IMG/VR virus record: IMGVR_UViG_3300050016_000171
Coordinates: 1 to 64,000 of that record
Length of the DNA stretch: 64,000 nucleotides
Source of the DNA: a virus
Reading direction: 5' to 3' (one strand)
Shown here: positions 1-64,000 of the stretch, one piece after another
Layout of the letters: every line of letters starts with the position of its first letter
Numbering within the stretch: the first letter of the stretch is position 1
Made by a program: the position numbers and the translations under genes
The notes under the pieces: generated by a model
The model's input: only the letters and a program-made list of their open reading frames with translations
What the model was told of the DNA's origin: nothing
Databases searched by the model: none

Positions 1-1
1 T

Positions 2-286
2 GGCGTCAAGAAGATTTCTCGGGAGGCATTCGGGGATTCCAAGGGCGTCATTTCTTTGGGCCACGTCATGTCTGCGGTTTTCGGCGTCGCTGCGATCATT
101 TGGGTAAGTAGAATTCTGATCTTGACGCACGGCCTGCCTGCTCTCGACGGCATAACAGCTTTTGTTATCGGGCCGTACTCTGCGAACAAGATCGCAACAG
201 TGGCCCAGTCATTCAGTCAGAATCCAGTCACACCTACGGCACCGGCGGCTGTGCCTACGGCACCAGCACCAACCCCACAGCAGTAA
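2..286 (+). CDS. holin-like small membrane protein (5' end probably outside window)
   Basis: Frame is open from the window start; hydrophobic segments (HVMSAVFGVAAIIWVSRILIL, GITAFVIG) and a Pro/Ala/Thr tail; lies upstream of the packaging genes. Confidence 0.45.
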   Translation, partial: GVKKISREAFGDSKGVISLGHVMSAVFGVAAIIWVSRILILTHGLPALDGITAFVIGPYSANKIATVAQSFSQNPVTPTAPAAVPTAPAPTPQQ

Positions 287-297
287 AGGACGACCCA

Positions 298-993
298 GTG
301 ATGAAAATATTCGCAGTCGCGACGATAGCACTTCTGTTATTGTTTGCGCCCGCGGTATGTGCAAAAGGCACTGTGGTATCCACGGCTGCTTCCACCACGC
401 ACGAGATCGAGATGTCTACGCTCGTTTCGGGCGCCAAGTGTTCGGCGACGGCTATCGGGCCGCACGCTCTTTTGACGGCCTCACACTGTGAGCAGCCGAC
501 GAATGATATTCAGATTGACGGTAAGGACGCCACGATTTTGTTTCTGAAACGTGACGGCGGCGATCACACGATCTATTTCGTGGATCTCGGATTTAAGTCG
601 TGGGCCACAGTCAACGAATCTATCCCAGAGATGGGAGACGGCATTTTTATCATCGGCAATCCCGGCGAGTTGAACCACATATACCGGCACGGATATGTTT
701 CGTTGGTGAACCAGCCCAATGCACTCGAAGCAGCTTTAGCGGGCGAGGACGCGTCCACGGCGATTGCTTACGACATCAACGGGTATTTCGGCGATTCGGG
801 CGCCGCGGTGTTCAATGAGGCCGGTGAAGTCTCCGGCGTCCTGAGTCTCGTCGATACCCAGACAAAGAAAGACGCAGAGCGTGACGGCGAAACCACCGCC
901 ATGAAGATGATGTACGGATTCGCATTCAAATTTTCTGCTGACGATTTGAAACAGGCACAGACCTACGTGCCCGTAGTCGCACCGAAGAAATAA
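298..993 (+). CDS. secreted trypsin-like (S1) serine protease
   Basis: N-terminal signal peptide (MKIFAVATIALLLLFAPAVCA); catalytic motifs LLTASHC and GYFGDSGAAVF. Confidence 0.85.
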   Translation: MMKIFAVATIALLLLFAPAVCAKGTVVSTAASTTHEIEMSTLVSGAKCSATAIGPHALLTASHCEQPTNDIQIDGKDATILFLKRDGGDHTIYFVDLGFKSWATVNESIPEMGDGIFIIGNPGELNHIYRHGYVSLVNQPNALEAALAGEDASTAIAYDINGYFGDSGAAVFNEAGEVSGVLSLVDTQTKKDAERDGETTAMKMMYGFAFKFSADDLKQAQTYVPVVAPKK

Positions 994-1094
994 GATTGTT
1001 CAGGGAAAGCGCGATACCGCAGAGGCCGGTTAAGCCGCGAAGGTGAGCACTCCCCTCGACATGAACACAGCCTCAACTTTTTCTAGGAGTCCAC

Positions 1095-1331
1095 ATGGGC
1101 GCAGCATCAGGAATCACAGCAGCATTGGCAGGTGCAAAGAACACGTTGAAAGAAGCTAACGACAAATTTCCTTCGCCTAAGCCTTCAGGCCAGCACGCCG
1201 CAGCGCCGTACAAGATGGCCCGTAAGGCCACGGTGGCCGTGCCAGCAAAACCAGACGACGAAGTAGAAGACACTGGAAAATCGCTCGGTGACAAAGCAGC
1301 AAACATCAAGGCGTATAAAGACGCTCAGTAG
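1095..1331 (+). CDS. small hypothetical protein
   Basis: AGGAG RBS, 78 aa, colinear with the operon. Confidence 0.65.
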   Translation: MGAASGITAALAGAKNTLKEANDKFPSPKPSGQHAAAPYKMARKATVAVPAKPDDEVEDTGKSLGDKAANIKAYKDAQ

Positions 1332-1390
1332 TCGCAGCACGCCCTACCGCAGTACAATAGATGTTGCAGCACAATCAATGGAGAAAGGAC

Positions 1391-3487
1391 ATGCCTATCA
1401 CAGGCGATGCAAAGCGGGAAGCAAATAAGAAAGCGTGGGCCATCAAGAAGGCGACTCGCGCGTTAACGGAAAAAGTAGAACTTGAGCCAGCACAGGATGT
1501 GCAGGACGTACTCGCGCACGCCGCGCTTATGGACGACGACCGGGTACTGATTCAGGACGCTCGTCCTGAGATCCACTATCGATACAGGTCCGAAGTTCGC
1601 TCATGCACGCAGTTGGCTATGATCTTTCTCGGCATCATGCCGGAACGCGACGAGGAAGAGGAAGACAAGAAAAAGAAAAAGAAACGTGTGCTGAAGCCCT
1701 GCTCAGCCAAGATATTGGGTCGACGCGTCACGTTCGACGAGTGGCTTGAACTCCGCGATAAGGCACGCAAGAATTTGTTTTGGCTGTGTTATGAACTGTT
1801 GCGGCTCCGCTCCTTGAATCAAAGGGTGCACGGGCCTGTGTGCGACATGTTCGTCAAGAAGGACTTCGACGGGGTGTACTACGAGGGTTATACGCTTGAG
1901 GATATGCGTGAAGCGATTCACCGTTTCCCTCGCGAGAAGCGCATGCTGCTTCTGTTTCCTCGCGGTTTCTACAAGACGGTTATCAATTGCGCGGATTGCG
2001 TACAGTGGTTCTTGAACGCTCCAGATTGTATGATCTCGATTCTGTCGGGTACGGAAGAGTTGGCCGACGACTTTTTGGGAGAAGTTAAGAAACGGTTCAA
2101 TCTTCAGAGTAACGAAGACCCTACAGACTTTCATCTTTTGTTTCCTGAGTACATCTTGACCGGCATTAAGGGCACGTCGAATGAGGACATGTGGTGCCCC
2201 GCGGCGATCAATCACCAGAAGGACGCGTCTCTCTGGGTCCGCTCGATCAAGCAAGGTATCTCAGGTAAGCACGCCGACGTCCGTAAGATGGACGACGTTG
2301 TGACCAACTCGAACTCGGAAAACGAGGACGCGCGCAAATCCCTCAAGGCTAAGATCGATTCCTCGAAGTTCATCGTTGGCGGTCACGGCTTCACAGACAT
2401 TGTTGGAACCCGCTATTTTAGCGGCAAGGTTCCAGACTATTACGGCACTTTGATTGGGGCCGCGTCCGAAACCAACCCCTTGAAGGAGTATTGCCGGGGT
2501 GTTTGGACGGTCAAAGCTGGCTTCGAGAAAGTCAACATTCATGATCTTGAAGAGCACATGGTTGATCTTCTGTTTCCCGAGAAGATCGGCGAGGGCTTCA
2601 ACGAGTTGATGGCCGAACTCGGAACGACCGACGACGAAGAGCGTCAATTCCGAAACCAGAAATTGAATGATCCAACCGATGCTGAAATTGTAGATCCTTT
2701 CAGGATTACGTTTGACATAGATGTGCTCAAGCACCATGAATACTCGGGTCTGTATCGAGTCGATCCCCGCACGGAAGGCGACATCTTCGTCACCGGTGAC
2801 TGGGCCTATTCAGACAACAAATGGTCCGACTGGTCGGTGCTGGTTGCGGGCCGAACCTTTAAGCGCGCGAGCGACGGCAAGTGGGGATTCATTATTCTTG
2901 AGGTGAAGTTCGGAAAGTGGAAGTACTCCGAATTGGCTTTCCAGATCGTGATGTTCGCGAAGAAGTGGAATCCCAAGAAAGTCATGCTAGAAGAGATCAC
3001 AGGGGGCGACATCCTGAAGAGGGAGATCGCGTACCGCTGCATGATCCATGAGTATTCGTTTCAGCCTCTCATGATGAAGCCCGATCAGTCCAAGGGCGCC
3101 AAGAAGAACCGCATCAAGCAACTCGAAATTCTTCTCAACGACGATCTTATGTTCTTTGTCGGCGGCGACTGGATCGAAGAGACATTCAAGCAGTTCGTGC
3201 AGTACAAGGGTGAGAAGAGTACGAAGGCCCGCAAGGACGACATCCCGGACGCGATTGGGTACTTGCATCAGTTCCTTCCGACAAGCCTTCCTAGCCCAGA
3301 GATGGCAGCCCAGATGAAAGCGGCGCAAGATAAAGCCATGCGGGAGCACATGAAGAACGCAATTTTCGGCGGCGGGCAGAGCGCGTCAAGTCTCGCGTGG
3401 TCGGCAGTTCAGACAGCCGAACAGAAAGAATCACGAAACACCCCGTTCAATATTCCGGGGATCAGACCCAATAGGGGGAGAGCGTAG
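1391..3487 (+). CDS. terL: terminase large subunit
   Basis: Walker A-like LLFPRGFYKT, Walker B-like KMDDVV, RNase H-like VTGDWAYSD and DDIPDA; GAAAGGAC RBS before ATG 1391; directly upstream of the portal. Confidence 0.9.
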   Translation: MPITGDAKREANKKAWAIKKATRALTEKVELEPAQDVQDVLAHAALMDDDRVLIQDARPEIHYRYRSEVRSCTQLAMIFLGIMPERDEEEEDKKKKKKRVLKPCSAKILGRRVTFDEWLELRDKARKNLFWLCYELLRLRSLNQRVHGPVCDMFVKKDFDGVYYEGYTLEDMREAIHRFPREKRMLLLFPRGFYKTVINCADCVQWFLNAPDCMISILSGTEELADDFLGEVKKRFNLQSNEDPTDFHLLFPEYILTGIKGTSNEDMWCPAAINHQKDASLWVRSIKQGISGKHADVRKMDDVVTNSNSENEDARKSLKAKIDSSKFIVGGHGFTDIVGTRYFSGKVPDYYGTLIGAASETNPLKEYCRGVWTVKAGFEKVNIHDLEEHMVDLLFPEKIGEGFNELMAELGTTDDEERQFRNQKLNDPTDAEIVDPFRITFDIDVLKHHEYSGLYRVDPRTEGDIFVTGDWAYSDNKWSDWSVLVAGRTFKRASDGKWGFIILEVKFGKWKYSELAFQIVMFAKKWNPKKVMLEEITGGDILKREIAYRCMIHEYSFQPLMMKPDQSKGAKKNRIKQLEILLNDDLMFFVGGDWIEETFKQFVQYKGEKSTKARKDDIPDAIGYLHQFLPTSLPSPEMAAQMKAAQDKAMREHMKNAIFGGGQSASSLAWSAVQTAEQKESRNTPFNIPGIRPNRGRA

Positions 3488-5607
3488 TGTATAACGAAGA
3501 GAAACTTAATGCCGCGCGCGCGACCCTCCAAGAGCGGGTGCTGACACCCATCGGCGAAATTCACACAGAGGATATGAAGAGGGACGAAGATACAGGGACG
3601 ATGCAGTTTGTCGATGAAGCGGCCTTGAAACTCGTTCTTGACGACGCCAATACCTGCGCCACGTATATCAACGTGAACCAGTGGGCGTCGGGTTGGACTC
3701 TCTCGGACGTGATCTATCAGTCGCCCGCCTCGGCGAGCGCCTTTGACGGCGGCAACGTGGCTCAGGCCAACGTCCCTAAGTTTACGGTCAGTAACCACCT
3801 GAGTTCCATCGTCCCGAAGATCATGGGCGGAATCTTTTACGAAGATCCCCCGTTCCTTCTGCGCCCCATGCCGGACACGGATGAGGATACGGTCAAGGTC
3901 AAGACTGCGATCTATTCCGAACAGCTTTGGGAGATGAAGTTCGAAGAAGAAACCGAACGCCTGCTGGATCAGATGGGTCTCTTAGGGACGTGTATCGCCA
4001 AGTGGGGATACGTCGAGTACACCAAGAAAACGAAGCGTTACGTCCGCATCGACGATCCCCTGACGATTGATATGCCATCTGGCGTGCAGCAACAGGAGAC
4101 ACCGGAGTCCGACGAGTTCAAAACCGTTCTCGACGACAGTCTCGTTTCGCACCCTTGGCTCAAGTACTGCGACATTCGTACGGTGATGGTTGACCCATCG
4201 TGCCGCTACGGCGACATTCGTCGCGCGCACTACGTCATCTATCGCGACTACGCGACGTGGACAGATCTGGATCATCTGCGCGGCATCGACGGATACAATA
4301 TCCCGACCGAAGCGGAATTGAGGGCTCTTTTCTTGTCCAACCCTTCGACGGGTGCGGACAACATCAGTTTGACGCTGCCCGAAGGCATGCGTGGTTATTT
4401 GCAGCACGCTGTTCCGCGAAGCTATAAGACGACCGCGGACCCGACCGGGAACGCCCTTGAAATCCTCGAACGGTGGGACAACGAGAAGGTTATCGTTGTG
4501 TTGTGCTTTAATGGTCACAACGTCCTCATCAGAAACGAGGCGAATCCGTACGGCAAGCTTCCATTCCTGAGCGCAAACTGGCGCAATATCCCAGACGCGT
4601 TCTACGGGCAGGGGCTGGGCCAACTCATAGGAAGTGAGCAGCTGGTTGAACAGGGCATCACGAACATCGCCCTCGACTTGCTCGCCTATGGTTTGCAGCC
4701 GACCGCGATTCGTAAGAAGGGCTTCAACACTCCGACGCAGAACATCCGCTGGAAGCAGGGCGGCATCATCGACGTCGATGAAGATGTGGACAAGGCGTTC
4801 AAGTTCCTGACAATGCCCCCGGTCCCCGGCGAAGCTTGGACATTCATTCAGCAGGCCCAGAGTGCGGGCGCAGCGACATCAGGCGCCAACGAACAGGTTG
4901 TGCAGGGTGCAGGCGGCATGGGCAACAAGGCGACAGGTATGCGCTCCGGCACCGGAGCGGCGGCTGTCGTACAGGCCAACGCGTCGCGTTTGGACGGCCC
5001 GACAGGAAGGTTCGTTCGGCAGATTTTCATTCCGTGGCTATACATCATGGACGAACTGAACAACGATTGCCTCCCGACTTCTGTTATGCGGAAGATCGCC
5101 GGTCAGGTAATGGCGAAGACCTACAAGTTGGATCAGTTCAAACTACGCAACGCCAAGATGGAGTACGAAGTTCTGGCTGGCACGAAGCTGGGCGCTAAGA
5201 AGGAAATGGCGCAGTTCCTGCCGATCATGTTGCAGATCTTCAACAACCCGACCTTCACGCAGGACTTGGCCGCAGCCGGATACATTTTCGATCCAGTCGC
5301 GATCTTCCGTGCTTTTGCGGATGCAGCAGGCTGGAAGTTCTCTCAGGCTTTCTTGAAGAAGATGACGCCGGAGCAAATGGCAACGGCGAAGTCCAACACC
5401 AAGGCAGCCCTCATGCAAATGCAGTTGCAGGCAAAGGGCCAGTCTCAACAGGCGCAGTTCGAGCACGAAGAGACGATGGAAGATTCGAAGCAACTCGGCA
5501 AGGCCGGGAACGAAGTCCTCCGTCAGTCTATCGAGCAAGCCACCACGCCCGAGGAAGTTCAGGGCGAGCCCGGCGGTTCGGGGTTCGGTTCCACGCAAGC
5601 AATCTAA
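3487..5607 (+). CDS. portal protein (podovirus/P22-like)
   Basis: 706 aa, follows terL with overlapping TAG/GTG; portal-like RNEANPYGKLPF...PDAFYGQGLG segment and Gln-rich C-terminal coiled coil. Confidence 0.85.
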   Translation: MYNEEKLNAARATLQERVLTPIGEIHTEDMKRDEDTGTMQFVDEAALKLVLDDANTCATYINVNQWASGWTLSDVIYQSPASASAFDGGNVAQANVPKFTVSNHLSSIVPKIMGGIFYEDPPFLLRPMPDTDEDTVKVKTAIYSEQLWEMKFEEETERLLDQMGLLGTCIAKWGYVEYTKKTKRYVRIDDPLTIDMPSGVQQQETPESDEFKTVLDDSLVSHPWLKYCDIRTVMVDPSCRYGDIRRAHYVIYRDYATWTDLDHLRGIDGYNIPTEAELRALFLSNPSTGADNISLTLPEGMRGYLQHAVPRSYKTTADPTGNALEILERWDNEKVIVVLCFNGHNVLIRNEANPYGKLPFLSANWRNIPDAFYGQGLGQLIGSEQLVEQGITNIALDLLAYGLQPTAIRKKGFNTPTQNIRWKQGGIIDVDEDVDKAFKFLTMPPVPGEAWTFIQQAQSAGAATSGANEQVVQGAGGMGNKATGMRSGTGAAAVVQANASRLDGPTGRFVRQIFIPWLYIMDELNNDCLPTSVMRKIAGQVMAKTYKLDQFKLRNAKMEYEVLAGTKLGAKKEMAQFLPIMLQIFNNPTFTQDLAAAGYIFDPVAIFRAFADAAGWKFSQAFLKKMTPEQMATAKSNTKAALMQMQLQAKGQSQQAQFEHEETMEDSKQLGKAGNEVLRQSIEQATTPEEVQGEPGGSGFGSTQAI

Positions 5608-5629
5608 GTAGGCAAGAAAGGAAGTCCCA

Positions 5630-5995
5630 ATGAGCAGGATGCTTTTACGAGACATGTCAGATCAGGAACAGCTGAACCTTTGGGCCATGACGAAGCACCC
5701 GGGTTTCGATGTTCTCGTGGCCTTGATGGATGACGCTGTTCGCGAATCCGCGGCAGACCCCATTCGTCTCGATCCGGTCAAGACAGAGAATTATCCGATG
5801 GTATTGGAAAGACTCGCGCTAACGGCGCGCGCCACTAATGATTTCTGCATGTCGTTGCGCAACGCGGTTATGGCACACGTCAACGCCGCGGCGGCGAAAC
5901 AGAAGGAAGATGAAGAAGAAGCAAAATTGGATGAAGAAACCGACAAGATTCAAAGCACGATTCGGCTTCTCACCCTGCACGACAATGAACAATAA
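5630..5995 (+). CDS. hypothetical head-module protein
   Basis: AAAGGAAG RBS; small helical protein between portal and scaffold (HPGFDVL motif). Confidence 0.7.
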   Translation: MSRMLLRDMSDQEQLNLWAMTKHPGFDVLVALMDDAVRESAADPIRLDPVKTENYPMVLERLALTARATNDFCMSLRNAVMAHVNAAAAKQKEDEEEAKLDEETDKIQSTIRLLTLHDNEQ

Positions 5996-6007
5996 AAGGA
6001 GTATCAA

Positions 6008-7390
6008 ATGACAGTATCACCAGAACTCGTGAAGATGTTTGCTGGCGTTCTTGACCCCGCAGTGCCGCCAGCGCAGTACAAGACCCCCGCTATTTCGGAA
6101 CTGACGTACGCGGACGTTAAGAAGATGAGTGGGCAGCAGATGAAAGACATCCTCGCCCACCCGGAAGGCAAGATTAAGCTTGACGAACTCATTGCCGCAG
6201 AAATTGCGCGCAAGGGTGCGAAGGCAGCAGACCTGATCGCCGAACAGGCGGCAGCGGATAGTGAAGCGGCTCGCGTCGCGGCAGAAGCGGAGGCCGCAGC
6301 GGGCACAGTATTGGCAGAACCAGTAGCCCCGGCAGCCACGACCCCGACTCCTGAAGAGGAAGCGGCGGTAAAGGCGGCAGCGGACGCAGAAGCAGCGCGT
6401 GTCGCAACCGAGACCGAGGCAGCGCGGGTACAGGCGGAAGCGGCAGTCAAGGCTCTTCAGGCAGCTGAAGCGGCCAAGACCCCACAGCGGCATGTCTACG
6501 ATTACCAAGTGCGCGATGCCGATGGCAACCCGATTGGTAATAAGACCCACCTCGAAGCCACCTCGGCTGAAGAGTTGGAGCAGAAGAAACAGGAATCATA
6601 TCGGCAGGCGGTTTTGGCGATTGATCGGCTGAAGAAACAGAAGCCGACGTTCCGTCAACCCGAGCCGATTGTGGCGACACAGGCAGAATTGGACGAAGCA
6701 GCAGTTAACCTCGCGTCCGAAGACCCGAAAGTCCGCGCAGCAGCCGTTACAAAACTCGCCGGAGCGGCGGTCGAAGTTGAGAAAGCGAAAACGCGTCTCG
6801 CGGAGATCAACGCAACTCAGGCAAAAGAAAGTTACACGTTCCTGAGAGAACATATCGGGGACTACAACAACTGCGAAGCGAACAACAACATGTTGGCGAA
6901 GTTCCTTGAGGATAATAACCTTGAGTGGACAGCGACCAACCTTGGAATCGCTTTAGGAAACATTGAGGCACAATTGGCTCCCGTCATTCGACGTGAAGTC
7001 GCAGCACCAGCATCTGAACCGCCCGCGACCAATCCCGCACCGGCAGTTCAACCCGTTGCAACCGCTACGGCGGTACCAGCAGCGGCGCCAGCAGCGCCAG
7101 CAGCACCGGCTTCAACTCCGGCAGCAGCTGTTCCTGCGGCACCCGCAGCGCCCGCAGCCCCTGTCGTTAATCCGACTCCGGCAGCACCGGCGAAGCGTCC
7201 CGGGGTCAACGCAGGCCTTGTTCCGGGCACGACTCTCACGGGAGTCGCACCTGTTCCCAAGTCCGCAGCGCAGACCCGAACGGATCTGATCAAAGAACTG
7301 AAAACGATGTCAGCAGACGAGATGAAGCGTAGACACAAATTAGATCCAAAGTTCTACGACAAAATCAATGCTCTGTTGGTAAAGAAATAA
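6008..7390 (+). CDS. putative capsid scaffolding protein
   Basis: Ala/Glu/Pro-rich, low-complexity, coiled-coil-like protein immediately upstream of the capsid gene; AAGGAG RBS. Confidence 0.65.
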   Translation: MTVSPELVKMFAGVLDPAVPPAQYKTPAISELTYADVKKMSGQQMKDILAHPEGKIKLDELIAAEIARKGAKAADLIAEQAAADSEAARVAAEAEAAAGTVLAEPVAPAATTPTPEEEAAVKAAADAEAARVATETEAARVQAEAAVKALQAAEAAKTPQRHVYDYQVRDADGNPIGNKTHLEATSAEELEQKKQESYRQAVLAIDRLKKQKPTFRQPEPIVATQAELDEAAVNLASEDPKVRAAAVTKLAGAAVEVEKAKTRLAEINATQAKESYTFLREHIGDYNNCEANNNMLAKFLEDNNLEWTATNLGIALGNIEAQLAPVIRREVAAPASEPPATNPAPAVQPVATATAVPAAAPAAPAAPASTPAAAVPAAPAAPAAPVVNPTPAAPAKRPGVNAGLVPGTTLTGVAPVPKSAAQTRTDLIKELKTMSADEMKRRHKLDPKFYDKINALLVKK

Positions 7391-7422
7391 GTTCGCGGTT
7401 GGTTTCGTAACAAAGAGGCTTT

Positions 7423-8367
7423 ATGAGCGGTCCTACACCCTCAGCATCTAACGTCGGAAACGTTCTGACGGCTCAGGCAATTCTGTTCGACAAAGAATTG
7501 ATCCCGAACCTGAAGGGCGAAACTGACGCATTCGTAACCGTCGCAGAGCGGCGCGTTCAACCCCTGCACATGGGTATCAACCGTACCTTCTTCCAGTACA
7601 ATACACTGGCCGGAGATACTTCCCAGTCAGCGGACGGCGTGGTCGGTTCTCCGATGGAAGTCACCCAGATCAGTTCCCCCGCGCAAGTCGGCGAGTGGAA
7701 CAACTATTCCAACTTCAGCTCGTTCGCCATTGCTTCGGCAATCGATGAGTTGGTTGGCAATAGCGCAGTGGAACTCGGATATCAGGCTGGACAGAGCATT
7801 TCCGAACTGTACAGCACGGTAGCTGACTCCGCGGCGGCAGTGGACAGCACGGTCAACCAGAGTGGTTTGCTGGCAACGCCGTTCACCCTTGATCTCGCAA
7901 CGATCCGCGAGATGAAGCAGCAGCTCGTCAGCAATGACGTTCTGCCCTGCAAGAAAGGCAAGTTCATGGGCGCGATCAGCCCGAACGTGTTGGGAGACAT
8001 CTACAACGCGACGACTGTCAACAACTCAATCGTCGATCTGTGGAAGTACGCCAACATGAGCAAGTTCGACGAAATGGCTGGTTCTGACCAGACGAAAGAA
8101 ATCGAGTTGCCGGGCACGAACGTTGTGTTCCGTCAGACTCCGTTCGTCACGCAGACTCCGAACTACAGCGGATCGGGTTCCATCGCTTTCCGTACGTATG
8201 TGTTCGGTAACTATGCCATGATCGGCGTTTGGCTCGAAGTTCCGGGCGACACCGATTTGGATGAAGGCGATTGGCGCACCATCGACTGCAAAGTCGTGAC
8301 TGATGCTCCTCCGTCGTCTTTCGATCCGACAGCAACAATCGGCGGCTGGTGTGCTTACAAGTTTCAT
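7423..8367 (+). CDS. major capsid protein (N4-gp56-like), exon 1
   Basis: Position after the scaffold; capsid-like segments QVGEWNNYSNFSSFA and ELGYQAGQSISEL; interrupted after ...YKFH by a group I intron. Confidence 0.8.
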
Positions 8368-8582
8368 CGATCTGGTGCCCTCGCGGCGTAATCCGCGATG
8401 CGGAATCTTGGGTAATTGGCTTGAACCCCCGAGTGGGGAACAAGGCGGAAGTCGAAAGACACCGTGAGAGACTAAACCCTGAGACGGCCTTTGGGCCGAT
8501 GCGATAGTCCGACCATACGGAACAACAACCGTATGAAGCAAACAGAAATGATTTGCTCCACTGAAAAGTGAGTAACAATACG
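8368..8582 (+). ncRNA. group I self-splicing intron (215 nt, no ORF)
   Basis: 5' exon ends in U and the intron ends in G; P7 GACUA/UAGUC (agagactaaa...gcgatagtccg); P1 CAU:GUG with U-G wobble; P10 exon 2 CAGA pairs with IGS UCUG; P2, P5, P6a (gtc-gaaa-gac), P8 and P9 hairpins visible; removal restores the reading frame. Confidence 0.92.
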
Positions 8583-8663
8583 CAGACTGTAACGCTCCCT
8601 CCGGCGATAGGCGCTGGTACGCAACGTATTCGTTTTATTGACTCTGTTCCTGCGATTCAATAA
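8583..8663 (+). CDS. major capsid protein, exon 2 (QTVTLPPAIGAGTQRIRFIDSVPAIQ*)
   Basis: In frame with exon 1 after splicing; spliced product is 341 aa. Confidence 0.85.
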   Translation, partial: QTVTLPPAIGAGTQRIRFIDSVPAIQ

Positions 8664-8675
8664 AACAAAGACTGC

Positions 8676-8704
8676 TTGACACGGACGGCCATCTGTGTTA
8701 TGGT
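8676..8704 (+). promoter_or_regulatory. sigma70-type promoter for the GIY-YIG gene
   Basis: TTGACA-17 bp-TATGGT with extended -10 TG. Confidence 0.75.
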
Positions 8705-8720
8705 AGTTTTGTAATAAACC

Positions 8721-8773
8721 GTTTGAGGGGTGCCACAAACACCCCTCGAACAAATCCTTTTGTGGAGGATTTG
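8721..8773 (+). promoter_or_regulatory. two-hairpin kissing-loop leader, copy 1
   Basis: GTTTGAGGGGTG-[CCACAAA]-CACCCCTCGAAC then CAAATCCT-[TTTGTGG]-AGGATTTG; loops are exact reverse complements; covers the GGAGGA RBS. Confidence 0.8.
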
Positions 8774-8774
8774 A

Positions 8775-9413
8775 ATGTTTGTTTATCTGATTACGAATAG
8801 CATCAACGGAAAGAAGTATGTAGGTCAGCACTCCGGAAATGACCTGGATAAGTACTGGAGTCATTGTGTCGCCCACGCTTTAAGAGGCAGCAGTGATAAG
8901 CCGTATCTGTACAATGCCGTCCGAAAATACAGACCTGAAAATCTCTGTATTAAACCCCTCGTAATAGTTGGGACTAAATGGGAAATGGATTTGTATGAGA
9001 AAGGGATGATAAAAGCTCTTAACACCCGAAAGCCGTTTGGATATAATATCACAGAAGGCGGAGACGGCGTTCTTGGTTTGAGGCATTCCGAAGAATCAAA
9101 TCAGAAAAACAGAGAAGCGCATTTAGGTCGAAAAGACTCTCCTGAGACCATAGAGAAAAAGAGAGCGGTATGGGTTGGGCGCAAACATACGGAAGAGACT
9201 AAATTAAAAATGTCTCTACATGTTAAATCAGAAGAACACCGAAAAAAGATTTCAATTGCGAAGATGGGGAACACAGCAAGACTGGGTATGAAAAATACAA
9301 CACACTCTAGGCGTCCTAGGTCTGTTGAAGTGAGACTGAAAATGTCTGAGGCGCAAAAGCGTCGCAGAGAAAGAGAAAGGCAAGACGATGGCAATACAGT
9401 TGGCAGGCGGTAA
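8775..9413 (+). CDS. free-standing GIY-YIG homing endonuclease with NUMOD3 repeats
   Basis: FVYLITNSINGKKYVGQ, GYN motif, repeats such as GRKHTEETKLKMS and KSEEHRKKIS; AT-richer than its neighbours. Confidence 0.9.
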   Translation: MFVYLITNSINGKKYVGQHSGNDLDKYWSHCVAHALRGSSDKPYLYNAVRKYRPENLCIKPLVIVGTKWEMDLYEKGMIKALNTRKPFGYNITEGGDGVLGLRHSEESNQKNREAHLGRKDSPETIEKKRAVWVGRKHTEETKLKMSLHVKSEEHRKKISIAKMGNTARLGMKNTTHSRRPRSVEVRLKMSEAQKRRRERERQDDGNTVGRR

Positions 9414-10065
9414 GAAGCAGAACTGGTCAATCAATGAGGAGTACAAAAACATTGACGACCCACTTCGCAGTACCGGCATGAACAATAGTACGACGAAAGA
9501 GTCCATTAAGCAATTACTCGCTGGCGGAACGCCAGACTGGGTTTCGCATCCTGAGGACTACAAGAATTTCGTCAAAGAATCGTTTGCCGCAGAAAAAGAG
9601 ATGTCGGATCAGCAAGTCGAAGGCTACAAGATGGATCATCAAGACCTGTTGACGGATGAGAAGCCACGCAAGGTTCACATCATCACAACTCGGGACTTCA
9701 TCAAAAAGCTGAGAGACAACGGGGTTCGCTGCTTCACGGTCGATAATGGTTTGGCCGGGACGGTGGGGCTCTGGGCAGCGCGTGGCACCCAAATGGTCTA
9801 CGTCTGCTACTTGCAAATTCCGTGTATGTACGAATGGTCTGTCCTCAGGCTGGACGCCCACAACCTACCCAATGGTGAACGATTTCGGGGTTGGCGTACT
9901 GTACTGATGCAACTGATCGTCAAGAACATCATGAGTGAAGAGAAGGTCCACAAGATTTTCGGTAAGCCGACTGGCGGAATTGTCAGCAGCATTTACCGGA
10001 AGACGCTGTGGTCCCGTCGCAACAAGAAGAGAGTAGCAGAACCATCCGCCGACCTGACAACCTAG
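9388..10065 (+). CDS. hypothetical phage protein
   Basis: 225-aa ORF colinear with the structural operon. Confidence 0.7.
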   Translation: MAIQLAGGKKQNWSINEEYKNIDDPLRSTGMNNSTTKESIKQLLAGGTPDWVSHPEDYKNFVKESFAAEKEMSDQQVEGYKMDHQDLLTDEKPRKVHIITTRDFIKKLRDNGVRCFTVDNGLAGTVGLWAARGTQMVYVCYLQIPCMYEWSVLRLDAHNLPNGERFRGWRTVLMQLIVKNIMSEEKVHKIFGKPTGGIVSSIYRKTLWSRRNKKRVAEPSADLTT

Positions 10066-10118
10066 TCAGGAACCGGATTACACACACTGGTGCAGTATAA
10101 GACAGTGTTGGAGTCGAA

Positions 10119-10670
10119 ATGGCAAACAAAGCAGAAAAGGACGAGGCAGTAAAGGCAGCAACGGCAGATTCAGTGCCAGCAAAGATTACAGAAGAGCAAC
10201 AGCGTGACTTGCTGTTCCGCAGTCTTCTGCGTCGTGAAGAAGCAGCCGCGAAAGCGGAAACCGCGCAAGCGGAAGCAGGCATCGCCCGCCAGAAACAGCG
10301 CGCGATCAACACGCTGAACCGCAACAACAAGCTGTTTGCAAAGCAGTCGCGTTGCACCCACTTGAAGGGCGGCAGAGTTAAGTCGAAGACGGGGATCAAG
10401 GATTACGCCCTGTTCTATCACACATACATCGATCAGACCCAGAAGATCGGTTGCTTCATTTGCAAGATGCGTTGGACACCGCAAGACACGATAGAGTATC
10501 TTGTCCGCAACGGTCGAAAGAAACGGAATCACACGCGAATCGGTTGGATGGAAGCATTGGAACTGTTCGCGCAGTCGAGCAACACGCCTAGCCAGTCAGA
10601 AATTCCCCACAAGCCTATTGAGTTCAAGAGCGCCGAGGGAGAGGACATGGGAGAGGCGACACCAGAGTAA
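10119..10670 (+). CDS. hypothetical protein with CxH/CxxC motifs
   Basis: GGAG RBS; CTHLKGG and CFIC motifs. Confidence 0.7.
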   Translation: MANKAEKDEAVKAATADSVPAKITEEQQRDLLFRSLLRREEAAAKAETAQAEAGIARQKQRAINTLNRNNKLFAKQSRCTHLKGGRVKSKTGIKDYALFYHTYIDQTQKIGCFICKMRWTPQDTIEYLVRNGRKKRNHTRIGWMEALELFAQSSNTPSQSEIPHKPIEFKSAEGEDMGEATPE

Positions 10671-10684
10671 GCGCGACACATATA

Positions 10685-10711
10685 GAGGCGGTGGGTTACT
10701 CCTACCGCCTC
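10685..10711 (+). terminator. GC-rich hairpin, possible terminator
   Basis: GAGGCGGTGGG-ttact-CCTACCGCCTC just after the stop codon; U-tract is weak. Confidence 0.5.
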
Positions 10712-10730
10712 GAAACTTTAAGGGGATGAC

Positions 10731-12203
10731 ATGGGACAGACACCGAATGTAGGCTTGTGGACGCGTGGTCCGATGAACGGCGGGTCCGGCCCGTCTACGC
10801 CCACCTTCGAATGGGACTTTGATTACAACATGAACGCCCTCGACGCTGCCATAGGCGCGTTACAGAAGGGCGGCGGCGGAAGCAGCCAGCCTTGGGTCAT
10901 CCAGCCCGTACTCAGTGCGGCACGCACAGTCACGGATGGCGTTCTCAACTCCACCACCCTAATCACCTCCGCAACAGCTAAGTTCACGCAGGCGGATGTT
11001 GGCGCATGTATTTTCTTGCTTGGGGCGAGTGTTGGCTTGATCCCAGTTGTCGGAGGAATACAGCCCACGATCATCAGTGTTCAAAATTCTACCACCGCAA
11101 CTATTTCGGCAGTACCGGGTGGCGGCGCTGTATTGGGCGTCACTTTCGTTATTGGGCAGGATAACTCTGCGGCGCTGAACGCGGCGATGGTGAAGGCCGT
11201 AGCGGCTTCCGGCGTGCTACTTGTTCCGGCAGGCCAGTTCATTATCAATCAACTCAATTTGTTTGGAGCGGCGACAACCAATGCCACAGGTGCCTTCGCG
11301 GTTAAGGGCGCGGGCTACGGGCAGAGTCAATTGCTGCCATCTCCGTATTTAGCACCAACTCCGACTGCACCAATCGTTCAGTTCTCGTCTGGCACGATGA
11401 CGTGGGACGGGTTGGACATGAACTGGATGCGGATAAGCGCCTATCAAACAGGGTCGTATCCGTATCAGGGCGGGGGCTCCGGCATTTCATTTAACGGCGC
11501 TGCCCGAGTACAAAATTGTCAGTTCGTGGGTTGGTCGGCCCCGAACGCGGTTACTTTTGAATGCGATTCGGACGACCTCAACATACAAGATGTCGATGTG
11601 TGGCTTAACCAGAACACAGCCTCTGTGATCCACAGTCTGAATTTTCGAGCCAACAATTGCTATTTTCAGGGCAACTATGGCATGGTCATTGGGGACTTGA
11701 GTTGGGGCAAAGTCACAAACTGTACGATTCGCGGAAACGCGGCCGGCCTCATGCTCACAGGATTCTCGGGCGGCGGGACCGACAACTATTTTGTAAATTG
11801 CCGTTTCTCGGGTCAGTGGAACATCTATAATCCGGCTACGGGCGGAATCGTTTGCGCGTCCTTTATTGGCTGTTCTTTTACTGCCGATGCAGCGACGCCG
11901 GGTTTTACTCCTGCATTTGCAAACAGCGGCGGTCTGAAAACTCTCGGAACCGGAGGCACGTATAACTTCACGAACTGCCGATTTGGATGCGCCGGGACTT
12001 ACGACGCAATCGATAACTTGAGTGGAAACACGGTCGTCTTACAAGGATGTCAATTCGTCAACTACACGACTCCGGTCAACTACAAGTGGACCGGAAAATC
12101 GATTGTTAACCCTCTCGGCGCCACATTGTTCGATGGCGGCGGGAACCATAATTTGCTTTCGAATATGACCCAGAACGGGACGCTTGTCACTGGATCGAAT
12201 TAA
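10731..12203 (+). CDS. tail spike-like right-handed beta-helix (pectate-lyase-like) protein
   Basis: GQDNSAALNAAM...LLVPAGQF entry motif followed by repeated NCxF beta-helix rungs. Confidence 0.7.
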   Translation: MGQTPNVGLWTRGPMNGGSGPSTPTFEWDFDYNMNALDAAIGALQKGGGGSSQPWVIQPVLSAARTVTDGVLNSTTLITSATAKFTQADVGACIFLLGASVGLIPVVGGIQPTIISVQNSTTATISAVPGGGAVLGVTFVIGQDNSAALNAAMVKAVAASGVLLVPAGQFIINQLNLFGAATTNATGAFAVKGAGYGQSQLLPSPYLAPTPTAPIVQFSSGTMTWDGLDMNWMRISAYQTGSYPYQGGGSGISFNGAARVQNCQFVGWSAPNAVTFECDSDDLNIQDVDVWLNQNTASVIHSLNFRANNCYFQGNYGMVIGDLSWGKVTNCTIRGNAAGLMLTGFSGGGTDNYFVNCRFSGQWNIYNPATGGIVCASFIGCSFTADAATPGFTPAFANSGGLKTLGTGGTYNFTNCRFGCAGTYDAIDNLSGNTVVLQGCQFVNYTTPVNYKWTGKSIVNPLGATLFDGGGNHNLLSNMTQNGTLVTGSN

Positions 12204-12293
12204 TGCTCTCAACCTTCCTGCATCAAACCCAACAGAACAAAATTTCCTGCAAGCTTAACCCCAGCTGCGGAAATTTTGTATTGGTGAGCTAAC

Positions 12294-13346
12294 ATGCCTA
12301 CGGCCATTAATCTTTTGTCGAACGTGGGAGTTGCGGTTTTGGCGGGCTCCACAATCGTCAACACAGGTAACACGGTTCTCAATGGTGATTTGGATTTAAG
12401 TCCGGGCAGTGTCGTATCGGGTTTTCCTCCCGGCATCGTGACCGGCGCACAGCACGTTGACGATCCGACCGCTGTTCAGTCTCAACTTGATCGGACGACT
12501 GCGTACAACCAAGCAGCCGCCGCTTCGCCTGCCACCCCTATAGCGTCCGCTTTGGACGCTGTGACTCTCAACGCAGGTATATACTCAGCGGGTACGTTCT
12601 CGCTCGCGGGTGGCACTCTCACGCTGGACGCGCAGGGCAACGCAAACGCCGTCTGGATCTTCCAGATGTCAACTACGCTCATCACCGCGGCGGGCTCGAC
12701 CGTTCGAATTATCAACGGGGGTTCGGCACTGAATGTTTTCTGGCAAGTGGGCAGTTCGGCGACAATAGGCGCCAACAACACTTTTCTGGGGGCAATTCTC
12801 GCAGCGGCTTCGATTACACTGACCCCAAGCGGCACCACGGTTACAGGTCATTTGCTTGCCTCCGCTGAAGTCTCCCTTGGCGACGCTGAAGTTATCTTGC
12901 CCGCAGCAACAACGTATTTGATTTCAGGCAACGCGGGTCACGCGGGCGTGACCGTCAATTTGACGGGGGCGGCGACGGGAACCACCACGTCAGACATTTT
13001 GGGCAACTATCAGTTCACGGAACTCGTCAACGGAACTTATACCGTCACACCGGTTCTTTTGGGGTATGCGTTCGTCCCCGTTAACCGTTCGCCAGTCATC
13101 AATGGCGCGAACCAGACGGGCGCGAATTTCGTAGCGACTCTCTTGGCGTACAGCGTCCCCGATGACAGGGATTATTCTGTGTTCCCCAATACCGCTATCG
13201 ATGTTCAGGGCACGGAGACTTATGTGGTCCCTACCCATCCGAGCCGTACAGAGCCCGTTGACAGTCGAGAGAATAAACCTGTTGACAGTCGTAAGTCACC
13301 AAATATCCCGGAGAATTCGAGAACGAATCCTCCCTTCGAGAGTTAA
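12294..13346 (+). CDS. DUF3494 (IBP-1) ice-binding-domain protein with Ig-like domain
   Basis: [61 protein letters not shown]; then GNYQFTELVNGTYTVTP; no signal peptide. Confidence 0.9.
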   Translation: MPTAINLLSNVGVAVLAGSTIVNTGNTVLNGDLDLSPGSVVSGFPPGIVTGAQHVDDPTAVQSQLDRTTAYNQAAAASPATPIASALDAVTLNAGIYSAGTFSLAGGTLTLDAQGNANAVWIFQMSTTLITAAGSTVRIINGGSALNVFWQVGSSATIGANNTFLGAILAAASITLTPSGTTVTGHLLASAEVSLGDAEVILPAATTYLISGNAGHAGVTVNLTGAATGTTTSDILGNYQFTELVNGTYTVTPVLLGYAFVPVNRSPVINGANQTGANFVATLLAYSVPDDRDYSVFPNTAIDVQGTETYVVPTHPSRTEPVDSRENKPVDSRKSPNIPENSRTNPPFES

Positions 13347-13592
13347 ATGATAAACGTTTCTCTTGTTATCTCCATCGTGAGTTTGGCGGCTTCTGCGTAT
13401 GCGGTGTTTCGCGCGCCCCGCCACGTCACGACGACCCAACAGATCACGACAACCCACGAGACGACCCATACAGTGGCCCTCCCCGCTCCCGCAGTTTCGG
13501 GAAACGCGGTATGCTCCAAGTGCAACAGGGCGGTGGCGCGGTTCGAAGTTCAGGCCGACGCATCTGTGGTTTGCGCAAATTGTAAAAGGTAG
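13347..13592 (+). CDS. small membrane-anchored zinc-ribbon protein
   Basis: N-terminal TM segment; CSKC and CANC motifs. Confidence 0.6.
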   Translation: MINVSLVISIVSLAASAYAVFRAPRHVTTTQQITTTHETTHTVALPAPAVSGNAVCSKCNRAVARFEVQADASVVCANCKR

Positions 13593-13597
13593 GATTC

Positions 13598-15277
13598 ATG
13601 ACCGGACCATTAAATAGTTCGAAACCCACAACCAGCATAATCACTGGCGGCGTCTACAATGCTACGCTACCGGCCCCTCAGGATAAACAAGCCTGCGCAT
13701 TGCAGTTGGACTCCGCGGGAAACCTGAAGGTAAACGTTATCGTTGGTGGCGGTGGTGGTGGATCAAACGCCTCGGTGGGATTGAACGGCGTACTTGCACC
13801 CACGTCATCGACAGAAATTGGATTCATAGGTTCGGGTGGACTCGAAACTCCAGTCAGTGCAGCCAACCCACTGCCGATTACCGGAAGTATCAGCGCGACG
13901 AACCCCTCAGTCGGCGTGATTGGCGCAACTGCGCCCTCAGACGCCACGCTTCTCGGCGTCATTGATGCCAGCGGCAATTTGCAAGGCAACAGCGCGTCCA
14001 ATCCTGTTCGCACCGATCCCACGGGCACAACGATCCAGCCTGTGTCGGGTACGGTTGCCGTCTCCAACTTTCCGGCATCTCAGGTCGTCGCAGGAAACCT
14101 CACGAACAACAACGCGGTTCCCGGGGCCAACAATATTGGTGTGCTGTCTGCGGAGGCCGTGCCGTCCTACACAGCATTGACTTATAATTCTGGCGATATG
14201 GTTATGCCCGTCACCGATACTCACGGCGCGCTTAACGAAGACTTGCAGGCCGTCGCAGGCGTGGCTCTCGGCGCTACCGCAGTGGTGGCCTATGGCTCTA
14301 CGCCAGCCGCTGTGAACGTGCCCGGCGTGAATGCTTTTGTCACGAATTTTCCCGCTACTCAACCTATTTCGGGTACCGTCACTGCGTTACAGGGCACATC
14401 CCCATGGCTTGTGACTGGTTCGTTTTACCAGTCGGTGCAGCCGATTTCAGGCACGATTGCGATTTCAAACTTCCCGTCAGCCCAATCGGTTACGCAGGGA
14501 ACGTCGCCGTGGGTTGTGAGTGGAACGGTTTCTATTGCTTCTTTTCCTGCACTACAGAACGTTAATCTCACACAGTTGAATAGCGTTGCTTTGGGTTCGC
14601 CGTCCAACTATGGAACCTCGCCGGGCGCTGTTGCTGTGATCGGCGTGAATGCTTTTGTCACGAATCCCGTGGCTGTGACTGGGACTTTCTGGCAAGCTAC
14701 GCAACCTGTGTCGGGTACGATTGCGGCAACGCAATCAGGGACGTGGACTGTCGGTATTTCCGCTTCGCAGACTATCGCAGTTACGAATGCAGGGACATTC
14801 GCTGTGCAGGCCACCCTAGCGGCTGAAACCACAAAAGTCATCGGCACCGTCAATCAAGGCACGTCACCGTGGGTTGTCTCAGGCGCGGTTACAGTTGCCT
14901 CTACAACGATCACAGGCACAGTGGCGACAGTTGCCACACCGTCCACAACCGTGGGCGTGCTCAGCAACGTCCAACAGGCTCTGACGACTTCCATCAACAT
15001 TAAAGCCAGTGCGGGCAGCTTTTACGGATTTGATTGGTTCAACCCCAACGCGGTCACGGTTTACATTTTCATTTACAACACGGCGACTACGCCGGGGACG
15101 ATTGGCGCGACGACGGTCTTGATTTATCAGAAGGGACTTCCGGCAGGCGCAGGTTCGAACATCGAGTTCCCGATGGGGATTCCCTGTTCCGCGGGAATCG
15201 CAATCGCGGTGAGTACGTCTCCAACATCAGCAGCTGCTCCGTCAACAGGTCTGGTTCTCACGACCTTGTATGATTAA
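13598..15277 (+). CDS. fibre-like repeat virion protein
   Basis: Thr/Val/Gly-rich; NFPATQPISGT, QGTSPWVVSG and TGTFWQATQPVS repeats shared with 17183..19246. Confidence 0.65.
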   Translation: MTGPLNSSKPTTSIITGGVYNATLPAPQDKQACALQLDSAGNLKVNVIVGGGGGGSNASVGLNGVLAPTSSTEIGFIGSGGLETPVSAANPLPITGSISATNPSVGVIGATAPSDATLLGVIDASGNLQGNSASNPVRTDPTGTTIQPVSGTVAVSNFPASQVVAGNLTNNNAVPGANNIGVLSAEAVPSYTALTYNSGDMVMPVTDTHGALNEDLQAVAGVALGATAVVAYGSTPAAVNVPGVNAFVTNFPATQPISGTVTALQGTSPWLVTGSFYQSVQPISGTIAISNFPSAQSVTQGTSPWVVSGTVSIASFPALQNVNLTQLNSVALGSPSNYGTSPGAVAVIGVNAFVTNPVAVTGTFWQATQPVSGTIAATQSGTWTVGISASQTIAVTNAGTFAVQATLAAETTKVIGTVNQGTSPWVVSGAVTVASTTITGTVATVATPSTTVGVLSNVQQALTTSINIKASAGSFYGFDWFNPNAVTVYIFIYNTATTPGTIGATTVLIYQKGLPAGAGSNIEFPMGIPCSAGIAIAVSTSPTSAAAPSTGLVLTTLYD

Positions 15278-15288
15278 GGGGAACTGAG

Positions 15289-16062
15289 ATGGCGATTGCA
15301 GTCAACGGGTTGTACACCCCCAATTTCTTTTATAGTTTGGGGCCCGGGCCGGGCAATAACACCGCGACTACAGCCTCCTATAACCAAGCGGCGGGGAACC
15401 TGATTGTGGTTGCTGTTTCTTCTTATGGCAGCCCCAACGACGGCGCTCCGTGGACTGTTACGGACGCGGCGGGGAACACATACGTTGCTGGTACGCGGTT
15501 TGATCCGGGCATCAATCGTGCAGTGCAGTTTTTTTGGGCAAAGAATTGTCTTGGAAACGTCATAAACCAGATAACCGTAAACGCCACGCTTGCCTCCGGG
15601 GGTTTTGCTTTCTTTATATCCATCTGCGCGTGGGACATTTCTGGCGCTGCACTGGTTACCCCTAATTGCGGCGAAGCGATGGGATGGCAAGCTGCTCCCG
15701 TCACATCACCGATAGCAACAGGGGCTGGCGCAGGATCGTCGAATCTGACGACCACCAAGGCCAATGCTATTATTTTAGCATTCGGAACTCAGAATGATTA
15801 TGGCGCCCCTATCGGTACGCGCACGGCACAAACGAGTCCGGCGTATACTTTGGATGGTGTCGATTGGAGTGCTTCCTACGATGCGCTGATTTATGAGCAT
15901 CTTGTTGTCGCAGCGATTCAATCGGGGGTGAGTGTCAATTTCAACACCACAGACACAGCTTCTTCGGGCATCATCGTGGTGGAGGCATTTGCATCAGCGA
16001 CACAACCGTCCGTGGGCGGTCCCATCGAACTGATGATGATGGGTTGTGGAGATCCGAGGTAA
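15289..16062 (+). CDS. beta-rich putative virion/tail protein
   Basis: GNLIVVAVS...VTDAAGNTY beta-sandwich-like pattern; lies in the tail module. Confidence 0.6.
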   Translation: MAIAVNGLYTPNFFYSLGPGPGNNTATTASYNQAAGNLIVVAVSSYGSPNDGAPWTVTDAAGNTYVAGTRFDPGINRAVQFFWAKNCLGNVINQITVNATLASGGFAFFISICAWDISGAALVTPNCGEAMGWQAAPVTSPIATGAGAGSSNLTTTKANAIILAFGTQNDYGAPIGTRTAQTSPAYTLDGVDWSASYDALIYEHLVVAAIQSGVSVNFNTTDTASSGIIVVEAFASATQPSVGGPIELMMMGCGDPR

Positions 16063-16086
16063 TTTTAGATTGAGGAGCAAGCAGCA

Positions 16087-17181
16087 ATGGCTATGACTGT
16101 TTTACCTTTTCTTCCCGTGCCATTTTTAATCGAAGGCGATGGGTCTGCCACATCCGTCAGCTATACGTTGACTTTCACCCCGACGGTTGTGGTTCTCGTC
16201 AGTGCTACGAAAGAGAACCCGCTGGGGGCAGTTTATGGCTCTGTCGATGTCTCCTCGAACATCTCTTCGATCATGCTTGCTGGGAATGTTATCACTTTCA
16301 ATTTTGTTGCGGCGTTCACTGGTAACATTGTAGTCGCGGTCGATTTCAACACGCCGTTGGGTGGTGGCGTCGGCGCGGGCACGGGACAACTGGTCAATCA
16401 GGGCGCGCAGGGCACCATCGCTGCTTCGTGGTTCACGGAACTTACGGACGGCGCATCAGTGCTTGGCGTATCGGCGAACCCACTGTACGTTCAAGGCGCC
16501 ATTTCAAATTTTCCTGCAACTTCTGTCTTCGTGGGCACTGTTCCGAGCACGGCACCAGCCAACACAGCTCTCGTAGGAAGCATTTACAATGCGACGGCTC
16601 CCGTAGCGGCTACGGGCAAAGTGATGCCGCTTCAGTCCAACAGTAACGGAGCCCTGTATGTTGAGGCTACGAGTCGTGAATACACCTATCGCGCGTGTCA
16701 GAGCGCGTTCACTCCGCTCGCCGACGTGGCGATCCCTTTTTTCGTCATTCAAGGTTCTGCGAGCGCGACAGTCAAGATTCGTCACATCAAAATCACCTGG
16801 GCCTGCACTACAGGAAACGCGGCGCCCAACGTGATTCGATTGCGTCGGTACACTGTGATCAGCGGCGGTACACCAGCAGCCATGACTCCGGTTCCTGACG
16901 ACACAACCAATCCGTCGGCAACGGCAGTCGTATCTCAATACACCGTGTTGCCCACAACAGGGACGCCGTACAACGCGGGTGCGACGAGTTCAGAGTATAT
17001 GCAGTGGATTACAAACGCGGCGGGGTTGGTTGGTCCCGTTGCCGTTCAGTGGGAGTTTGGGGTCAACGGCTGTCAGCCGATTGTGCTTCGGGGTACATCT
17101 GAGTTTGCTGGAATTGAAATTTCGGCGGTCGCAGCGGGTGGCCCTCTTATGACTGTGCGCGTATCATGGACAGAGGAATAA
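16087..17181 (+). CDS. putative tail/fibre protein
   Basis: N-terminus resembles that of 17183 (LIEGDGSAT vs LLQGDGAT); ISNFPAT motif. Confidence 0.6.
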   Translation: MAMTVLPFLPVPFLIEGDGSATSVSYTLTFTPTVVVLVSATKENPLGAVYGSVDVSSNISSIMLAGNVITFNFVAAFTGNIVVAVDFNTPLGGGVGAGTGQLVNQGAQGTIAASWFTELTDGASVLGVSANPLYVQGAISNFPATSVFVGTVPSTAPANTALVGSIYNATAPVAATGKVMPLQSNSNGALYVEATSREYTYRACQSAFTPLADVAIPFFVIQGSASATVKIRHIKITWACTTGNAAPNVIRLRRYTVISGGTPAAMTPVPDDTTNPSATAVVSQYTVLPTTGTPYNAGATSSEYMQWITNAAGLVGPVAVQWEFGVNGCQPIVLRGTSEFAGIEISAVAAGGPLMTVRVSWTEE

Positions 17182-17182
17182 A

Positions 17183-19246
17183 ATGGCAATTCGACAGGTA
17201 GTTCCGATCTCGATTCTTTTGCAAGGCGATGGTGCTACGGGCACTTTCGTTTTTTACTTGGGCGATGTTTATCAGATATCTTCGGGTTCGGCAGTGGATT
17301 ATGGTTCGCTGGGTGTTATCCCCACGGGCATCGAAATCCCCAATCCGCCCGCGCCACTAATAAGCGCCACGATAGATGCAGGCGGAAATATTACAATCAC
17401 GTTGGTCAGTCCGATTCCTGCGGGACAGATTTTGAATTTCGTATTGAACCTGCTGTTTAACAGTGGTGATTCAACCCCATTTCCTATACCATTTCCTATT
17501 ACAACTACTATGGTGGAGAACTTTCCAGCGACTCAGCCAGTTTCAATTGTCGCGCCTGTAGCGGTTACGCAATCTACTTCCCCTTGGGTTGTGACTGATG
17601 CCGCAGCCGAAGGATATCTCGCCACAATTGCGGGTGCTATCTCAGCGGGCAAGATAGCAGTCAGCGGAACGATTGCGGCAACGCAGTCTGGTGCGTGGAC
17701 TGTTACCGCTACGAACACCGGAACCTTCGCCGTTCAGGTCACTTCGGGAACGGTTACAACCACGCCTCCGCTCAACGCGACGACGAACATCACACTGTGG
17801 AACACCGTTGCTTTGGGCTCGCCGACCGCCTATGGAACGGCTCCGAGCGGAAACGTCATAGGCGTCAACGCTTTCGTCACAAACTTCCCCGCGACTCAGC
17901 CCGTGTCGATTGCGGCACCTGTAGCGGTAACTGGAACTTTTTGGCAGGCAACGCAACCCGTCAGCGGAACTTTCTGGCAGACAACGCAGCCTGTATCCGG
18001 CATCATCGCGGCGACACAATCAGGGGCTTGGTCCGTCGGCATCACGACATTGGGCCAGCAACTCGCGGCAGCGTCTGTTCCTGTTGTCTTGACAGCCGCC
18101 CAGATTGCGGCACTGACCCCGCTCTCCACGATTGCCGTTTCCAACTTTCCGGCATCTCAGGCCGTGACTGGTACGTTCTGGCAGGCTACACAGCCTGTCT
18201 CTATCGCCACCATGCCGTCCACTCCTGTGACTGGAGTTTTCTGGCAGACGACGCAGCCTGTGTCGGGAACCATTGCGGTTTCGAACTTTCCGGTATCTCA
18301 GGCGGTGACTGGTACATTCTGGCAGACTACTCAGCCGGTCTCTATCGCAACACTTCCTGCTTTGACTGCGGGCACGGCTGTCATCGGTCACGTCATTGTG
18401 GACTCGGCGCCGACCACGGCGGTCACAGGAACGTTCTGGCAGGCCACTCAACCAGTTTCCATTGCATCCATGCCGTCCACCCCTGTTACCGGAGTTTTCT
18501 GGCAGGCAACGCAGCCAGTAGATGGCGCGCTGACGAACAACAACGCTGCGCCTGCTGCGACGCTTCAGGGTGTGCTGGGCGCAATTGCCGAGACCGCTTA
18601 TGCGACAGTCACGTATACGACAGGCGATATGGTTCTGCCCGTCACTGATCTGCACGGCGCGCTCAACACTGATCTACAAGCCATCGGGGGTGTCGCTGTT
18701 GTTGCGGCAACGGCGGGCGTACAGAAAGTGGGTATCGTTGGAAGTGCTGGCACAGTGTTTGACGGCCCTATTACAGCTGCTGGTGCCCCGGCGAACGGTC
18801 TCGCGGTTTTGCACGTATACGAGTCCACTGCACCAGCGTTGACAACAGGTCAATCGGTGGCGGCGCAATGCGATTCTGCGGGCAGTCTGTTTGTCAAGCC
18901 GCTTCGGCGTAGTCAAACTGTCTCTAAAGCCACGACCATTATAACTACAGGAGCCACATCGATTCTGGCCGCGCAGGCGGCGGGTACTTTTGCCGACATA
19001 TCATCCTTGATTGTTTCGGCTGCGGATACCACTTCGCGCAGCCCATTCACTATCACGTTGTCGGATGGTACCAATTCTTATATTTATGACATGGATTCGA
19101 ACGCGTCTGCGGGGTGCCAATTCATGAATCTCGTATTTAACCCGCCGCTTCCCGCAACGTCTGCGGCGACCGCGTGGACGCTCAATTTGAGCGTAGCGAC
19201 GACCGTTCATGTCACAGTTATAGCGATTTTGCAGAAAGCTAGTTAG
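17183..19246 (+). CDS. fibre-like repeat virion protein
   Basis: Seven FWQ[AT]TQPV repeats plus blocks shared with 13598..15277. Confidence 0.65.
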   Translation: MAIRQVVPISILLQGDGATGTFVFYLGDVYQISSGSAVDYGSLGVIPTGIEIPNPPAPLISATIDAGGNITITLVSPIPAGQILNFVLNLLFNSGDSTPFPIPFPITTTMVENFPATQPVSIVAPVAVTQSTSPWVVTDAAAEGYLATIAGAISAGKIAVSGTIAATQSGAWTVTATNTGTFAVQVTSGTVTTTPPLNATTNITLWNTVALGSPTAYGTAPSGNVIGVNAFVTNFPATQPVSIAAPVAVTGTFWQATQPVSGTFWQTTQPVSGIIAATQSGAWSVGITTLGQQLAAASVPVVLTAAQIAALTPLSTIAVSNFPASQAVTGTFWQATQPVSIATMPSTPVTGVFWQTTQPVSGTIAVSNFPVSQAVTGTFWQTTQPVSIATLPALTAGTAVIGHVIVDSAPTTAVTGTFWQATQPVSIASMPSTPVTGVFWQATQPVDGALTNNNAAPAATLQGVLGAIAETAYATVTYTTGDMVLPVTDLHGALNTDLQAIGGVAVVAATAGVQKVGIVGSAGTVFDGPITAAGAPANGLAVLHVYESTAPALTTGQSVAAQCDSAGSLFVKPLRRSQTVSKATTIITTGATSILAAQAAGTFADISSLIVSAADTTSRSPFTITLSDGTNSYIYDMDSNASAGCQFMNLVFNPPLPATSAATAWTLNLSVATTVHVTVIAILQKAS
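17925..18520 (+). repeat. degenerate coding repeats (TG[TV]FWQ[AT]TQPV)
   Basis: Seven imperfect copies of the tt[ct]tggcag...cagcc/caacc motif inside the CDS. Confidence 0.8.
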
Positions 19247-19283
19247 CGGAAGAAGTAAAAATCGCAGTTCAGGAGGAAGTACA

Positions 19284-19490
19284 ATGGGCGTCACGAAACA
19301 AGCAGTACCAGAAAAGGCAGCATCGAAGTTGAATCCGCTTCAAGTTGTTGAATCAGAAATAGCCAACTTCATTACGCAACGCGATCAGACCGCGGCAAAC
19401 CTCAATGCGCTTAACGGCGCGATTCAGGCCTCTCAGCATATTTATGCGAAGTTGAAGGCAGAAGCGGAGAAGGTCGAAGAAGTCGAGTAG
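19284..19490 (+). CDS. small coiled-coil protein (possible fibre chaperone)
   Basis: AGGAGG RBS; ANLNALNGAIQ heptads; follows the fibre genes. Confidence 0.6.
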   Translation: MGVTKQAVPEKAASKLNPLQVVESEIANFITQRDQTAANLNALNGAIQASQHIYAKLKAEAEKVEEVE

Positions 19491-19500
19491 GTAAAGGGAA

Positions 19501-20610
19501 ATGCTTAACACACAGAGTACGGTTACGCTGCAACGGATAGTCAATATCGCACTCGCGTTCGGAGACATCGAGCCCGTTTTGAACACTTCGGGTGACTCGT
19601 CCGAACCAGCGTTGACGATTGCCAACGACGTGATGAACGCGATCTGCGGGACGTCCTTCCCGGGCAAGTGGAACGAACTTGTCCTGCCGCCGTTCTATAC
19701 GAACAGTTGGCAGCAGGATTATGCCGTTGTTTATCCCGCGAATTGGACCCCGGGCCAGCCTGCTGCGGGCCAGTCTCTTACGAATCTGGCGTGGCTTACC
19801 CGCGGCATTTGTGTGGACATCAACAGCGATTCCTTCCCCAAACCGTTTCGTGAGGTAGAGGTAGGCCGCGAGTTGCAGCAGAACCCGGGCGCGAACTATA
19901 TCGCGGACATGGGTTCGTCCGGGGGCGGCAATCCTCTTTTCTTAGCCAACTTCTTCCCCAACCACACTCTGTACTACGGCACGTGGGGCGCGCTGAACAA
20001 CGGCACGCAGAGCATCGGTAATAACCCCGGGCCGGGCTCAGCATACACGACCCCCTTGGGGTCGCAGAGCATGCCCTCAAATCCGATTACGCAGATTCAG
20101 GATGCGAACGGAAACTTGCTCGTGCTCACCACTTACGGCATCGAGGGTAGCGCGGCACCGGTCCTTGCGGCGAACTCGCCAGCAGGTACGACGGTCTCCG
20201 GCACCGGCGCAACCACGCAGTGGACGGTTGTCGATCCTTGGGGCCAAGGTTTCCGTATCAATCCTACGCCTTCGCAGACAGGCGCGGTATGGCAGTTCCT
20301 TCTGATCGGTCAGGCTCAGCCGGTTCGGTTCACATCTTTGAGTCAGACGCTGTTTCCGCTCCCAGATCAATACGAACCCAATTTCCGGCAGGGATTCATT
20401 GCGCAGTGCTATCGATATTCGACGGACAGCAAGATCCGCGGCAAGTTCAAAGATGAGTGGCAACTTTGGTTGGCGTCTATGGTGGAATTGCGCGCGAAAC
20501 AGGATCGTGAATTGGAAGAGAACATCTTCGTCCCCGACCGCGGTATCATGGGCGGTCAACAGCGTCGTGCCGGACTGTGGCGCGGCGGCGGGTATCCGTA
20601 TCAGTACTAA
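19501..20610 (+). CDS. putative head-tail adaptor / tail tubular protein A-like
   Basis: EPALTIANDVM...KWN...QQDY pattern, paralogous to 20620; upstream of the nozzle gene. Confidence 0.55.
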   Translation: MLNTQSTVTLQRIVNIALAFGDIEPVLNTSGDSSEPALTIANDVMNAICGTSFPGKWNELVLPPFYTNSWQQDYAVVYPANWTPGQPAAGQSLTNLAWLTRGICVDINSDSFPKPFREVEVGRELQQNPGANYIADMGSSGGGNPLFLANFFPNHTLYYGTWGALNNGTQSIGNNPGPGSAYTTPLGSQSMPSNPITQIQDANGNLLVLTTYGIEGSAAPVLAANSPAGTTVSGTGATTQWTVVDPWGQGFRINPTPSQTGAVWQFLLIGQAQPVRFTSLSQTLFPLPDQYEPNFRQGFIAQCYRYSTDSKIRGKFKDEWQLWLASMVELRAKQDRELEENIFVPDRGIMGGQQRRAGLWRGGGYPYQY

Positions 20611-20619
20611 GGACTGACA

Positions 20620-21339
20620 ATGCCATACACGCTTCAAAATACGATTAACTGGGCACAGACGTTCATCGAGTACTCTCCCCTGACTGCGGGAGTCGCCAAC
20701 GAGCCTGCGATCTCAGTCGCGAACATGATTGTTTCGACGATCACGAACGCCCCGCTCACGTGGGCTTGGAATCGCAAGGAATATGGCGGGCTCACCCTCG
20801 TCACTTCGCAACAGGACTATGTGGTCACTATTGCTGACTTCAGCTTCCTCGAAAAAGTCACGCTGACCACTGCGGATGCTAAATATGCCTTTGATGTGAA
20901 GGACGTGTACAACACCACTACTTTGGGTGTTTCGGTTTCGAAACCCGCTGAGCCCAAAGGCGTTTCAGTTCACTTGGTGCAGTACGGCACGAACGTGACT
21001 CTGCGTTTTATGGCAATCCCGGATCAAGCCTACACATCAGTTATCACGTATCAGACTTTGATTCCCGATATGTCTTCGCTGGGCGCGACGTGGCCCCTCC
21101 CCTCACAGTACAAGGATATCTTCAACAACCTTTTCGCCGCGGAAGCGTATCAGGCGGTGGACGACGACCAGCAGGCGCAGCGTTATCGCATGCGCGGCGT
21201 GGCGGCTCTTCTGGCTAAGGCCGAGGGCTTGAGCGAAATGCAGCGCAACTCTGTACTGGCCCAGTTCTTGGTTCGCGGCAGTCAGACGCAGGCCCAGCAA
21301 CTTCGGACCCAGCAGGGCACACAGGCACGCGGACAATAA
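20620..21339 (+). CDS. putative head-tail adaptor / tail tubular protein A-like
   Basis: EPAISVANMIV...WAWN...QQDY and PDQAY motif typical of podovirus adaptors. Confidence 0.6.
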   Translation: MPYTLQNTINWAQTFIEYSPLTAGVANEPAISVANMIVSTITNAPLTWAWNRKEYGGLTLVTSQQDYVVTIADFSFLEKVTLTTADAKYAFDVKDVYNTTTLGVSVSKPAEPKGVSVHLVQYGTNVTLRFMAIPDQAYTSVITYQTLIPDMSSLGATWPLPSQYKDIFNNLFAAEAYQAVDDDQQAQRYRMRGVAALLAKAEGLSEMQRNSVLAQFLVRGSQTQAQQLRTQQGTQARGQ

Positions 21340-24300
21340 TGACGAATTTACTCGAAGTCTCCGGCGCACAGCCCCAGAAACAGCCCAAGTATGTTCCGCT
21401 GTTTATGGACAAACAGTTCACCGGTCTGTACACACAGCGTTCCGTGTTGCACGACCCATCCGACATCGCGACTGCGCGATTTTACGGCGGTCGGCCCGAT
21501 GCTTTGTGGGCAGGATCAAACGTCGAGTTGACGAACTTGCTGACGCTCGCGCGTCGGCCCGGCCTCAGTCCTTTCTCAGGCGCTATCTATCCCACAACGC
21601 CAGATCGTGCGTTTTCGTTTCAGACAGCATTGGGCCAAATTCAAGTTATCATTGATACGGGCGATTCGCCGACATTTGTTTTAACGGCTGTCTCGGCTGT
21701 GTCCGCAGGAGTCAGTGGTACGTATACTGGTACTATCACTGGCGGCGCCGCGGGCCCGGCGCAATTCCCGAACGGCGCATACGCAGGCTTGATCTTTCTT
21801 ATCACTGGTTTTGATCTGCCGCAGAACAACGGAACGTTTGTTTGTATTTCGTCCACCGGGACGCAGTTGGTTCTCGCGAACATCAATGCCGCATTGGATA
21901 CACATGCCGGGACCGCCCTCACCGCAGGCGGGGTTTGGTACGACACGCAGAGTCCATCTGCGAGCGTTCCCCCTCAGCTTATTTTCGCAAAGTCTGTGGG
22001 CGCGGGTCAGACAGCATTTGTGGCCGTGAACGGAGTGTTGTATTTCGGAGATGGCGTTGACACGAACGTTTATACGCCCAACGGACCCAATGGAATTATT
22101 TGGGATTGGGGCATCGCTGCTCCTTTGAATCAACCCAACGTTCTCATTACGGAAAGCGGCGCTTCGGCAGTGGTGTGGCAGGCCAGCTCCGTGTATTCGA
22201 CGATGGGCCTTGTCCTTGATAGCAACGGTAACATCCAACAGCTTTACACAGTGAACGCCGACACCTCGAACCCGACTTCGCGATATGGACTTTCGTCCAA
22301 CGGTCAGCCGGTTTGGAACCAGTCAACAGCGGGCACTACGAGCGATGGTAGTGTGACGTGGACGAACGAAGGTCCGATCACCGAGTGGCAAGGATCGACC
22401 ATCTATCAACCCGGTCAGCCAATTTACGATCCCGGCACGATGTGCATTTTCATTATGTCACAAAGTTCTCAGCGAACTTCGGGTTCCGTCCGTCCGAACT
22501 TCAACGCGGTTTTCGCTCCCGGACAGGGCGGTCCTTTCGTCGGGGATGGGGATGATACGAAGTGGCAGAACATCGGTAAGGTTGGCGCGACACCCTCAAT
22601 GGTTCAACCGTGGAAGGCTACCACAGTGGAGGCCGTGTACAACTTGCCCGCGAGCGGCACGCGTCCGAAATATCCCAACAGCGCGATTATCGAGCCCACG
22701 TTGGTTCTTCCGCCTCCTGCGGGACAGCTAGTATATTTGCAAGTTGCTACGACTTCGGGTACAACTGGTAGCGGAGCCAACGCGCCCACGTGGGGAACGG
22801 CCCCGGGATTCCAAACATACGACGGTCAACTGGGTTGGACGATGTTGAGCAATGCGACATGGCATTCGTCAACCCCTTATACTCAGTGGAGCACCGGCCT
22901 AGCTATTTTCTCGGTAATCGTTGACAGCAATGGTAACTTTCAGGTTTGTACGACAACCGGACTCTCCGGCCAGCATCAGCCCGGCACCGCAGGCGTCGGC
23001 CCATGGAATACTTTGTACGGCGGCGTCACGAACGACGGTTCTGTTATCTGGACCTGCGTCGGCCAGAGCATGACTTGGAACACAAACACGATTTGGTATT
23101 TGCCGATCAACGGATTCGCGCCCCCGAGTAAATCGCAACCCTACGGTTCTTCGGCGGTCATCGACAGTAACGGCAACATAGAATTCGTTTTGGAGTCCGG
23201 TCTGTCAAACACCGTGGCTCCGTCGTGGGGCACGCAGGGCACGCAGACAATTGATAACGCCATCACGTGGTACAACGACGGCGTTGCTTTGACGAACTCT
23301 CTTTCGTGGAAGCTGGGCTATGTTTACGCCTATTCGTACGAGTCGCGTCTCACGACAGATCCCTCGAACACGGTCGCGCCTCCGGGGTTTCCGACCCCAC
23401 TAGGCGTACCTGTGGGTTCTGAGTTGGGCGACATTTCAACTGCGTCCCCGGTCTACACCATTACTGGCGCCAACACCGGCGCGGTTAACACGATTTCTGG
23501 TATCGGCTCCCTGAATCCGGCAGTCGATACGATCATCATTTGGCGTTCCGCGGACGGCGGTGGCCCCAACAACATGTTCTTTCTGACCGAGATCCCGAAC
23601 CCCCCTCCGCTGTCGAAAACGGTTCCGGGCAACTGGTCGTTCAACGATTATTTGCCGGACGTAGCTACGGCGATTTATCCGGGCTTGGACAACTTGATCC
23701 CGGCTCCGATTGACGACGAAAATAACCAGCCGCCTTCGACGTTCTTGCCGATGGTGTACAACTTCGAGCGCATCTGGGGAGCGGACGGCGCAAAGGTTAT
23801 TTGGAGCGGCGGTCCTGACGTCATCACAGGCAATCCCAACGCTGCGTTCAACCCCATTGATGAGTTTCCGTATCTTGCGACGGTGACGCGCGTCGTGAAA
23901 ACTTCGCAGGGTCTCGTCGTGATGTTGACGGATAGCATCGAGATCATTGCGGGCGGGCCCCTGACGTCATCGTTCTATCCCCTGACGCTGGCTCCGGGAA
24001 TCGGAATGCTAAGTTACAACGCCCTCGACGTTTACATGGGAGAGATCTATTTCTTCAGCTCGGACGGACAGGTCAAGTCTGTCAGTCCGTCCTTGAACGC
24101 GCCGAACTTTGGATTCGCATTGGGTGACAAGTTCGCTGTCATGAACCCCAACGACGTCTATGTGGCGGTTCAACAGTCAGGCATCGATAACTGCATCATG
24201 ATTGCGGACGGCAGCACCGGCTGGTATCGCTGCAATCCCCACCAGATCCCGGGTGGCGCAAACGGGCCGGAGCCGATCTGGTCTCCTTTCGCGAACATCA

Positions 24301-25427
24301 CGAATGGTTGTCAGATGGTTCAGAGCGTGGAAGTGCGCGCGGGAATCAAGAAGCTGCTCGTGGGTGCAACCACGGGCGGCGAACAAATCCTTCAGCGCGA
24401 TCTTTCTATTTTTACAGATGGCGGCTCTTCGCTCAGTCCTTCGCCTATTAACCTATTGACGGCAGCCACATACGGCGTTCTGGCGGGCACCACGATTACG
24501 AACTCTGGTCCTACTACCATCACTGGCGACTTGGGGCTCAGCCCCGGTAGCGCCGTAACGGGCGCGCCCACGGTGACGGGAGCTACGAACATCGACAACC
24601 CGGCTGCGGTTCAGGCCAAGACGGATTTGACTACGGCGTACACCCAAGCTGCCGCGTATCCCGGAGCGACGATTATTCCGACAGAGTTGGGCGGCACGTC
24701 TCTCGGGCCCGGAGTCTATACGAGCGCGTCGGGTACATTCTCCATAACGACGGGAACCCTGACCCTCAACGCCGGTGGCGACCCCAATGCCTTTTGGATC
24801 TTCCAAATGGCGACTACTTTGGTGACGGGCACAGGCACCTCCGTAGTTCTGACCGACAGTGCGCAGTCTCTTAATGTGTTCTGGCAAGTCGGCAGTTCTG
24901 CTACGATTGGCGTCAGTTCGACTTTTGTGGGAACCATACTCGCGCTCACATCTATTTCTGTGAATACAAGTGCCACAGTGACCGGGCGATTGCTGGCTCG
25001 GAATGGCGCAGTGACGATGTTGAGTAACGGCGTTACGGTATCCACATCAACTGTTGTGGGCACGATGTATGACGCCAACTTCACGATGGGCAGCATCGTG
25101 TTGGCTCATCCGGGACAGATAGCTGCTTTGAAATTCCTTGAGATGGACATGTCGGGAGTTTCGTATCGGCCCGTAGTGAGTTGTCTCTTGAACGAGATTG
25201 CTGGTACGTTTACGCCCATGGCGTTGATTCCGCAGTTTGATCCACCGTCGATTTACGGGGCGACTCTTTCGCCGACGAGTTATTCGCCGAACCGATATTA
25301 CTTCGCGTCTACGGGAAAGTTGGCGCGTTGCCGTCATCTTCAAATCAACGTGGACTTTGGCATGACTCCGAATCAGGACATGATCTATAATCTTTGCATT
25401 TTTGGCCGCCTTTTCGTAGAATTTTAG
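21339..25427 (+). CDS. tail nozzle / tubular protein B-like protein with inserted DUF3494 domain
   Basis: 1362 aa after the adaptor; propeller-like core ([28 protein letters not shown]); DGxVxW repeats; DUF3494 at about 24444-25045. Confidence 0.7.
25394..25422 (+). promoter_or_regulatory. sigma70-type promoter for the EndoVII gene
   Basis: TTGCAT-17 bp-TAGAAT inside the 3' end of the nozzle gene. Confidence 0.55.
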
Positions 25428-25446
25428 GGTTTGTAGCTACAAAGTC

Positions 25447-25493
25447 GGGGAGTGCCAGACACACTCCCCTTCTATCCTTTGTCTGGAAGGATA
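25447..25493 (+). promoter_or_regulatory. two-hairpin kissing-loop leader, copy 2
   Basis: GGGGAGTG-[CCAGACA]-CACTCCCC then TATCCTT-[TGTCTGG]-AAGGATA; loops are exact reverse complements; covers the GGAAGGA RBS. Confidence 0.8.
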
Positions 25494-25495
25494 AC

Positions 25496-26005
25496 ATGAA
25501 GAAACTAACAACGCACTGCAAACGCGGTCACGAGTTTACTCCCGATAATACGTACATTGCACCGAAGGGCGGGCAGCGCCACTGCAAGGCTTGTCGAGAA
25601 ATTGTTTGGGCGGGCGACCCAAACAGATTGCAAAGAAGTCGGGATTATCAGAAGAAATGGGCGGCAGATAAGAGAACGGGCTATTCTCTGTACGGTCGAA
25701 AATTCGATCTGAAAAAGTTTTATGGTCTCACGGTTGAAAGATACGTTGAGATGTTCGAGGCGCAAGGCGGCAAATGCGCGATCTGTCTTCGACCAGAATC
25801 CGCGATTACTAAATACGGTCAGGTTAGATGGTTGTCGGTTGACCACGATCATGCCTGTTGTCCCGGAAAGGTATCGTGCGGCAAATGCATACGTAGGTTG
25901 CTTTGTCATTTTTGTAATCACGCTCTGGGTTTGTTTCACGACGACCCCGAACTTCTGGCCCGAGCGATAACTTATATCGGAGAATTTAGAGGAACGCGTG
26001 GCTGA
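25496..26005 (+). CDS. free-standing endonuclease VII-family (HNH-like) homing endonuclease
   Basis: [14 protein letters not shown]...CKAC N-terminal module; YGLT...QGGKCAIC...VDHDH...LLCHFCN. Real start is ATG 25496. Confidence 0.88.
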
Positions 26006-27395
26006 CGAAAGAGAACATCCCAAAGCAGTGGAACAGACGATTGAAGAAGAAGCTGGACTTCCGTCAAATTGGAGTGCGGTTAATTCGTCTCCGGTGATTC
26101 CGGGTCGCCAGAGGGGCGGGCCGACGGGCGGTCCTCCGCAGGCCATCACGGGTATCGACAATTTTCAGTCGGGTCAGTTGCCTCCGTTCCTCGGACTTTC
26201 ACCGGACTTGGTTGGCGCGGGCACGCCGGGCCCGGGAGTTCCGACGACGCGTTTGATGCCTATCGCTCCGGGTGGACTTTCGCAGATCGTGTCTGCAACG
26301 AAGAGCGTCGTGCAGCCCCTGATCGATAAAGCCATTGCATCTATTCCAAGGCCCCCGCCGGTTAAGCCGACCATAGTGGTAATGGAGGACAATTTCTATC
26401 CGTATTTTGCTACGACCATCAGCCCGACCCCAGTCAGTCAAATAGGCCAGTTGGGTTGGGCTCTTCACGGCACAATTGGAACCTTCGTGGGTTTTCTTGG
26501 GGGCGCGTACCCCAACGTAGGACAATTTTATTGGTCGAATGATGCCGTTGCGTCGGATGCGGGTTGGTTGAACATTCAACTCGGCGGTCCGTCCACAGCT
26601 TCGTACGCCGCGAACGGTTTGGCTTTGTTCGATTCGCCGGGCTGGACGATGACTTTTATTTTCAAGTTAGAGGCGTCATTTGATAGCCTTCTGAACTTCA
26701 ACATGACGCAAAAGTCTATGTACATCGGACTTATAGGTGTGACGACCACGGCCTCTTTCGAAAATACGATTTCTCGTCCCGACACGTTTGTCGGACTTCG
26801 TTTCGACACAAGTGCCACAGCACCGGCTATCAGTGATACTTTTTACACTTATGAAGTTGTTGCCAACCCAACGGGTACCTCGCAGGTGCGTCAGAATACG
26901 CAGGGCACCACAAAAGTCACAACTGTCACCCCCGCAGTAGACGGGTGGCACACGTTGGTTATAACTTGCCCATCGGCGGGGCAAGTCAACATGACACTGG
27001 ACGGCGCGGAGCAGTTCACAGCGTCTGTTCCAGCCGTTACTGTTACCGGAACCGTCAACGCTCTTTGGGGTAACGGACTCGCTCGATTCGCATGGCTTCC
27101 TGCCGCCACTCCTCCGCAACCTGTGTGTCCGTGGAGTGCGGGAACGTCTTTGACAGTTTTGGGTTTCGGGTCTCCCAACACGATGTACAACGGGACATTT
27201 CAATTGGCGAATTGCATTTCTTCAGAGTTGTGGTTTGATTTACCAATTACGGCGTCTACGGCGACGGGCACCGGCGTAACATTGAGCGGATATCCGGCAT
27301 TTGTTCCGTCGTTCTCGTTTGGTAATGATGATACGGCGTCCCCCTCGGCAAACGACGCATTTTTCTTTGTGGACTTTTTCGGCTATACGGTTTAA
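25998..27395 (+). CDS. putative virion protein with lectin-like beta domain
   Basis: GAGG RBS with GTG start; Pro-rich N-terminus and beta-rich C-terminus (DGWHTLVI...VNMTLDG). Confidence 0.55.
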
Positions 27396-27408
27396 GGAAG
27401 GAATTTTC

Positions 27409-27810
27409 GTGATCAACTTTGTGGCAACAACGCAGGAAGATTTACCCTTGTTGAAGAGCTGGGTAGATGCAGATTCATGGCATCAGAGTAAAGAGGAAAC
27501 TGATTGGTGGCTCCGCGGCTATCTTTCGTTCAAGTTAACTGACGACCGCGGCATCACCGTATTCGTACGGTTTGATCGAGAAGGCGAGTTGGTTCGCCTC
27601 CATAGTCAGTTCGCCACTTCCTCCGAAGTAAGCGAGGTCAGAGTGGCCCTTAGCATTTCAGAAGCGATTCCGCGATTCATTGTTTGCGCCCGCGCGGATG
27701 GCGTGAAAGGAATCATCACGGAGAGCATCAGCCCCAAGCTGATAGCTTTCCTCACGACCCGACTGGGATTCGTCCATAGTCAGGGCAACGATTACGTTTT
27801 AATGTTTTAG
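27409..27810 (+). CDS. GNAT-like small protein preceding the ejection genes
   Basis: AAGGAAGG RBS with GTG start; ATTQEDLPLLKSW...RLGF pattern; position analogous to T7 gp13. Confidence 0.5.
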   Translation: MINFVATTQEDLPLLKSWVDADSWHQSKEETDWWLRGYLSFKLTDDRGITVFVRFDREGELVRLHSQFATSSEVSEVRVALSISEAIPRFIVCARADGVKGIITESISPKLIAFLTTRLGFVHSQGNDYVLMF

Positions 27811-27821
27811 GAGAGCGAAGC

Positions 27822-28469
27822 ATGTGCGGCCCAACAGGACAAGAGAAGCAGATCGCTGATCAGCAGCAGGCTTACTCTACTGTCGTTCAGAACAACTATA
27901 AAACGTTGTTCGGCGAACAGCAGGGAGTAATGAGTAACCTGAACAACATTTTCACGCCTATTGCCGAGGCTGGCCCAAGCCAGACCGGATTCTCGGGTGG
28001 TGAACTTGCTGCGCTGAATACTCAGGCCCTTGATACTACGGGCGCGAATTATGCGAACGCTGCGCGCTCATTGGGCGGCCAACTCGCGGGTCGTTCTACG
28101 GCGGCGGGCGAGACTGGGCCGACAATGGCGCTCAAGAGTCAGTTGGCATCGGCGTCAGCCGGTCAGTTGTCGAACGAGCAGTTGGGCATAACACAGGCCG
28201 ACTACGCGCAGGGCAATCAAAACTGGCGCGCAGCGACAGGCGGTTTGCAGGCTCTCAATACCAGTTATCAAAGTGGTGAAGCGGGCCAGTCTGGTACGGA
28301 AGCCAACAAGTCGGCTTTCGGTGAAGCCGATGAAATCGCACAGCAGCAAGCGCAAGCAGATCAGGCAATCGCCGGTGGGATCACTTCGCTCGCTGGGAGC
28401 GCCTTGACGTTCGGAGCAGGTGCGGCGACCGGTGGATTCGCAGGCGGTATGCAAGCACTCGCAGGATAA
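27822..28469 (+). CDS. internal virion / DNA ejection protein
   Basis: Starts MCG; Gln/Ala/Gly-rich with hydrophobic Gly/Ala C-terminus. Confidence 0.6.
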   Translation: MCGPTGQEKQIADQQQAYSTVVQNNYKTLFGEQQGVMSNLNNIFTPIAEAGPSQTGFSGGELAALNTQALDTTGANYANAARSLGGQLAGRSTAAGETGPTMALKSQLASASAGQLSNEQLGITQADYAQGNQNWRAATGGLQALNTSYQSGEAGQSGTEANKSAFGEADEIAQQQAQADQAIAGGITSLAGSALTFGAGAATGGFAGGMQALAG

Positions 28470-28495
28470 TAGAAGTATAGGATTGGAGAACACAG

Positions 28496-30745
28496 ATGGC
28501 ACCGAATTTGACACTCACACCAGAACAGACTCAGGCTGAGGGCACACTCGCTCCGGCTCCTGCGGCTCTTCCCTCTGCTGCGGCCCCGACTCTTGCCGCT
28601 GCCCCGGCGAATATTGCGGGAGCGACTGCGTTGGGCTCGACGGACGATCAAGCCGCTGATGCTGCGCTGAAAATGCGTGTAGGACAACCAGCTCCGGCAG
28701 ACTCATTTGCCGCAAAGTTGGGTGCGGCTCTCGACCGGCCAGAGAACGCCATTCCTTTGACAGCAGCCGGTACGCCGGTGAAAGGCGCGTGGGCTCGTTC
28801 ACTCGTGGCCGGGGCCCAAGGCGTACTCGCAAGCATGGGTGACATCCCCACAGGCAAAGCGCCGGTGGGCGCCGGAGCCATCTCGGGTATCGCAGGCACG
28901 ATGCGGAATCGCAATGAGCGTATAGGTCAGCAGAATGAGCTGAAAAACAAGGAGGCTCAGGAAGCGAAGCAGAACGCGCGCGAAGATCGCAAAATGACAC
29001 TCGAAGAAAACAGTGCTGCTCTCAACAACACGGAATCCAATTTACGCATGCACAACGAACAACGTCTGGCGCACCAAGCCGACGTGGCCCCGATGATCGA
29101 TCAGGGCAAGAAAGCAATTGAAGTCCTGACCAATCCGGCTAGCCCGCATCAGGCGCCAGTTGCAGGCCGCGATTTGACATATGCGGATATTCAGCAGGGT
29201 GTGGTCGATGGCAAATGGAATCTCCAAGACTTTACTGCATTCCCGACCGGCCAGAAATTCAAGGAAGGTCAGGAGCCTACGACCACGTACACGTTGGTCG
29301 GCGCGGGACAACCTGTGAAGTTGGATGCCAAGAATCCTGCGGATGCCGCGACAATTAAGTTCATCAATGATAATCGTGGGGCCGATAAGCCGATCACGGA
29401 CGGGCAGGACTTTACGTTCGATCAATTCAATCACGTTTATCAGAATGCCGCGGACGTTGCGGCGGCAACGGCTTCGCGCGACAAGACTTTGATGGATAAC
29501 AAACTCATGAGCGCAAAGCAAGTCAAGGATTTGGAGCCCGCTCTTCTGGGACAGAATCCTATGTGGATCAAGGCTATTGGCGACGCTAAGGGCGATCCAG
29601 TCGCGGCCTACAAGAAGATCTCAGCCAACCCGAGCATGTTGAAGCAATTCCCGAATCTCGCGGAAGATATGAAAGTGGACTATCCTGAGTTCGACAAGCT
29701 GACGGAGATGCACGAAACCGAAGCCGCGAAGATTCGCGAGAAAAATGCGGACGCCGCTGCAAACATCTCGGGCATTCCTATGACCGATGAGATGCAAGCG
29801 TCCATCAACTCCCTCCCTGCGGACAAGAAAGCTTTGCTTGTCGGTGCTGCACCCAAGGACACAACCCTACAAGCCACGTTGTATTCTCTGGCTCTTAATG
29901 ATGGCACGGTGGATATCGATAAGGTTTTCCCGAATCGTACGTATAAGGGCGGCCAGACGATGACTTTGCAGGATGCTATCGGTGTGGTTAAGCAAATGAA
30001 CCCGCAGATGAGCGAACAGAATTATCGTTTGATGGGTAAGGAATTGGCGGCCACGATACCGGGCACCAAGAAGGGTGATGCCATCGAACAGTACAACAAC
30101 GTTTTGCAGCACGCTGCGGAACTTCAGGATACGATGATGGCAGTTGGCGGCGAGCGTCCGGCCAAGTTCTACAATACGGGTCTGAACAAGATGGAAAAAG
30201 AAGGCTGGGGTACCGATCCGGCCAATATCAGTGCGGCAATGGAACCACTCAAGGGTGAGTTCGAGTTGCTGATGTCTGGTGGTTACAAGCCATCGGAAGA
30301 AATGCAGGTTGCGTACAACGTCATTTTGAATCCGGCGTCAACCCCAAATCAAATCGGCGTTGCTCTCAAGAAGATGGCAGCGGTCGGCAGCATCCGTTTG
30401 CAGAACATGGATGAGACCTATCACGCGCTGGCCGGTAAGCATATTCCGAACCTCGTCCGTCCAGAAGCTTTGGCGGCAGCTCAGCACTTGGGTCTCGAAG
30501 GCTCCGATCCACAGTCGTGGGCGCGCTTGAAGTCACTGAACAGCGGCGGTCAGGTGTTCACTCCGGGAATTCCGCCGGAAGTGAAGCCTGCGGATCTGAC
30601 GAAGGTAGTCCCGAACGGCGCGTTGAATATGTCTGTCGCGGCAGATGGTAAGACGACGATCTTCCAAATGCCGGGTAACAAAATTCAAGACGCGCAGGGC
30701 AATCAATATGATGTGCACGGTAATAGACTTCCGGGAGCTAAGTAA
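28496..30745 (+). CDS. internal virion / DNA ejection protein
   Basis: 749-aa helical protein in the ejection cluster. Confidence 0.55.
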   Translation: MAPNLTLTPEQTQAEGTLAPAPAALPSAAAPTLAAAPANIAGATALGSTDDQAADAALKMRVGQPAPADSFAAKLGAALDRPENAIPLTAAGTPVKGAWARSLVAGAQGVLASMGDIPTGKAPVGAGAISGIAGTMRNRNERIGQQNELKNKEAQEAKQNAREDRKMTLEENSAALNNTESNLRMHNEQRLAHQADVAPMIDQGKKAIEVLTNPASPHQAPVAGRDLTYADIQQGVVDGKWNLQDFTAFPTGQKFKEGQEPTTTYTLVGAGQPVKLDAKNPADAATIKFINDNRGADKPITDGQDFTFDQFNHVYQNAADVAAATASRDKTLMDNKLMSAKQVKDLEPALLGQNPMWIKAIGDAKGDPVAAYKKISANPSMLKQFPNLAEDMKVDYPEFDKLTEMHETEAAKIREKNADAAANISGIPMTDEMQASINSLPADKKALLVGAAPKDTTLQATLYSLALNDGTVDIDKVFPNRTYKGGQTMTLQDAIGVVKQMNPQMSEQNYRLMGKELAATIPGTKKGDAIEQYNNVLQHAAELQDTMMAVGGERPAKFYNTGLNKMEKEGWGTDPANISAAMEPLKGEFELLMSGGYKPSEEMQVAYNVILNPASTPNQIGVALKKMAAVGSIRLQNMDETYHALAGKHIPNLVRPEALAAAQHLGLEGSDPQSWARLKSLNSGGQVFTPGIPPEVKPADLTKVVPNGALNMSVAADGKTTIFQMPGNKIQDAQGNQYDVHGNRLPGAK

Positions 30746-32535
30746 TGGCGCAGGGCGATAATACACCAGCAGGCAGCACCCTTCAGTGGTCTCCGGTCCC
30801 TGCGGATACGCCTCCTCCGAAAACTCAGGTGGGCGCACCCGAGGGCACATCTTTGACATGGACTGCGGTACCACCTCCGGCAGCAGCCCCCGTGGCTCCG
30901 GCGGCTCCGGCAGCACTTCCTTCGACGGGCGGCACGGACAAACCCGACAGTATGGTACAAACTGGTTTGGCAGCTATCGGTGAAACCGGCGCGAGTGTTG
31001 CTACAGGATTCGTGAAAGGTATGGGCGATACTGTTAGCGGCGTCTCCCATCTAATTCACAAGATTCCGGGCGGCGTGGGCGAGGCACTGGCCCCGGAAGC
31101 AGGAATTACTTCGTTGGATCAACGCGATGTCGCCAACGGTACCGCGGAGATGGCCGGTAAAGGACTGGAGGGAATCGCCGAGTTCGCGACGGGTGACGAA
31201 GCTTTGGAGGGCCTGTCGAAGGCTTCGAAGCTTGTGGCTCTCGCCAAGAAGTACCCCGCAATCGCCGAAACCCTGAACATGGCGAGCAAGAACAAGATTC
31301 TCGAAAAGATCATCACGGGCGCGAAGACCGCAGTGGGAAACCCAGCGGCAAGAGCGGCGATTGTAGGTACTGGGCAAGGCGCCGTTAAGGGTGCGCAGGA
31401 AGATAACGCGGTCAAAGGCGCAGTTGTGGGCGGTGTAACTGCGGGAGCCACCGGTGCTTTGACGGAAGCGGCCCCGGACATTTTCAACTGGATGGCGCGC
31501 AAAGCAGGGATGGGTGGTCAGGATTTCAAGGGTGCCATGACGATTGCGGGACGCCCCAGCGTTGCCGAGGGTAAGAAATTCGCAACGGCGTTGGACGGTA
31601 CGAAGGATATTTTGACGACCATCCCGAACAAGTCGATAAAAGATGTCGGGGATTTCGAGGATGCTGTGCACAACAAGGCTAACGAGTTGTGGCAAACCCA
31701 AGTTAAGCCCGATGTGGACAGCATACACGATAAGTTGATTGATTTGTCCTCTGTCCGAGATAACGTTCAGGCGGCGGCTACTCGCTCTATGAAGAAATAC
31801 TTCCCGAACGAGGCTAGGGAGATTGAGGAGTTTGCCAACCACTTCGGAAAGTCAACGGTTGGTGAAGCCGACGAAGACCTTCAGATGTTCAACGCCAGAC
31901 TGAAAAAGTTTTACAGAATGAATTCTGTAGATCAGAACGCGGCTTTGCAAAATCAAGGCGCGGTCGCCTCTTTGGAAAGTGCGGCGGATGGCCTGCGGGA
32001 TAAAATCTACAGCACCATCGATGAGGAGAAGGGGTATCCTGCGGGCACGACCGCAACTCTTCGCCGCCAGTATGGGCAGTTAAAAGATATCGAGCGCACA
32101 TTCGGTAAGCGCGCGGTGGTTGTGGATCGTCAGGCTCCTTTGAACATGACGCAGGTTCTCGCAATGACTGTGGGCGCGGGTCGCCTTCTGGCCGGTGATC
32201 CTACAGAGGCAGTTGCGGCAGCGATGCCGTGGATGACTAAGACTCGCGGTAGCGCGAAGTCTCTCATCAAGCAAGGGCTCAATGACGCGCGCGAACAAGC
32301 CGGAAGTCCGGCTCTGGGTGACCGCGTTCAGAGCGCGATAGGAAAGGCGTCTAAGGCGATTCCCTCCATCGCTACTCAGGCCGCGAACGCCGCAGTACCG
32401 CAGGGTACTCCTGAACTTCAGAAAGGGTTTGTCCGCATTCAAGACAGTAGAGGTGGAGTTCACGACGTGCCTCAGGAATCTTTGACGGGTCTTCAACAGA
32501 AGGACGCAGGTATCAAAATTCTCGGGGGCGAGTAA
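30745..32535 (+). CDS. internal virion / DNA ejection protein
   Basis: 596 aa; Gly/Ala-rich membrane-active-like segments; TAATG coupling. Confidence 0.55.
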   Translation: MAQGDNTPAGSTLQWSPVPADTPPPKTQVGAPEGTSLTWTAVPPPAAAPVAPAAPAALPSTGGTDKPDSMVQTGLAAIGETGASVATGFVKGMGDTVSGVSHLIHKIPGGVGEALAPEAGITSLDQRDVANGTAEMAGKGLEGIAEFATGDEALEGLSKASKLVALAKKYPAIAETLNMASKNKILEKIITGAKTAVGNPAARAAIVGTGQGAVKGAQEDNAVKGAVVGGVTAGATGALTEAAPDIFNWMARKAGMGGQDFKGAMTIAGRPSVAEGKKFATALDGTKDILTTIPNKSIKDVGDFEDAVHNKANELWQTQVKPDVDSIHDKLIDLSSVRDNVQAAATRSMKKYFPNEAREIEEFANHFGKSTVGEADEDLQMFNARLKKFYRMNSVDQNAALQNQGAVASLESAADGLRDKIYSTIDEEKGYPAGTTATLRRQYGQLKDIERTFGKRAVVVDRQAPLNMTQVLAMTVGAGRLLAGDPTEAVAAAMPWMTKTRGSAKSLIKQGLNDAREQAGSPALGDRVQSAIGKASKAIPSIATQAANAAVPQGTPELQKGFVRIQDSRGGVHDVPQESLTGLQQKDAGIKILGGE

Positions 32536-34046
32536 TGGCAACCGACACGCCGCCTACTCCGGCAGCGCCTAAACTTCCAGACAACTATGACCCGAATATG
32601 GGCGTCATTGCTCCGGGATTAGTGGAAGCGGGCAATCTTGAACTCAACGGTCGTCCCCTCGTGCAGAACGACGACGGCACCCACAGCAGCGAATATTCCT
32701 TTTCATTCGGAACCGACAAGGGCGAGACACTTGTGCCCACAGTTGTTGGCGGTCGATTCCTCACACCCGACGGTAAGAAACCCCAAGTTGGTAGCCAAGC
32801 GGACAAGGATATGCACAAGGCTGCGCAAGATCACTACAATCGCACAGGCGAGCATCTTGGCATCTTCGATACGCCCGAGAACGCGGACACGTACGCGAGC
32901 GCGGTTCATAACCGTCGCCTCCGTCCCGGTTTGACCCCCTCAGACGTTCAAGGGGCTGGCGGGAAAACTGTCGTTCCTCCCACGCTTCAAAAAGTATCGG
33001 GAGTAAACAGGGCTCTCGAAAACGAAGGGACGATGAATCAAGGTAAGGCCGACTATAAAAATTGGCTTTATAAGAATAGCCCCGCCGAATTCAAAAAGGC
33101 GTACCCGGCTGAGTTTCTTTATCGTAAAGGATACAACTACGCCGAAGACGCGATCACGGAACCCGCGACTCACATGTTGACGGGCAAAGCGCGCGAGGAA
33201 ATTGCGCCTAAGATTCACGAACTTGCTGAAACGGGACTAGGCCTTGCGGGCGCAGTGAAGCCCGGCCAGACAGAGCCTGTCATAAAGCAGGGAGTTATAG
33301 CGCCTGAGGGCGGCGGTCTGGACCCCGAAGACATCGAGATTGCGGGTGGTAAAACAATTGTTCCCCCTACACCGCGCGCGCCAGAATACCCCACTGTGCA
33401 GATGAGCCCGCAGGAATTTCTGGATCAGACTTCGGCCCATGAAAGCCATGTGTCTCCCGAAGCGGTCAAGAGTTATCGGACGAAAATTCAGAAGGGCGAA
33501 CCTCTCGAACCCCTAGAGATTCATCACGACGCCGACGGCAACATCGTGGGCGCGAACGGTCGACACAGGGCCGCGGCCATGCTGGCCGAGAAAGTCCCAT
33601 CGACGGCTGTTCGCAGGATTAAGACTGTTCCCCCGCCCGAAGAGGAACGTCTGGATTTAGGGAAGATCGATGAGCCAAATTATGCCGAGGCTGCGAAGAG
33701 CGCGGGTGTGGAGTTCCGCGGAGTTCAGAAAGGCATGGAAGGTTTGCACCCCGGCCTCGCGATGTTCCAAGATCCTAAGAGCGGCACGTCTGTGGGTGTG
33801 AGGCTGGATGAGTGGTCTCCCGATAAACTTCAGGAGCACATCGACGCTGCGCGCGAGCGTATGGCGCCCAAAACCGCAGTCAAGCCCGCTAAGAGACCTC
33901 AACAAAATTTTCAGGTGATCGATACCCAGACCGGCGACGTGATGAGTTCGCACTCAACAGCAGCAAGGGCGCGGCTGGCCTCGAATATGAAGGATTTGGA
34001 GCACGGCGGGACTCGGTACACGGTTAAGCAAAGGCCAAACAAATAA
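32535..34046 (+). CDS. multidomain protein with ParB/Srx-like domain (probably injected)
   Basis: N-terminal GNLELNGRP...TGEHLGIFDTPE module; central MSPQEFL...ANGRHRAAA ParB-like motif. Confidence 0.55.
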   Translation: MATDTPPTPAAPKLPDNYDPNMGVIAPGLVEAGNLELNGRPLVQNDDGTHSSEYSFSFGTDKGETLVPTVVGGRFLTPDGKKPQVGSQADKDMHKAAQDHYNRTGEHLGIFDTPENADTYASAVHNRRLRPGLTPSDVQGAGGKTVVPPTLQKVSGVNRALENEGTMNQGKADYKNWLYKNSPAEFKKAYPAEFLYRKGYNYAEDAITEPATHMLTGKAREEIAPKIHELAETGLGLAGAVKPGQTEPVIKQGVIAPEGGGLDPEDIEIAGGKTIVPPTPRAPEYPTVQMSPQEFLDQTSAHESHVSPEAVKSYRTKIQKGEPLEPLEIHHDADGNIVGANGRHRAAAMLAEKVPSTAVRRIKTVPPPEEERLDLGKIDEPNYAEAAKSAGVEFRGVQKGMEGLHPGLAMFQDPKSGTSVGVRLDEWSPDKLQEHIDAARERMAPKTAVKPAKRPQQNFQVIDTQTGDVMSSHSTAARARLASNMKDLEHGGTRYTVKQRPNK

Positions 34047-34047
34047 C

Positions 34048-34076
34048 TTGACATTTAGACGCGACTGTAGTAAGCT
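34048..34076 (+). promoter_or_regulatory. sigma70-type promoter
   Basis: TTGACA-17 bp-TAAGCT. Confidence 0.7.
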
Positions 34077-34094
34077 GTTCATGGAGGCACCACT

Positions 34095-34199
34095 ATGACG
34101 AAATCCAAGTGCGAGCACCCCCAGACGGCTGGCGGTGTCTGTGTCAACTGCGGAGCCAAGATCGCTGTTGACGGCAACATCGCCCGTAAGAAATATTAG
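34095..34199 (+). CDS. 34-aa Cys/His microprotein (MTKSKCEHPQTAGGVCVNCGAKIAVDGNIARKKY)
   Basis: Own promoter, GGAGG RBS, CxH...CxxC motif; below the ORF track size cutoff. Confidence 0.65.
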   Translation: MTKSKCEHPQTAGGVCVNCGAKIAVDGNIARKKY

Positions 34200-34200
34200 C

Positions 34201-34229
34201 TTGACATTGGAGTCGTTCTGTAGTAGACT
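34201..34229 (+). promoter_or_regulatory. tmRNA promoter
   Basis: TTGACA-17 bp-TAGACT ending 6 nt before the tmRNA 5' end. Confidence 0.8.
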
Positions 34230-34235
34230 CTTTTT

Positions 34236-34591
34236 GGGCCCGATTCGGTTTCGACGGACGTGATTGTGGCTCGAAGGCATGCAGGGCTCGGTTCAACTCG
34301 CCCTTAACGAGTGGGACAAATTTAACTGGCGAATTTCAACTGCCACTCGCAGCCTAGAAAGCTGTGAGCGTATACCCCGCAAGCGCCCTACGGGTGGGGA
34401 CCATACGTCATAAGAAGGGCCGCTCGGCGAATCTTCTGTCCGTAGATCGCCGCTAAGATATCGGACTAGCTCCTGTCCACATTTATGCCCGCTGGTTCCG
34501 GGTGGGGGCGAAAGCTAAACCGCGGGACAAGCATGTAGTCTTCGGGTAACAGAGCGTTTCGGACGGGGCTTCGACGCCCCCGGGTCCACCA
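34236..34591 (+). ncRNA. ssrA: tmRNA (356 nt), tag (A)GEFQLPLAA
   Basis: Acceptor stem GGGCCCG/CGGGTCC with G3-U wobble and encoded ACCA; GGTTTCGAC at the 5' end; GCATG/CATG pairing; T-loop GGGGC-TTCGAC-GCCCC; tag ORF 34328-34357 after TAACT, ending LAA*. Confidence 0.95.
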
Positions 34592-34607
34592 ATTTTGAAA
34601 GGATAAA

Positions 34608-35051
34608 ATGAAACGCATAATTTTGGCGTATGCGGCTGGTTTGGTAGACGGGGAAGGAACAATCACGCTCTCCCGAGAGAAATCTTGGAGCGAATTTCGT
34701 CACCCTGTCGTGGTAGTTACGAGTACCACGTCATCCTTAGTGCGTTTCATGAAGCGGGAATTCGGCGGTGTGGTATCAAATAAGCGTGCAAGTAAGAAGG
34801 GGCACCTCCCTTCGAAAACATGGGCTGTTATCAATCGGAAGGCGATTCTGTTTCTGAAAGCGATGCTTCCATATCTTCGAGAACCGGAAAAAAGGCGTCG
34901 AGCATTGCTGATAATCAAGCAATATTTGAAAGTCACACCTCGGAATGGAAGATACACTCAGGAACAGCGGAAAGAAAAGCAGAATTTCGAACGACAATTT
35001 TGGGCAGGAAAATCGCGGTACAGCGTCAAAAGGAGGATACAATGTCAATGA
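34608..35051 (+). CDS. free-standing single-motif LAGLIDADG homing endonuclease
   Basis: AYAAGLVDGEGTI motif, FGG, LPYL...K; AAAGGA RBS. Confidence 0.85.
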   Translation: MKRIILAYAAGLVDGEGTITLSREKSWSEFRHPVVVVTSTTSSLVRFMKREFGGVVSNKRASKKGHLPSKTWAVINRKAILFLKAMLPYLREPEKRRRALLIIKQYLKVTPRNGRYTQEQRKEKQNFERQFWAGKSRYSVKRRIQCQ

Positions 35052-35206
35052 ACAGAGGCGGCGACAGCTTAGCTCGTGGGGCGTCAAGCTATACTTTTCG
35101 AGCCAGCGAATCGGGTACTCCGCAAGCGAAATGGAATTTGGCTTTCGGTGTGAACGACAAGGACGCCGGTGTCAGCAAGAAGCGCAAAAAGAAGTCGAAG
35201 CGTTAA
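35042..35206 (+). CDS. small basic hypothetical protein
   Basis: AGGAGG RBS; 54 aa with a Lys/Arg tail. Confidence 0.55.
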   Translation: MSMNRGGDSLARGASSYTFRASESGTPQAKWNLAFGVNDKDAGVSKKRKKKSKR

Positions 35207-35274
35207 AATACTCAATTTTACCCTGTACAAGAGGATAAGGGGTATAGTTAGCCCCTTAAAGTCGAGGGACCACT

Positions 35275-35700
35275 ATGCCTACCATGCCACCTCGGGATGA
35301 AGAGGGTCGTCACACTCGATTCCTGAAGTTCAAGGATGAGGTCGAAGATCGCCTAAAGAAGTGGATGAAGGACCATGCGGAAGACGTGCAGGAGGAGCAG
35401 AAGGCCCTTCCCGCCCCACCCGCCGAACTCTCCACGGTTCTGAAGGATTGGGCGAAGTCGGGCTCAGCCTTATCTACGAGCACTTGGTCGCCTTCTGAAT
35501 CGTTCTCATCTTCGTCATCTACAAGAAAGGTTATTGTGTCGCCCTCGGGCTATTTGGAAGGGGGTTGGGTTGTGACCATGGATGGAGAATTCGTGTACAG
35601 TTATTACGGATTGAATGCGCACGCCAAGGCTACGAAACTTGCCGTGAATCTGGCGAACGGAGATATATCGCCGGACGACCCCAGCCTTAGAGTACCCTGA
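35275..35700 (+). CDS. hypothetical protein
   Basis: GAGGG RBS; last + strand gene, converging on the integrase. Confidence 0.6.
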   Translation: MPTMPPRDEEGRHTRFLKFKDEVEDRLKKWMKDHAEDVQEEQKALPAPPAELSTVLKDWAKSGSALSTSTWSPSESFSSSSSTRKVIVSPSGYLEGGWVVTMDGEFVYSYYGLNAHAKATKLAVNLANGDISPDDPSLRVP

Positions 35701-36625
35701 GGGTGAAACCTAGTCCGGCCTTCTCGGCCCACTGTTTGCGGATCTCCACGTTCTGAGACAGTTTTGAATACCGATCCGAGATGTCTTTCCCGCTGTGGCC
35801 GATCCAGTATTTCAGCAGATCCTCCGGCGCCCCAACTTCGCGCAGCCGCGTCACGCGAAACCTCCGCAGGCTGTGGAATCCCGGAATGCCGTCCTTCTTC
35901 GCCGCGTCGTACGCCGTCGGCAGCGGCAGGTACCCCCCGTTATATCCTGTGAACAGTAGATTGCCTGCTGGGCAATCTTCCTGACACAAAACCTCATTTA
36001 TGTCCGCATGGATGTCCACTTCGCGGAACCCCGCCGCGGTCTTCGGCCTCACAAACTCCCCATTCTGAACCTGACCCCGAATTATCAGCTTGCTCTCCCC
36101 CGGCAACCATATTGAACTGCGGCCATCATCTGGGCGACCCGCGCGGAGCGCGAGAGCTTCGCTGATTCTAAGCCCCGTTCCGGCCAGAAGTGCGTACAGT
36201 GCCCTAAATTGCCCTCCGGCCCCGGAAATAGCCCTTTCCAGCGCGGGAACCCCTATCACAGGGGCCTTTTGATCTCGGGAAGAGACGATGGGAAGGTCTA
36301 TAAACTCGTTGTTCCATGCCCGGGGATATAGTTCGTTGCCGTTGGCGTCCTGACAACTAGCCACGACGGCCTTGACCAGATTGGCGATGGACACCACGGT
36401 AGAAGGGGCCAGCCCTTCCAGACCTCCCACGAACCTCTTCATGGCGCCGTTCTCGAAGACCGCAATATTGACCCCGCCCAGAGAGGGCAAGATGTGCGCG
36501 CGAAGGTGAGACTGGTAGATTCGAATCGTGTTCGCCGAGATTGGCGCCCGCTTCCGGGTTTCCAGTGCTTCGAGGAATTTCTTGGACTGTTGTGCGAAGG
36601 TCATGGTCGTACTTTCTTCATCCAT
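35687..36625 (-). CDS. int: tyrosine recombinase / integrase
   Basis: TGLRISEALAL, PKT, FHSLRR, IGHS and Y in DISDRY catalytic set. Confidence 0.9.
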   Translation of the reverse strand: MDEESTTMTFAQQSKKFLEALETRKRAPISANTIRIYQSHLRAHILPSLGGVNIAVFENGAMKRFVGGLEGLAPSTVVSIANLVKAVVASCQDANGNELYPRAWNNEFIDLPIVSSRDQKAPVIGVPALERAISGAGGQFRALYALLAGTGLRISEALALRAGRPDDGRSSIWLPGESKLIIRGQVQNGEFVRPKTAAGFREVDIHADINEVLCQEDCPAGNLLFTGYNGGYLPLPTAYDAAKKDGIPGFHSLRRFRVTRLREVGAPEDLLKYWIGHSGKDISDRYSKLSQNVEIRKQWAEKAGLGFTLRVL

Positions 36626-36712
36626 TTTGCCACAGGGCCACGATCAGCGCCCCATCCCCCATGAGAAGAAGAAAGATTATTTGCTCAACTGTTTTGACCA
36701 CGGTTGTCCTCC

Positions 36713-36853
36713 TTAGTTGTTCGTCACAAAGAAGCCGCCAAGGACAAGAGCCCCGGCGCCAACAGCCAAACCCGCCCAATTGTGCGTCCACAAGCCCCAA
36801 CCAAACGCCATCACTGCAACTCCAAAGAAAAACCCAGCCATTACCTCTTCCAT
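36713..36853 (-). CDS. 46-aa two-TM microprotein
   Basis: AGGAGG RBS; MEEVMAGFFFGVAVMAFGWGLWTHNWAGLAVGAGALVLGGFFVTNN. Confidence 0.6.
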   Translation of the reverse strand: MEEVMAGFFFGVAVMAFGWGLWTHNWAGLAVGAGALVLGGFFVTNN

Positions 36854-36863
36854 GTGTTCCTCC

Positions 36864-37211
36864 TTAGAGAATTTTGTCGTACGCCCCGGCCATGAAGAGT
36901 CTCACCTTCTCGGCTTCGAATCGCATGCCGTGACTACCCTTATAGTCAAATCCCAGAAAAACATGAATCATCTCGTGTAGCAAAACGATCTCGGCTTCAT
37001 CAAGATGCCCCTTGAGATCCTTGTGAACGAATACGTGAACTGCTCCGCTCGTCATGTAAATAGTGTGTCCGTCCTGCTTCATCTTGACGAATTTTAGCAC
37101 CATAGGAAATGGGAGATTGCCTCCAAAATAAGTTTTGTTGAGTCTATCGTACATCGACCAAAGAGCCTTGTTCCCGGTCACGTAGCCCTTCTTACGCTTG
37201 CGCTTGGACAT
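36864..37211 (-). CDS. SprT-like zinc metalloprotease
   Basis: YDRLNKTYFGGNLP...LLHEMIH...HG..F. Confidence 0.8.
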   Translation of the reverse strand: MSKRKRKKGYVTGNKALWSMYDRLNKTYFGGNLPFPMVLKFVKMKQDGHTIYMTSGAVHVFVHKDLKGHLDEAEIVLLHEMIHVFLGFDYKGSHGMRFEAEKVRLFMAGAYDKIL

Positions 37212-38169
37212 TGGCCTCCCCGATGCGGCGAATTTTTCCCTCTTGAAATGCCTTCAAAAAGTCCTCAACATAGTACTCGTTGCGCGATAGCCAAATCAGC
37301 CTATAGTTGGAATTGGCGAACTCCCGGAACCACCCGCTGCATAGATTGGTGCAGATTCGCATCAGGGCCCAGTCGAAAGCCTCACTCGCGGTCGAGGGAC
37401 GGCCCTGCATGAAGATCATCGGCAGGATCATCCTCTCCAATGCGATCACGTAGGCTTCTTCGAGCACGCCTTGCACTCGGGCTTCGCGGGGCAAGGCCTC
37501 GAACTTCTCGCGCGAGCATGCGACTTTGGACGCGTCCTTCTTGTAGTATTCGAACATGGGCTTCTCGCGATGAGCCATGACGGCGTGAATCTCGTCGTGA
37601 ACGAAAAGTTTGTTGCTCACGCGGTCGTTGAAGAAATCTTCGGCGGTCTTGTCAAGAGAAGGCGTCTTCAACTTCCCGATCCGCTCCTCTGTTTCCTTCA
37701 GGCGCATGGTCGTGATGTCCGACAAGGCGTCGGAGCCCAGCAAATGCTTCAACATGGCCCGGTCCAGTGCGTGCTTCTTGAAGTTCCGGGGATAGTAGCG
37801 ATGCGAAAGCTTCAGCGAATACAGAACCTCCAGCGGCGCGTAGAGCATGGGCGCGTTGTCGGGATCTTGGCAGGCCCAGTCCGTTGTGGTCTTCAGAGTC
37901 TCCATGGTGTATTGCACGTATCGAAGGGAGGATTCATACTTACCCAACAGCTCGAACTCCACGCGATTGGGATACAGAACGTGGGGCGTCACGGCATCGC
38001 CCGCCCATTTACTATCGCTTCGATACGTTAGGCGAAGTTTGCGATAACGGGCGTACTTCTGCATTTCCTCATGGGAGCAGATGACGTCCATGTCCTGAGG
38101 CACGCGCCTCAATTGCAGCCCTCGAAGACGGAGAGCGCGTGCTAGCGCGACTGAGCCCACGATCAGCAT
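37192..38169 (-). CDS. pol-beta-type nucleotidyltransferase-like phage protein
   Basis: N-terminal LIVGSVAL...DMDV; C-terminal LKLSH, HDEIH and LEEAYVIALER. Confidence 0.65.
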   Translation of the reverse strand: MLIVGSVALARALRLRGLQLRRVPQDMDVICSHEEMQKYARYRKLRLTYRSDSKWAGDAVTPHVLYPNRVEFELLGKYESSLRYVQYTMETLKTTTDWACQDPDNAPMLYAPLEVLYSLKLSHRYYPRNFKKHALDRAMLKHLLGSDALSDITTMRLKETEERIGKLKTPSLDKTAEDFFNDRVSNKLFVHDEIHAVMAHREKPMFEYYKKDASKVACSREKFEALPREARVQGVLEEAYVIALERMILPMIFMQGRPSTASEAFDWALMRICTNLCSGWFREFANSNYRLIWLSRNEYYVEDFLKAFQEGKIRRIGEANVQAQA

Positions 38170-38426
38170 TAGTAGCTGCTCTCGGGTTCGATACTCTCTT
38201 CCACATACGAGAAGCCTGTGGGATTGATATCGGTCTGTTCCAATTGGGCCTCGGAGATGTCCAGCTTGAGTCCCAGTCCCGCGCGCTCAGCATCCCTATT
38301 CAGGTTGTTGATGGCGTAAACCGTGTCCGAGGTATCGGTGATTTCGTCGCGGTATTCCTGCAAGATTACATCCAATCTCTTGTAGGCTTCCACGATTGTC
38401 AACTTCACTTTCTTAGGCGTCGGCAT
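38169..38426 (-). CDS. small acidic protein coupled to the nucleotidyltransferase-like gene
   Basis: TAATG overlap with the downstream gene; ends ESSY. Confidence 0.6.
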   Translation of the reverse strand: MPTPKKVKLTIVEAYKRLDVILQEYRDEITDTSDTVYAINNLNRDAERAGLGLKLDISEAQLEQTDINPTGFSYVEESIEPESSY

Positions 38427-38703
38427 TTGTTTCCTCCTTTGGTTTTAAGTTCCCTAACTCTACGGCAGCCTTTTCGACCAATTCGTCGATCACGGCTTCC
38501 TTAGTCACTTTCAAAACGTACTCCTTGCAGGCCCGCTTGATCGTGAACCCCTGAGGCACCACAAGAATGGGCACGTCGAACCCCAACCCCATCGTGCGCC
38601 CGATGCCGACGAGACCCTTCACCATCTCAGAGTCGCTGACGATAATGATGTCGCCCCGGCGAAGCCTCAAACGGCGAATGGCTTTACGGCTGATGACCTT
38701 CAT
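38413..38703 (-). CDS. hypothetical protein
   Basis: AGGAGG RBS. Confidence 0.6.
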   Translation of the reverse strand: MKVISRKAIRRLRLRRGDIIIVSDSEMVKGLVGIGRTMGLGFDVPILVVPQGFTIKRACKEYVLKVTKEAVIDELVEKAAVELGNLKPKEETNADA

Positions 38704-38711
38704 GTTTCCTC

Positions 38712-38870
38712 CTACTGTTGCCTTTGAATTTGTACCGCCGCGTTATGCTCTGCCCTGTTCGAGCTGGTGGAGATGGGTGCACTCGTCATCCACGCAAACG
38801 CTATGCAAAACAACAAGAACACCGCGATGACTGTCCATCCCAGAATCCAGTCTTTTTGATCCCTAGTCAT
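38712..38870 (-). CDS. small single-TM protein
   Basis: AGGAGG RBS before MTRDQKDW; one TM segment. Confidence 0.55.
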   Translation of the reverse strand: MTRDQKDWILGWTVIAVFLLFCIAFAWMTSAPISTSSNRAEHNAAVQIQRQQ

Positions 38871-38880
38871 AGAGCCTCCT

Positions 38881-39064
38881 TTATTTAGGGAATGGTGCGT
38901 GTCCCAGTGCGATAACTGTGAGCACAAGGTATATTTCTGCAAGTAACTGCCAGAAAGCCGTCTCGAAATTCCCCTCGTCGAACGCTATGACGAACATGAT
39001 GATGCCGTTAATCAGTGCTGCAAAAAATCGTGATTACAAACATGACCAAAGCGAGTACTTCCAT
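38881..39064 (-). pseudogene. two-TM membrane protein gene frameshifted at a T6 run
   Basis: GGAGG RBS; removing one base from the A6 run at 39022-39027 gives a 60-aa ORF that fills the gap between neighbours. Confidence 0.65.
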
Positions 39065-39074
39065 GTGTTTCCTC

Positions 39075-39344
39075 CTATGACTTCAACCATTTGACCAGTT
39101 GTTGCCGGGCTCGACCACGGAATTGGTGGCATCCCAGTTCAATAGTCAGATGGTACTTTGCGGGAAAAATACGAGCGATGTTGCCGTTGATAAAACGTTT
39201 GCCGGATCTCTTGTAAAGTTTAAAGCAGTTGCCGTTCTGAATCGCAAATTGAATGTCTGTCTTCTTCGCGAAAAAGTACTCATCCCTAGCCGCGGTTTTC
39301 AGAAGATAGAATTTGCGCTTGTTGGTGTCGAGAATGGTGATCAT
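39075..39344 (-). CDS. hypothetical protein
   Basis: ATGA-coupled to the upstream ORF. Confidence 0.55.
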   Translation of the reverse strand: MITILDTNKRKFYLLKTAARDEYFFAKKTDIQFAIQNGNCFKLYKRSGKRFINGNIARIFPAKYHLTIELGCHQFRGRARQQLVKWLKS

Positions 39345-39770
39345 TGCGCCACCCTAATTTCCGCGGGCTCCCATCGGGTCTGCGGACGATAGAACGGTGA
39401 ATCCTCGCGAACGATACGCGACGTGTTGTTCGTGCCCGGATCTGCGAACGGACGAGGCTCCAGCCCCACGGCCAGTTCCGCCTTGTGGACGGCTTCAACT
39501 ACCTGTTGCAGTAAGGTCTTCACCGTGTCCTCCTTTCAATTTGATCGCTGTCATTAGCGTCCCCGACCCATTCCCCTTTATTCCAACCCGGCCACGAAAC
39601 TCCGTAGTGCAGATCGCCCGGGTATACCTCAACTACCGTTTGGCGAATCCAAGTAGTTTCCAGCCAATACGTGTATCCGTCCTTGGCTTCGTGAGGAAGG
39701 AGCGCGACCCGTCTCACGAGACGCGTATCCCCCAACTTCAGTTCCGGGGGCTCGGGTTTAGTTATCCACC

Positions 39771-39983
39771 TCATGCTCTCTTCTCCACGGCGATGGCGTG
39801 ATCGCAACGGGTTCGGGGATGGAAAGCCTTCTCTTCGCAAGTGCAGCGCCACGTAATACCATCTCCCCTTTTGTGGCCGGTCACTGTGTGAACCACATGC
39901 TTGCGGGTCCGGCTTGCTACACGGGCGTAAACCACCACTCCCGCTCTGGGTTCCTTCACATGCCTTAGACTGATGATTTTCAT
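39771..39983 (-). CDS. SWIM zinc-finger protein
   Basis: WRCTC...RCDH motif; first gene after the promoter at 40005. Confidence 0.65.
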   Translation of the reverse strand: MKIISLRHVKEPRAGVVVYARVASRTRKHVVHTVTGHKRGDGITWRCTCEEKAFHPRTRCDHAIAVEKRA

Positions 39984-40004
39984 CTGATCCTCCTATACGC
40001 CCCC

Positions 40005-40033
40005 ATTCTACTATAAGTGGGGCTCTTTGTCAA
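40005..40033 (-). promoter_or_regulatory. sigma70-type early promoter
   Basis: TTGACA-17 bp-TAGAAT. Confidence 0.8.
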
Positions 40034-40036
40034 GTA

Positions 40037-40954
40037 TTATTTCTCGTCCAGACCCAATTTCCTCAGCAACCCGCAAGGCGTGAGGCGACGGCGGGCGCTT
40101 GCGGCGCTGTTGATGTTCCTTGCGTCTAACTTTTGAGATAACAGTACCTTCACGCGACCCATCTCCTTGTTCCAAAGCGCGCCCCGCAGAGTGGAGAGAT
40201 AACTGATTTCTGCGTTGATGTTTTCAATCGTGATTTTAACTAATTCCTCATACTCCGGCGAGGCTTGAGTGAACGCGCTAAGGAATTTGAAGGCCTCTAC
40301 GACGGGGGTGTTCATCGGAATAGCCGCCCCCGGGTGCCGGAAGAAATCCTCAATGAGTTTGCCGGGGGCATAGGCGGCGACGGCAGCATCATGCACTCGA
40401 TTGAGACGGGCACACTCGATTGTGGCACCGGCTCGGCTTCCTGCCTTAAAACTGGCGTTTACCAGATAATGACGAATGGACAAGCCCGTGTGGTTGTCCA
40501 CGACGACATCATAAAACCCGTTCCCGGTGACGCGGTATCGAGGCTTGACTGCCGCCGCCGCTTCGCGGATCTCGTCTTGCACTTCCTTAAGGACGTGGAT
40601 TCGCGGCATACCATGGCCGTAGGGCGAGCCCAACGCCCGGCCCATCGTGGGGAACCGACCGTCTAACCCGGCCTGCATACCCGAACGCATCTGGTTCTGC
40701 AATTTATCGATAATGCTCGCGTTGGTCGAGTCGGGATTCAGATCTGATCCCACGCCCTTGGAAAATTCGGTCAAGGGGTTGATCTTCAGGAACGTGGCTC
40801 GAACTTGCTCGGGGAAACGCAGTTCTAATTCGTAGGCTCTGTCCACGGCGAAGTACTTGGACACCCCGGGTCGGTGCCAGTATCCTGAATTGGGCGTCTT
40901 CTCCGTCCAGCCCGCCTCAAGCAATTGCTCTGTGCGAAACTCTTTGTTAGTCAT
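40037..40954 (-). CDS. hypothetical protein
   Basis: 305-aa ORF with AGGAG RBS. Confidence 0.65.
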   Translation of the reverse strand: MTNKEFRTEQLLEAGWTEKTPNSGYWHRPGVSKYFAVDRAYELELRFPEQVRATFLKINPLTEFSKGVGSDLNPDSTNASIIDKLQNQMRSGMQAGLDGRFPTMGRALGSPYGHGMPRIHVLKEVQDEIREAAAAVKPRYRVTGNGFYDVVVDNHTGLSIRHYLVNASFKAGSRAGATIECARLNRVHDAAVAAYAPGKLIEDFFRHPGAAIPMNTPVVEAFKFLSAFTQASPEYEELVKITIENINAEISYLSTLRGALWNKEMGRVKVLLSQKLDARNINSAASARRRLTPCGLLRKLGLDEK

Positions 40955-41109
40955 GTTATCTCCTCGGGAGCCAGATCACATTCTGTGAAGGCTCGAAGTA
41001 AATTTGCATAATCTCGTGGCCTAACTTTGCTACTAACGCCATCGTCGCCAAGAACAACAGGGCCGAAACCACTACTGCGAAAAGAAAGGGGCCTCGCGGC
41101 CCCCTCCCG

Positions 41110-42234
41110 TTACTGTTGGTGAAGTTGTAGACTGTCATTCGTGATCACCGGCTTGCAAGGGTTCTTGCCCTTGGGCGTCGTTGGATTGCACGTGAAAGGC
41201 TTCTCACGTCCGTACTTCCTTGCCGCCACTGCGATATTCACAGGAGGCGTCGGCACAGGAGCATAGGTGACGTAGTTGTTGACCACGGGCGTTGGCACGA
41301 TAATCGTGGCCGGGGCCTCGATTGCGCCGGTGCGCGTGGGCTCATCCAAAGGATACACCTTGACAACGGGAGACTGAGGTGCTGGCAAACAATCTTCCAT
41401 CGTGACGCCCGCTTCCTTCGCATACTTGTTCAGGATGAAAATCTTGCAGCGGGCAACAAGAGACGGGGCCACGCGCGACGCTTCGAGCCGTGCGCAGTTC
41501 TCGTCAATCTTCCCGCCGCCGAAAGACACACCGAACATGGTCCCTTGGGCGCCGCCAGAGAACCCCTTGAAGCATGGAGTCGTCGGCAGAACCGTCGGAG
41601 CAACCGCCGTCGAAACTTGTCGGGGGTTATTGATAACCGTCGACGAGTCGTTGCTGTTGTTGCCGTTTCCTACGCCGTTCCCCGAAGCCGTCGCTGTTGA
41701 GTTCCCTGAATTGCTGAGCGATTGACTTTGGTTTTGTTTTTGGTTTCCGCCGGTTGCCGTGGCCGAACCTCCTGCTCCTCCCTGACCTCCAGATGCTTTA
41801 ACGTTATTGGTGACATTAGAGTTCCCTGAATTGGAAACTCCAGAGACGCTATTGCCACCAGTTGCGTTCCCTCCGGTCGCGTTGCCACTCGTTGCCGAAG
41901 AAGTGGATTGGCTTCGTCCACCAGTTGCCGAAGAAGTTGAAGCAGAGTTTGCTGTCGAGTTACTGTTGCTAGTCGCCGACGCATTCGCATTGCTGTTTCC
42001 TCCTGTAGGCGGTGTCGTCGGCGGTTTCGGAACTTCGCAGACGTAATAGTCTTTCGGGTTCGTCGCGTCACTGCCGATATAGAATTGGCCGTCCCCGTCG
42101 CCTGCCGTGCCGGAAGGCTTGACAGAACCCACATCGACGCGCGACGCCAACGGATCACTACAGTTCCATGCTTTTGCTGGTCCTGCGATGACCAATGATG
42201 CGAGTACAAATACCGCAGCGATTACTGCTTTCAT
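41110..42234 (-). CDS. secreted Ser/Gly/Asn-rich protein
   Basis: Signal peptide; low-complexity linker; PC..GFSGG...DENC..L Cys domain. Confidence 0.7.
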   Translation of the reverse strand: MKAVIAAVFVLASLVIAGPAKAWNCSDPLASRVDVGSVKPSGTAGDGDGQFYIGSDATNPKDYYVCEVPKPPTTPPTGGNSNANASATSNSNSTANSASTSSATGGRSQSTSSATSGNATGGNATGGNSVSGVSNSGNSNVTNNVKASGGQGGAGGSATATGGNQKQNQSQSLSNSGNSTATASGNGVGNGNNSNDSSTVINNPRQVSTAVAPTVLPTTPCFKGFSGGAQGTMFGVSFGGGKIDENCARLEASRVAPSLVARCKIFILNKYAKEAGVTMEDCLPAPQSPVVKVYPLDEPTRTGAIEAPATIIVPTPVVNNYVTYAPVPTPPVNIAVAARKYGREKPFTCNPTTPKGKNPCKPVITNDSLQLHQQ

Positions 42235-42702
42235 GAGTCCTCCTCTTCGAACCTCTGTAGCCCTTCGTCCGGGCTCTCAGTGGCTTACAAACTCCCAAAT
42301 GAGTGATCCCATTAGCCATGATACAAATCCCACAGTTATCACAACCGCAAGAGTGAAGATGACGCAACAGACGGTGACGACCCCGGCCAGCATCGCCATG
42401 AATATTGTCACAAGCGCGTCAATCATGCGTTTTCCTCGAAGTCGATCTCGCCCAAGTCCACCACGCCCACCTCCTGAATCTCGATCACGTTCTTTTGGGC
42501 CTCGATCTTCTGTTGTCTCCGGCGCCGGATGTCCTCGATCATCTGAGGCGTCAACCTCAACACGATTTCGGATTTCATTTGATTGGCTCCTTTCGTGCCT
42601 TCACGATTTCGATACAACAGGGTCCGTAGAGATAGCGCCCGATCTTTTGAGTCTCGACAATTTCCACCGGCTTAGCGCACTTGGCGCAGCAAACAGTGGT
42701 AC

Positions 42703-43260
42703 TCATGCCTTGTCTCCGAACTCTAGGGGTCGCGCGGATAGGGGCCTGTAGGATTCCAAGCACTTTTCACGAGTGGCCTTGAATACCTTCTCTGCCGCGT
42801 CCCAAGCCTCCACCTCGGCGTCCCATTTCCCCCAAGGAGTTTGCTTCCCCCACTCCATAAACATGGATCTCTTGTTACCCGGCAGACCGGCCAAATAGGC
42901 CAGCGCGTGGCCGATCTCGTGGGTCATCACGGCCAAGGGATCGATATCCATCTTCTTAACTTGGCTCTCGTCCAGCGTTATTTCGAACTTGTTGGAATCT
43001 TGAGGGCCCTGAGGAGTTATACGCGAGCCTATCCAATCAGAACCTACAACGCGGAAATGAATAGAGAATTCTTGCTTTAGATTGGATTCAGAAACAGGGA
43101 TCTGTTGCTGTTCTAGTCTTGCGATAATTTCGGGGTCGAAGGAGCCGATCTCATACGGAGGACGCGGAATGGGCATCGACTCGTCGAATTCAGTAACTTG
43201 GGTGTGTTCGACGAAGTTGCCGTTCTTATCCGCAATGTACTTCTTCACGGTGCTTCGCAC
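42703..43260 (-). CDS. HExxH zinc metallopeptidase-like protein
   Basis: MTHEIGH...EVEAW. Confidence 0.65.
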   Translation of the reverse strand: MRSTVKKYIADKNGNFVEHTQVTEFDESMPIPRPPYEIGSFDPEIIARLEQQQIPVSESNLKQEFSIHFRVVGSDWIGSRITPQGPQDSNKFEITLDESQVKKMDIDPLAVMTHEIGHALAYLAGLPGNKRSMFMEWGKQTPWGKWDAEVEAWDAAEKVFKATREKCLESYRPLSARPLEFGDKA

Positions 43261-43341
43261 GTTTCCTCCTTTGTAGGGATGAGCCGTCTCCTCGCTCTGC
43301 GAGTGGTACGACGGCTCCCCTCGGTGATTTACCGTGAAAAC

Positions 43342-43370
43342 AGTCTACTATACTTGGGCCCGAATGTCAA
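43342..43370 (-). promoter_or_regulatory. sigma70-type early promoter
   Basis: TTGACA-17 bp-TAGACT. Confidence 0.8.
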
Positions 43371-44809
43371 GCGTTAAATCCACTTTGTTTTGCTTTCGTA
43401 TGAGGGCTGCAACTTGACGCTCGGCCAGCGAACCCTCAAGCACGAGATGCTTATAGAGCACCTTCAGGAACTGCCCTATGCGATGGATGCGATCTTCGGC
43501 CTGAGTAACGATGCCGGGTACCCAATCCCGCTCCACGAAGATCATCAGGTGGGCCGCAGTCATCGTGAAACCCACTCCCATGGCCCCGATAGTTCCCACG
43601 GCCACGTGAACGTCGGGATCGGTCTGGAAGCCGTCTACCAGTTCCTGACGGCGCATAGACGGCACTGTGCCATCGATTAGAACGGCGCCCCGGGCCTCGA
43701 AATGCTTGTGGATGGCTTGGGCCACCTCGACGTGCCAGCACATGACTACGATTTTGTCGTGCTCCTCAAGGTCGGACTCGATCACTTCGATGGCCGGGGC
43801 CACCATTTCCAGCCCCAACTTCTTCATGGCGCCACTGTGATCTTGAAACCCCACGGTGAGCAAATCGTCCTCGTCGCGGTTGCCCAATAACTGGTCGAAT
43901 TCCACCATTTGACGGGCGATAGCCTTCTTAACCGTCGCATTTCTGCCGGTTATGGGGACGATCATCCGGCGCTTAGGGGGCAGCTGGGGCAGGACGTCGG
44001 CCTTCAGGCGGCGGACCATAAACTTCGAGCGCATGTATTCTTGCAGTTCTTCGAGGTTGTCGGCCTCGTCCCAGATCCAGCCCGCGTGCATTTCCTTACC
44101 CTGTGCGGGATCGAATCTCTTGATCTCCAAAAGTTTGCAGTATCGACGGGCGAACCTATACCAGTCCGCGCCCAGCCCTGTGGGGTCCAAGGCCTGAATG
44201 ATATTCCACAGTTCCTTGGGCTTCCCGTTGAGCGTGGGCGTTCCGGTCAGCATGACAAGTTTTCTTGCTGGAATACTTGACACTCGCTCCACGATCCTAT
44301 TGTTCTCGTCTCGCTTGATGCCTCCCAACACCTCGCGGGTGCGGTCGGCGCGCCGGTTCTTCAGCTTGTGAACCTCGTCCACGATCACCACGTCCCATTT
44401 CTTCTCGCGCAGCGCCACACGATGATCCTTCAGGATTTCGTAGTTGATGATCGCGACGTCCGTGTCAGGGAACTCGCCCTGTCGGCCCTCGACGATGCCG
44501 ATGGTCAGGCCCTTGACGTCCCATTTCTTGAACTCGTTGCGCCAGTGGGGCTTGAGGAAGCCGGGACACACGATCAGAACTCGGCGGGCGTCGTCGTAGT
44601 AGTTGCACAGGCCTACGGACTGGATGGTCTTGCCGGAGCCGGGGTCGTCGGCCAGAAGGGTGCCGGAGTGTGTTGCGATGTATTCGATACCAGCTAATTG
44701 GAAGGGGAGGTATTTCTGGTCGGCGGGGCAGGGAACTGCGAGATCCGAAGTCAGGGCGCGCGAGGGATCGGCGGGCGGCTTACGTAGACGCTTGAGTCGA
44801 ATCGGAATT
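43348..44809 (-). CDS. SNF2-family helicase (start uncertain)
   Basis: LLADDPGSGKT, IVDEVH, LTGTP, GVGFTMT, QAEDRIHRIGQ. Confidence 0.88.
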
Positions 44810-45019
44810 GTACCAATCTCCCTTCTCCATGATGGGTTTCTCGAATTGGCCCTTACTGTTGCGCCACATCGGGATGCCGTCGCTGAAACGGATAAGTTTG
44901 TGCTTGCAGCGGTAGCACTTGCCGCACCGGCTGCACTTGTACTCCATGATGCAGCCGCAGACTTGTCTACGTATCGATGTCGGTCCTTCAGACTGCGTAA
45001 TTTCAAACTCTATCGTCAT
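44780..45019 (-). CDS. small Cys-rich protein
   Basis: CGC...CSRCGKCYRC; GGAG RBS; ATGA-coupled. Confidence 0.55.
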   Translation of the reverse strand: MTIEFEITQSEGPTSIRRQVCGCIMEYKCSRCGKCYRCKHKLIRFSDGIPMWRNSKGQFEKPIMEKGDWYNSDSTQAST

Positions 45020-45978
45020 GCCCGAATCTCCAATTTGTGCAAATCCTCGAAAGTCAGATCGTGGTGCGCCAAATCCGGTAGATGAGACTGAAGAAGACGA
45101 AGCCTAGCAATCGCGCATTCTGCACCAGCGATTGTGCCCAAATTACGTCCGATCTCTGACATCACATGATAATGGGTCATATAGCCGCTGCTGAAATCAC
45201 TGCTCTTCATTTCGCGATCCCTCTCGTAACGAGCCATACGCTTTTTGGCACCTTTTAATAGGTGGGCGCCTTCCTCAAGCTGTCCTTGCCAGAAAGACAG
45301 CCGGTCGCGAAAATGCTGGTGCAATTCCTCGGCGGTGTAACGCAGCTTAAATGCCATGTTGTTCCTCCTTCTTGTCGCGCTCAATGTGGTGGGCCCAGTG
45401 CTTCTTCACGAAAGGCCACGCGACACATCCCACTACGCCATCGAACAAGGCCATCAGGAACAACTCGAATTCCCAGTGGGCCGCGTTATGCAGCAGAGAC
45501 CAGAATGTTTCGGGATCACTCATGATTTGAGCACCGTCCCGCTCTTCTTGATTTCTTCGAGTTGCGCAAGGGCTTCTTTTCTGATCATGATTTCGGACTC
45601 TTCTGACAACGTATCGAAGGTCAATTCGTCGTGAACCACCTCGATTTGAAATACAGCGAAATTCGTAAATCGGAACCATCCACGGTCCTTTATGAGAAGG
45701 TCTACCATATATCCTTTGGGGAGGGCCGCGGGTTTCGCCGCGCGCAATTGCTTGACACACGCCCGAATCCCCGCGATGGTCAGGACGGGCTCTTTACTTT
45801 TCTTAGACATCGGCGTGGCCCCCTTTCAACAATTTATATGTGGCCGTCTCACTTGCCCGACGCTGTACCCACGCATGAAGCGCCCCAGCCCAGCGAAGCG
45901 CATCGCGCCAGAACGTGGTGTAGCACACAACCCAGATTGCGCCGTTGCAGGTTCTTGTTCGGTGATGCTCTTCGTAGT

Positions 45979-47094
45979 TCATTCCCCCTCCGTTCGAAAA
46001 GTCATGTCGTCGCCCCGGGGTTTTATTTGTCTCCAAATGATCGGAGCCGGGTCGTGCCCGTCGAGCATCGCGAACAGCGTCCCCAAAAGATTGGGGTCTG
46101 AAATCCGTTTGATATATTGAGCAAATTGCGCACGATACTCTCGGTCAGTCCCGTTCAGCCAAGGATCGGGTCGATTCATGAAAATCTTTCGGGCCTCTAT
46201 GTACAGACAATTGAAATCTCCGTTCAGTTTCTCGGACCAAGACGTCAGCCACTTCTTGAAGTGCTCGGGCGTGTGCTCGAAACCCCCAGTGCCGGTCCCG
46301 TTCGACAGCAGTTCCCACACGCTGCGCGCGTTCATGCCCGTGACGATCTTGTGCAGGCGCAGATAGTCGGCCATCTTGACTTTGATCTTCAAGGGCGAGC
46401 CCGTGCCGTTGCGATAGGTCAGGACGTAGCCCTCTTCATTTTCGATGTTGGCTGCTTTCAGCGCAGCCAAGGACAGATTGTATTCTTCTGTGACGCGGAT
46501 GCCGTTGTACCTTCCGCAGTCCACCAACGTGGGGTAATGATACTCCCAGCCGGTGCATATATCCACGAGCCCGATCAGCACCAACCCTTCGAAATCGTAC
46601 TTCACCACGATTCGATTCTCGGGATAGATGATCTCGAACAGAGGTGTCGCAGGTGTAGTCACGCAATCCACGAACCCATCAGGACACGCTCTATTGAACC
46701 ATTCGGTGGCCCACTGCGATTGCGGACTCGTGAAACTCCCGCGAGTCGCGATGCCTTGATGGCCGTCGTACTTCCAATAGACGCCCAAACTACCATCGTA
46801 TTTCTTTGTGACCATCGGAAAAAATTGCGGCAGGTTCTCTTCCCACGTCTCCGGCAGGTTTGATGTCTGAAGGTTGTGAAACTTCTTGAAAGGGCGCGCG
46901 ACAATGTTATCGTTGTCGTCCACGATCAAGCCCCGGCAGAAGTCGATAGTGCCGCCCCACTTATTCTCGAACTGCGCGTGGGATGTGTAGTTATAGATGC
47001 GCAAAGGCAACGTGGGATGACGCTGGCAGCCCACGAAATGATCGTGCGCCAACTGTACCAACTCCTTAATGTCCAGCAATGCGCCCAGTTTCAT
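45979..47094 (-). CDS. RNA ligase, T4 Rnl1 family
   Basis: CRGLI...ARPFKKFHN, motif I KYDGSLG, ATRGSF, LFEIIYPEN, EGYV, KIKVK. Confidence 0.9.
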   Translation of the reverse strand: MKLGALLDIKELVQLAHDHFVGCQRHPTLPLRIYNYTSHAQFENKWGGTIDFCRGLIVDDNDNIVARPFKKFHNLQTSNLPETWEENLPQFFPMVTKKYDGSLGVYWKYDGHQGIATRGSFTSPQSQWATEWFNRACPDGFVDCVTTPATPLFEIIYPENRIVVKYDFEGLVLIGLVDICTGWEYHYPTLVDCGRYNGIRVTEEYNLSLAALKAANIENEEGYVLTYRNGTGSPLKIKVKMADYLRLHKIVTGMNARSVWELLSNGTGTGGFEHTPEHFKKWLTSWSEKLNGDFNCLYIEARKIFMNRPDPWLNGTDREYRAQFAQYIKRISDPNLLGTLFAMLDGHDPAPIIWRQIKPRGDDMTFRTEGE

Positions 47095-47163
47095 TTGCCC
47101 TCCTTCGAACGAATCAAGATATCAACAATGCGCAGGGTTATGAACCCGCAAGCCAACACGCAC

Positions 47164-47192
47164 ATTATAGTGACTTGCGCGTCTTCTGTCAA
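47164..47192 (-). promoter_or_regulatory. consensus sigma70 promoter upstream of the Rnl1-family ligase
   Basis: TTGACA-17 bp-TATAAT. Confidence 0.8.
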
Positions 47193-47214
47193 GTGCTGAA
47201 ACCAGTGTACCACA

Positions 47215-47469
47215 TTACCCCTCGGCGTCGATTTTCGCCAGCTCAAGTTTCAGACGATGCACGCGCGTCTCCCCTTCCACGAAGTCCGCGATCTCGCGAA
47301 GACAACCCTCGTCAAAAATCGAGGTGGTTGTTTCGCATACGTATTTTCGCCATGGGGCGTACCAGTAGACGTCGCCCAACTTCGGGCCACCGGCTGCGGC
47401 CTCTACAACCCAACGCTTAGTCTTGCCACTGGGGCTCGTGCCGTTCTCGGTGAATTTGATGTAGCTCAC
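47215..47469 (-). CDS. hypothetical phage protein
   Basis: KTKRW...WYAPWRKY motif. Confidence 0.6.
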   Translation of the reverse strand: MSYIKFTENGTSPSGKTKRWVVEAAAGGPKLGDVYWYAPWRKYVCETTTSIFDEGCLREIADFVEGETRVHRLKLELAKIDAEG

Positions 47470-47774
47470 AGTGTGTAGTCCTTTATGTTCTTGGCCGACT
47501 TGGGGCCGCGAACGATCTCCGCGAGAACGCCGCGCCGCACCCGGCGATACTGAGGCGCGCCGATCCGGCGAAGTTGCTGCTCAATGATATCGAGACGGCT
47601 TTCAATGGCTGGCAAATCCCTGTTCAAAACTTTCGAAATTTCCATCAACCACTTATGATGATCGGGGTCATGCTTCATAGCTAGCTCTGAAGCATCCCAA
47701 GTCAAACGCGCAATGTCCTCGACTGTCGCATTTTTGATGAAGTTCTCCCGAGATGTTAGCTTTTTCTTAGACAT
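47466..47774 (-). CDS. hypothetical protein
   Basis: GGAGG RBS. Confidence 0.55.
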   Translation of the reverse strand: MSKKKLTSRENFIKNATVEDIARLTWDASELAMKHDPDHHKWLMEISKVLNRDLPAIESRLDIIEQQLRRIGAPQYRRVRRGVLAEIVRGPKSAKNIKDYTL

Positions 47775-48450
47775 CTTTTCCTCCCGTGAAATCCTTGGTC
47801 TTCAACTTCGTGATAATCCGGTGATGGTGCTTGTCGAACAGCGTCTCAATGGTCCGGCCCACGAGACCTTCGGCCTTCTTGGCGGCTCCCGGAATGTGAC
47901 TGACGAATCCTGCGCGTACGAAATCGGTGGCTTCGTCGAGAGACCAGTCCCCCATGAAGGGCACCACATCCAGTCCCAGTTTCGCTCCGACATCTTCAAC
48001 TTGTTCCTGATTCAACCACCACTGGCCGTCTACGAACACGTCGAACAGAATGAACTTCTTGGTCGCGCTGTACTGCATGCCGCTCTTCTGGATTCCGGCG
48101 CCGTAGCCCTCGCCGTAGAGCACGACGGGGCACTGGAACGAACGCCCCATCTTCTCGGGCGTTACTATGCCAAGGATATTCTGAACCAAATCCGCGGACA
48201 TGTTGGCGTTGTCCGTGCGCCCGCCGACTTTAACCGATGCTGGTATCCGGGGATCTGGGTACGGATCGGTATTACACGCCGCGGCGGATTCCGGCGCAAA
48301 CATGATGCGCACGTTCGTGCCATCAATTTTCTCTGTCCAGCGCCACGTTTTGAAAATGCTGTACGCCCTGTTCTTGAACTCGCCCGGGATCACCGAGAAA
48401 GTTTTGGGGTCGCGCTCGTAGAGGGTCTCGATCTTTTGGTATTCGCTCAT
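47767..48450 (-). CDS. RNA ligase, Rnl2-like adenylyltransferase domain
   Basis: Start MSEYQKIET; EKIDGTN, LYGEGYG, FILFDV, AEGLV, KLK. Confidence 0.85.
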   Translation of the reverse strand: MSEYQKIETLYERDPKTFSVIPGEFKNRAYSIFKTWRWTEKIDGTNVRIMFAPESAAACNTDPYPDPRIPASVKVGGRTDNANMSADLVQNILGIVTPEKMGRSFQCPVVLYGEGYGAGIQKSGMQYSATKKFILFDVFVDGQWWLNQEQVEDVGAKLGLDVVPFMGDWSLDEATDFVRAGFVSHIPGAAKKAEGLVGRTIETLFDKHHHRIITKLKTKDFTGGKDV

Positions 48451-48689
48451 GATACCTCCGCGCCGAATTTGGAAATAAGCAACCACGACATCACTGCGAA
48501 GAATCCCCGGGGCAGAACGGTGAAAGCCTCCACGATAATCAAGGCCAATCCCTGCCAGTAACCTTGGGGCCTCAGGAAGTGCCACGCCAGAATGTCCGCG
48601 CCCAGAATAAGGAGCAGGGCCACTAGGGTGGCGAGTATCAGGAACAGGCCGAACACCACATAGTTCGTTGGCCAAGTAAAGTTACTCAT
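48447..48689 (-). CDS. small membrane protein
   Basis: Two hydrophobic helices; GGAG RBS. Confidence 0.55.
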   Translation of the reverse strand: MSNFTWPTNYVVFGLFLILATLVALLLILGADILAWHFLRPQGYWQGLALIIVEAFTVLPRGFFAVMSWLLISKFGAEVS

Positions 48690-49186
48690 GATTACTCCAG
48701 ATGATACCGAGACCGACAAACGCCAATGCAAACCAAGGATGCCCCATGAAAAGGCAAACCAACGCGATAATGAATATGAAACCCATAGTTCCTCCTTACC
48801 AAAATTTGACGAGAAAGTGCTGAATGATCAGAACAGCGCCGACCCCCAGTGCTATCGTGCCCGCGACTTCGATAGTGGTGACAGCAATGATGAACGCAAT
48901 TACAACTTTATCAAGTTTGTCAATTTTCATGGCCGAAATCCTCCTTTGAACGCCACCCAGATCGTGACGAATGGAATCAGGTTCATACACAAACGCTTCT
49001 GCTTCGTCGAATAGTGCGCACCTACCCACATGCTGCCCTAGCGGAGCAGCACGCCCACGGTTGTCTTATGCACGCGCTTGGCTTCGAGGGCCAGAGACTC
49101 CGTAGTCCACGGCGGATCGGGATGGAAGATGCCAGCCATAATGTCGCGACTGACGCGCTGACAAAGATCGTTTTCATAAGTTGACA

Positions 49187-50074
49187 TTAAAAATCTCCGT
49201 CCGCTACTTGATAGCACGTCAGGCCGTTCTTGCGCCACATCGCGACAACACGGTCGCGGTCGTCGATTGTGAACGCAACGCGATCTCGGGGCAGCAGGTT
49301 CAGGATGTCTTGCTTCACGAGCGTGTCGTCCCTACGATCTCCCGCGTTACGCATGAAGATGTGATGATAGGGCACGTTGTTCTTCGCAAGCCACTCCACC
49401 GTGCTGAACGCCGACGACCCCGCGTCTCTGCCGGACACGATGACAACCACGTGGGTTTCGTACAGGCCCCGCACCCAGTCCACGACCACCGAGAAAGGGG
49501 GATCGGCCAGAATCAAATCGTCGCGGTAAAAATAGTTCCAATCAACTTTCCCATTTTCTCGAAGTTTGCGCCTATGGCTGGTATCGGACAGTGTGCCGTC
49601 CACGTCCACGATCACGATGGGCTTGTTGGCGGGCCACTGGATCAGGCCGCGCGATAGCGCGAATCGCTCGACGACTACGCGGCCAACCTGCGCGCCACCC
49701 TTGGAGTACTTCCCCGCTCGCAGCGCATCCCGCCTTACACACTCGTCCACTGACACGTCGAAGAACTTGACCTCGACTGCCAAGCCCCACGCATTAGCCA
49801 ACTCGGTCCAGTAATTTACGTGGCGGTCGCTCAGATTCGTGTTGTCAATCAGGAGATTGTACCCATCTCCCGCGGCTTCGTGCGCGGCGAGATACGCGCG
49901 CTCAATCACGCGCTTCTCATTGGCTTTGGAAAACTTGTAGTTAGGAGATTCATGGCGAATGTCGTCCCACGACACTCGGGCCCACTTGTGGGGCTCGCGC
50001 TCCATCAGATCGTGGCAGTACGTGCTCTTCCCACTCGCCGGGAGACCGCTCAGTATTCGCATGATGCCGGGCAT
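49187..50074 (-). CDS. pseT: polynucleotide 5'-kinase/3'-phosphatase (T4 Pnkp-like)
   Basis: P-loop GLPASGKST; HAD motif DVDGT; SGR, MR..GDRR.D..VK, IDDR. Confidence 0.92.
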   Translation of the reverse strand: MPGIMRILSGLPASGKSTYCHDLMEREPHKWARVSWDDIRHESPNYKFSKANEKRVIERAYLAAHEAAGDGYNLLIDNTNLSDRHVNYWTELANAWGLAVEVKFFDVSVDECVRRDALRAGKYSKGGAQVGRVVVERFALSRGLIQWPANKPIVIVDVDGTLSDTSHRRKLRENGKVDWNYFYRDDLILADPPFSVVVDWVRGLYETHVVVIVSGRDAGSSAFSTVEWLAKNNVPYHHIFMRNAGDRRDDTLVKQDILNLLPRDRVAFTIDDRDRVVAMWRKNGLTCYQVADGDF

Positions 50075-50084
50075 TGGCCCTCCT

Positions 50085-50492
50085 TTAAGTGTGCTTAGGA
50101 TATATCAAAAATAGGTGTTTGTCAAGTCTTTTCGCGTATCGAATTGTCGCCCAAGTACCGGACCGAAGTACCTCAGTGTCTTCGCCCGGCGCCGCGACCA
50201 TCAGATCGCAAGCCTTGACGATGTTATGGTTGCGCGTCAAGTACTCCCGGGGCGTTTCTGTTCGACCGGACTCTACCCAAGCGCGCTTCGCAGTGTGTAT
50301 CGGCGGAAACGTCCAGATGCCGTACTTCATATCCCGGGCGATTCTCACAGCCTCGGCGTCCGCACCGATGCAGTCGCCGTGAAGAAACCATAACTCCTCG
50401 CCCCAATCCTCATAGATGCGCAAAAAGGCTTCGAGGACTTCTTTCTGGAAGTCCGTCATGCCCCGTTGCGTTCCTGTGAATCCGATTTTCAT
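50085..50492 (-). CDS. SLOG-superfamily (YspA/DprA-like) protein
   Basis: IGFTG, HGDCIGAD, RNHNIV, SGTWATIRYA. Confidence 0.8.
   Translation of the reverse strand: MKIGFTGTQRGMTDFQKEVLEAFLRIYEDWGEELWFLHGDCIGADAEAVRIARDMKYGIWTFPPIHTAKRAWVESGRTETPREYLTRNHNIVKACDLMVAAPGEDTEVLRSGTWATIRYAKRLDKHLFLIYPKHT
50097..50125 (-). promoter_or_regulatory. sigma70-type promoter upstream of Pnkp
   Basis: TTGACA-17 bp-TATCCT. Confidence 0.6.
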
Positions 50493-50739
50493 ATTTACTC
50501 CACGCAGACCCATCGAGGGGCGTGATTGATTCCGCATCTCACACATTTTGCGTGATGCGTATAAATGGGCATCCACCCCGACATCGCAGCGCACGTAAAG
50601 GAGCAGAATACTGGAATCAATTCATCGCGCTCGTCTGGCACCTCAACGTATTGAACTCCGCGCGAAGCGCCCTCCGGGTCTGCCCAATGCCGTCGGCGAT
50701 CAGCGCAACCCTGATGCGTCATGTAGCAGGGTTGACGTC

Positions 50740-51234
50740 TCACGAGTTCACCCTTCTGATCCAGCCGATAATAAATTGACGTTCGGCGGGATGCTCGCTG
50801 CCGATATCAAAAGAATGCTGAGCCAATACAGTCTTGAACGCCGACAGAAGCGAAAGGGGCTCGGCTCCGTTCACTGCGGCCAGCGTTTGGGGCCCGAAGT
50901 TCCCATCAATACTCAGCTGAAGAACGCCCTGAATCAAGTGCACAGCCTCGCCCACGCCGAAGAGCACGCCCATATCGAATATTTTCGATGCCACAGACTG
51001 GTCCTCGATAGACCAATATAGTGGGTTGTTGTAACGTTGCGGCTGTGTAGTCGTCTCGTACCACTGCGCGGCCTCGGCGGATGTCAGCGTGCGAACATCT
51101 TTGCCCGGCATCGTGAGATTCAGATCCCGTTGAGTGATGCCGAAATTCGTGGCGCCCCCGGGATCAGCAGGGTTATCCACAAAGCCGCCCTCGTGTTGAA
51201 GCGTCAGCAGTACCGCTATTGTGAAATCAGCCAT
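50740..51234 (-). CDS. glycoside hydrolase family 108 endolysin
   Basis: HEGGFVDNPADPGGATNFGITQ; DGNFGPQT; GWIRR; start at MADF. Confidence 0.9.
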   Translation of the reverse strand: MADFTIAVLLTLQHEGGFVDNPADPGGATNFGITQRDLNLTMPGKDVRTLTSAEAAQWYETTTQPQRYNNPLYWSIEDQSVASKIFDMGVLFGVGEAVHLIQGVLQLSIDGNFGPQTLAAVNGAEPLSLLSAFKTVLAQHSFDIGSEHPAERQFIIGWIRRVNS

Positions 51235-51603
51235 TCTTCCCCTCCCGATGAAACGTATCATGCCCCCCGATTTGCACTGAATCGAGATGGTTATATCCGT
51301 CTTCAACCGCAAGAATGAAACTAGCACCTGCCCAATTCCGCAGGGCCTGCCAGAATCGCTCCTCGGGGTGCAGCAGACAATAAGCTATGAAATCTACCAA
51401 CACTTTGCTGTTGCGCGTCTCAGTAACCCACTTCGCGGGTGCCAGATTGGCGCGCACCTTGCCTAGCGAGGCGGGATCGTCCATCTCTCCGTAATAGGTT
51501 CCGTCCACGCAGCGACAATTGGAGCCCTTGCAGAATTCGCCCGCTGCGCAGCTACCGTGCTCGCTATTGGGATGCGGACACCCGCAATTAGGATTTACAT
51601 AAC

Positions 51604-52266
51604 TCATTGTCCTACCTCCAATTCGTACGTGGACAGCTCGGACACGCACGTGAACTTCGTCTTGTAGCCCGGCGCGTGAACTTCCTTATCAACGTGGTAG
51701 TGGCCGAAGACCCACTCCTCGGGTTGATGCGCGTCGAGCATGGCCTGCAAGGCTCCGCACGTCCGAGACGTGCCGCAGGCCTGCTTCGCCATCCAATACG
51801 GGCCCATCAAATTGTAAAGTAGAGTCTTGTTGACGATCTCGGGGCAGTCGTGGCTCAACATGATCCGCGGTTTGGCCGCAATGTACATGTCGATGATCCT
51901 ATCGAATACCCCATACGACAACTCTTCGTCGCACCACCAACTGATACCTTCGATGCGCATGTCACGGTCGATGCTCCACGCTCCGGCCACGTGAAAGATG
52001 TCGGTCTCTTTATCGTATCCCCAGTCACCGCGGTAGTTGCCATGTCGGCGGCACTTCTCGGGGTCGTCGTGATTGCCACGGAAGAAAGTATGGTTGCCCG
52101 TCGGCATAGTCGTGCCCGGGGGCGGCAGACCCACGCCCTTGAAACCCAGTCCCATGTCGCCCACCTGAATACTCGTGGCGTGCGGGGCCTGCCCTTCCAG
52201 TTTTCGCAGAAGGTGGACGTACTGACCCGTCTTTCCGTGTACGTCGCCTATGATTGTGATCTTCAC
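51604..52266 (-). CDS. calcineurin-like metallophosphoesterase
   Basis: GDVHG, VGD, GNHD, SHDCP, FGHYH. Confidence 0.9.
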   Translation of the reverse strand: MKITIIGDVHGKTGQYVHLLRKLEGQAPHATSIQVGDMGLGFKGVGLPPPGTTMPTGNHTFFRGNHDDPEKCRRHGNYRGDWGYDKETDIFHVAGAWSIDRDMRIEGISWWCDEELSYGVFDRIIDMYIAAKPRIMLSHDCPEIVNKTLLYNLMGPYWMAKQACGTSRTCGALQAMLDAHQPEEWVFGHYHVDKEVHAPGYKTKFTCVSELSTYELEVGQ

Positions 52267-52582
52267 TTAGACCACCTCCGCTGGAAATATTTTGTTAGCA
52301 AAAAGGGCGTATTCTGTGTTCACCATTTGTAGTTTTTCCAGAGTAACTTTGCGCCAGCCTTCTCGCTCGAATCGCGTCACCACTACATCATCGTCTAGTA
52401 CTTCAAGCCTCCCATCAGGTATGGCTTCAATTGACGTGCCACTAACCATAACTCGTGGTCCGGTTGGCGGATATACATACCAAATTTTCATCATTTACCT
52501 GTCCTCCACCAGCGCGCCACACGCGCAATGATAATCGTGAGAGCGACCCATCCGAATGAAACCGCGCACAGGGTTCGAAGAA

Positions 52583-53137
52583 TCATAGCCGCGATCCGGG
52601 TGTCGCCAGCCCCTTGTTGATGCGGCGAGAGAGATCGGATTGCTTCTGGGCCTTCCGGGCTCGCGTTTGGAGACGGGTATTGATGATACGGATGGCCTCG
52701 CGAACGCTGTGCGTGATGTCGGGCTGATAATTCGGAAATGATTCCGCGAATTCCAAATCGGCGTCGAACAATTCATCCGCGAGTTGCTTGGCCTCCAGCG
52801 TCCGGGGATGCCGGTGCCGAAGAATTCTGCCCTTGAAGCGCGCGGCGCCCATCAGTCCGTTGCGCGTCTTGGGCGCGATCAAAATGGTCTTCTCGTCCTC
52901 CGGTAGTTGCAGGCCGGTCTCCGCGTCCAGCTCGTAGTGCGCCGTGGAGTAGGTCAGATCGGCATGTACGACCGCGGAACGGTGGCGCCCCAGAACGCAG
53001 CCCGGGTTTCCGCAACGGGTCATCTTACCCAGACCCGGATTACGCTCGCTGTAGGACTTGGCGTAGTGTTCCGCGTGGTATCGGAGTGTTGCCTTGGCGA
53101 CTTCAGAGAGTTCGCCCACCACATTGATTCGAATCAT
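52583..53137 (-). CDS. hypothetical protein
   Basis: AGGAGG RBS; 184 aa. Confidence 0.6.
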   Translation of the reverse strand: MIRINVVGELSEVAKATLRYHAEHYAKSYSERNPGLGKMTRCGNPGCVLGRHRSAVVHADLTYSTAHYELDAETGLQLPEDEKTILIAPKTRNGLMGAARFKGRILRHRHPRTLEAKQLADELFDADLEFAESFPNYQPDITHSVREAIRIINTRLQTRARKAQKQSDLSRRINKGLATPGSRL

Positions 53138-53535
53138 AGCCCCTCCTAAAATGGTCGAATTTTCATGCCCTTCAAAAGTTTAATATCCAGATCGGTAAGC
53201 ATACGGTCGAACTTTTTCGCGCCCTCATCGTCCCCGTAATGATAACGGTTGCCGCCAACCTGCCCGGCCTTCTCGGCCCTCTCGCGAAAAGTCGTACCGT
53301 CGGGGCAAACGTGCTCCGAAGGCCGACACGTGTAAACCCCCTTACACCAAAAGCAAACGATGCCCTGCGGCAGCTCGCCTTGCGGCATGATTACTCCCCT
53401 TCTTTTTCCTCGATCTTCACGCGCGTCCAATAGCCGCCCGTGCGTCCGTCGTTGTAGAGCGTGAAGACTTGCTTGGTGCGCCCTACCTTTTTATCCTTCT
53501 CCCACTTCTCGCGGCTCGCTCCGTTCTTCTCATTG

Positions 53536-53970
53536 CTAGCTCGTCGGGGCATCAGGCCCTCCTTCGTTCTCCATAGCCGCTGCGTCCACGCCCATGGAAT
53601 CGTTGACCAGTTCGACAACCTCGGCCAGTTTGTTCTCGGCGCCCATAAACTCCTCGACCGGCGTCTCGGCCATTGTTGGTGCCATCGCTTGAAGCGCGGC
53701 GTACGCTCTGTCATACTTCGCTTGAAGATCATCGTAATGAGCGAGAGGAACCGCGTCCACCCACTTCGAAGCCACAAGGGCCTCTCCCAAGACGATTGCT
53801 TCGTCGTACTTCGTCAATAGGAAGCGAGTGTCGTCCGGTGTCACCGCCAGCTTCGCGTCCAGAAGATTGCGAATGCTCTTGATGATTTCTTGGGGCGTAC
53901 GTTCCGCCAACTTTGTCTTCTCGCTCTTCTTGACCGAACGTCCAGCCTGTTCTCCTACGGTGTGTCCCAT
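53536..53970 (-). CDS. hypothetical protein
   Basis: TAATG-coupled to the upstream gene. Confidence 0.55.
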   Translation of the reverse strand: MGHTVGEQAGRSVKKSEKTKLAERTPQEIIKSIRNLLDAKLAVTPDDTRFLLTKYDEAIVLGEALVASKWVDAVPLAHYDDLQAKYDRAYAALQAMAPTMAETPVEEFMGAENKLAEVVELVNDSMGVDAAAMENEGGPDAPTS

Positions 53971-54224
53971 TAGAGTTTGCCTCCTTCGTCTTGGATTTGA
54001 TTCTCGGCCCGCACTGAAATCGATTTTACTGCGAACATGCTCGCCACTTCGAGGGATTCCCGAACGGCTTGAAATTCCCGATCACCTGCGAACGTCAAAT
54101 TATTGGCGCAAAGGACCGTCAACTGAGTCAGGGCCTTGTCGAAGATCTGGCGCACTTCCAAAACTTTGTTGACGCCTCTTGAGTTCAAGGCATACGTTTT
54201 GAATTCCTTATTTTGAATGTCCAT
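53970..54224 (-). CDS. Acb2/Tad1-like helical-hairpin protein
   Basis: AGGAGG RBS; EFKTYALNSRG...FD..L...GDREFQAVRESLEVASMFAVKSI resembles the RE.S.....LEE..MWA.K pattern. Confidence 0.6.
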   Translation of the reverse strand: MDIQNKEFKTYALNSRGVNKVLEVRQIFDKALTQLTVLCANNLTFAGDREFQAVRESLEVASMFAVKSISVRAENQIQDEGGKL

Positions 54225-54280
54225 AATTCCTCCTTGTACATCTATGATGCGAATCTTACATGTTGGTGGGATGAAGAATC

Positions 54281-54730
54281 TCACCACACACCGTCCATGC
54301 CTCCCGACATCGCGACGCCCAGCATGCACGCCGTCCACTCTTTGCCGTGCGATCCTTTGCCGTCGTGCTCCGCGACTCCGTAAGTCTGGATGTGACACAT
54401 CTCGTGAATCATGGACTCGATAGCAACGGTCTGCGCGACGTTCGCGTAGGGCGCGATGTGAATCGAGCACGCCGAAGGCTTCATCGTAACGATATCGAGA
54501 CTGCATTCCGTTGAGCCCACGTCCTCCGGTTCGTCCGGGTCCGGCGCGTAGATGATCGCGGTGTCCTTCGGCAACCGTCCACCGAAATACTCGTCGTTGT
54601 AGGTGGAGTAGATGCCCTCTAAAAATTCCGTGTTCACCGCCGATTTTCGCGCGGCGTTCGCCGCGACAGCGTGAAGCGAACCACCGACGATAATCATAAC
54701 TGCGACACACAGTGCTGTAATCTTTTTCAT
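54281..54730 (-). CDS. secreted SprT-like metalloprotease
   Basis: Signal peptide; YNDEYFGGRLP...IHEMCH...HGKEW. Confidence 0.8.
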   Translation of the reverse strand: MKKITALCVAVMIIVGGSLHAVAANAARKSAVNTEFLEGIYSTYNDEYFGGRLPKDTAIIYAPDPDEPEDVGSTECSLDIVTMKPSACSIHIAPYANVAQTVAIESMIHEMCHIQTYGVAEHDGKGSHGKEWTACMLGVAMSGGMDGVW

Positions 54731-54752
54731 TGGGCCTCCTGACTACTCAACC

Positions 54753-54781
54753 ATCCTACTATACTTCGACGTGAATGTCAA
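54753..54781 (-). promoter_or_regulatory. sigma70-type early promoter
   Basis: TTGACA-17 bp-TAGGAT. Confidence 0.75.
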
Positions 54782-55497
54782 GCACTATTTTGGTGCCCGC
54801 CTGCCGTGCGCTCATCCGCGGTAAAAGGGAAGAGGCAACGGCCCTCCATAGGATCGTTGATGGATTCCGGTGCGCCGTACGCCCTAGAGCCTACCTTACG
54901 CTGATTGCCGACCAAGTGCGGCGCGCCGTCCTTGTTTTCAATGACTTGGCCGTCCTCAACCGTCAAACCGTAAAACAGGAGTGCGCGGGCCTCCATGTGC
55001 ATTTCATGAATCATCTCGATCTTCTTGATTGAGGCGCCCACGGCGTTGATGTAAGCCCTTTCGATATCGGCCTTGGTGATCAGGTCGATGCGGGGAACCC
55101 TGCCGACGACCACAGGGCGCCATATGTGGCCTAGCGCGCCCCTCAGGGGCGTCCCCAGAGCGTTGCGCCGGGGCGGGTCAGGCTCGCACCTCAGAACTTC
55201 AGAACTTTTCGTCTTATAGGCCCACAGAGCGTGGCCGGAATCACACAAATCGATGGCCTCCCGGAACGTGATCCATTTGCGGCACTTGCAGTTAGGCCGC
55301 ATCCTGTAGTATTCAGGGGCCTTAGTGACCTCTTCGAGCCAAGATTTGGGCTCGTCCTCATCGCGCCGGGGATTGCGGACGCAAATGTATCGATTATTTG
55401 GAAGGATCTGTTCTTCCAAGGTGCCCGGCCCGTAATCTTGCAAGAGACGGCACGTGTGAACCTTCACCGAGAACTCCACAACCATAGCGCGTTTCAT
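54778..55497 (-). CDS. hypothetical protein
   Basis: 239-aa ORF, ATGA-coupled to the HNH gene. Confidence 0.6.
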   Translation of the reverse strand: MKRAMVVEFSVKVHTCRLLQDYGPGTLEEQILPNNRYICVRNPRRDEDEPKSWLEEVTKAPEYYRMRPNCKCRKWITFREAIDLCDSGHALWAYKTKSSEVLRCEPDPPRRNALGTPLRGALGHIWRPVVVGRVPRIDLITKADIERAYINAVGASIKKIEMIHEMHMEARALLFYGLTVEDGQVIENKDGAPHLVGNQRKVGSRAYGAPESINDPMEGRCLFPFTADERTAGGHQNSA

Positions 55498-56033
55498 GGC
55501 TGCAGCCTTTCAAGAATTTCTTTGATGTGGTAGATGAATTCCTGTTGTGAGAGTTCTTGTTTCATATAATTGCAAATTTTACAGCAAGAAGTGCAATTTT
55601 CAGGCGTATACCCTAACGAGTTGTTCTTCCTGTCGATGCCATTGTAAAAATAGGATTGCCCGTTTTTCTTCTGTTTACCGTTATGCGCTCGATGTTTGCT
55701 TTCTTGAGATGGTGATTCGCCGCAGTAAAAGCAATCAGCGGATGTGAGTTCTCGAACAAGAGTTAGAGAAAGATGAAAATCTTTATTCGTTCGTTTGGCG
55801 TTTTCTCGATAACATCTAAAGACGGCTCTAAAAGCTGCCTCATCTCCTACCAGCCGTGTTTGGCATTTTCCGCAACCACGACTCTTTCCCGCCAATAGAT
55901 TTCGACCATAAATTGACTTAGTCTTTCCGCACGTACAGACACAATCCCAGCAAATTCGACTACTTTTTCGGGCGCTTCGCCCTAAAACTTCCCATCGGCC
56001 AAATAGCCGCCCAGATAAGTCCTTTAGTTTCAT
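55494..56033 (-). CDS. HNH homing endonuclease
   Basis: DLSGRLFGRW...WDCVCTCG; CFYCG...NGIDRKNNSLGYTPENCTSCCKICN. Confidence 0.88.
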   Translation of the reverse strand: MKLKDLSGRLFGRWEVLGRSARKSSRICWDCVCTCGKTKSIYGRNLLAGKSRGCGKCQTRLVGDEAAFRAVFRCYRENAKRTNKDFHLSLTLVRELTSADCFYCGESPSQESKHRAHNGKQKKNGQSYFYNGIDRKNNSLGYTPENCTSCCKICNYMKQELSQQEFIYHIKEILERLQP

Positions 56034-56090
56034 ACACAATACCCTTTAGAGACTGGATCGCGTTTCACGGAGTCCTCTCAAAACCTGTTC

Positions 56091-56501
56091 CTACACAGGC
56101 ATGACTTTCGGTCGACCTCGGGGCTTTCCTCCCAAGATCCCATGACCATCTGCCCTACAACCCGCTGCGACCCGTTTGATGTTTCGCACCAACGTGTCCA
56201 CAGTCACGTAGTTCAAATTCATCTCTGCCGAAATTTGACCACGAGTCTGCTTCATACGAAAGTACAAATGGATGATCCGCATCCAGCGACCGGCTGCTGC
56301 GGATTGTTTCTTATTTGTTTTCAACTTAGGAAATGACCGAAGCAAAATCTTTTGAATTTTGGCATCGCTATTCGCCCAATCCGGGGTCTCTTTCTGTATG
56401 CTTCTAATCACCAAAATTTGGTGGCCGGAACGCATAAATTGTTCTTTCGGATCTATTTGTTTCGCCAACTCCCCATATGTGGGGCGCAAGTTATTCGCCA
56501 A
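56091..56501 (-). CDS. HTH protein (sigma70 region 4-like), possible transcription regulator
   Basis: IIHLYFRMKQTRGQISAEMNLNYVTVDTLVRNI; C-terminal RGRP. Confidence 0.5.
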   Translation of the reverse strand: MANNLRPTYGELAKQIDPKEQFMRSGHQILVIRSIQKETPDWANSDAKIQKILLRSFPKLKTNKKQSAAAGRWMRIIHLYFRMKQTRGQISAEMNLNYVTVDTLVRNIKRVAAGCRADGHGILGGKPRGRPKVMPV

Positions 56502-56800
56502 GGGTCTCGCCCTTCTCTGGGTACAATTTTTCGATCTCGTCTGCTGTGATCACGTCCGAACCCTGATTCGCGATGTGATCTGTACCAGAAGGCTTCCCGG
56601 AGATGCGAAGATCCTTATCGAACTGATGGCTCTGAAAGTGGTCGCTCTCATCAGCTTCATCCGTCGCAGGATTATACTTACGTCCGACAGCTTCGACCTG
56701 ATCCTGCCGGGGATGCTCCTTGCAAATGAATCTTGCGTTGGGAGAAACGGCTTCCTCCGTCAGATGCACATTCGCGCAGCCCTTCACTTTGCACTGTATG

Positions 56801-58018
56801 CTATTCATTGTCGGCCTCTTCCTCTGGTGTTTCGTCCGCGAACAGGTCGTCCAGTGTCTGATCTGCGGATTGAATGAAATTTGCATCACGGTACAACTTG
56901 TCTTCCTTCACGAACGCTTGGAAGTATGGATCGCTCGTGTCGTCGTGCGGGTATCGCACTCCGAACGTGTTGTCCCAAGTATTCGTCTTCCACGCGTTGA
57001 CGATGCTCTGAATCTGGCGCCCGGCCACGCGTCCTGCTGTTGCCGCGCTCTCCTTAGTGACGAACGAGGCATTAAACTGTACACGGCAGCGAGTAATGGC
57101 TGACGCCGGAACCTTGCATGCGTTCTGAGCCAACCACATCTCTTTGCGCGCTACTGCGGCCTTGGTCGTGTCAAGCTTCCCGTCCGGCTTACGGCCCTGA
57201 GCCTTCTCCATTTCCTCGATCTGGAAGGTTCCGGCCAACAGCCACCAAAGATCGTTCTCGTCTTCGGCCCCCACCACCGCCTCCGTGCCAGCTTTATACG
57301 CTCCGGCGTCCACCAACAACGTTACGATACGGCCCTTCGCCAACTTGGTGCTGGCTTTCTTGAACCAAAGGAACGCCACGTCCCGAATGTCCGCGAGCCA
57401 GCTGTAGCGGCGCAACTGCATATCGAATCTCGACATGCCTTGAGACTCATGGAAGTCCTTCGCTCCTGTTTTGATGTCTACGATTAACGGTCGCAGTATA
57501 CCATACTCTGCCCTCCATGTCAAGGGCGGAAGTAAGGGATGTGCAGGATCTACATAACACACGATATCCAGCTTCCCGGCGTCTTCGATCTCGCCGTAGT
57601 TGGAGTCTCCGGGGTAAACCTCCTTGGCGTACTCCCTCTGGAACACGCTCTGGGCCCCCATGGGGATCGGCAGAGAGGGTTGCCTAAGGATGTACAGTTT
57701 CATCATGTCAACGCCACAGCGGTTCAGGTTCTCCCAATCCTTTTCGGTCTTGGAGAACTTCAGATCCTTCTGCTCCTTGTGCGCCCCCCACTCAGCCTCG
57801 AATGTTTCAATGCCGCGGACCCCGTTGTTCTCATGATAGAACTGGATCGCGGTTTCCAGCGCGCGCCCGAACTTGAACGCGGCCTTATTGTCTATAGGCT
57901 TCCAGCCTTCGACGCGCCTCAGGTAATACTTGAGGGGGCATTGGTCGAAGTCCAGTCCTGCGCTGTATGAGTGTTTGCGCCACGCTTGACCCTTCTGGTT
58001 CACATATAGAACAGCCAT
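56801..58018 (-). CDS. PD-(D/E)XK nuclease (RecB/AddB-like)
   Basis: HSYS...CPLKYY...FGRALE; GKLD...IVDIKT; QLRRY. Confidence 0.8.
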   Translation of the reverse strand: MAVLYVNQKGQAWRKHSYSAGLDFDQCPLKYYLRRVEGWKPIDNKAAFKFGRALETAIQFYHENNGVRGIETFEAEWGAHKEQKDLKFSKTEKDWENLNRCGVDMMKLYILRQPSLPIPMGAQSVFQREYAKEVYPGDSNYGEIEDAGKLDIVCYVDPAHPLLPPLTWRAEYGILRPLIVDIKTGAKDFHESQGMSRFDMQLRRYSWLADIRDVAFLWFKKASTKLAKGRIVTLLVDAGAYKAGTEAVVGAEDENDLWWLLAGTFQIEEMEKAQGRKPDGKLDTTKAAVARKEMWLAQNACKVPASAITRCRVQFNASFVTKESAATAGRVAGRQIQSIVNAWKTNTWDNTFGVRYPHDDTSDPYFQAFVKEDKLYRDANFIQSADQTLDDLFADETPEEEADNE

Positions 58019-58293
58019 TAGTCTTCCTCCTCGCCGCCATCTTCTTCGTCGCCATCCCAAATGAAATCGTCGTCGTCATCGTCCTCTTCGAGGACGTCTT
58101 CTGGGTCTTCGAAATCGTCGCTGTCCTCGCCAAACATCATTTCGTCGAGACGCCTGAGAACTACACCCTCTTCGTCGATCTCCTGAGGGTCGCGCGAGGC
58201 GCAAGTCTTGCAGGTGTTCCGCTCGTACTCGTAATACTCTTCGAAGTCATCCTGCGTTTTGATTGTGGCGCAAACATCGCAAAAGTGGATCAT
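58018..58293 (-). CDS. highly acidic CxxC protein
   Basis: CDVC...CKTC with an Asp/Glu-rich tail. Confidence 0.65.
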   Translation of the reverse strand: MIHFCDVCATIKTQDDFEEYYEYERNTCKTCASRDPQEIDEEGVVLRRLDEMMFGEDSDDFEDPEDVLEEDDDDDDFIWDGDEEDGGEEED

Positions 58294-58793
58294 AGAGTCT
58301 CCTTAGATTCTCGAAGTTTCCGCAAAGCGGGGGCGACAAATTCCATCATCTCCCCATATGTCAAATGGTCGAGTTTAATCCTGTTGCAGCGTACACAACA
58401 CGGCACTACATTGTTTGCAGAATATGAACCTCGCGGGTCTACTTTATCTAAAGAGTATCCTCTTATACCCAAAGGCCCGAGACAATAGTGGCACCCGTTA
58501 AAACTCAACAAACCAATAAAGAAATTCGTACGCCATAACGGATCGCTCTTAGAGACTTTGGTTTTCTTTAAAAAGAACACCAATCGTGCGTGCCGAAACG
58601 AAAAGGTTTGCTGTAAGCGCGATCTCTCTTCGCCGTGAGTTGCATAGTGCCTCTTAAAATACAATCGCATTTCGGCAGCATGTTGGGTACGATACTTCTT
58701 CGCGCAGATTCGGCACCATCCTCTTGTTCGTCTGAGGACCGAAGGCGAGGCGGTCTTCTTTGTCAACTCGCATCTACACTTATAGCATTTCAT
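58290..58793 (-). CDS. HNH endonuclease
   Basis: CHYC...SLDKVDPRGSYSANNVVPCCVRCN. Confidence 0.85.
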   Translation of the reverse strand: MKCYKCRCELTKKTASPSVLRRTRGWCRICAKKYRTQHAAEMRLYFKRHYATHGEERSRLQQTFSFRHARLVFFLKKTKVSKSDPLWRTNFFIGLLSFNGCHYCLGPLGIRGYSLDKVDPRGSYSANNVVPCCVRCNRIKLDHLTYGEMMEFVAPALRKLRESKETL

Positions 58794-60364
58794 AACGTCT
58801 CCGAATTCGACAAATTCTGAATCTGATCCTTGAACGGCTCCAAGAACATACTATGGCGTCCTGAGTAACTGATGTGTAAGAGGTGAGCCGCCCTTGTCGC
58901 TGCAACATAGAAAATTCTGGTTTCCTCTTCCAACTCCCCGTCCTTATGTGGCATCCGCCCCTGTTCGGCCCCCACAATAAAGACATTTTCCCACTCTCTT
59001 CCTTTTGCTTGGTGTACTGTACTTAGAGTCAATCCTTTCGCATTCTTGCGCCCATGCGAACGCTTGCGCAAATACTCTATGAACTCCTTGATGGTTCCGC
59101 CCTTCGTGCCAGCCAGAGTTACAACGCTGTTCAAATTCTCGATAGGGTTTGAATCTTTCGTTACACTGTGCTTATATACTTCAAGCATGCGGTGCTTCTC
59201 GATTAATCCCTTCAACACTTGCGCAGCAGGCTGATTGCTGTCTACCTCTTTAGCATATGTAAGAAGCTTTCGAACCTCGTTTTGATCAAAGAAGTCCTTC
59301 TTCCCCAATATTTTGTACTTGATGCTGCGCATCGTGCAGATGCGGTGATAGATGAAAAGTTGGCGGTTGGTGCGCGCCAGTATCGCGGTGTTCTCGGGAT
59401 CGGTGATCTGCGCCAGAACCCAGTAAGCTTCCTCATGATCATCGGAGTACTTCTTGAAGACGGGGCCGATACCCTCTTCGTTGTCTGTCATCATGCGTGA
59501 CGCGATGCCGTTATCCTTGGGCAGAATAGCTTTGAAAAATTCGACCAACTTTTGGGTGCTGCGGTAATTCTTACCGATGTACAACGTGTTGGCTCCCGGG
59601 AACTTCTGGGCGAAGTTGGTCAGGTTTCCGCTCTGCGCGGAGCGCCATTCGTAGATCAATTGGTTCTCGTCGCCTACGACAAAGATGTTGCCATTGAACA
59701 GGAGTTGCAGGATGCGGAACTGAACCACGTCCGTATCTTGACACTCATCCACGGCAATGTACTTGCGCTGCCATTTCGCACGGACCTCGGCGTTGGATTC
59801 CAGCAACGCCAGCGTCTCCTGCATCACGCTGTCGAAGTCCAGCCACCCCTGCTCGCGACATTCCTTTTCGTAATCGGAGTAAGCCAAAGCGTAAAAGTAT
59901 TCGATGCCGTTGTTGCGGGATCTATCCATGGCCTCGTCGGGGTCGATGTTCTGGCGCTTCCAGTCCGACAAATATTCCTTCAGCGCGTTGAAGTTTCGAA
60001 TCGCGGGATAACGCTTCACAAGATCGAACAGCAGTTTGTAATCCTCCATGCCCACCGGAATCACTGTATCGCATAGAGGAAAAGACAAATTGCTTCGCTC
60101 CTGCCGTAGCAGTTCCATGCAGAAACTGTGGAAAGTGCGGAACACCTTGTCGGCGTCCAGCAGGCCAACCTTCTTCACCATAGCCTCAGCAGCCGCAGAA
60201 GTAAAACTCAGATTCAAAATGTCCCGAGATGAAATTCCACGCATCAGCATAGCCAAATGGCGCTGAACAAGAGTCGTAGTTTTTCCTGTGCCGGGGCCTG
60301 AGACGGCTACCCAAACGCCGTCTATAGCCTCGACACACGCTTTCTGTTCTGCGTTGAGTTCCAT
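58790..60364 (-). CDS. UvrD/PcrA-like SF1 helicase
   Basis: GPGTGKT, TFHS, VDECQD, VGDENQLIYEWR, NYRS, STVHQAKGREW, YVAATRA. Confidence 0.92.
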   Translation of the reverse strand: MELNAEQKACVEAIDGVWVAVSGPGTGKTTTLVQRHLAMLMRGISSRDILNLSFTSAAAEAMVKKVGLLDADKVFRTFHSFCMELLRQERSNLSFPLCDTVIPVGMEDYKLLFDLVKRYPAIRNFNALKEYLSDWKRQNIDPDEAMDRSRNNGIEYFYALAYSDYEKECREQGWLDFDSVMQETLALLESNAEVRAKWQRKYIAVDECQDTDVVQFRILQLLFNGNIFVVGDENQLIYEWRSAQSGNLTNFAQKFPGANTLYIGKNYRSTQKLVEFFKAILPKDNGIASRMMTDNEEGIGPVFKKYSDDHEEAYWVLAQITDPENTAILARTNRQLFIYHRICTMRSIKYKILGKKDFFDQNEVRKLLTYAKEVDSNQPAAQVLKGLIEKHRMLEVYKHSVTKDSNPIENLNSVVTLAGTKGGTIKEFIEYLRKRSHGRKNAKGLTLSTVHQAKGREWENVFIVGAEQGRMPHKDGELEEETRIFYVAATRAAHLLHISYSGRHSMFLEPFKDQIQNLSNSETL

Positions 60365-61671
60365 TACTCTTTGGCCCCGATTTTCTGATTGATCAACTTC
60401 ACGAGCCCTTCGGCGCCAATCTCTGCATACTTCTCGTCAAGGAATCCCAAGAAAGATTCCCACTGGTTGACAGTTAGGTGTTTCGTTTCCGCTGTGGCGA
60501 ACATGGCCTTCACGAAGAATAACATCTTCTGCGCGATGCCCCCGATGCCTTCGCACGGGATCATCTTGCCTTGTTTCAGAATTATGTTCGTATAGTTGAA
60601 CAAACGATCCTTGAAAACCTTGATCTGTTCGGCGTTGGGCTGGTCCTTCAGTTCGACGCGGGGTGGCGGTGGCGGTTCAACCATGGGGTCTCCGATTAGC
60701 TTAGTGGCATTTATGGTTGCTAGGGCCTCCGCAGCAGCCTGTTGCGCAGGCGTGGGAGGGGAAGGAGGGGAAGGAGGGTTGAGGCAAACGTGAGGCTTCC
60801 CATCTTCGTTGACGTAAATTATCGATGTAGGATTGTCGGGATGCGGCCCTTCGTGCACCGGCACGTGACACGCCAGACATTGCTTCACCCAAACAGGTTC
60901 AGGTTGACCCGGCGATTCCAACACGACTTCGCCCTTCTTCCGGCGACGACGTTTCTTGGGCTCTTCTGCGATTGCGGCGGCAATAGTCGCGTTGGTGGCT
61001 TCGATAATATTTTTCACTAGACTGTCGCCCGCAGCAATGATTTTCGGATCGATGGAGGACGTTCCGGCTTCGACAACCGGCAAGACTTGCCCGTTTGGCA
61101 TCTGCACCGTGTCTCCAACTTTCATAGGAGTCACATCGCGGCCCGCCGAAGGATTGGGTGAGAGCGAAGCCGGGGCTGCGATTTCGGCCAAGGGCTGAGT
61201 TGCGCGGGAGATGTCCGTGGTCGTGTTCTGAACTTCTGACTCGTCGAGCAGGCCCCCGCCTACGAATTGAAGCGTGAGGCGGCGGGTAGCGCGCGTTTGC
61301 GCTGTCATGATTGCGTCCGACAGGTACTTGCCACTGCGGCCCCGGGTGTCTGCGGCGCCTACGGCCACGTCTGTGCGGCCTGTCTTGTCGTGGCCCTTGG
61401 CGATGAACATGATGGAGCCGTCGCCCACCACTTCCCGGATCTCGTCAACAGAGATTCCGCGGTTGCCCCTCATGATATCCGTAGCGCCCTTCTTGGCGTA
61501 GAGCACGAGGTGGCGACCGGCGTCACCTGAGTCCAGCCACATGAATTCTAGCAGGCTCAACTCGGGCGGAATCTCGAAATACTCGCACGCGTTAACCTTG
61601 TACTCAGTCTTCTGTGCGTCGCTCAGATTATCCAGACTTGTGAGCGGGATGAATTTTTTCTTGTTTGCCAT
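60364..61671 (-). CDS. putative single-strand annealing (Redbeta/RecT-like) protein
   Basis: LVLYAKKGATD...GRTD.AVGA...AIMTAQTRATRRLTL...GLLDESEV; sits in a recombination gene cluster. Confidence 0.55.
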   Translation of the reverse strand: MANKKKFIPLTSLDNLSDAQKTEYKVNACEYFEIPPELSLLEFMWLDSGDAGRHLVLYAKKGATDIMRGNRGISVDEIREVVGDGSIMFIAKGHDKTGRTDVAVGAADTRGRSGKYLSDAIMTAQTRATRRLTLQFVGGGLLDESEVQNTTTDISRATQPLAEIAAPASLSPNPSAGRDVTPMKVGDTVQMPNGQVLPVVEAGTSSIDPKIIAAGDSLVKNIIEATNATIAAAIAEEPKKRRRRKKGEVVLESPGQPEPVWVKQCLACHVPVHEGPHPDNPTSIIYVNEDGKPHVCLNPPSPPSPPTPAQQAAAEALATINATKLIGDPMVEPPPPPRVELKDQPNAEQIKVFKDRLFNYTNIILKQGKMIPCEGIGGIAQKMLFFVKAMFATAETKHLTVNQWESFLGFLDEKYAEIGAEGLVKLINQKIGAKE

Positions 61672-61680
61672 TTTGTCTCC

Positions 61681-63840
61681 TTATTTGTGATAATACGTGC
61701 TTTCAAAACCGTCGCCCTTCAGAGGAAGACCCGGTGCCCAGTAAATCGGCTGGGACATCTCCCACTCCATCTCCCTCACCCCGGGCGCAAAAGGATCGGT
61801 ACTTTTCTCTGTTACCCCTTCGTCATGCACATGCCCGCAAATCGGCAGCCCTCGTTCGTTCTCGAACTTCAGGAGCACATGCGCCAGCACGTCTCGCGCG
61901 ATGCCCTGCACAATGTTTTCGAAAACCTTGCCGCCGTGCGATGTGACTACGCCCCAGCCGTGCGTCTTCTGGTCCTGACCTGCGTATACCAGCGTGGGTT
62001 TGTAAACATCCACACGGATCGGAACACCGAGAGTATCCAGATCGTTAGTCTCGCGCGTCCAAGGCATCTTGGTGCTCTCGATGCGCGCGTCCATATAGTG
62101 CAGATAGCGACCGCTGGGCAACTGAATCCGAAGGATGGGGTGCCGACTTCGGATAGGAATCTTGTCAATCTTGATGCAGCCGTTGGGGCCTACGTTGCGA
62201 ACCGTATTCGCGCCCTTGAGCACGTCGTCAACGGCCTCTTCCAAGATGTACCAGAACTGGACGATCTCCTTGTACGACTCGCGGAACACGTCTACGATGA
62301 TCTGAGCCTGTTCCAGCGACATTACGACGCCATAGCCTTCTGCGTATTCTCGGAGGGTCGCAGCGCCCATGCGATAGACACAGCCCAGCACGCCCGGCTT
62401 GGCCTGCTGCCTGTGCTTCTTCGCCGCGCCGCGCCGAATGGGGTCCTTCTTGTTTTTGAGATCGAACTCCAAAGTCTCGTACGGAATCTGAGTCGTCTTC
62501 ATCGCGAAATCGATATACGGGTCGCGACCCTTGTGGAACACATCTAGCAGAGGCTGGCACCCCGATACCCATGCGCCCACGCGCGTTTCGATTGCGTTCT
62601 CGTCGGCCACCGCGAACTCGTTGCCGTCTTGGGTTTCGAATGCCGTACGCAGAAGTGACTTGATTACCGATAACACCGCGCCCGGGTCCGGCTTCTCAGG
62701 CGTCGGATGCCCGAATTGTTTCTCTATGGCTTCATAATCGTCGGCCATAACCATGGCACGGGCCATGTTGACGTTGTCCTCGTCCTCGAATCGTTCGTCG
62801 GGTCGCGCCATGTTGTGGAATTGGAGCGCCGTGCTTGACCATCGACCGCAGCGCGCGCTGCCCATGAATGTGAACAGGTTCCGCAATCTCTTATCCGGGG
62901 AGACTTGTCGGAGAATCGTCGCGAACTTCGTATAGGATGTGCTGGCTGCCGTCTGCCTGTTGAGCAGAACTTCTCGGCATAGTGGAGTCAAGTTCGTGTT
63001 GTTCTTCAACTCCGAAGCCACGAAATCTTTCTCGATGGACTCCTCGGCGTAGCCTCGCTCTGTCAACCAAGGTATCAACTGGTCGCCCGAATTCGCGTTC
63101 GCCAATCCCGTGAGTTTGTTCTGGGTGTCCAAGGCGGCTTTTTTCGCGATTCCGGCGATCTTGAATGCCTTGGTAACGAACTCCACGTTCGTCGGCATGC
63201 CTCGGTCATTGACCGTCTGGTCGAATATCCAGACTTCGCGCTCCTTGGGCGGCAGAGGCATCACGCCCAGCAGCACCTCGCGGCGCATGACTTCGCGCTC
63301 GGCTACCACGTCCTGCCGACAGTACTCGATGAACTTCGCCCAATCCTCGGGGTCCGTTTCCTTATCGCGGAAATAGTACTCGACGGGCTCGCCCCTTTTC
63401 TTCTTGCGCTTCGAGGGCATACAGAAAATGTTGATTAGGCGCTTGCCGTCCGCTTCCTTGGCGTAGTCGCGCGGCAGACCCAGAATGATGGAGACATCTT
63501 CCAAAGATGCGGGCAACGATAAGTAACGCGCGCTGGCCTGCGGGTCTTGGAAACGACGAACGGGAAGTGTGACGCCCAACACAAACTTGAAGATGTAACG
63601 CTCGAACGCGCTGTTGAACGCGACGATCTGCACGAGAGGATCGTTAAGCGCGTGGTACAGTTCCTTCGGGACGGGCTCTTCTTCGCAAAGCCACATCTGA
63701 ACTTCGCCTTCGTCAATCGCCCAGCCCAGCATCAGGGCTTTCGTGGACGGGTCGGTGGCGTAGTTGTACAACCCCACGGATTTGGGTCCGCTCAACTGCG
63801 CAGTCGATCTGGTTTCGAAGTCGATGTACAGAGTCTTCAC
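61681..63840 (-). CDS. polA: family A DNA polymerase (phage type)
   Basis: Exo I IDFET, AFNSAFE, YCRQDV; motif A ADENAIETR, B RQQAKPGVLGCVY, C HVHDE. Confidence 0.93.
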   Translation of the reverse strand: MKTLYIDFETRSTAQLSGPKSVGLYNYATDPSTKALMLGWAIDEGEVQMWLCEEEPVPKELYHALNDPLVQIVAFNSAFERYIFKFVLGVTLPVRRFQDPQASARYLSLPASLEDVSIILGLPRDYAKEADGKRLINIFCMPSKRKKKRGEPVEYYFRDKETDPEDWAKFIEYCRQDVVAEREVMRREVLLGVMPLPPKEREVWIFDQTVNDRGMPTNVEFVTKAFKIAGIAKKAALDTQNKLTGLANANSGDQLIPWLTERGYAEESIEKDFVASELKNNTNLTPLCREVLLNRQTAASTSYTKFATILRQVSPDKRLRNLFTFMGSARCGRWSSTALQFHNMARPDERFEDEDNVNMARAMVMADDYEAIEKQFGHPTPEKPDPGAVLSVIKSLLRTAFETQDGNEFAVADENAIETRVGAWVSGCQPLLDVFHKGRDPYIDFAMKTTQIPYETLEFDLKNKKDPIRRGAAKKHRQQAKPGVLGCVYRMGAATLREYAEGYGVVMSLEQAQIIVDVFRESYKEIVQFWYILEEAVDDVLKGANTVRNVGPNGCIKIDKIPIRSRHPILRIQLPSGRYLHYMDARIESTKMPWTRETNDLDTLGVPIRVDVYKPTLVYAGQDQKTHGWGVVTSHGGKVFENIVQGIARDVLAHVLLKFENERGLPICGHVHDEGVTEKSTDPFAPGVREMEWEMSQPIYWAPGLPLKGDGFESTYYHK

Positions 63841-63856
63841 TGCGGCCCCTTATACC

Positions 63857-64000
63857 TTAAACCGCTTCGTTTCCTGCAATATCCCATCCCGCAGGAGCTG
63901 TACCGCGCCGAAACAGCTCAAGCTTTCTGCCGTGGTCATATAAGCCCTCAATGATTTTGCGGAACTCTTCCGGCTTCTCCGAATGTTTTGTGCGCCCTAT
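63857..64000 (-). CDS. MT-A70-family adenine methyltransferase, C-terminal fragment
   Basis: Translates to ...HSEKPEEFRKIIEGLYDHGRKLELFRRG...GWDIAGNEAV*, the MT-A70 C-terminal signature. Confidence 0.8.
   Translation of the reverse strand: MGRTKHSEKPEEFRKIIEGLYDHGRKLELFRRGTAPAGWDIAGNEAV

Follow-up and report, generated by a model that had tools for sequence, protein, structure and literature searches.

Two homing-type endonuclease genes of unrelated families in the 64-kb window, the whole stretch of viral DNA that was analysed, are each preceded by a compact RNA leader that recurs upstream of nuclease genes in other uncultured phages. The leader consists of two hairpins, H1 and H2, whose 7-nt loops are complementary to each other, and the Shine-Dalgarno (SD) sequence of the nuclease gene lies within the second hairpin. 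Both stems and the loop-loop helix covary, and the copy that precedes the second gene belongs to a mobile cassette. Based on this anatomy, we infer that the leader probably restrains translation initiation of free-standing homing endonuclease genes that reside in highly transcribed late operons.

Copy 1 of the leader occupies positions 8721-8772, 3' of the major capsid gene, and ends just before the ATG (8775) of a GIY-YIG/NUMOD3 homing-type endonuclease gene (8775-9413, plus strand, 212 aa). Read directly from the sequence, H1 (8721-8751, plus strand; dG -19.6 kcal/mol) has a 12-bp stem, formed by GTTTGAGGGGTG (8721-8732) and CACCCCTCGAAC (8740-8751), that encloses the 7-nt loop CCACAAA (8733-8739). 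It is followed by H2 (8752-8772, plus strand; dG -7 to -8.7 kcal/mol), in which the stem strands AAATCCT (8752-8758) and AGGATTT (8766-8772) enclose the loop TTTGTGG (8759-8765). The SD sequence GGAGGA (8764-8769) spans the H2 loop and the 3' arm. A sigma70-like promoter (8676-8704, plus strand) stands upstream of this cassette, with TTGACA, 17 nt and TG-n-TATGGT, agreeing with the consensus at 10 of 12 hexamer positions; its spacer contains a small hairpin (8679-8698). The arrangement TTGACA-N17/18-TGnTAnnnT is likewise found 5' of H1 in four related loci (L002, L127a, L245 and L232). The insertion site of copy 1 was filled in all relatives seen, either by a GIY-YIG gene (L002) or by an EndoVII gene (L245), and no empty copy 1 site was found among them.

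Copy 2 (25447-25492) lies 3' of a virion gene of 1362 aa and leads into the ATG at 25496 of an EndoVII-type (HNH superfamily) homing-type endonuclease gene (25496-26005, plus strand, 169 aa). Its H1 (25447-25469, plus strand; dG -13.8 kcal/mol) is built from an 8-bp stem, GGGGAGTG (25447-25454) and CACTCCCC (25462-25469), around the loop CCAGACA (25455-25461), and its H2 (25474-25492, plus strand) from ATCCTT (25474-25479) and AAGGAT (25487-25492) around the loop TGTCTGG (25480-25486), with the SD region GGAAGGA at 25485-25491. Direct reading bears out the preliminary description in that both loop pairs are exact reverse complements and that two compensated pairs distinguish the copies. The nuclease identities it proposed also hold, with NUMOD3, GIY-YIG and the PHROG homing endonuclease assignment for the first gene and Endonuclease_7 (PF02945) for the second. 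Of the common architecture that it described, the two hairpins, the SD within H2 and the adjoining ATG stand, and the sigma70-like promoter is credible for copy 1 only. A candidate promoter for copy 2, TATAAT at 25386, was rejected: it consists of codons of the upstream gene, and relatives without the nuclease gene retain them.

Copy 2 is part of a mobile free-standing homing endonuclease cassette, as revealed by a presence/absence polymorphism between conserved flanking genes. The inserted segment (25428-26005, plus strand, ~570 bp) comprises a palindrome, the leader and the EndoVII-type gene; it begins directly behind the stop codon of the upstream gene, and the 3' end of the nuclease gene overlaps the start of the next gene (GTG at 25998). 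It is missing from two relatives, G001 and G003, in which the upstream stop codon is followed after 3-4 nt by the ATG of the next gene. Other nuclease genes occupy the site in L232, L235 and L244.

Several searches of the window converge on the same two positions. The pattern of H2 plus ATG occurs twice, against 0.03 occurrences expected, and the predicted fold of both leaders is two hairpins (z -4.4 to -5.0). An unfiltered covariance model search of the 64 kb returned exactly the two copies, each of which reaches 52-57 bits under model R1 (E about 1e-15 to 1e-17). A generic scan for two hairpins found 7-nt loop complementarity nowhere else in the window. Weak R1 matches at 18997-19045 (minus strand, within a plus-strand gene) and at 10685-10733 were discarded, as their loops are not complementary. 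The third nuclease-like gene of the window, on the minus strand at 55494-56033, lacks a structured leader, which indicates that the leader is not obligatory for nuclease-like genes.

Pattern scans in which the loop letters were left free recovered 71 distinct leader copies in uncultured phages, with 42 different loop sequences among them. The family is defined by a G+C-rich H1 with a 7-nt loop CCNNNNN and, 12-29 nt further on, an H2 whose loop NNNNNGG is exactly complementary to the H1 loop and is followed by AG and then by the start codon of a nuclease gene; both window copies have all of these features. Loop 2 always ends in GG, with AG next to it, and the distance from loop 2 to the start codon is 4-14 nt, in most cases 7-10 nt. 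In the first set of 15 copies, the H1 stem measures 7-15 bp and the linker between the hairpins is 0-3 nt long in 10; in the second set, of 58 copies, 30 have a linker of -4 to 2 nt and all the others but one a linker of 3-9 nt. Wherever the downstream gene could be assigned, it encodes a homing-type nuclease, and these genes include GIY-YIG, EndoVII, several HNH and T5orf172 members, in agreement with the earlier proposal that the module is reused before unrelated nuclease families.

The complementarity of the two loops is maintained throughout this family while their letters change. Across all copies, 510 of 511 loop-loop pairs are Watson-Crick, the remaining one being G-U. The first set of 15 contributes 104 Watson-Crick pairs and one G-U among its 105, a value as high as which was reached in 0 of 100,000 shuffles. 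Matches in metagenomes had complementary loops in 8 of 8 cases with four loop positions free in the pattern, and a second, independent pattern scan with five free positions gave complementary loops in 58 of 70 unique matches. In the tool-based pair count, which covered 13 sequences with copy 2 left out, the loop-loop helix is 100% paired, with five of its seven pairs changed on both sides; the H1 and H2 stems covary too, and slid controls were paired at only 40-52%. The other sequences were counted by script. The H2 loops of copy 2, L244, L246 and L247 are misplaced in the MAFFT and covariance model alignments.

Homologues that had lost loop complementarity were sought as a refutation of the preliminary description, and every homologue found keeps it by compensatory change. 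Orthologous leaders illustrate this at close range. The GIY-YIG gene has an orthologue, 81% identical, in L002/L003, where the leader carries different, compensated loops relative to copy 1, and the leader of the EndoVII orthologue in L235 differs from copy 2 by one compensated loop pair. G-U pairs, read on the sense strand, make up 66 of 1072 stem pairs and only one of the 511 loop-loop pairs (p about 2e-10), and those in the stems fit a sense-strand RNA fold. Divergence per site reaches 0.59 in the loops, compared with 0.23 and 0.27 in the flanks. The pairs L127b/L154 and L246/L247 (same genome) have identical stems and differ at 6 of 10 loop letters, and a loop sequence is never common to two copies of one genome.

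Outside this set of phages, the searches returned little. None of 185,579 species genomes matched in a pattern scan, so no host or prophage lead emerged. Among 84 loci of other phages with distant EndoVII or GIY-YIG homologues, model R1 found no true member and a generic two-hairpin scan only one weak match, so the compact leader is not general to the GIY-YIG and EndoVII families. Positions 8000-12000 had no megablast match among GenBank phages, which points to a novel phage. Two groups of candidates were set aside: a conserved coding stretch, GGTGCCGGTGGCAC..., which made up the bulk of the first viral scan matches listed and lacks the H1 stem, and locus L248, with a score of 13.5 bits, a 6-nt loop and a 66-aa non-nuclease ORF. 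When Rfam release 15 was run on the window, only tmRNA reached its gathering score, and neither leader, nor eight related loci, matched any family at E<0.4. Below threshold, the highest-scoring match lay on the opposite strand and was to FinP, an antisense RNA with two hairpins, at 17.8 bits (E 0.43) where the gathering score is 45. RF02996 (int-alpA) was absent from the matches up to E 10. The suggestion that this is not a named motif is consistent with these results, and no description of this leader was found in the literature searched.

A conserved 5' palindrome is a new accessory element of the leader family. Copy 2 carries a perfect 14-nt example, TTTGTAGCTACAAA (25430-25443, plus strand), at the 5' edge of its cassette. 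Perfect palindromes of 10-14 nt are present in 18 of the 71 leaders, and 17 of these 18 end 0-5 nt 5' of H1, a placement that shuffles produced in 2.6%. Four core sequences were seen, three of them recurrent (TGTAGCTACA, TGTACGTACA and TGATGCATCA), and in the recurrent cores self-complementarity is complete, extending through the central letters, which would not have to pair if they formed a hairpin loop. By nearest-neighbour prediction, the copy 2 palindrome would form a 16-bp RNA homodimer duplex of -16 kcal/mol. Leaders with a palindrome stand before at least three nuclease families, and this occurrence rules out the palindrome as the operator of one nuclease.

The invariant letters of the family suggest how the leader could act. 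The SD core GGAG(G) is divided by the boundary between loop 2 and the H2 3' arm. Its AG(G) half pairs with the 5' arm of H2 (..CCU), and its GG half, together with the five freely varying bases upstream, pairs with the H1 loop (CC+5 nt). The invariant CC of the H1 loop and the CCU of the H2 5' arm together make up a split 16S anti-SD, CCU-CC, opposite GGAGG. In this scheme, AGGA of the H2 3' arm and GG of loop 2 each have a pairing partner, and H2 alone is weak, with computed energies of -2 to -9 kcal/mol, compared with -5 to -10 kcal/mol for the loop-loop helix. Because the split anti-SD CCUCC faces GGAGG, translational repression appears to be the best reading; as with repression itself, we infer its polarity and whether it would act in cis or in trans. 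Textbook helix dimensions suggest that the three helices would not all form in one molecule, because H1 and H2 abut.

Among the possible arrangements, the one that we tentatively consider likeliest places the loop-loop helix in cis, as an H-type pseudoknot that would alternate with H2, leaving one half of the SD masked at all times. A related arrangement exists in repZ of ColIb-P9/IncB, where a hairpin loop pairs next to the ribosome-binding site (RBS) in competition with a local RBS hairpin, as in the leaders described here. The repZ pseudoknot activates translation and depends on a leader peptide whose translation opens the RBS hairpin, and the system is the target of an antisense RNA. By analogy with repZ, the pseudoknot could be the activating conformer, since part of the SD would stay single-stranded in either cis state. 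The next likeliest arrangement, which we regard as possible but doubtful, is a loop-loop helix between two leader molecules. Loop 1 of one leader would pair with loop 2 of an identical second leader, and the reverse, so that H1, H2 and both loop-loop helices coexist and the SD is fully masked, with a palindrome of the copy 2 type adding a further duplex. Each mRNA would then be translated less as its level rises, and the leader would amount to a dosage limiter made of RNA alone, with a code private to each cassette. Self-associating leaders might, with the same rather low probability, lock the SD only at high transcript abundance, and the loops might serve as private addresses that prevent cross-silencing among the nuclease cassettes carried by a single phage or by co-infecting ones. 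With linkers as short as 0-3 nt, pairing between molecules is the only arrangement that accommodates all three covarying helices, and several further features speak for it: the weakness of H2 by itself, loops that diverge faster than their flanks and differ even between leaders with identical stems, the privacy of loops within a genome, the near exclusion of G-U from the loop-loop helix, and 5' palindromes that stay self-complementary, that of copy 2 being predicted to dimerise the leader alone. Kissing between identical phage pRNA molecules offers a natural precedent (PMC4201828). However, mRNA self-association is not an established regulatory mode in bacteria or phages, kinetics favour cis folding over trans pairing, the palindrome is missing from three quarters of the leaders, copy 1 included, and selection against cross-pairing of cis-acting copies could also give fast loop divergence.

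The preliminary description had favoured a simple kissing interaction in cis, with both hairpins intact and their loops paired within one molecule. The covariation supports its elements, namely the loop complementarity and both stems, and ColE1 RNA I/RNA II provides a structural precedent, with 7-nt loops paired along all seven bases, in a complex of two different RNAs that serves plasmid copy control and involves neither an mRNA leader nor an SD in a loop. However, the kissing complex would be a bent stack of n1+7+n2 bp with the base of one stem at either end, about 45-70 Å apart, and with the linker and stem lengths given above such a kiss is sterically implausible, feasible only with most of H1 melted; we consider it highly improbable. 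A different kind of explanation would assign the element to RNA stability or processing, as a 5' protective hairpin or RNase III-type site, or to the DNA level, as an operator, cruciform or recombination site. The position of the very stable H1 close to the start of transcripts from the cassette promoters, a palindrome that could bind a protein, and the flagging of copy 1 H1 and H2 as terminator-like in a scan are compatible with it. Nevertheless, we judge it unlikely, as the invariant letters are those of the SD (GG, AG) and its partners (CC, CU), the start codon stands a short, fixed distance downstream, covariation with G-U confined to the sense strand speaks against a site in double-stranded DNA, and the spread of the palindrome over nuclease families argues against an operator for one of them. 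H1 was also rejected as a terminator: a U-tract does not consistently follow it, and copy 2 received no terminator-like call.

The closest known parallel is found in T-even phages, where homing endonuclease genes (I-TevI, I-TevII, I-TevIII, segB and Aeh1 mobE) have hairpins that sequester the RBS (PMC2988022). In both systems, an RNA structure directly 5' of a phage homing endonuclease gene pairs with the SD, the gene lies in an operon of the host phage, and the structure presumably serves to limit nuclease synthesis or to time it. The T-even structure is a single hairpin with a late or middle promoter inside or just before it, and late transcripts consequently lack the 5' arm. Here, in contrast, 7 nt separate the anti-SD arm from the SD, and promoters, where present, are 5' of the whole fold; no sigma70-like site was found between H1 and the start codon, with the sigma70 consensus as the search pattern, which may not be that of the phage's late promoter. 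The leaders also differ from the T-even cases in that a second hairpin would supply half of the anti-SD through a hypervariable, near-strictly Watson-Crick loop-loop helix, and in that one leader family serves many nuclease families across many phages. The pRNA of the phi29 family resembles our leaders in having two mutually complementary, covarying loops that are geometrically barred from pairing within one molecule, but it is a non-coding part of the packaging motor, with a loop pairing of about 4 bp and experimentally shown multimers (PMC4201828). The element described here is an mRNA leader with a 7-bp complementarity that includes the SD, and its self-association is hypothetical.

These results bear on how selfish genes coexist with the phages that carry them. 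Large phages have homing endonucleases as their main selfish elements, and, to our knowledge, only a few T-even examples show how these enzymes spare their carrier. The leader, a compact RNA element of about 50 nt, moves together with its cassette; it occurs in dozens of uncultured phages and before at least four nuclease families, and its covariation is unusually clean. It represents a candidate new Rfam family and a marker for nuclease cassettes and insertion hot spots, and it offers a tractable system in which a pseudoknot switch can be weighed against mRNA self-association. If self-association proved true, the leader would be a rare natural case of a concentration-sensing mRNA and would supply RNA engineering with orthogonal kissing-loop pairs.

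Both nuclease leaders in the window have the sequence given in the preliminary description, with loops that are exact reverse complements within each copy and two compensated pairs between the copies. In copy 1, which precedes a GIY-YIG/NUMOD3 gene, a G+C-rich stable hairpin (H1, 8721-8751, + strand), with a 12-bp stem that is G+C-rich at its top and the loop CCACAAA, directly abuts a weak hairpin (H2, 8752-8772, + strand) composed of AAATCCT, the loop TTTGTGG and AGGATTT, and the ATG lies at 8775. Copy 2 precedes an Endonuclease_7 (PF02945) gene; its H1 (25447-25469, + strand) has 8 bp and the loop CCAGACA and is followed by a 4-base linker and H2 (25474-25492, + strand), in which ATCCTT and AAGGAT enclose the loop TGTCTGG, with the ATG at 25496. 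The pattern of H2 plus ATG occurs twice in the window versus 0.03 expected, and both leaders are predicted to adopt the two-hairpin fold (z-scores -4.4 to -5.0). Within the 64 kb, copies 1 and 2 were the only matches both to a covariance model run without filters and to a generic search for hairpin pairs whose loops are complementary. A third nuclease-like gene (55494-56033, - strand) shares 37% identity with the leader-bearing HNH gene of an uncultured phage locus, L127. Its 57-nt leader is unstructured (z +1.7) and has no two-hairpin module, so among these genes the putative lock is confined to the two in the plus-strand capsid/virion-gene block. The window also holds a full-length tmRNA gene (34236-34591, + strand; Rfam RF00023, 113 bits), and the genome around it looks like that of a phage of >100 kb.

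The two leaders are members of a large family in which loop complementarity is under selection. For instance, a GIY-YIG orthologue with 81% identity in two IMG/VR contigs (L002 and L003) has a homologous leader whose loops, CCCTTAA/TTAAGGG, carry three further compensated changes relative to copy 1. Pattern scans with stem letters fixed and loop letters free yielded additional copies; in the metagenome collection, 8/8 matches were perfectly loop-complementary with four loop positions free. With R1, a covariance model of the leader, a complete relative of 117 kb yielded five more diverged copies, which include H2 stems with ACUCU/AGAGU replacing AUCCU/AGGAU and one loop-loop G-U. The first 15 copies contain 105 loop-loop pairs, 104 of them Watson-Crick and one G-U, a value reached by 0 of 100000 shuffles. 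A formal pair count on 13 of these copies found the loop-loop helix 100% paired, with 5/7 pairs changed on both sides, against 40-52% pairing in slid controls; H1 and H2 also covary. Another, independent pattern, in which the H1 top was GGGUG/CACCC and five positions of the loop were left free, returned 70 unique matches, 58 of them perfectly complementary. Altogether the distinct copies number 71 and carry 42 different sequences in loop 1; among them the complementary loops and compensatory changes originally described for two leaders are kept: 510 of the 511 loop-loop pairs counted are Watson-Crick and one is G-U. By comparison, 66 of 1072 stem pairs are G-U (Fisher p about 2e-10), as counted by a greedy stem-extension script that may slightly inflate the figure at helix ends.

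Loop 1 invariably begins with CC at its 5' end, and loop 2 invariably ends with GG, followed by AG, so that the Shine-Dalgarno (SD) core GGAG(G) straddles loop 2 and the 3' arm of H2. Its partners are the CCU with which the 5' arm of H2 ends and the CC that opens loop 1, and together they make up CCUCC, the anti-SD. The start codon follows loop 2 by 4-14 nt, mostly 7-10 nt. H1 is 7-16 bp long, the two loops are spaced 12-29 nt apart (mostly 15-18), and the H1-H2 linker measures 0-3 nt in 10/15 copies of the first set and is similarly short in about half of the second. Estimated energies are -9 to -24 kcal/mol for H1, -2.3 to -8.7 for H2 and -5 to -9.6 for the 7-bp loop-loop duplex.

A sigma70-like promoter had been proposed for both copies. 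That of copy 1 (TTGACA-17-TGnTATGGT) is credible, and its arrangement recurs upstream of several other leaders; that of copy 2 does not stand, as the TATAAT at 25386 is a codon run, L-Y-N, conserved in relatives without the nuclease gene. The copy 1 promoter spacer contains a small hairpin (8679-8698, ACACGGA/TCTGTGT), kept with altered sequence at orthologous sites (ACACAGAC/GTTTGTGT with a TTCG loop in L002; CACAATA/TATTGTG in L245); it may serve as an operator or as a 3' hairpin of the capsid mRNA.

Two kissing hairpins form a stack of n1+7+n2 base pairs that has one stem base at either end. From textbook helix dimensions, and allowing for the known bend, we estimate a separation of ~45-70 Å, which a linker of 0-3 nt cannot span; on this established geometry, the kiss in cis between two intact hairpins envisaged in the preliminary description is unlikely. 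We consider it probable that the leader represses translation of the nuclease gene. Within repression, the likelier arrangement, at somewhat less than even chances, is an alternative in cis: H1 and the loop-loop helix would form an H-type pseudoknot that excludes H2, provided that longer H1 stems fray at their weak base, which is rich in A/U and G-U. The estimated energy of this pseudoknot is about that of H1 plus H2, so that one SD half would be masked at all times. Reciprocal pairing of two leader molecules in trans, the sole way in which all three helices could coexist, is a less likely candidate. The simplest outcome of either arrangement would be less 30S access. Conversely, the pseudoknot could free AGGA and activate translation, the opposite polarity, by analogy with plasmid repZ, where a pseudoknot activates translation. 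The T-even phages offer a precedent for repression, as stable structures sequester the RBS of I-TevI, I-TevII, I-TevIII, segB and mobE (PMC2988022), and reduced 30S access here would match it.

Several observations favour pairing in trans without proving it. Loops diverge far more rapidly than the stem tops that flank them (0.59 differences per site versus 0.23 in the H1 top and 0.27 in the H2 top), G-U is nearly absent from the loop-loop helix, and loops are never common to two copies of one genome. In the leader pairs L127b/L154 and L246/L247, the latter within one genome, stems are identical and 6/10 loop letters differ. Furthermore, a perfect palindrome of 10-14 nt is present in 18/71 leaders versus 2.6% in shuffles, upstream of at least three nuclease families. 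In 17 of these leaders, namely copy 2 (TTTGTAGCTACAAA, 25430-25443, + strand) and L340, L329, L318, L308, L303, L302, L289, L283, L314, L292, L277, L275, L273, L261, L252 and L234, only 0-5 nt separate its end from H1; in the eighteenth, L282, it lies 20 nt upstream. Across leaders, 3/4 palindrome cores recur (TGTAGCTACA, TGTACGTACA, TGATGCATCA), and they are self-complementary right through the centre, which a hairpin loop would not demand. The extended -10 promoter, where present, is 3-10 nt upstream of the palindrome, which would place the latter at the predicted RNA 5' end. A prediction limited to nested pairs has the leader of copy 2 dimerise via the palindrome alone (-16 kcal/mol) and gives no such dimer for copy 1. 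A natural precedent is pRNA, in which identical phage RNAs kiss through two mutually complementary loops (PMC4201828).

Each assignable downstream ORF is a homing-type nuclease, and the families comprise GIY-YIG, EndoVII-type, at least four other HNH groups and T5orf172/MUG113, which bears out the proposed reuse of the leader before unrelated nucleases. In two relatives lacking the copy 2 cassette (G001 and G003), the next gene starts 3-4 nt after the end of a 1362-aa virion gene; in the window, the palindrome, leader and nuclease gene (25428-26005) sit between those same two genes, and gene order thus identifies the cassette as an insertion (window 25425-25500 versus L250 2620-2640 and L249 2615-2625). 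In other phages this site is occupied by a GIY-like ORF (L232), by an HNH gene (L244) or by an EndoVII gene (L235). The site that follows the capsid gene is occupied by GIY-YIG (window, L002) or EndoVII (L245), and homologous leaders precede all of these genes. Different nuclease genes behind homologous leaders imply that the leader travels with the cassettes or is common to them and that two hot spots are reused, and suggest that ORFs were swapped behind a shared leader at these sites. By eye, cassettes in L292, L308, L314 and L275 directly follow apparent tRNA gene 3' ends upstream of H1 (T-arm-like sequence, some with terminal CCA, then the palindrome); clusters of tRNA genes may form another hot spot for insertion.

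The major capsid gene (window 7423-8662; compare L002 279-2617 and L245 74-1459) is itself split: its reading frame terminates at 8391, and a conserved C-terminal piece of 26 aa, ending ...RIRFIDSVPAIQ*, lies in another frame at 8583-8662. The capsid homologue comes in three pieces in a 111-kb relative, and two gaps interrupt it in the 117-kb relative. This arrangement would fit an ORF-less group I intron, as separately proposed, but Rfam, at E up to 10, gave no intron match. With the GIY-YIG gene located 113 nt downstream, the proximity of a free-standing nuclease to a putatively intron-bearing gene deserves attention.

Masking of the RBS by RNA structure is an already known class of function for phage homing endonuclease genes. 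No Rfam family matches the leaders, in line with the earlier remark that no named motif was recognised in them, and our literature search found no paper describing such a leader. What is new is that two partners mask the SD; that the loop-loop helix is hypervariable, strictly Watson-Crick and, by the estimated geometry, unable to form in cis between intact hairpins; that no promoter is embedded in the leader; and that a single leader family serves many nuclease families in many uncultured phages.

Follow-up and report, generated by a model that had tools for sequence, protein, structure and literature searches.

Gene organization around ORF 12294..13346

The window, by which we mean the entire 64,000-nucleotide stretch of viral DNA analysed here, belongs to a podophage of roughly 100 kb that is syntenic with 13 viral contigs, and the features relevant to this study are listed in Table 1. 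ORF 12294..13346 was placed by the first-pass annotation in a virion operon after a tail spike, and its location within the structural block stands, although it is the second of seven genes in a fibre and spike cassette that is enlarged here, and not a lone gene. The product of the first cassette gene is a right-handed beta-helix of the pectate-lyase type with viral look-alikes, and is compatible with the 'tail spike' label, which we treat only as a lead. A PHROGs search returned no family for the 350-residue product of ORF 12294..13346 or for six of its neighbours, and PDB sequence searches with the major capsid protein and the 369-residue adaptor-like protein gave no useful match.

Table 1. 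Features of the window discussed in the text, in genome order.
Feature	Position	Strand	Context or evidence
Major capsid protein	7423..8391	+	Conserved upstream side of the region; candidate docking partner
Two small conserved genes (225 aa and 183 aa)	9388..10670	+	Immediately before the cassette in all relatives
Hypervariable accessory cassette, seven ORFs	10731..19246	+	Flanked by conserved genes
Beta-helix spike-like protein	10731-12203	+	In the seven-ORF cassette
Whole ORF, 350 aa	12294..13346	+	DUF3494, Ig-like domain and C-terminal module; weak RBS
DUF3494/IBP-1 beta-helix, residues 3-203, leaderless	12300..12902	+	Pfam, phmmer, AF2, Foldseek
Prealbumin/SdrD-B/CarboxypepD_reg-type Ig-like putative spacer, residues about 207-285	12912..13148	+	Pfam, AF2, Foldseek
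C-terminal 'DSR-repeat' module, residues 284-350	13143..13343	+	phmmer family, motifs, AF2
Repeat-sharing fibre-like proteins	13598-15277, 16087-17181, 17183-19246	+	In the seven-ORF cassette
Two SU10-adaptor-like genes (369 aa and 239 aa)	19501..21339	+	Downstream of the cassette
Second DUF3494, residues 1034-1233 of the 1362-aa nozzle-like protein (ORF 21339..25427)	24438..25037	+	Insert

A leaderless DUF3494 domain followed by an Ig-like domain

The 350-residue protein contains, from its N- to its C-terminus, a DUF3494 domain, an Ig-like domain, and a conserved C-terminal module. The Pfam Ice_binding profile (PF11999) matches residues 15-200 with an E-value of 6e-48 and 163.7 bits, against a cut-off of 28.7 bits, and spans profile positions 1-207 of 208. 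In a phmmer search of the PDB, residues 3-201 align with EfcIBP (6eio, E=3.5e-37), and AnpIBP is also matched to this domain by sequence (E=1.3e-31). The AF2 monomer model of the whole protein has a mean pLDDT of 86 and is confident over residues 1-285, with residues 1-205 mostly, and the bulk of residues 1-280, above 90; a long alpha-helix (residues 58-76) lies alongside the beta-helix. Foldseek comparisons with the model yield TM-scores of 0.94 to 7bwx and 0.88 to 6eio, and ice-binding proteins account for all of the top 30 matches. Judged by this predicted structure, the N-terminal part is an intact right-handed beta-helix of the DUF3494/IBP-1 type.

The first-pass annotation had described a DUF3494 domain starting at about residue 4 with no leader, an Ig-like domain behind it, and tandem PVDSR/PVDSR/PENSR motifs at the C-terminus, and all of these are borne out. 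The ATG at 12294, preceded at 6-7 nt by a weak candidate ribosome-binding site (GGTGAG), is the earliest start codon past the upstream in-frame stop and there is thus no room for a hidden upstream leader. No Lys or Arg is present within the first 35 residues, the earliest being R67, and the hydrophobic N-terminal run corresponds to the first strand of the fold; a crude rule based on Lys/Arg content and hydrophobicity found no signal peptide here, and scored a signal-like N-terminus in 32 of 71 homologues. The Ig-like domain has a match to SdrD_B at residues 212-253 that is barely over the Pfam cut-off (30.2 bits versus 29.7), and Foldseek relates it to SdrD B, UafA, CnaB, and transthyretin-like folds with E-values of about 1e-3 to 1e-2. 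Beyond these two domains the protein has no match in Pfam, PHROG, or NCBIfam, and neither a tblastn search of the INPHARED phages nor a search for related loci in IMG/VR with the whole protein as query returned any. The nearest homologue (P0002, 77% identical) has the DUF3494 and Ig domains with a different C-terminus, so the module is not obligatory for DUF3494 cargo.

The C-terminal DSR-repeat module

The C-terminal module begins with a hairpin part (YSVPDxR...FPN...VQGT..Y), continues into the PVDSR (321-325), PVDSR (329-333), and PENSR (339-343) motifs, and finishes in a terminal PPFES; further motifs are present at residues 289-292 (PDDR) and 316-318 (PSR). When residues 284-350 were compared by phmmer with 1.84 billion representatives of protein clusters at 50% identity, there were 155 matches at E<=1e-3, 43 of them at E<=1e-10. 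In every match the module is at the extreme C-terminus, in proteins ranging from 62 to 1306 residues, and family members carry three to five P-x-[D/N]-[S/C]-R motifs; with the entire 67 residues conserved in 155 cluster representatives, the motifs are not a chance occurrence. Searches of Pfam, PHROGs, and NCBIfam with the module gave no family match, nor did a PDB profile search at E<=10.

The N-terminal cargo is diverse. Among 130 module-bearing representatives there are 37 with CarboxypepD_reg Ig domains, 14 with CHB_HEX_C_1/Fn3_assoc domains, and 14 with Laminin_G_3, together with rarer examples of GDSL and GH43 (three each), and of GH32N, TIG, and Ice_binding (one each). The suggestion that related phages might fuse the last 65 residues to other domains is therefore confirmed, with LamG, CHB_HEX_C, GH43, GDSL, or an Ig domain only as partners. 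The module is also encoded without cargo, by stand-alone ORFs of 62-81 residues: 20 of 150 representatives are no longer than 85 residues and have an initial Met, which in 17 of the 20 is within six residues of the motif, and in one related locus (L001) the module-only gene has its own GAGGA ribosome-binding site. By these sequence comparisons the C-terminal 67 residues are an autonomous conserved module that ends proteins with unrelated N-terminal cargo.

The module has a pLDDT below 50 in the monomer model, as is usual for peptides that become folded on a partner. Two other roles were considered and set aside. As a host sorting signal (PEP-CTERM, LPXTG, or T9SS CTD) it is without the hydrophobic segment or the folded domain, and as a glycosylation sequon its motifs are unlike, and do not fit, any of the bacterial N- or O-glycosylation sequons known to us.

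A hypervariable slot in related phages

Related loci in IMG/VR were found by using a narrower alignment of the module. It recovered 13 viral contigs, every one of them syntenic with the window, with 57-66% identity in the portal and 78-86% in the major capsid protein; across the related loci, identity in the major capsid protein is 73-86%. In all 13 the module-bearing gene comes after the homologue of 10119-10670 and before the adaptor-like genes, in a slot that is hypervariable and that separates the capsid genes from the adaptor genes; in 8 of the 13 the first adaptor-like gene is within about 50 nt of the stop codon of the module-bearing gene. The slot is empty in one relative (L014), comparative evidence that the module-bearing gene is dispensable, and two others (L009 and L010) each have two such genes in tandem, suggesting that these genes are additive. 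We define the DSR-repeat family by its hairpin part, its three to five motifs, its extreme C-terminal place, and its slot, to all of which the window gene conforms at the sequence level.

A second DUF3494 copy in the nozzle-like protein

The second DUF3494 domain is missing from the homologous nozzle-like proteins of the relatives, and from sequence it is a lineage-specific insert, a pattern that speaks for selection in favour of displaying the fold on the particle. The two copies are 55% identical, an extent of divergence that marks them as old and led us to reject a recent intragenomic duplication. In a tree of both copies, of the kind envisaged by the first-pass annotation, they look like paralogues within one phage-associated clade; the sampling of this tree is biased towards matches to the copy in ORF 12294..13346. 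DUF3494 is present in none of 17 related loci, in stretches of about 10 kb on either side of the match.

A proposed C-terminally docked accessory protein of the particle

The best explanation for these patterns, to which we assign a probability of about 0.55, is that ORF 12294..13346 encodes a dispensable accessory particle protein, docked by its C-terminus and carrying exchangeable outward cargo; judging from the comparisons it is probably an interchangeable, adhesive accessory of the virus particle. The whole protein would be built like a natural display construct, in which the module of about 65 residues serves as the docking element, unfolded alone and ordered on a conserved virion partner, with the capsid lattice as the first candidate and the adaptor or neck as the second. 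The Ig-like domain would act as a spacer and the N-terminal domain as an exchangeable adhesion module facing outward, in this phage an undegraded DUF3494 beta-helix whose flat face is rich in Thr and Ser. Because the fold is also inserted in the nozzle-like protein, the particle would display it at two places. We infer the presence of the protein in virions, its docking through the module, and the docking partner, and the earlier view, that of a C-terminally anchored decoration protein of the virion, gains comparative support (an autonomous module, stand-alone genes, a fixed slot, and dispensability) that stops short of proof. Most known fibres and spikes dock via the N-terminus, which counts against this arrangement. 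So does some of the cargo, in that GDSL and GH43 domains are expected on tail spikes more than on capsid decoration proteins, and the window gene lies among fibre and spike genes, such that attachment to the tail or neck is as possible as attachment to the head.

C-terminal intramolecular chaperone domains, such as those of endosialidase-type spikes, are also recognised by their conservation at the end of diverse fibre-like proteins, and the module might accordingly be a processing or assembly element (a cleaved chaperone, a propeptide, or a modification site), with docking achieved by other means. The Arg and Ser/Cys residues of the motifs are possible sites of cleavage or modification, and a trypsin-like peptidase gene is present in the window at 298-993. 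However, that peptidase has no homologue among the related loci examined, for which reason we also rejected the module as its substrate; the module matches neither Peptidase_S74 nor any other family, and is unstructured and about 65 residues long as opposed to a folded domain of about 150. An intramolecular chaperone moreover makes no sense as a stand-alone gene, and the N-termini are too variable to provide a common anchor. We consider this explanation very unlikely.

It also seems very unlikely that the protein is absent from the particle, and is instead a soluble late product, either intracellular or released at lysis, of an auxiliary gene for host cryoprotection. Published viromes do list PF11999 as an auxiliary metabolic gene, and the protein has no signal peptide, such that release would need lysis. 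Against this, the gene sits within the structural block and a spike/fibre cassette, and the unit formed by its Ig domain and module recurs with lectin-like domains and enzymes, cargo that is typical of virion appendages. The nozzle-like protein itself contains a second DUF3494, and it is hard to see what a soluble cryoprotectant would do with a conserved terminal peptide that also has genes of its own.

The predicted ice-binding face and the possible ligand

The B-face was mapped via the 7bwx alignment, and consists of the rows SVVS, STIVNT, AEVSLG, ASITLT, SSATIG, and TTLITA, with Thr, Ser, Ala, or Gly at 17 of 20 outward positions. The equivalents of AnpIBP S153 and T156 are kept in both DUF3494 copies, and E192 introduces a charge at a position with a consensus Ala. 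Inspection for degeneration found the flat-type, Thr/Ser-rich face intact in both copies and equal to the family consensus, and it is therefore not diagnostic of ice binding; since DUF3494 proteins are frequent in warmer climates too (PMC11645318), sequence cannot tell whether ice is bound.

With the display arrangement preferred above, it is possible, if doubtful, that the displayed DUF3494 domains bind ice, a proposal that refines the ligand and does not compete with the architecture. Many copies per particle might tentatively make the virion a multivalent ice binder, which could perhaps stick to ice surfaces or to the brine and water films where hosts sit, or might inhibit recrystallisation around itself and survive freeze-thaw. 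Identity to the domain is about 50% for EfcIBP and 38-41% for AnpIBP, both of which are characterised (the AnpIBP paper reports thermal hysteresis for AnpIBP and classes EfcIBP as moderately active), and the fold appears to have been recruited twice to exposed virion positions in this lineage. In addition, the sole cultured relative infects a psychrotolerant tundra acidobacterium, and a link with cold waters has been reported for PF11999 genes of viral contigs (PMC11515562). The consensus nature of the face and the charge at E192 weigh on the other side, as do the lack of DUF3494 within about 10 kb of the match in the 17 related loci and the glycan-binding and glycan-cutting modules held in the slot of sister phages. 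Relatives of the window phage also lie in MAGs whose names point to the Microflora Danica survey, which we take to be Danish, temperate samples, and relatives of the cultured phage Tunturi 3 are reported from non-Arctic, temperate US soils as well as from permafrost peat.

The contention that two copies in one phage reflect selection for an ice-interaction system is, as stated, unsupported. The copies do look like paralogues and the nozzle copy is an insert, which speaks for display of the fold, but the face is that of the family consensus, there are relatives in temperate soils, and the slot has lectin-like and glycan-active domains in relatives. In the most far-reaching version, the DSR-repeat peptide would serve a large clade of soil podophages as a universal anchor for attaching any binding domain to the particle, nature's equivalent of Soc/Hoc phage display, and in this phage the module and the nozzle insert together would cover the virion with functional ice-binding domains. 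Such a particle would bind ice multivalently, and so adhere to it or withstand damage from freeze-thaw; we regard this version as unlikely.

Significance

The DSR-repeat module is a widespread, sequence-defined candidate docking peptide, present in 155 clusters at 50% identity and with no match in the profile libraries searched, and it marks exchangeable accessory proteins in a major and almost uncultured group of soil phages whose hosts are probably Acidobacteriota. If it does dock on the particle, it would offer a ready-made display tag for these phages, and a handle for reading what soil phages stick to. We found no description in the literature searched of DUF3494 as a module of phage structural-block proteins, viral PF11999 being treated there only as an 'AMG'; the putative virion location would shift the reading of these genes from host cryoprotection to a particle-surface module.

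Comparison with known systems

EfcIBP (6EIO) and AnpIBP (7BWX/7BWY) are capless, single-domain DUF3494/IBP-1 proteins of the same family and fold as the window protein, and share with it the long helix and the rows of the B-face, one of which, SSAT(I/L)G, contains the positions at which mutation cripples AnpIBP. Both are secreted proteins of Antarctic organisms with measured activity, whereas the window protein is leaderless, phage-encoded, and fused to an Ig spacer and a putative docking module.

In its general plan the window protein is reminiscent of Hoc, with an Ig-like domain on an accessory protein and a conserved C-terminal end combined with variable cargo. Hoc of phage T4 is a dispensable outer capsid protein with outward Ig-like domains and a C-terminal capsid-binding part; its C-terminal end is conserved and its outward domains vary, and a role in adhering to glycans or surfaces has been suggested. 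The slot is empty in L014 and a module-bearing gene is absent from Tunturi 3, which by comparison suggests that the window protein may be dispensable too. No sequence similarity to Hoc was detected, and no named decoration family was matched in Pfam, PHROG, or NCBIfam; unlike in Hoc, it is a repeat peptide of about 65 residues without predicted structure that is conserved at the end, enzymes and a beta-helix are among the cargo, and capsid binding is presumptive.

Gene 10 of phage SU10 occupies the same genomic place relative to the SU10-type portal, major capsid, and adaptor genes as the window gene; its product is not known to have a DSR module or exchangeable cargo. SU10 gp10 is encoded between the major capsid protein (gp9) and the adaptor (gp11); an Ig-like fold is predicted for it, and it is regarded as a putative minor capsid protein (PMC9509320).

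The sole, and distant, cultured relative is Tunturiibacter phage Tunturi 3 (PP885686), a podovirus of an Arctic tundra acidobacterium, with 36% identity in the major capsid protein and 35% in the portal. The gene order is that of the window, with the major capsid gene followed by small genes, the adaptor-like pair, and a large nozzle-like protein, gp19, which is without the insert. Tunturi 3 has neither the module nor DUF3494, an observation that runs counter to the preferred explanation.

In MpIBP/MpAFP of Marinomonas primoryensis, the ice-binding domain is a distal adhesion module of a long modular adhesin, beside sugar- and peptide-binding modules, and does not serve as an antifreeze. The likeness lies in the use of an ice-binding domain for adhesion, the ligand of the window protein being putative; MpIBP/MpAFP (named in PMC10523503 and PMC7277481) differs in being a Ca-dependent beta-solenoid that is bacterial and cell-anchored. 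Finally, Arctic viral contigs carry 'ice-binding-like' PF11999 genes that have been read as auxiliary metabolic genes (PMC11515562); these belong to the same Pfam family and were interpreted as host cryoprotection without structural context, whereas in the window the domain is a module of structural-block proteins.

The DUF3494 protein

The focal ORF (see table) opens at the earliest ATG past the upstream in-frame stop, so that it has no hidden leader; it is preceded by a weak ribosome-binding site (GGTGAG), and no convincing promoter or terminator was found between it and its co-directional neighbours. Residues 15–200 match the Pfam Ice_binding family (PF11999, E=6e-48), and the best phmmer matches among PDB sequences are EfcIBP (6eio, E=3.5e-37, residues 3–201) and AnpIBP (7bwx). 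Pfam also reports a marginal yet above-threshold SdrD_B match and sub-threshold CarboxypepD_reg matches (residues 212–259). The AF2 model (72 aligned sequences, mean pLDDT 86) is confident over residues 1–285 and falls to about 50 or lower at 290–350; each of the top 30 Foldseek hits is an ice-binding protein of the DUF3494 type (TM 0.94 to 7bwx and 0.88 to 6eio), and the second domain resembles SdrD B, UafA, CnaB and transthyretin-like folds. There is no Lys or Arg in the first 35 residues, and the hydrophobic stretch there corresponds to strand one of the fold; the same crude rule finds a signal-like N-terminus in 32 of 71 homologues. The C-terminal segment carries PVDSR at 321–325 and 329–333 and PENSR at 339–343. 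The ORF, domain, model, motif and N-terminal results therefore confirm each element of what the first-pass annotation described: a DUF3494 domain lacking a signal peptide, an Ig-like domain, and a C-terminal segment with tandem motifs.

Features of the window and of the proteins it encodes
Feature	Position	Strand	Product
Trypsin_2 (trypsin-like) peptidase	298-993
Large terminase	1361-3487
SU10-type portal	3487-5607
Major head protein (MCP)	7423-8391		322 aa
Hypervariable cassette slot	10671-19500
Slot ORFs (seven)	10731-19246
Focal ORF	12294..13346	+	350 aa
Small ORF	13347-13592		81 aa
Fibre-like protein	13598-15277		559 aa
Fibre-like protein	16087-17181		364 aa
Fibre-like protein	17183-19246		687 aa
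Second adaptor-like protein	19501-20610		369 aa
SU10-adaptor-like gene	20620-21339
Nozzle-like protein	21339..25427		1362 aa
Second PF11999 domain	residues 1047-1233 of nozzle-like protein

A conserved C-terminal tail

The real discovery of this analysis is the conserved C-terminal tail. A phmmer search with residues 284–350 alone against 1.84 billion cluster representatives returned 155 matches at E<=1e-3 (43 at E<=1e-10), and in all 155 proteins, 62 to 1306 aa long, the match is the extreme C-terminus. The consensus, AYSVPDxRxYxxFPNxxxxVQGTxxYTVPxxxSRxxxPVDSRxxxPVDSRxxxxIPQNSRT, ends in PGTFGPGE or PPF(E/D)(S/D). Tails contain 3–5 [D/N]-[S/C/D]-R motifs (DSR 300, NSR 137, DCR 128); across the family the middle position is freely Ser or Cys, while the Asp/Asn before it and the Arg after it do not vary. 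No match to the tail was found in Pfam, PHROGs, NCBIfam or PDB sequences. Of 150 representatives, 20 are at most 85 aa long and have an initial Met, which in 17 lies six residues or fewer from the motif, and the related IMG/VR locus L001 has a tail-only 73-aa gene (10001–10222) with its own GAGGA ribosome-binding site, flanked by two genes that leave no space for a cargo domain. Because of these stand-alone ORFs we regard the module as autonomous.

The segment is fused to a range of other domains: the Pfam cargo among 130 tail-bearing representatives includes CarboxypepD_reg-type Ig (37 of 130), CHB_HEX_C_1/Fn3_assoc (14), Laminin_G_3 (14), GDSL esterase (3), GH43 (3), and GH32N, TIG, Pentaxin and Ice_binding (one each, the last being the focal protein). 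Many are Ig plus tail only, opening directly with the Ig unit (M..ISGNAGVA). Among closer homologues of the focal protein, P0004 and P0006 have a LamG-like N-terminal extension followed by DUF3494, Ig and tail; P0002 (77% identical to the focal protein, on a 97.7-kb contig) combines LamG, CHB_HEX_C, DUF3494 and Ig, but with a C-terminus other than the tail. Cargo, spacer and tail thus act as distinct modules that are reshuffled among these proteins.

Genome organization and relatives

The window is from a phage, and contains two homing-endonuclease genes. Thirteen IMG/VR contigs (6–101 kb) were retrieved by a narrowed tail alignment, and comparison of the window ORFs by tblastn shows that all 13 are syntenic with it. 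The shared order is terminase, portal (57–66% identical), scaffold-like gene, MCP (78–86%), an optional endonuclease, homologues of 9388–10065 and 10119–10670, a variable stretch with the tail gene, the adaptor-like pair and the large nozzle-like protein. The first adaptor-like gene begins no more than about 50 nt past the tail-gene stop in 8 of 13 loci; L001 and L007 resemble the window in that the tail gene is followed by a homologue of the 559-aa fibre-like protein. Searched with a tail HMM, each locus has a single tail gene, except that L009 and L010 have a tandem pair of two different ones (9407–11128) and L014–L018 have none. The slot can be empty, since L014 passes directly from the 10119–10670 homologue to the adaptor-like gene. 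The window's slot ORFs span 8.5 kb, the focal gene being the second of seven; the hypervariable slot is 1–3 kb in most relatives among L001–L017.

Immediately 5′ of the focal gene is a 490-aa right-handed beta-helix protein of the pectate-lyase type, with viral look-alikes. The three fibre-like proteins 3′ of the focal gene have internal repeat segments in common (up to 62% across 60 aa). About 137 residues at the N-terminus of the 559-aa protein are kept in L001, L007 and L010, and look like a classical N-terminal fibre anchor. The product of the 81-aa ORF has a hydrophobic helix at its N-terminus and ends in a zinc-ribbon-like CxxC...CxxC segment; the ORF lies between the focal and 559-aa genes and is missing at the equivalent place in L001 and L007. 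The N-termini of the two adjacent adaptor-like paralogues resemble each other (32% over 68 aa), and phage Tunturi 3 shows the same pair as gp12 and gp13. The related loci showed no homologue of the peptidase gene just 5′ of the terminase.

Among deposited phages the sole relative is Tunturiibacter phage Tunturi 3 (MCP 36%, portal 35% identical). It is a podovirus of 97.6 kb whose head measures 77 nm, and it was isolated on an Arctic-tundra acidobacterium (PMC11924767). The MCP family is large and tight, with 279 clusters, the best 120 of the 279 at 74–96% identity, and contigs up to 107 kb. MCP homologues in L002, L009, L010, L011, L015 and L016 are split by ~200–900 bp inserts at differing positions, and the window MCP departs from the family consensus past H315 (homologues are ~341 aa); both would be consistent with a capsid gene that carries introns or inteins. 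Relatives fall in MAG bins labelled Bryobacterales and betaproteobacterium (both Microflora Danica-style names) and 'uncultured archaeon', labels that do not reveal the host.

Two DUF3494 copies and the question of ice

The focal domain and the second copy, in the nozzle-like protein, are 55% identical over 190 aa. In an IQ-TREE phylogeny of 71 rows the focal copy clusters with P0002 and P0006 (SH-aLRT 98) and next with P0004 and P0042 (99); the second copy is sister to this whole group (93), in a sampling biased to matches of the focal copy. A fresh duplication is rejected, the identity and tree indicating old paralogues in a phage-associated pool. Nozzle-like proteins of L003–L006, L008, L013, L014 and Tunturi 3 align on either side of the second copy yet lack the domain, which is therefore a lineage-specific insert. 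The first-pass annotation took two copies as arguing for selection on an ice-interaction system; that the fold was recruited more than once speaks for selection to display it, whatever its ligand, and ice is not implied, given the consensus face and the sugar-binding cargo in sister phages.

The B-face of AnpIBP is experimentally defined, with S153 and T156 critical (PMC7277481). Mapped through the phmmer alignment, the focal rows are SVVS / STIVNT / AEVSLG / ASITLT / SSATIG / TTLITA; Thr, Ser, Ala or Gly occupies 17 of 20 outward positions, the critical residues correspond to S154 and T157 (retained in both copies), and E192 is the sole oddity. The face is thus not degenerate. However, these residues merely equal the consensus of 72 homologues, DUF3494 proteins often occur in warmer climates (PMC11645318), sugar-binding modules occupy the same slot in sister phages, and the lineage, present in seemingly temperate samples, does not appear restricted to cold places. 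We consider it doubtful that the DUF3494 domains of this phage bind ice.

A putative docked appendage

We propose that the tail-bearing proteins may be dispensable particle appendages that would dock via the conserved C-terminal end and present a swappable binding domain, with the Ig-like domain as a spacer between the two. Such an appendage would be expected to show the combination seen here: the terminal peptide is conserved, autonomous and intrinsically unfolded and adjoins an Ig spacer, lectin-type or glycan-enzyme domains that would face outward are freely exchanged in a slot fixed between head and neck genes, and the slot gene, by comparison of relatives, appears dispensable and is at times doubled. 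From these sequence comparisons we put the probability that the focal protein is virion-attached through its tail at roughly 0.55; in the earlier proposal of a decoration protein anchored by its C-terminus, which is partly supported, the putative C-terminal anchoring is well motivated by comparison. The presence of tandem tail-bearing genes in a single phage points to many equivalent sites, which would favour the capsid lattice as the docking place, although the enzyme cargo and the fibre-gene neighbours of the focal gene leave the neck or tail as candidates. Published work on Arctic viral contigs describes their PF11999 genes as auxiliary cryoprotection genes (PMC11515562). A literature search turned up no paper that treats DUF3494 as a structural part of phage particles.

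The nearest textbook analogue we take to be T4 Hoc, and the focal protein would be a modular appendage of the Hoc kind that combines a new putative docking peptide with DUF3494 cargo. The tail-gene slot is analogous in position to gp10 of phage SU10, which lies between MCP gp9 and adaptor gp11, is predicted to be Ig-like, and has been likened to minor capsid or head-fibre proteins while not being visible in the map (PMC9509320).

Follow-up and report, generated by a model that had tools for sequence, protein, structure and literature searches.

The tail nozzle protein of a soil podophage, identified by its predicted fold, carries a complete DUF3494 domain inserted as a cassette. The domain is best read as an exchangeable adhesion head on the virion, the surface it recognizes being one that may or may not include ice (probability about 0.6). 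The window, i.e. the whole stretch of DNA analysed, comprises 64,000 nucleotides of the IMG/VR virus record IMGVR_UViG_3300050016_000171. Its plus strand encodes a terminase, an SU10-type portal and the structural module, and its minus strand encodes helicases, an RNA ligase and a family A DNA polymerase. The phage is best explained as a roughly 100-kb soil podophage related to Tunturi_3, a 97.6-kb podovirus with a host from the Acidobacteriota, isolated from Finnish tundra soil (PMC11924767). The features discussed below are listed in Table 1.

Table 1. Location of the nozzle gene, its inserted cassette and associated genes in the window
Feature	Position	Strand	Basis
Terminase	1361-3487	+	
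Portal gene	3487..5607	+	PF23899 SU10_portal, E 2e-21
Second DUF3494 protein, 350 aa	12294..13346	+	PF11999, E 6e-48, aa 15-200
Adaptor-like gene	20620..21339	+	PF24175 SU10_adaptor, E 1.4e-5, 26.1 bits, just below the cut-off of 27
Tail nozzle gene, 1362 aa	21339..25427	+	Single ORF; platform, seven-bladed beta-propeller and inserted modules
DUF3494 cassette with linkers, aa 1029-1240	24423..25058	+	Bounds set against insert-less homologues
N-side linker, aa 1029-1036, Ser/Pro-rich	24423..24446	+	Sequence; AF2 pLDDT <50, model residues 371-391
DUF3494 / PF11999 beta-solenoid domain, aa 1047-1233	24477..25037	+	Pfam, PDB, AF2/Foldseek
C-side linker, aa 1235-1240, Ser/Thr/Val-rich	25041..25058	+	Sequence; AF2 pLDDT <50, model residues 570-580

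The Pfam profile PF11999 (Ice_binding, DUF3494) matches aa 1047-1233 of the nozzle protein over its full length (positions 1-208 of 208, E 5.7e-54), and the score of 183.4 bits is well above the curated cut-off of 28.7 bits. The original prediction had placed a complete DUF3494 domain at 24444-25045; this region translates to the sequence quoted there, and the quoted flanks are correct and lie inside the single 1362-aa ORF. The linkers are short and rich in Ser, Thr and Pro; the predicted coordinates are slightly narrow for the cassette with its linkers. A phmmer search of the PDB returned exclusively DUF3494 ice-binding proteins, led by EfcIBP (6eio, E 2e-42) and AnpIBP (7bwx, E 1.5e-28). The AF2 model of aa 660-1362 has a mean pLDDT of 80.6, the nozzle parts being confident and the solenoid moderate (pLDDT 35-83 in the insert). 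In this model the insert forms stacked short strands of a right-handed beta-solenoid, with a long alpha-helix alongside (aa 1088-1105, model residues 429-446). Foldseek matched the model to 6eio and 7bwx with a probability of 1.00, a target TM of 0.72-0.80 and 35-40% identity, and the search returned both DUF3494 structures and nozzle chains. The inserted domain contains 20% Thr and many small residues. The single-domain proteins EfcIBP (6EIO) and AnpIBP (7BWX/7BWY) likewise belong to PF11999 along the whole profile and share the solenoid-and-helix fold. These two are secreted as free proteins by organisms of cold habitats, and their ice activity has been measured, whereas the nozzle copy is a leaderless internal insert in a soil phage and belongs to a mainly viral group. 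Lying at aa 1047-1233 of 1362, the domain is internal, and neither a signal peptide nor a surface anchor accompanies it.

The product of the 1362-aa ORF is, by its modelled fold, a podophage tail nozzle, as had been predicted. The fold was assessed on an insert-less homologue, P0013 (1075 aa), which is 66% identical to the nozzle ORF in the conserved core part (aa 680-1030) and whose model, built with 109 aligned sequences, has a pLDDT of 88.4. VIA-align aligned this model (residues 17-1075) with the full chains of the Pa223, crAss001, P22 gp10, SU10 gp17 and T7 gp12 proteins with Z 19-27 and rmsd 2.8-3.9 over 400-550 residues. Podophage nozzle and muzzle proteins were also the top Foldseek matches of the P0013 model, with E down to 7e-15 (cyanophage A4, Pa223, SU10 gp17, crAss001, P22 gp10 and T7 gp12), and the C-terminal half of the nozzle ORF product itself matches nozzles in Foldseek. 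The P0013 model contains the split platform beta-sandwich and the seven-bladed beta-propeller that the nozzle family shares, over the whole chain, with SU10 gp17 (7Z47/7Z4B), P22 gp10 (8EAP), T7 gp12 (6R21/7EY7) and the crAss001 muzzle (7QOL). Similarity of the nozzle protein to solved podophage nozzles was not detectable at the level of sequence, either in the PDB search or in the profile alignment with SU10 gp17. In the latter, hhalign gave an insignificant match of 23 columns (probability 0.7%), which falls on the SU10 fibre-dock loop and is consistent with the position of the insert at most. No solved nozzle chain came up with a DUF3494 match when the PDB was searched by sequence. The gene lies in the tail module of a genome with a podophage portal, beside the adaptor-like gene, which ends where the nozzle gene begins and is kept in 49 related loci. 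This agrees with the predicted position directly after the adaptor, the adaptor family match itself being weak (Table 1).

The only homologue of the carrier protein in a cultured phage is gp19 of Tunturiibacter phage Tunturi_3 (PP885686; 12001-15411, 1136 aa). It is 30-39% identical to the nozzle in blocks at the N-terminus, the propeller and the C-terminus, lacks the DUF3494 insert and has no Pfam match. Its GenBank label, 'head decoration protein', is probably wrong, as the modelled fold of the family is that of a tail nozzle. A partial PHROG match of the nozzle under study, also labelled 'head decoration', was likewise treated as a mislabel given the nozzle fold. The source of this match is the middle of the nozzle gene (22150-23320, aa ~270-660), a run of repeats of about 60 aa that all contain the motif D-x-N-G-N and another, Trp-containing one, T-x-D-G-S-V-x-W. 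By position this region is the counterpart of the SU10 nozzle domains between propeller blades 2 and 3. The nozzle homologues range from 1023 to 1609 aa and differ in how many repeats they have. One homologue (P0048) is filed at NCBI as a protein of an 'uncultured archaeon' and probably stems from a phage contig that was binned into an archaeal MAG.

The cassette is a clean insertion. A search with the conserved core part of the nozzle (aa 680-1030) found 425 homologues, and among the best 120 of these the FTD-N-GT loop, which is the insertion site, is uninterrupted in 113. The alignment of Tunturi_3 gp19 continues directly from one flank of the site to the other, and the two nearest relatives, P0004 (86% identity over aa 680-1030) and P0005 (83%), both lack the insert. 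The read-through in these homologues bears out the predicted insertion between two parts of a nozzle. In the P0013 model the last propeller strand comprises residues 935-941 and is followed by the FTD-N-GT loop (942-951), the later strands belonging to the C-terminal sheet. WD40 propellers align to residues 60-945 of the model in VIA-align; since this alignment ends within the loop, the insertion loop is taken to be the exit of the propeller.

The position of this exit on the virion can be approached by analogy with SU10, in which the chain passes out of the propeller at blade 1 and goes on to complete the platform domain (PMC9509320). Blades 1-3 are those far from the tail axis, and a loop to which the short tail fibre docks lies close to the C-terminus, on the margin of blade 1 (PMC9509320). 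Ig-like domains of the SU10 nozzle are likewise extra modules in propeller loops (PMC9509320). By this comparison the cassette would sit on the outer rim of the nozzle, at blade 1, near the position of the SU10 short-fibre dock. In the AF2 model two stretches with pLDDT <50 fall exactly on the junctions of the insert, and these are consistent with flexible tethers. Solved nozzles are hexamers; by analogy the present one would encircle the tail channel as a hexamer bound to the adaptor, and about six copies of the cassette would ring the tail of each virion. Because of the hexameric state of the solved nozzles, the outward position of the corresponding SU10 blade and the low-confidence linkers, display in several copies on the tail, as originally proposed, is a reasonable expectation, and display of the domain on the virion is a well-supported prediction from the comparison with known nozzles.

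Direct inspection of the junctions, together with Pfam, shows that DUF3494 enters the nozzle family at four or more places. At the first site (C1), within the FTD-N-GT loop, the domain is carried by the nozzle under study and by L097, L083 (= P0011) and L104. The second (C2) lies about 20 residues upstream of C1 and leaves the loop motif intact after the insert; it is occupied in L089, P0100, P0107 and P0114. A third (C3), before the GWYR motif of the propeller, was found in L126, and an N-terminal site (aa 98-296) in L105, L108 and L106. The distribution of the cassette among the relatives is patchy. On a tree of the core (155 rows, 655 columns, insert columns left out) the C-terminal inserts need six state changes, and on its starred branches insert-bearing pairs stand beside insert-less sisters. 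The C1 loop also accepts other material: P0035 holds an unrelated insert of 201 aa exactly in this loop (aa 1049-1262), which has no Pfam match and found just unnamed viral clusters in the ESM Atlas. Kinship of the P0035 insert with the alternative heads of the appendage family described below was considered and rejected, as the scores were non-significant.

A second DUF3494 protein of 350 aa is encoded upstream in the window. Its DUF3494 domain is N-terminal, begins at residue 4 and is not preceded by a signal peptide; a CarboxypepD_reg-like Ig domain follows, and the protein ends in a conserved C-terminal tail. The two DUF3494 copies are 55% identical. In view of this identity, and of a placement of the second copy that is unsupported in the IQ-TREE tree described below, a recent duplication between them was rejected. 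The C-terminal 150 aa of the 350-aa protein (Ig domain and tail) recur under other heads in 16 related loci, and the alternative heads include CHB_HEX_C and Fn3-like modules. On sequence grounds the protein is assigned to a modular appendage family with swappable heads. The tail (13150-13346; homologues in L112, L120, L084, L121 and L114) starts with Y-S-V-P-D-x-R and contains repeated P-V-D-S-R / P-Q-N-S-R motifs. It is a candidate for a virion-anchoring peptide. A DUF3494 head on Ig-like domains is also known from SfIBP_1 of Shewanella frigidimarina (6BG8) and from fibrillar adhesins, for which PF11999 is among the listed adhesive domains (10.1101/2020.12.07.414375). Those proteins are placed on the bacterial cell surface by secretion and anchoring signals, whereas the presumed anchor of the 350-aa protein is its phage-specific C-terminal tail. 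The genes at 12294-19246, up to a conserved gene at 19501, are mosaic, and relatives share only pieces of them. No Pfam or PHROG matches were found for the genes between the 350-aa DUF3494 protein and the gene at 19501. This phage group probably has its hypervariable fibre or receptor-binding cassette here.

The domain is also built into other virion proteins. When IMG/VR was scanned with a profile of phage DUF3494 domains, at least 93 viral stretches matched. DUF3494 occurs in tail sheath proteins in L176 (Pfam Phage_sheath_1 and 1C) and L146 (phrog_2839, E 1e-38), in a tail fibre with DUF2793 and tail-fibre PHROGs in L205, and in L196 in a 2070-aa protein with five He_PIG Ig domains. Some proteins contain two or three copies of the domain, and others are small and leaderless and resemble the 350-aa protein. 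In L143, L153 and L192 the DUF3494 genes have N-termini resembling signal peptides. Not every viral PF11999 gene is a virion module, and some may be secreted or host-derived. None of the DUF3494-bearing proteins has a PHROG match running through the domain, and the domain was unmatched by tblastn in 50,697 records of cultured phages. On Arctic viral contigs PF11999 genes were previously read as host-protecting auxiliary metabolic genes for cold adaptation (PMC11515562). The Pfam family is the same, but here the domain is part of structural proteins of the virion (nozzle, sheath and fibre).

Bacterial and archaeal relatives of the domain were found in the GTDB species genomes at 50-64% identity, in Acidimicrobiia, Streptomyces, Streptosporangium, Catenulispora, Chloroflexota, Terriglobia and Bathyarchaeota. 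Domain trees were computed with the 80 closest species representatives as the only bacterial sample. In the FastTree tree (138 rows) the viral and bacterial labels need two changes, a value reached by none of 500 shuffles, and the nozzle insert and the copy in the 350-aa protein fall into an all-viral group of nine rows with 98% support. A mixture-model IQ-TREE tree (65 rows) again separates the labels, but gives the separating branch no support (SH-aLRT 0); over both trees the labels change 1-2 times, which 0 of 500 shuffles matched. The IQ-TREE tree groups the C1 inserts and one C2 insert at 95% support and does not firmly place the copy in the 350-aa protein. With moderate confidence, the trees suggest that the cassettes form a pool passed around chiefly between phages. 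The structural module also contains free-standing GIY-YIG/NUMOD3 and EndoVII-type endonuclease genes (8775-9413 and 25394-26005), homologues of which occupy many different positions in related phages. Such endonucleases may drive the mosaicism of the phage group. The adjacent EndoVII-type endonuclease was considered as the agent that spreads the cassette and was rejected, as cassette-bearing relatives have this gene elsewhere or lack it. Flanking repeats and a target-site duplication were looked for at the cassette and none were found.

An adhesive use of the fold, one of the options of the original prediction, best fits the swapping of the cassette, which behaves in the manner of a host-adsorption module. 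Under the proposed mechanism the DUF3494 beta-solenoid, spliced by two short flexible Ser/Thr/Pro linkers into the propeller-exit loop ahead of the C-terminal half of the platform, would serve as an exchangeable head rather than a fixed part of the nozzle, coming and going among close relatives and using several entry sites and carrier proteins. Six tethered heads would ring the tail at the outer rim of the nozzle. Their flat, Thr-rich face would most likely make weak, multivalent contact with an extended surface rich in hydroxyl groups; host exopolysaccharide, a cell-surface glycan, the soil matrix and ice are candidates. The heads could thereby keep the short tail in contact with the cell until the fibres commit. 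To our knowledge, all functionally characterised members of the DUF3494 fold bind ice, and for this reason the suggestion of a different ligand rests on the distribution of the domain.

That the virion truly binds ice, the six heads and the 350-aa protein adsorbing the particle to ice crystal faces, is a less likely but live reading, and several lines of evidence point towards it. The best matches of the domain are proteins with measured ice activity: EfcIBP, about 40% identical structurally, then AnpIBP and IBPv. The Thr content and the abundance of small residues also agree with it. The sole cultured relative of the phage was obtained from Arctic tundra, and the permafrost peat of Stordalen Mire is the source of its metagenomic kin (PMC11924767). 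Among the close bacterial relatives of the domain, several stem from MAGs of palsa, bog, fen, permafrost and Antarctic samples, and a cold-adaptive role for PF11999 on Arctic viral contigs had been put forward (PMC11515562). The distribution of the family speaks against it. PF11999 is among the abundant Pfams across soils generally (10.1101/2023.11.02.563126), is found in ice-free sites, the tropics and hot springs (PMC12337378, PMC7783341) and in caves, lake sediment and hydrothermal vents (PMC12337378), and soils of Indiana, Colorado and Washington have also yielded Tunturi_3 relatives (PMC11924767). One of the IMG sample numbers looked up, 3300050821, denotes one of the five largest IMG soil data sets. 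Equally close relatives of the domain (50-62% identity) occur in Streptomyces, Streptosporangium, Catenulispora and Danish soil MAGs. Streptomyces and the other soil taxa with close relatives are not known as cold specialists, and their domains are as close as that of the proven ice binder. Ice activity cannot be read from a DUF3494 sequence, and the cassette exchanges with unrelated heads at the same positions, as is usual for host-adsorption modules. Ice as the ligand, which the original prediction had put forward, is not supported by the present evidence: PF11999 is common in soils and occurs in ice-free habitats, and the domain has close relatives in the three genera named above. An ice-binding virion might be kept in liquid veins together with its hosts, or be locally shielded from recrystallisation damage during freezing and thawing of the soil; a general inhibition of recrystallisation would need a bulk concentration that six to a dozen tethered copies cannot reach.

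It is improbable that the domain binds nothing and is a passenger or structural decoration, tolerated in permissive loops, where it would add bulk or stability or have spread near homing endonucleases. The insertion loops do take unrelated inserts (as in P0035), GIY-YIG and EndoVII-type endonuclease genes are dispersed through the structural modules of the phage group, and most relatives lack the domain. Against this, the domain is intact and full-length, with core positions conserved even where copies share only 35-40% identity (Pfam E 1e-25 to 1e-59), and four kinds of virion protein have taken it up, several times over, at exposed positions; moreover, the endonuclease genes are unlinked to the cassette in relatives, and, as noted above, no flanking repeats or target-site duplication were found. 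An assembly chimera or mis-called ORF joining a bacterial DUF3494 gene to a phage gene, weighed since the window is a metagenomic assembly and with nothing found in its favour, is refuted by the same in-frame junction in independent contigs of other samples with diverged DNA (L097, L083 and L104), by an identical protein on record (P0003) and by the GC content of the insert (0.578), which matches that of the nozzle gene (0.56).

Swapping of receptor-binding and decoration modules is a known trait of phage tail proteins. In the papers searched, the ice-binding fold is not described as a virion module, the only related report being that of PF11999 on Arctic viral contigs (PMC11515562). New for this nozzle family are the four entry points, the main site at the propeller exit and the modular second DUF3494 protein. 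Phage-borne DUF3494 cassettes in nozzles, sheaths and fibres could, with lower probability, mark soil phage virions that adhere to ice, and hence a cold adaptation of the virus particle and not of the host. If the heads do bind ice, this would be cold adaptation at the level of the virus and would matter for how viruses persist and carbon is cycled in thawing soils. Any other ligand of the heads would be the first non-ice ligand for the huge 'ice-binding-like' family of temperate soils, and the PF11999 counts of metagenomes, now used as a marker of temperature stress or read as host-protecting auxiliary genes, would need re-reading. The nozzle family offers a natural experiment in this respect, with near-identical carriers that have or lack the cassette and with the cassette at four sites.
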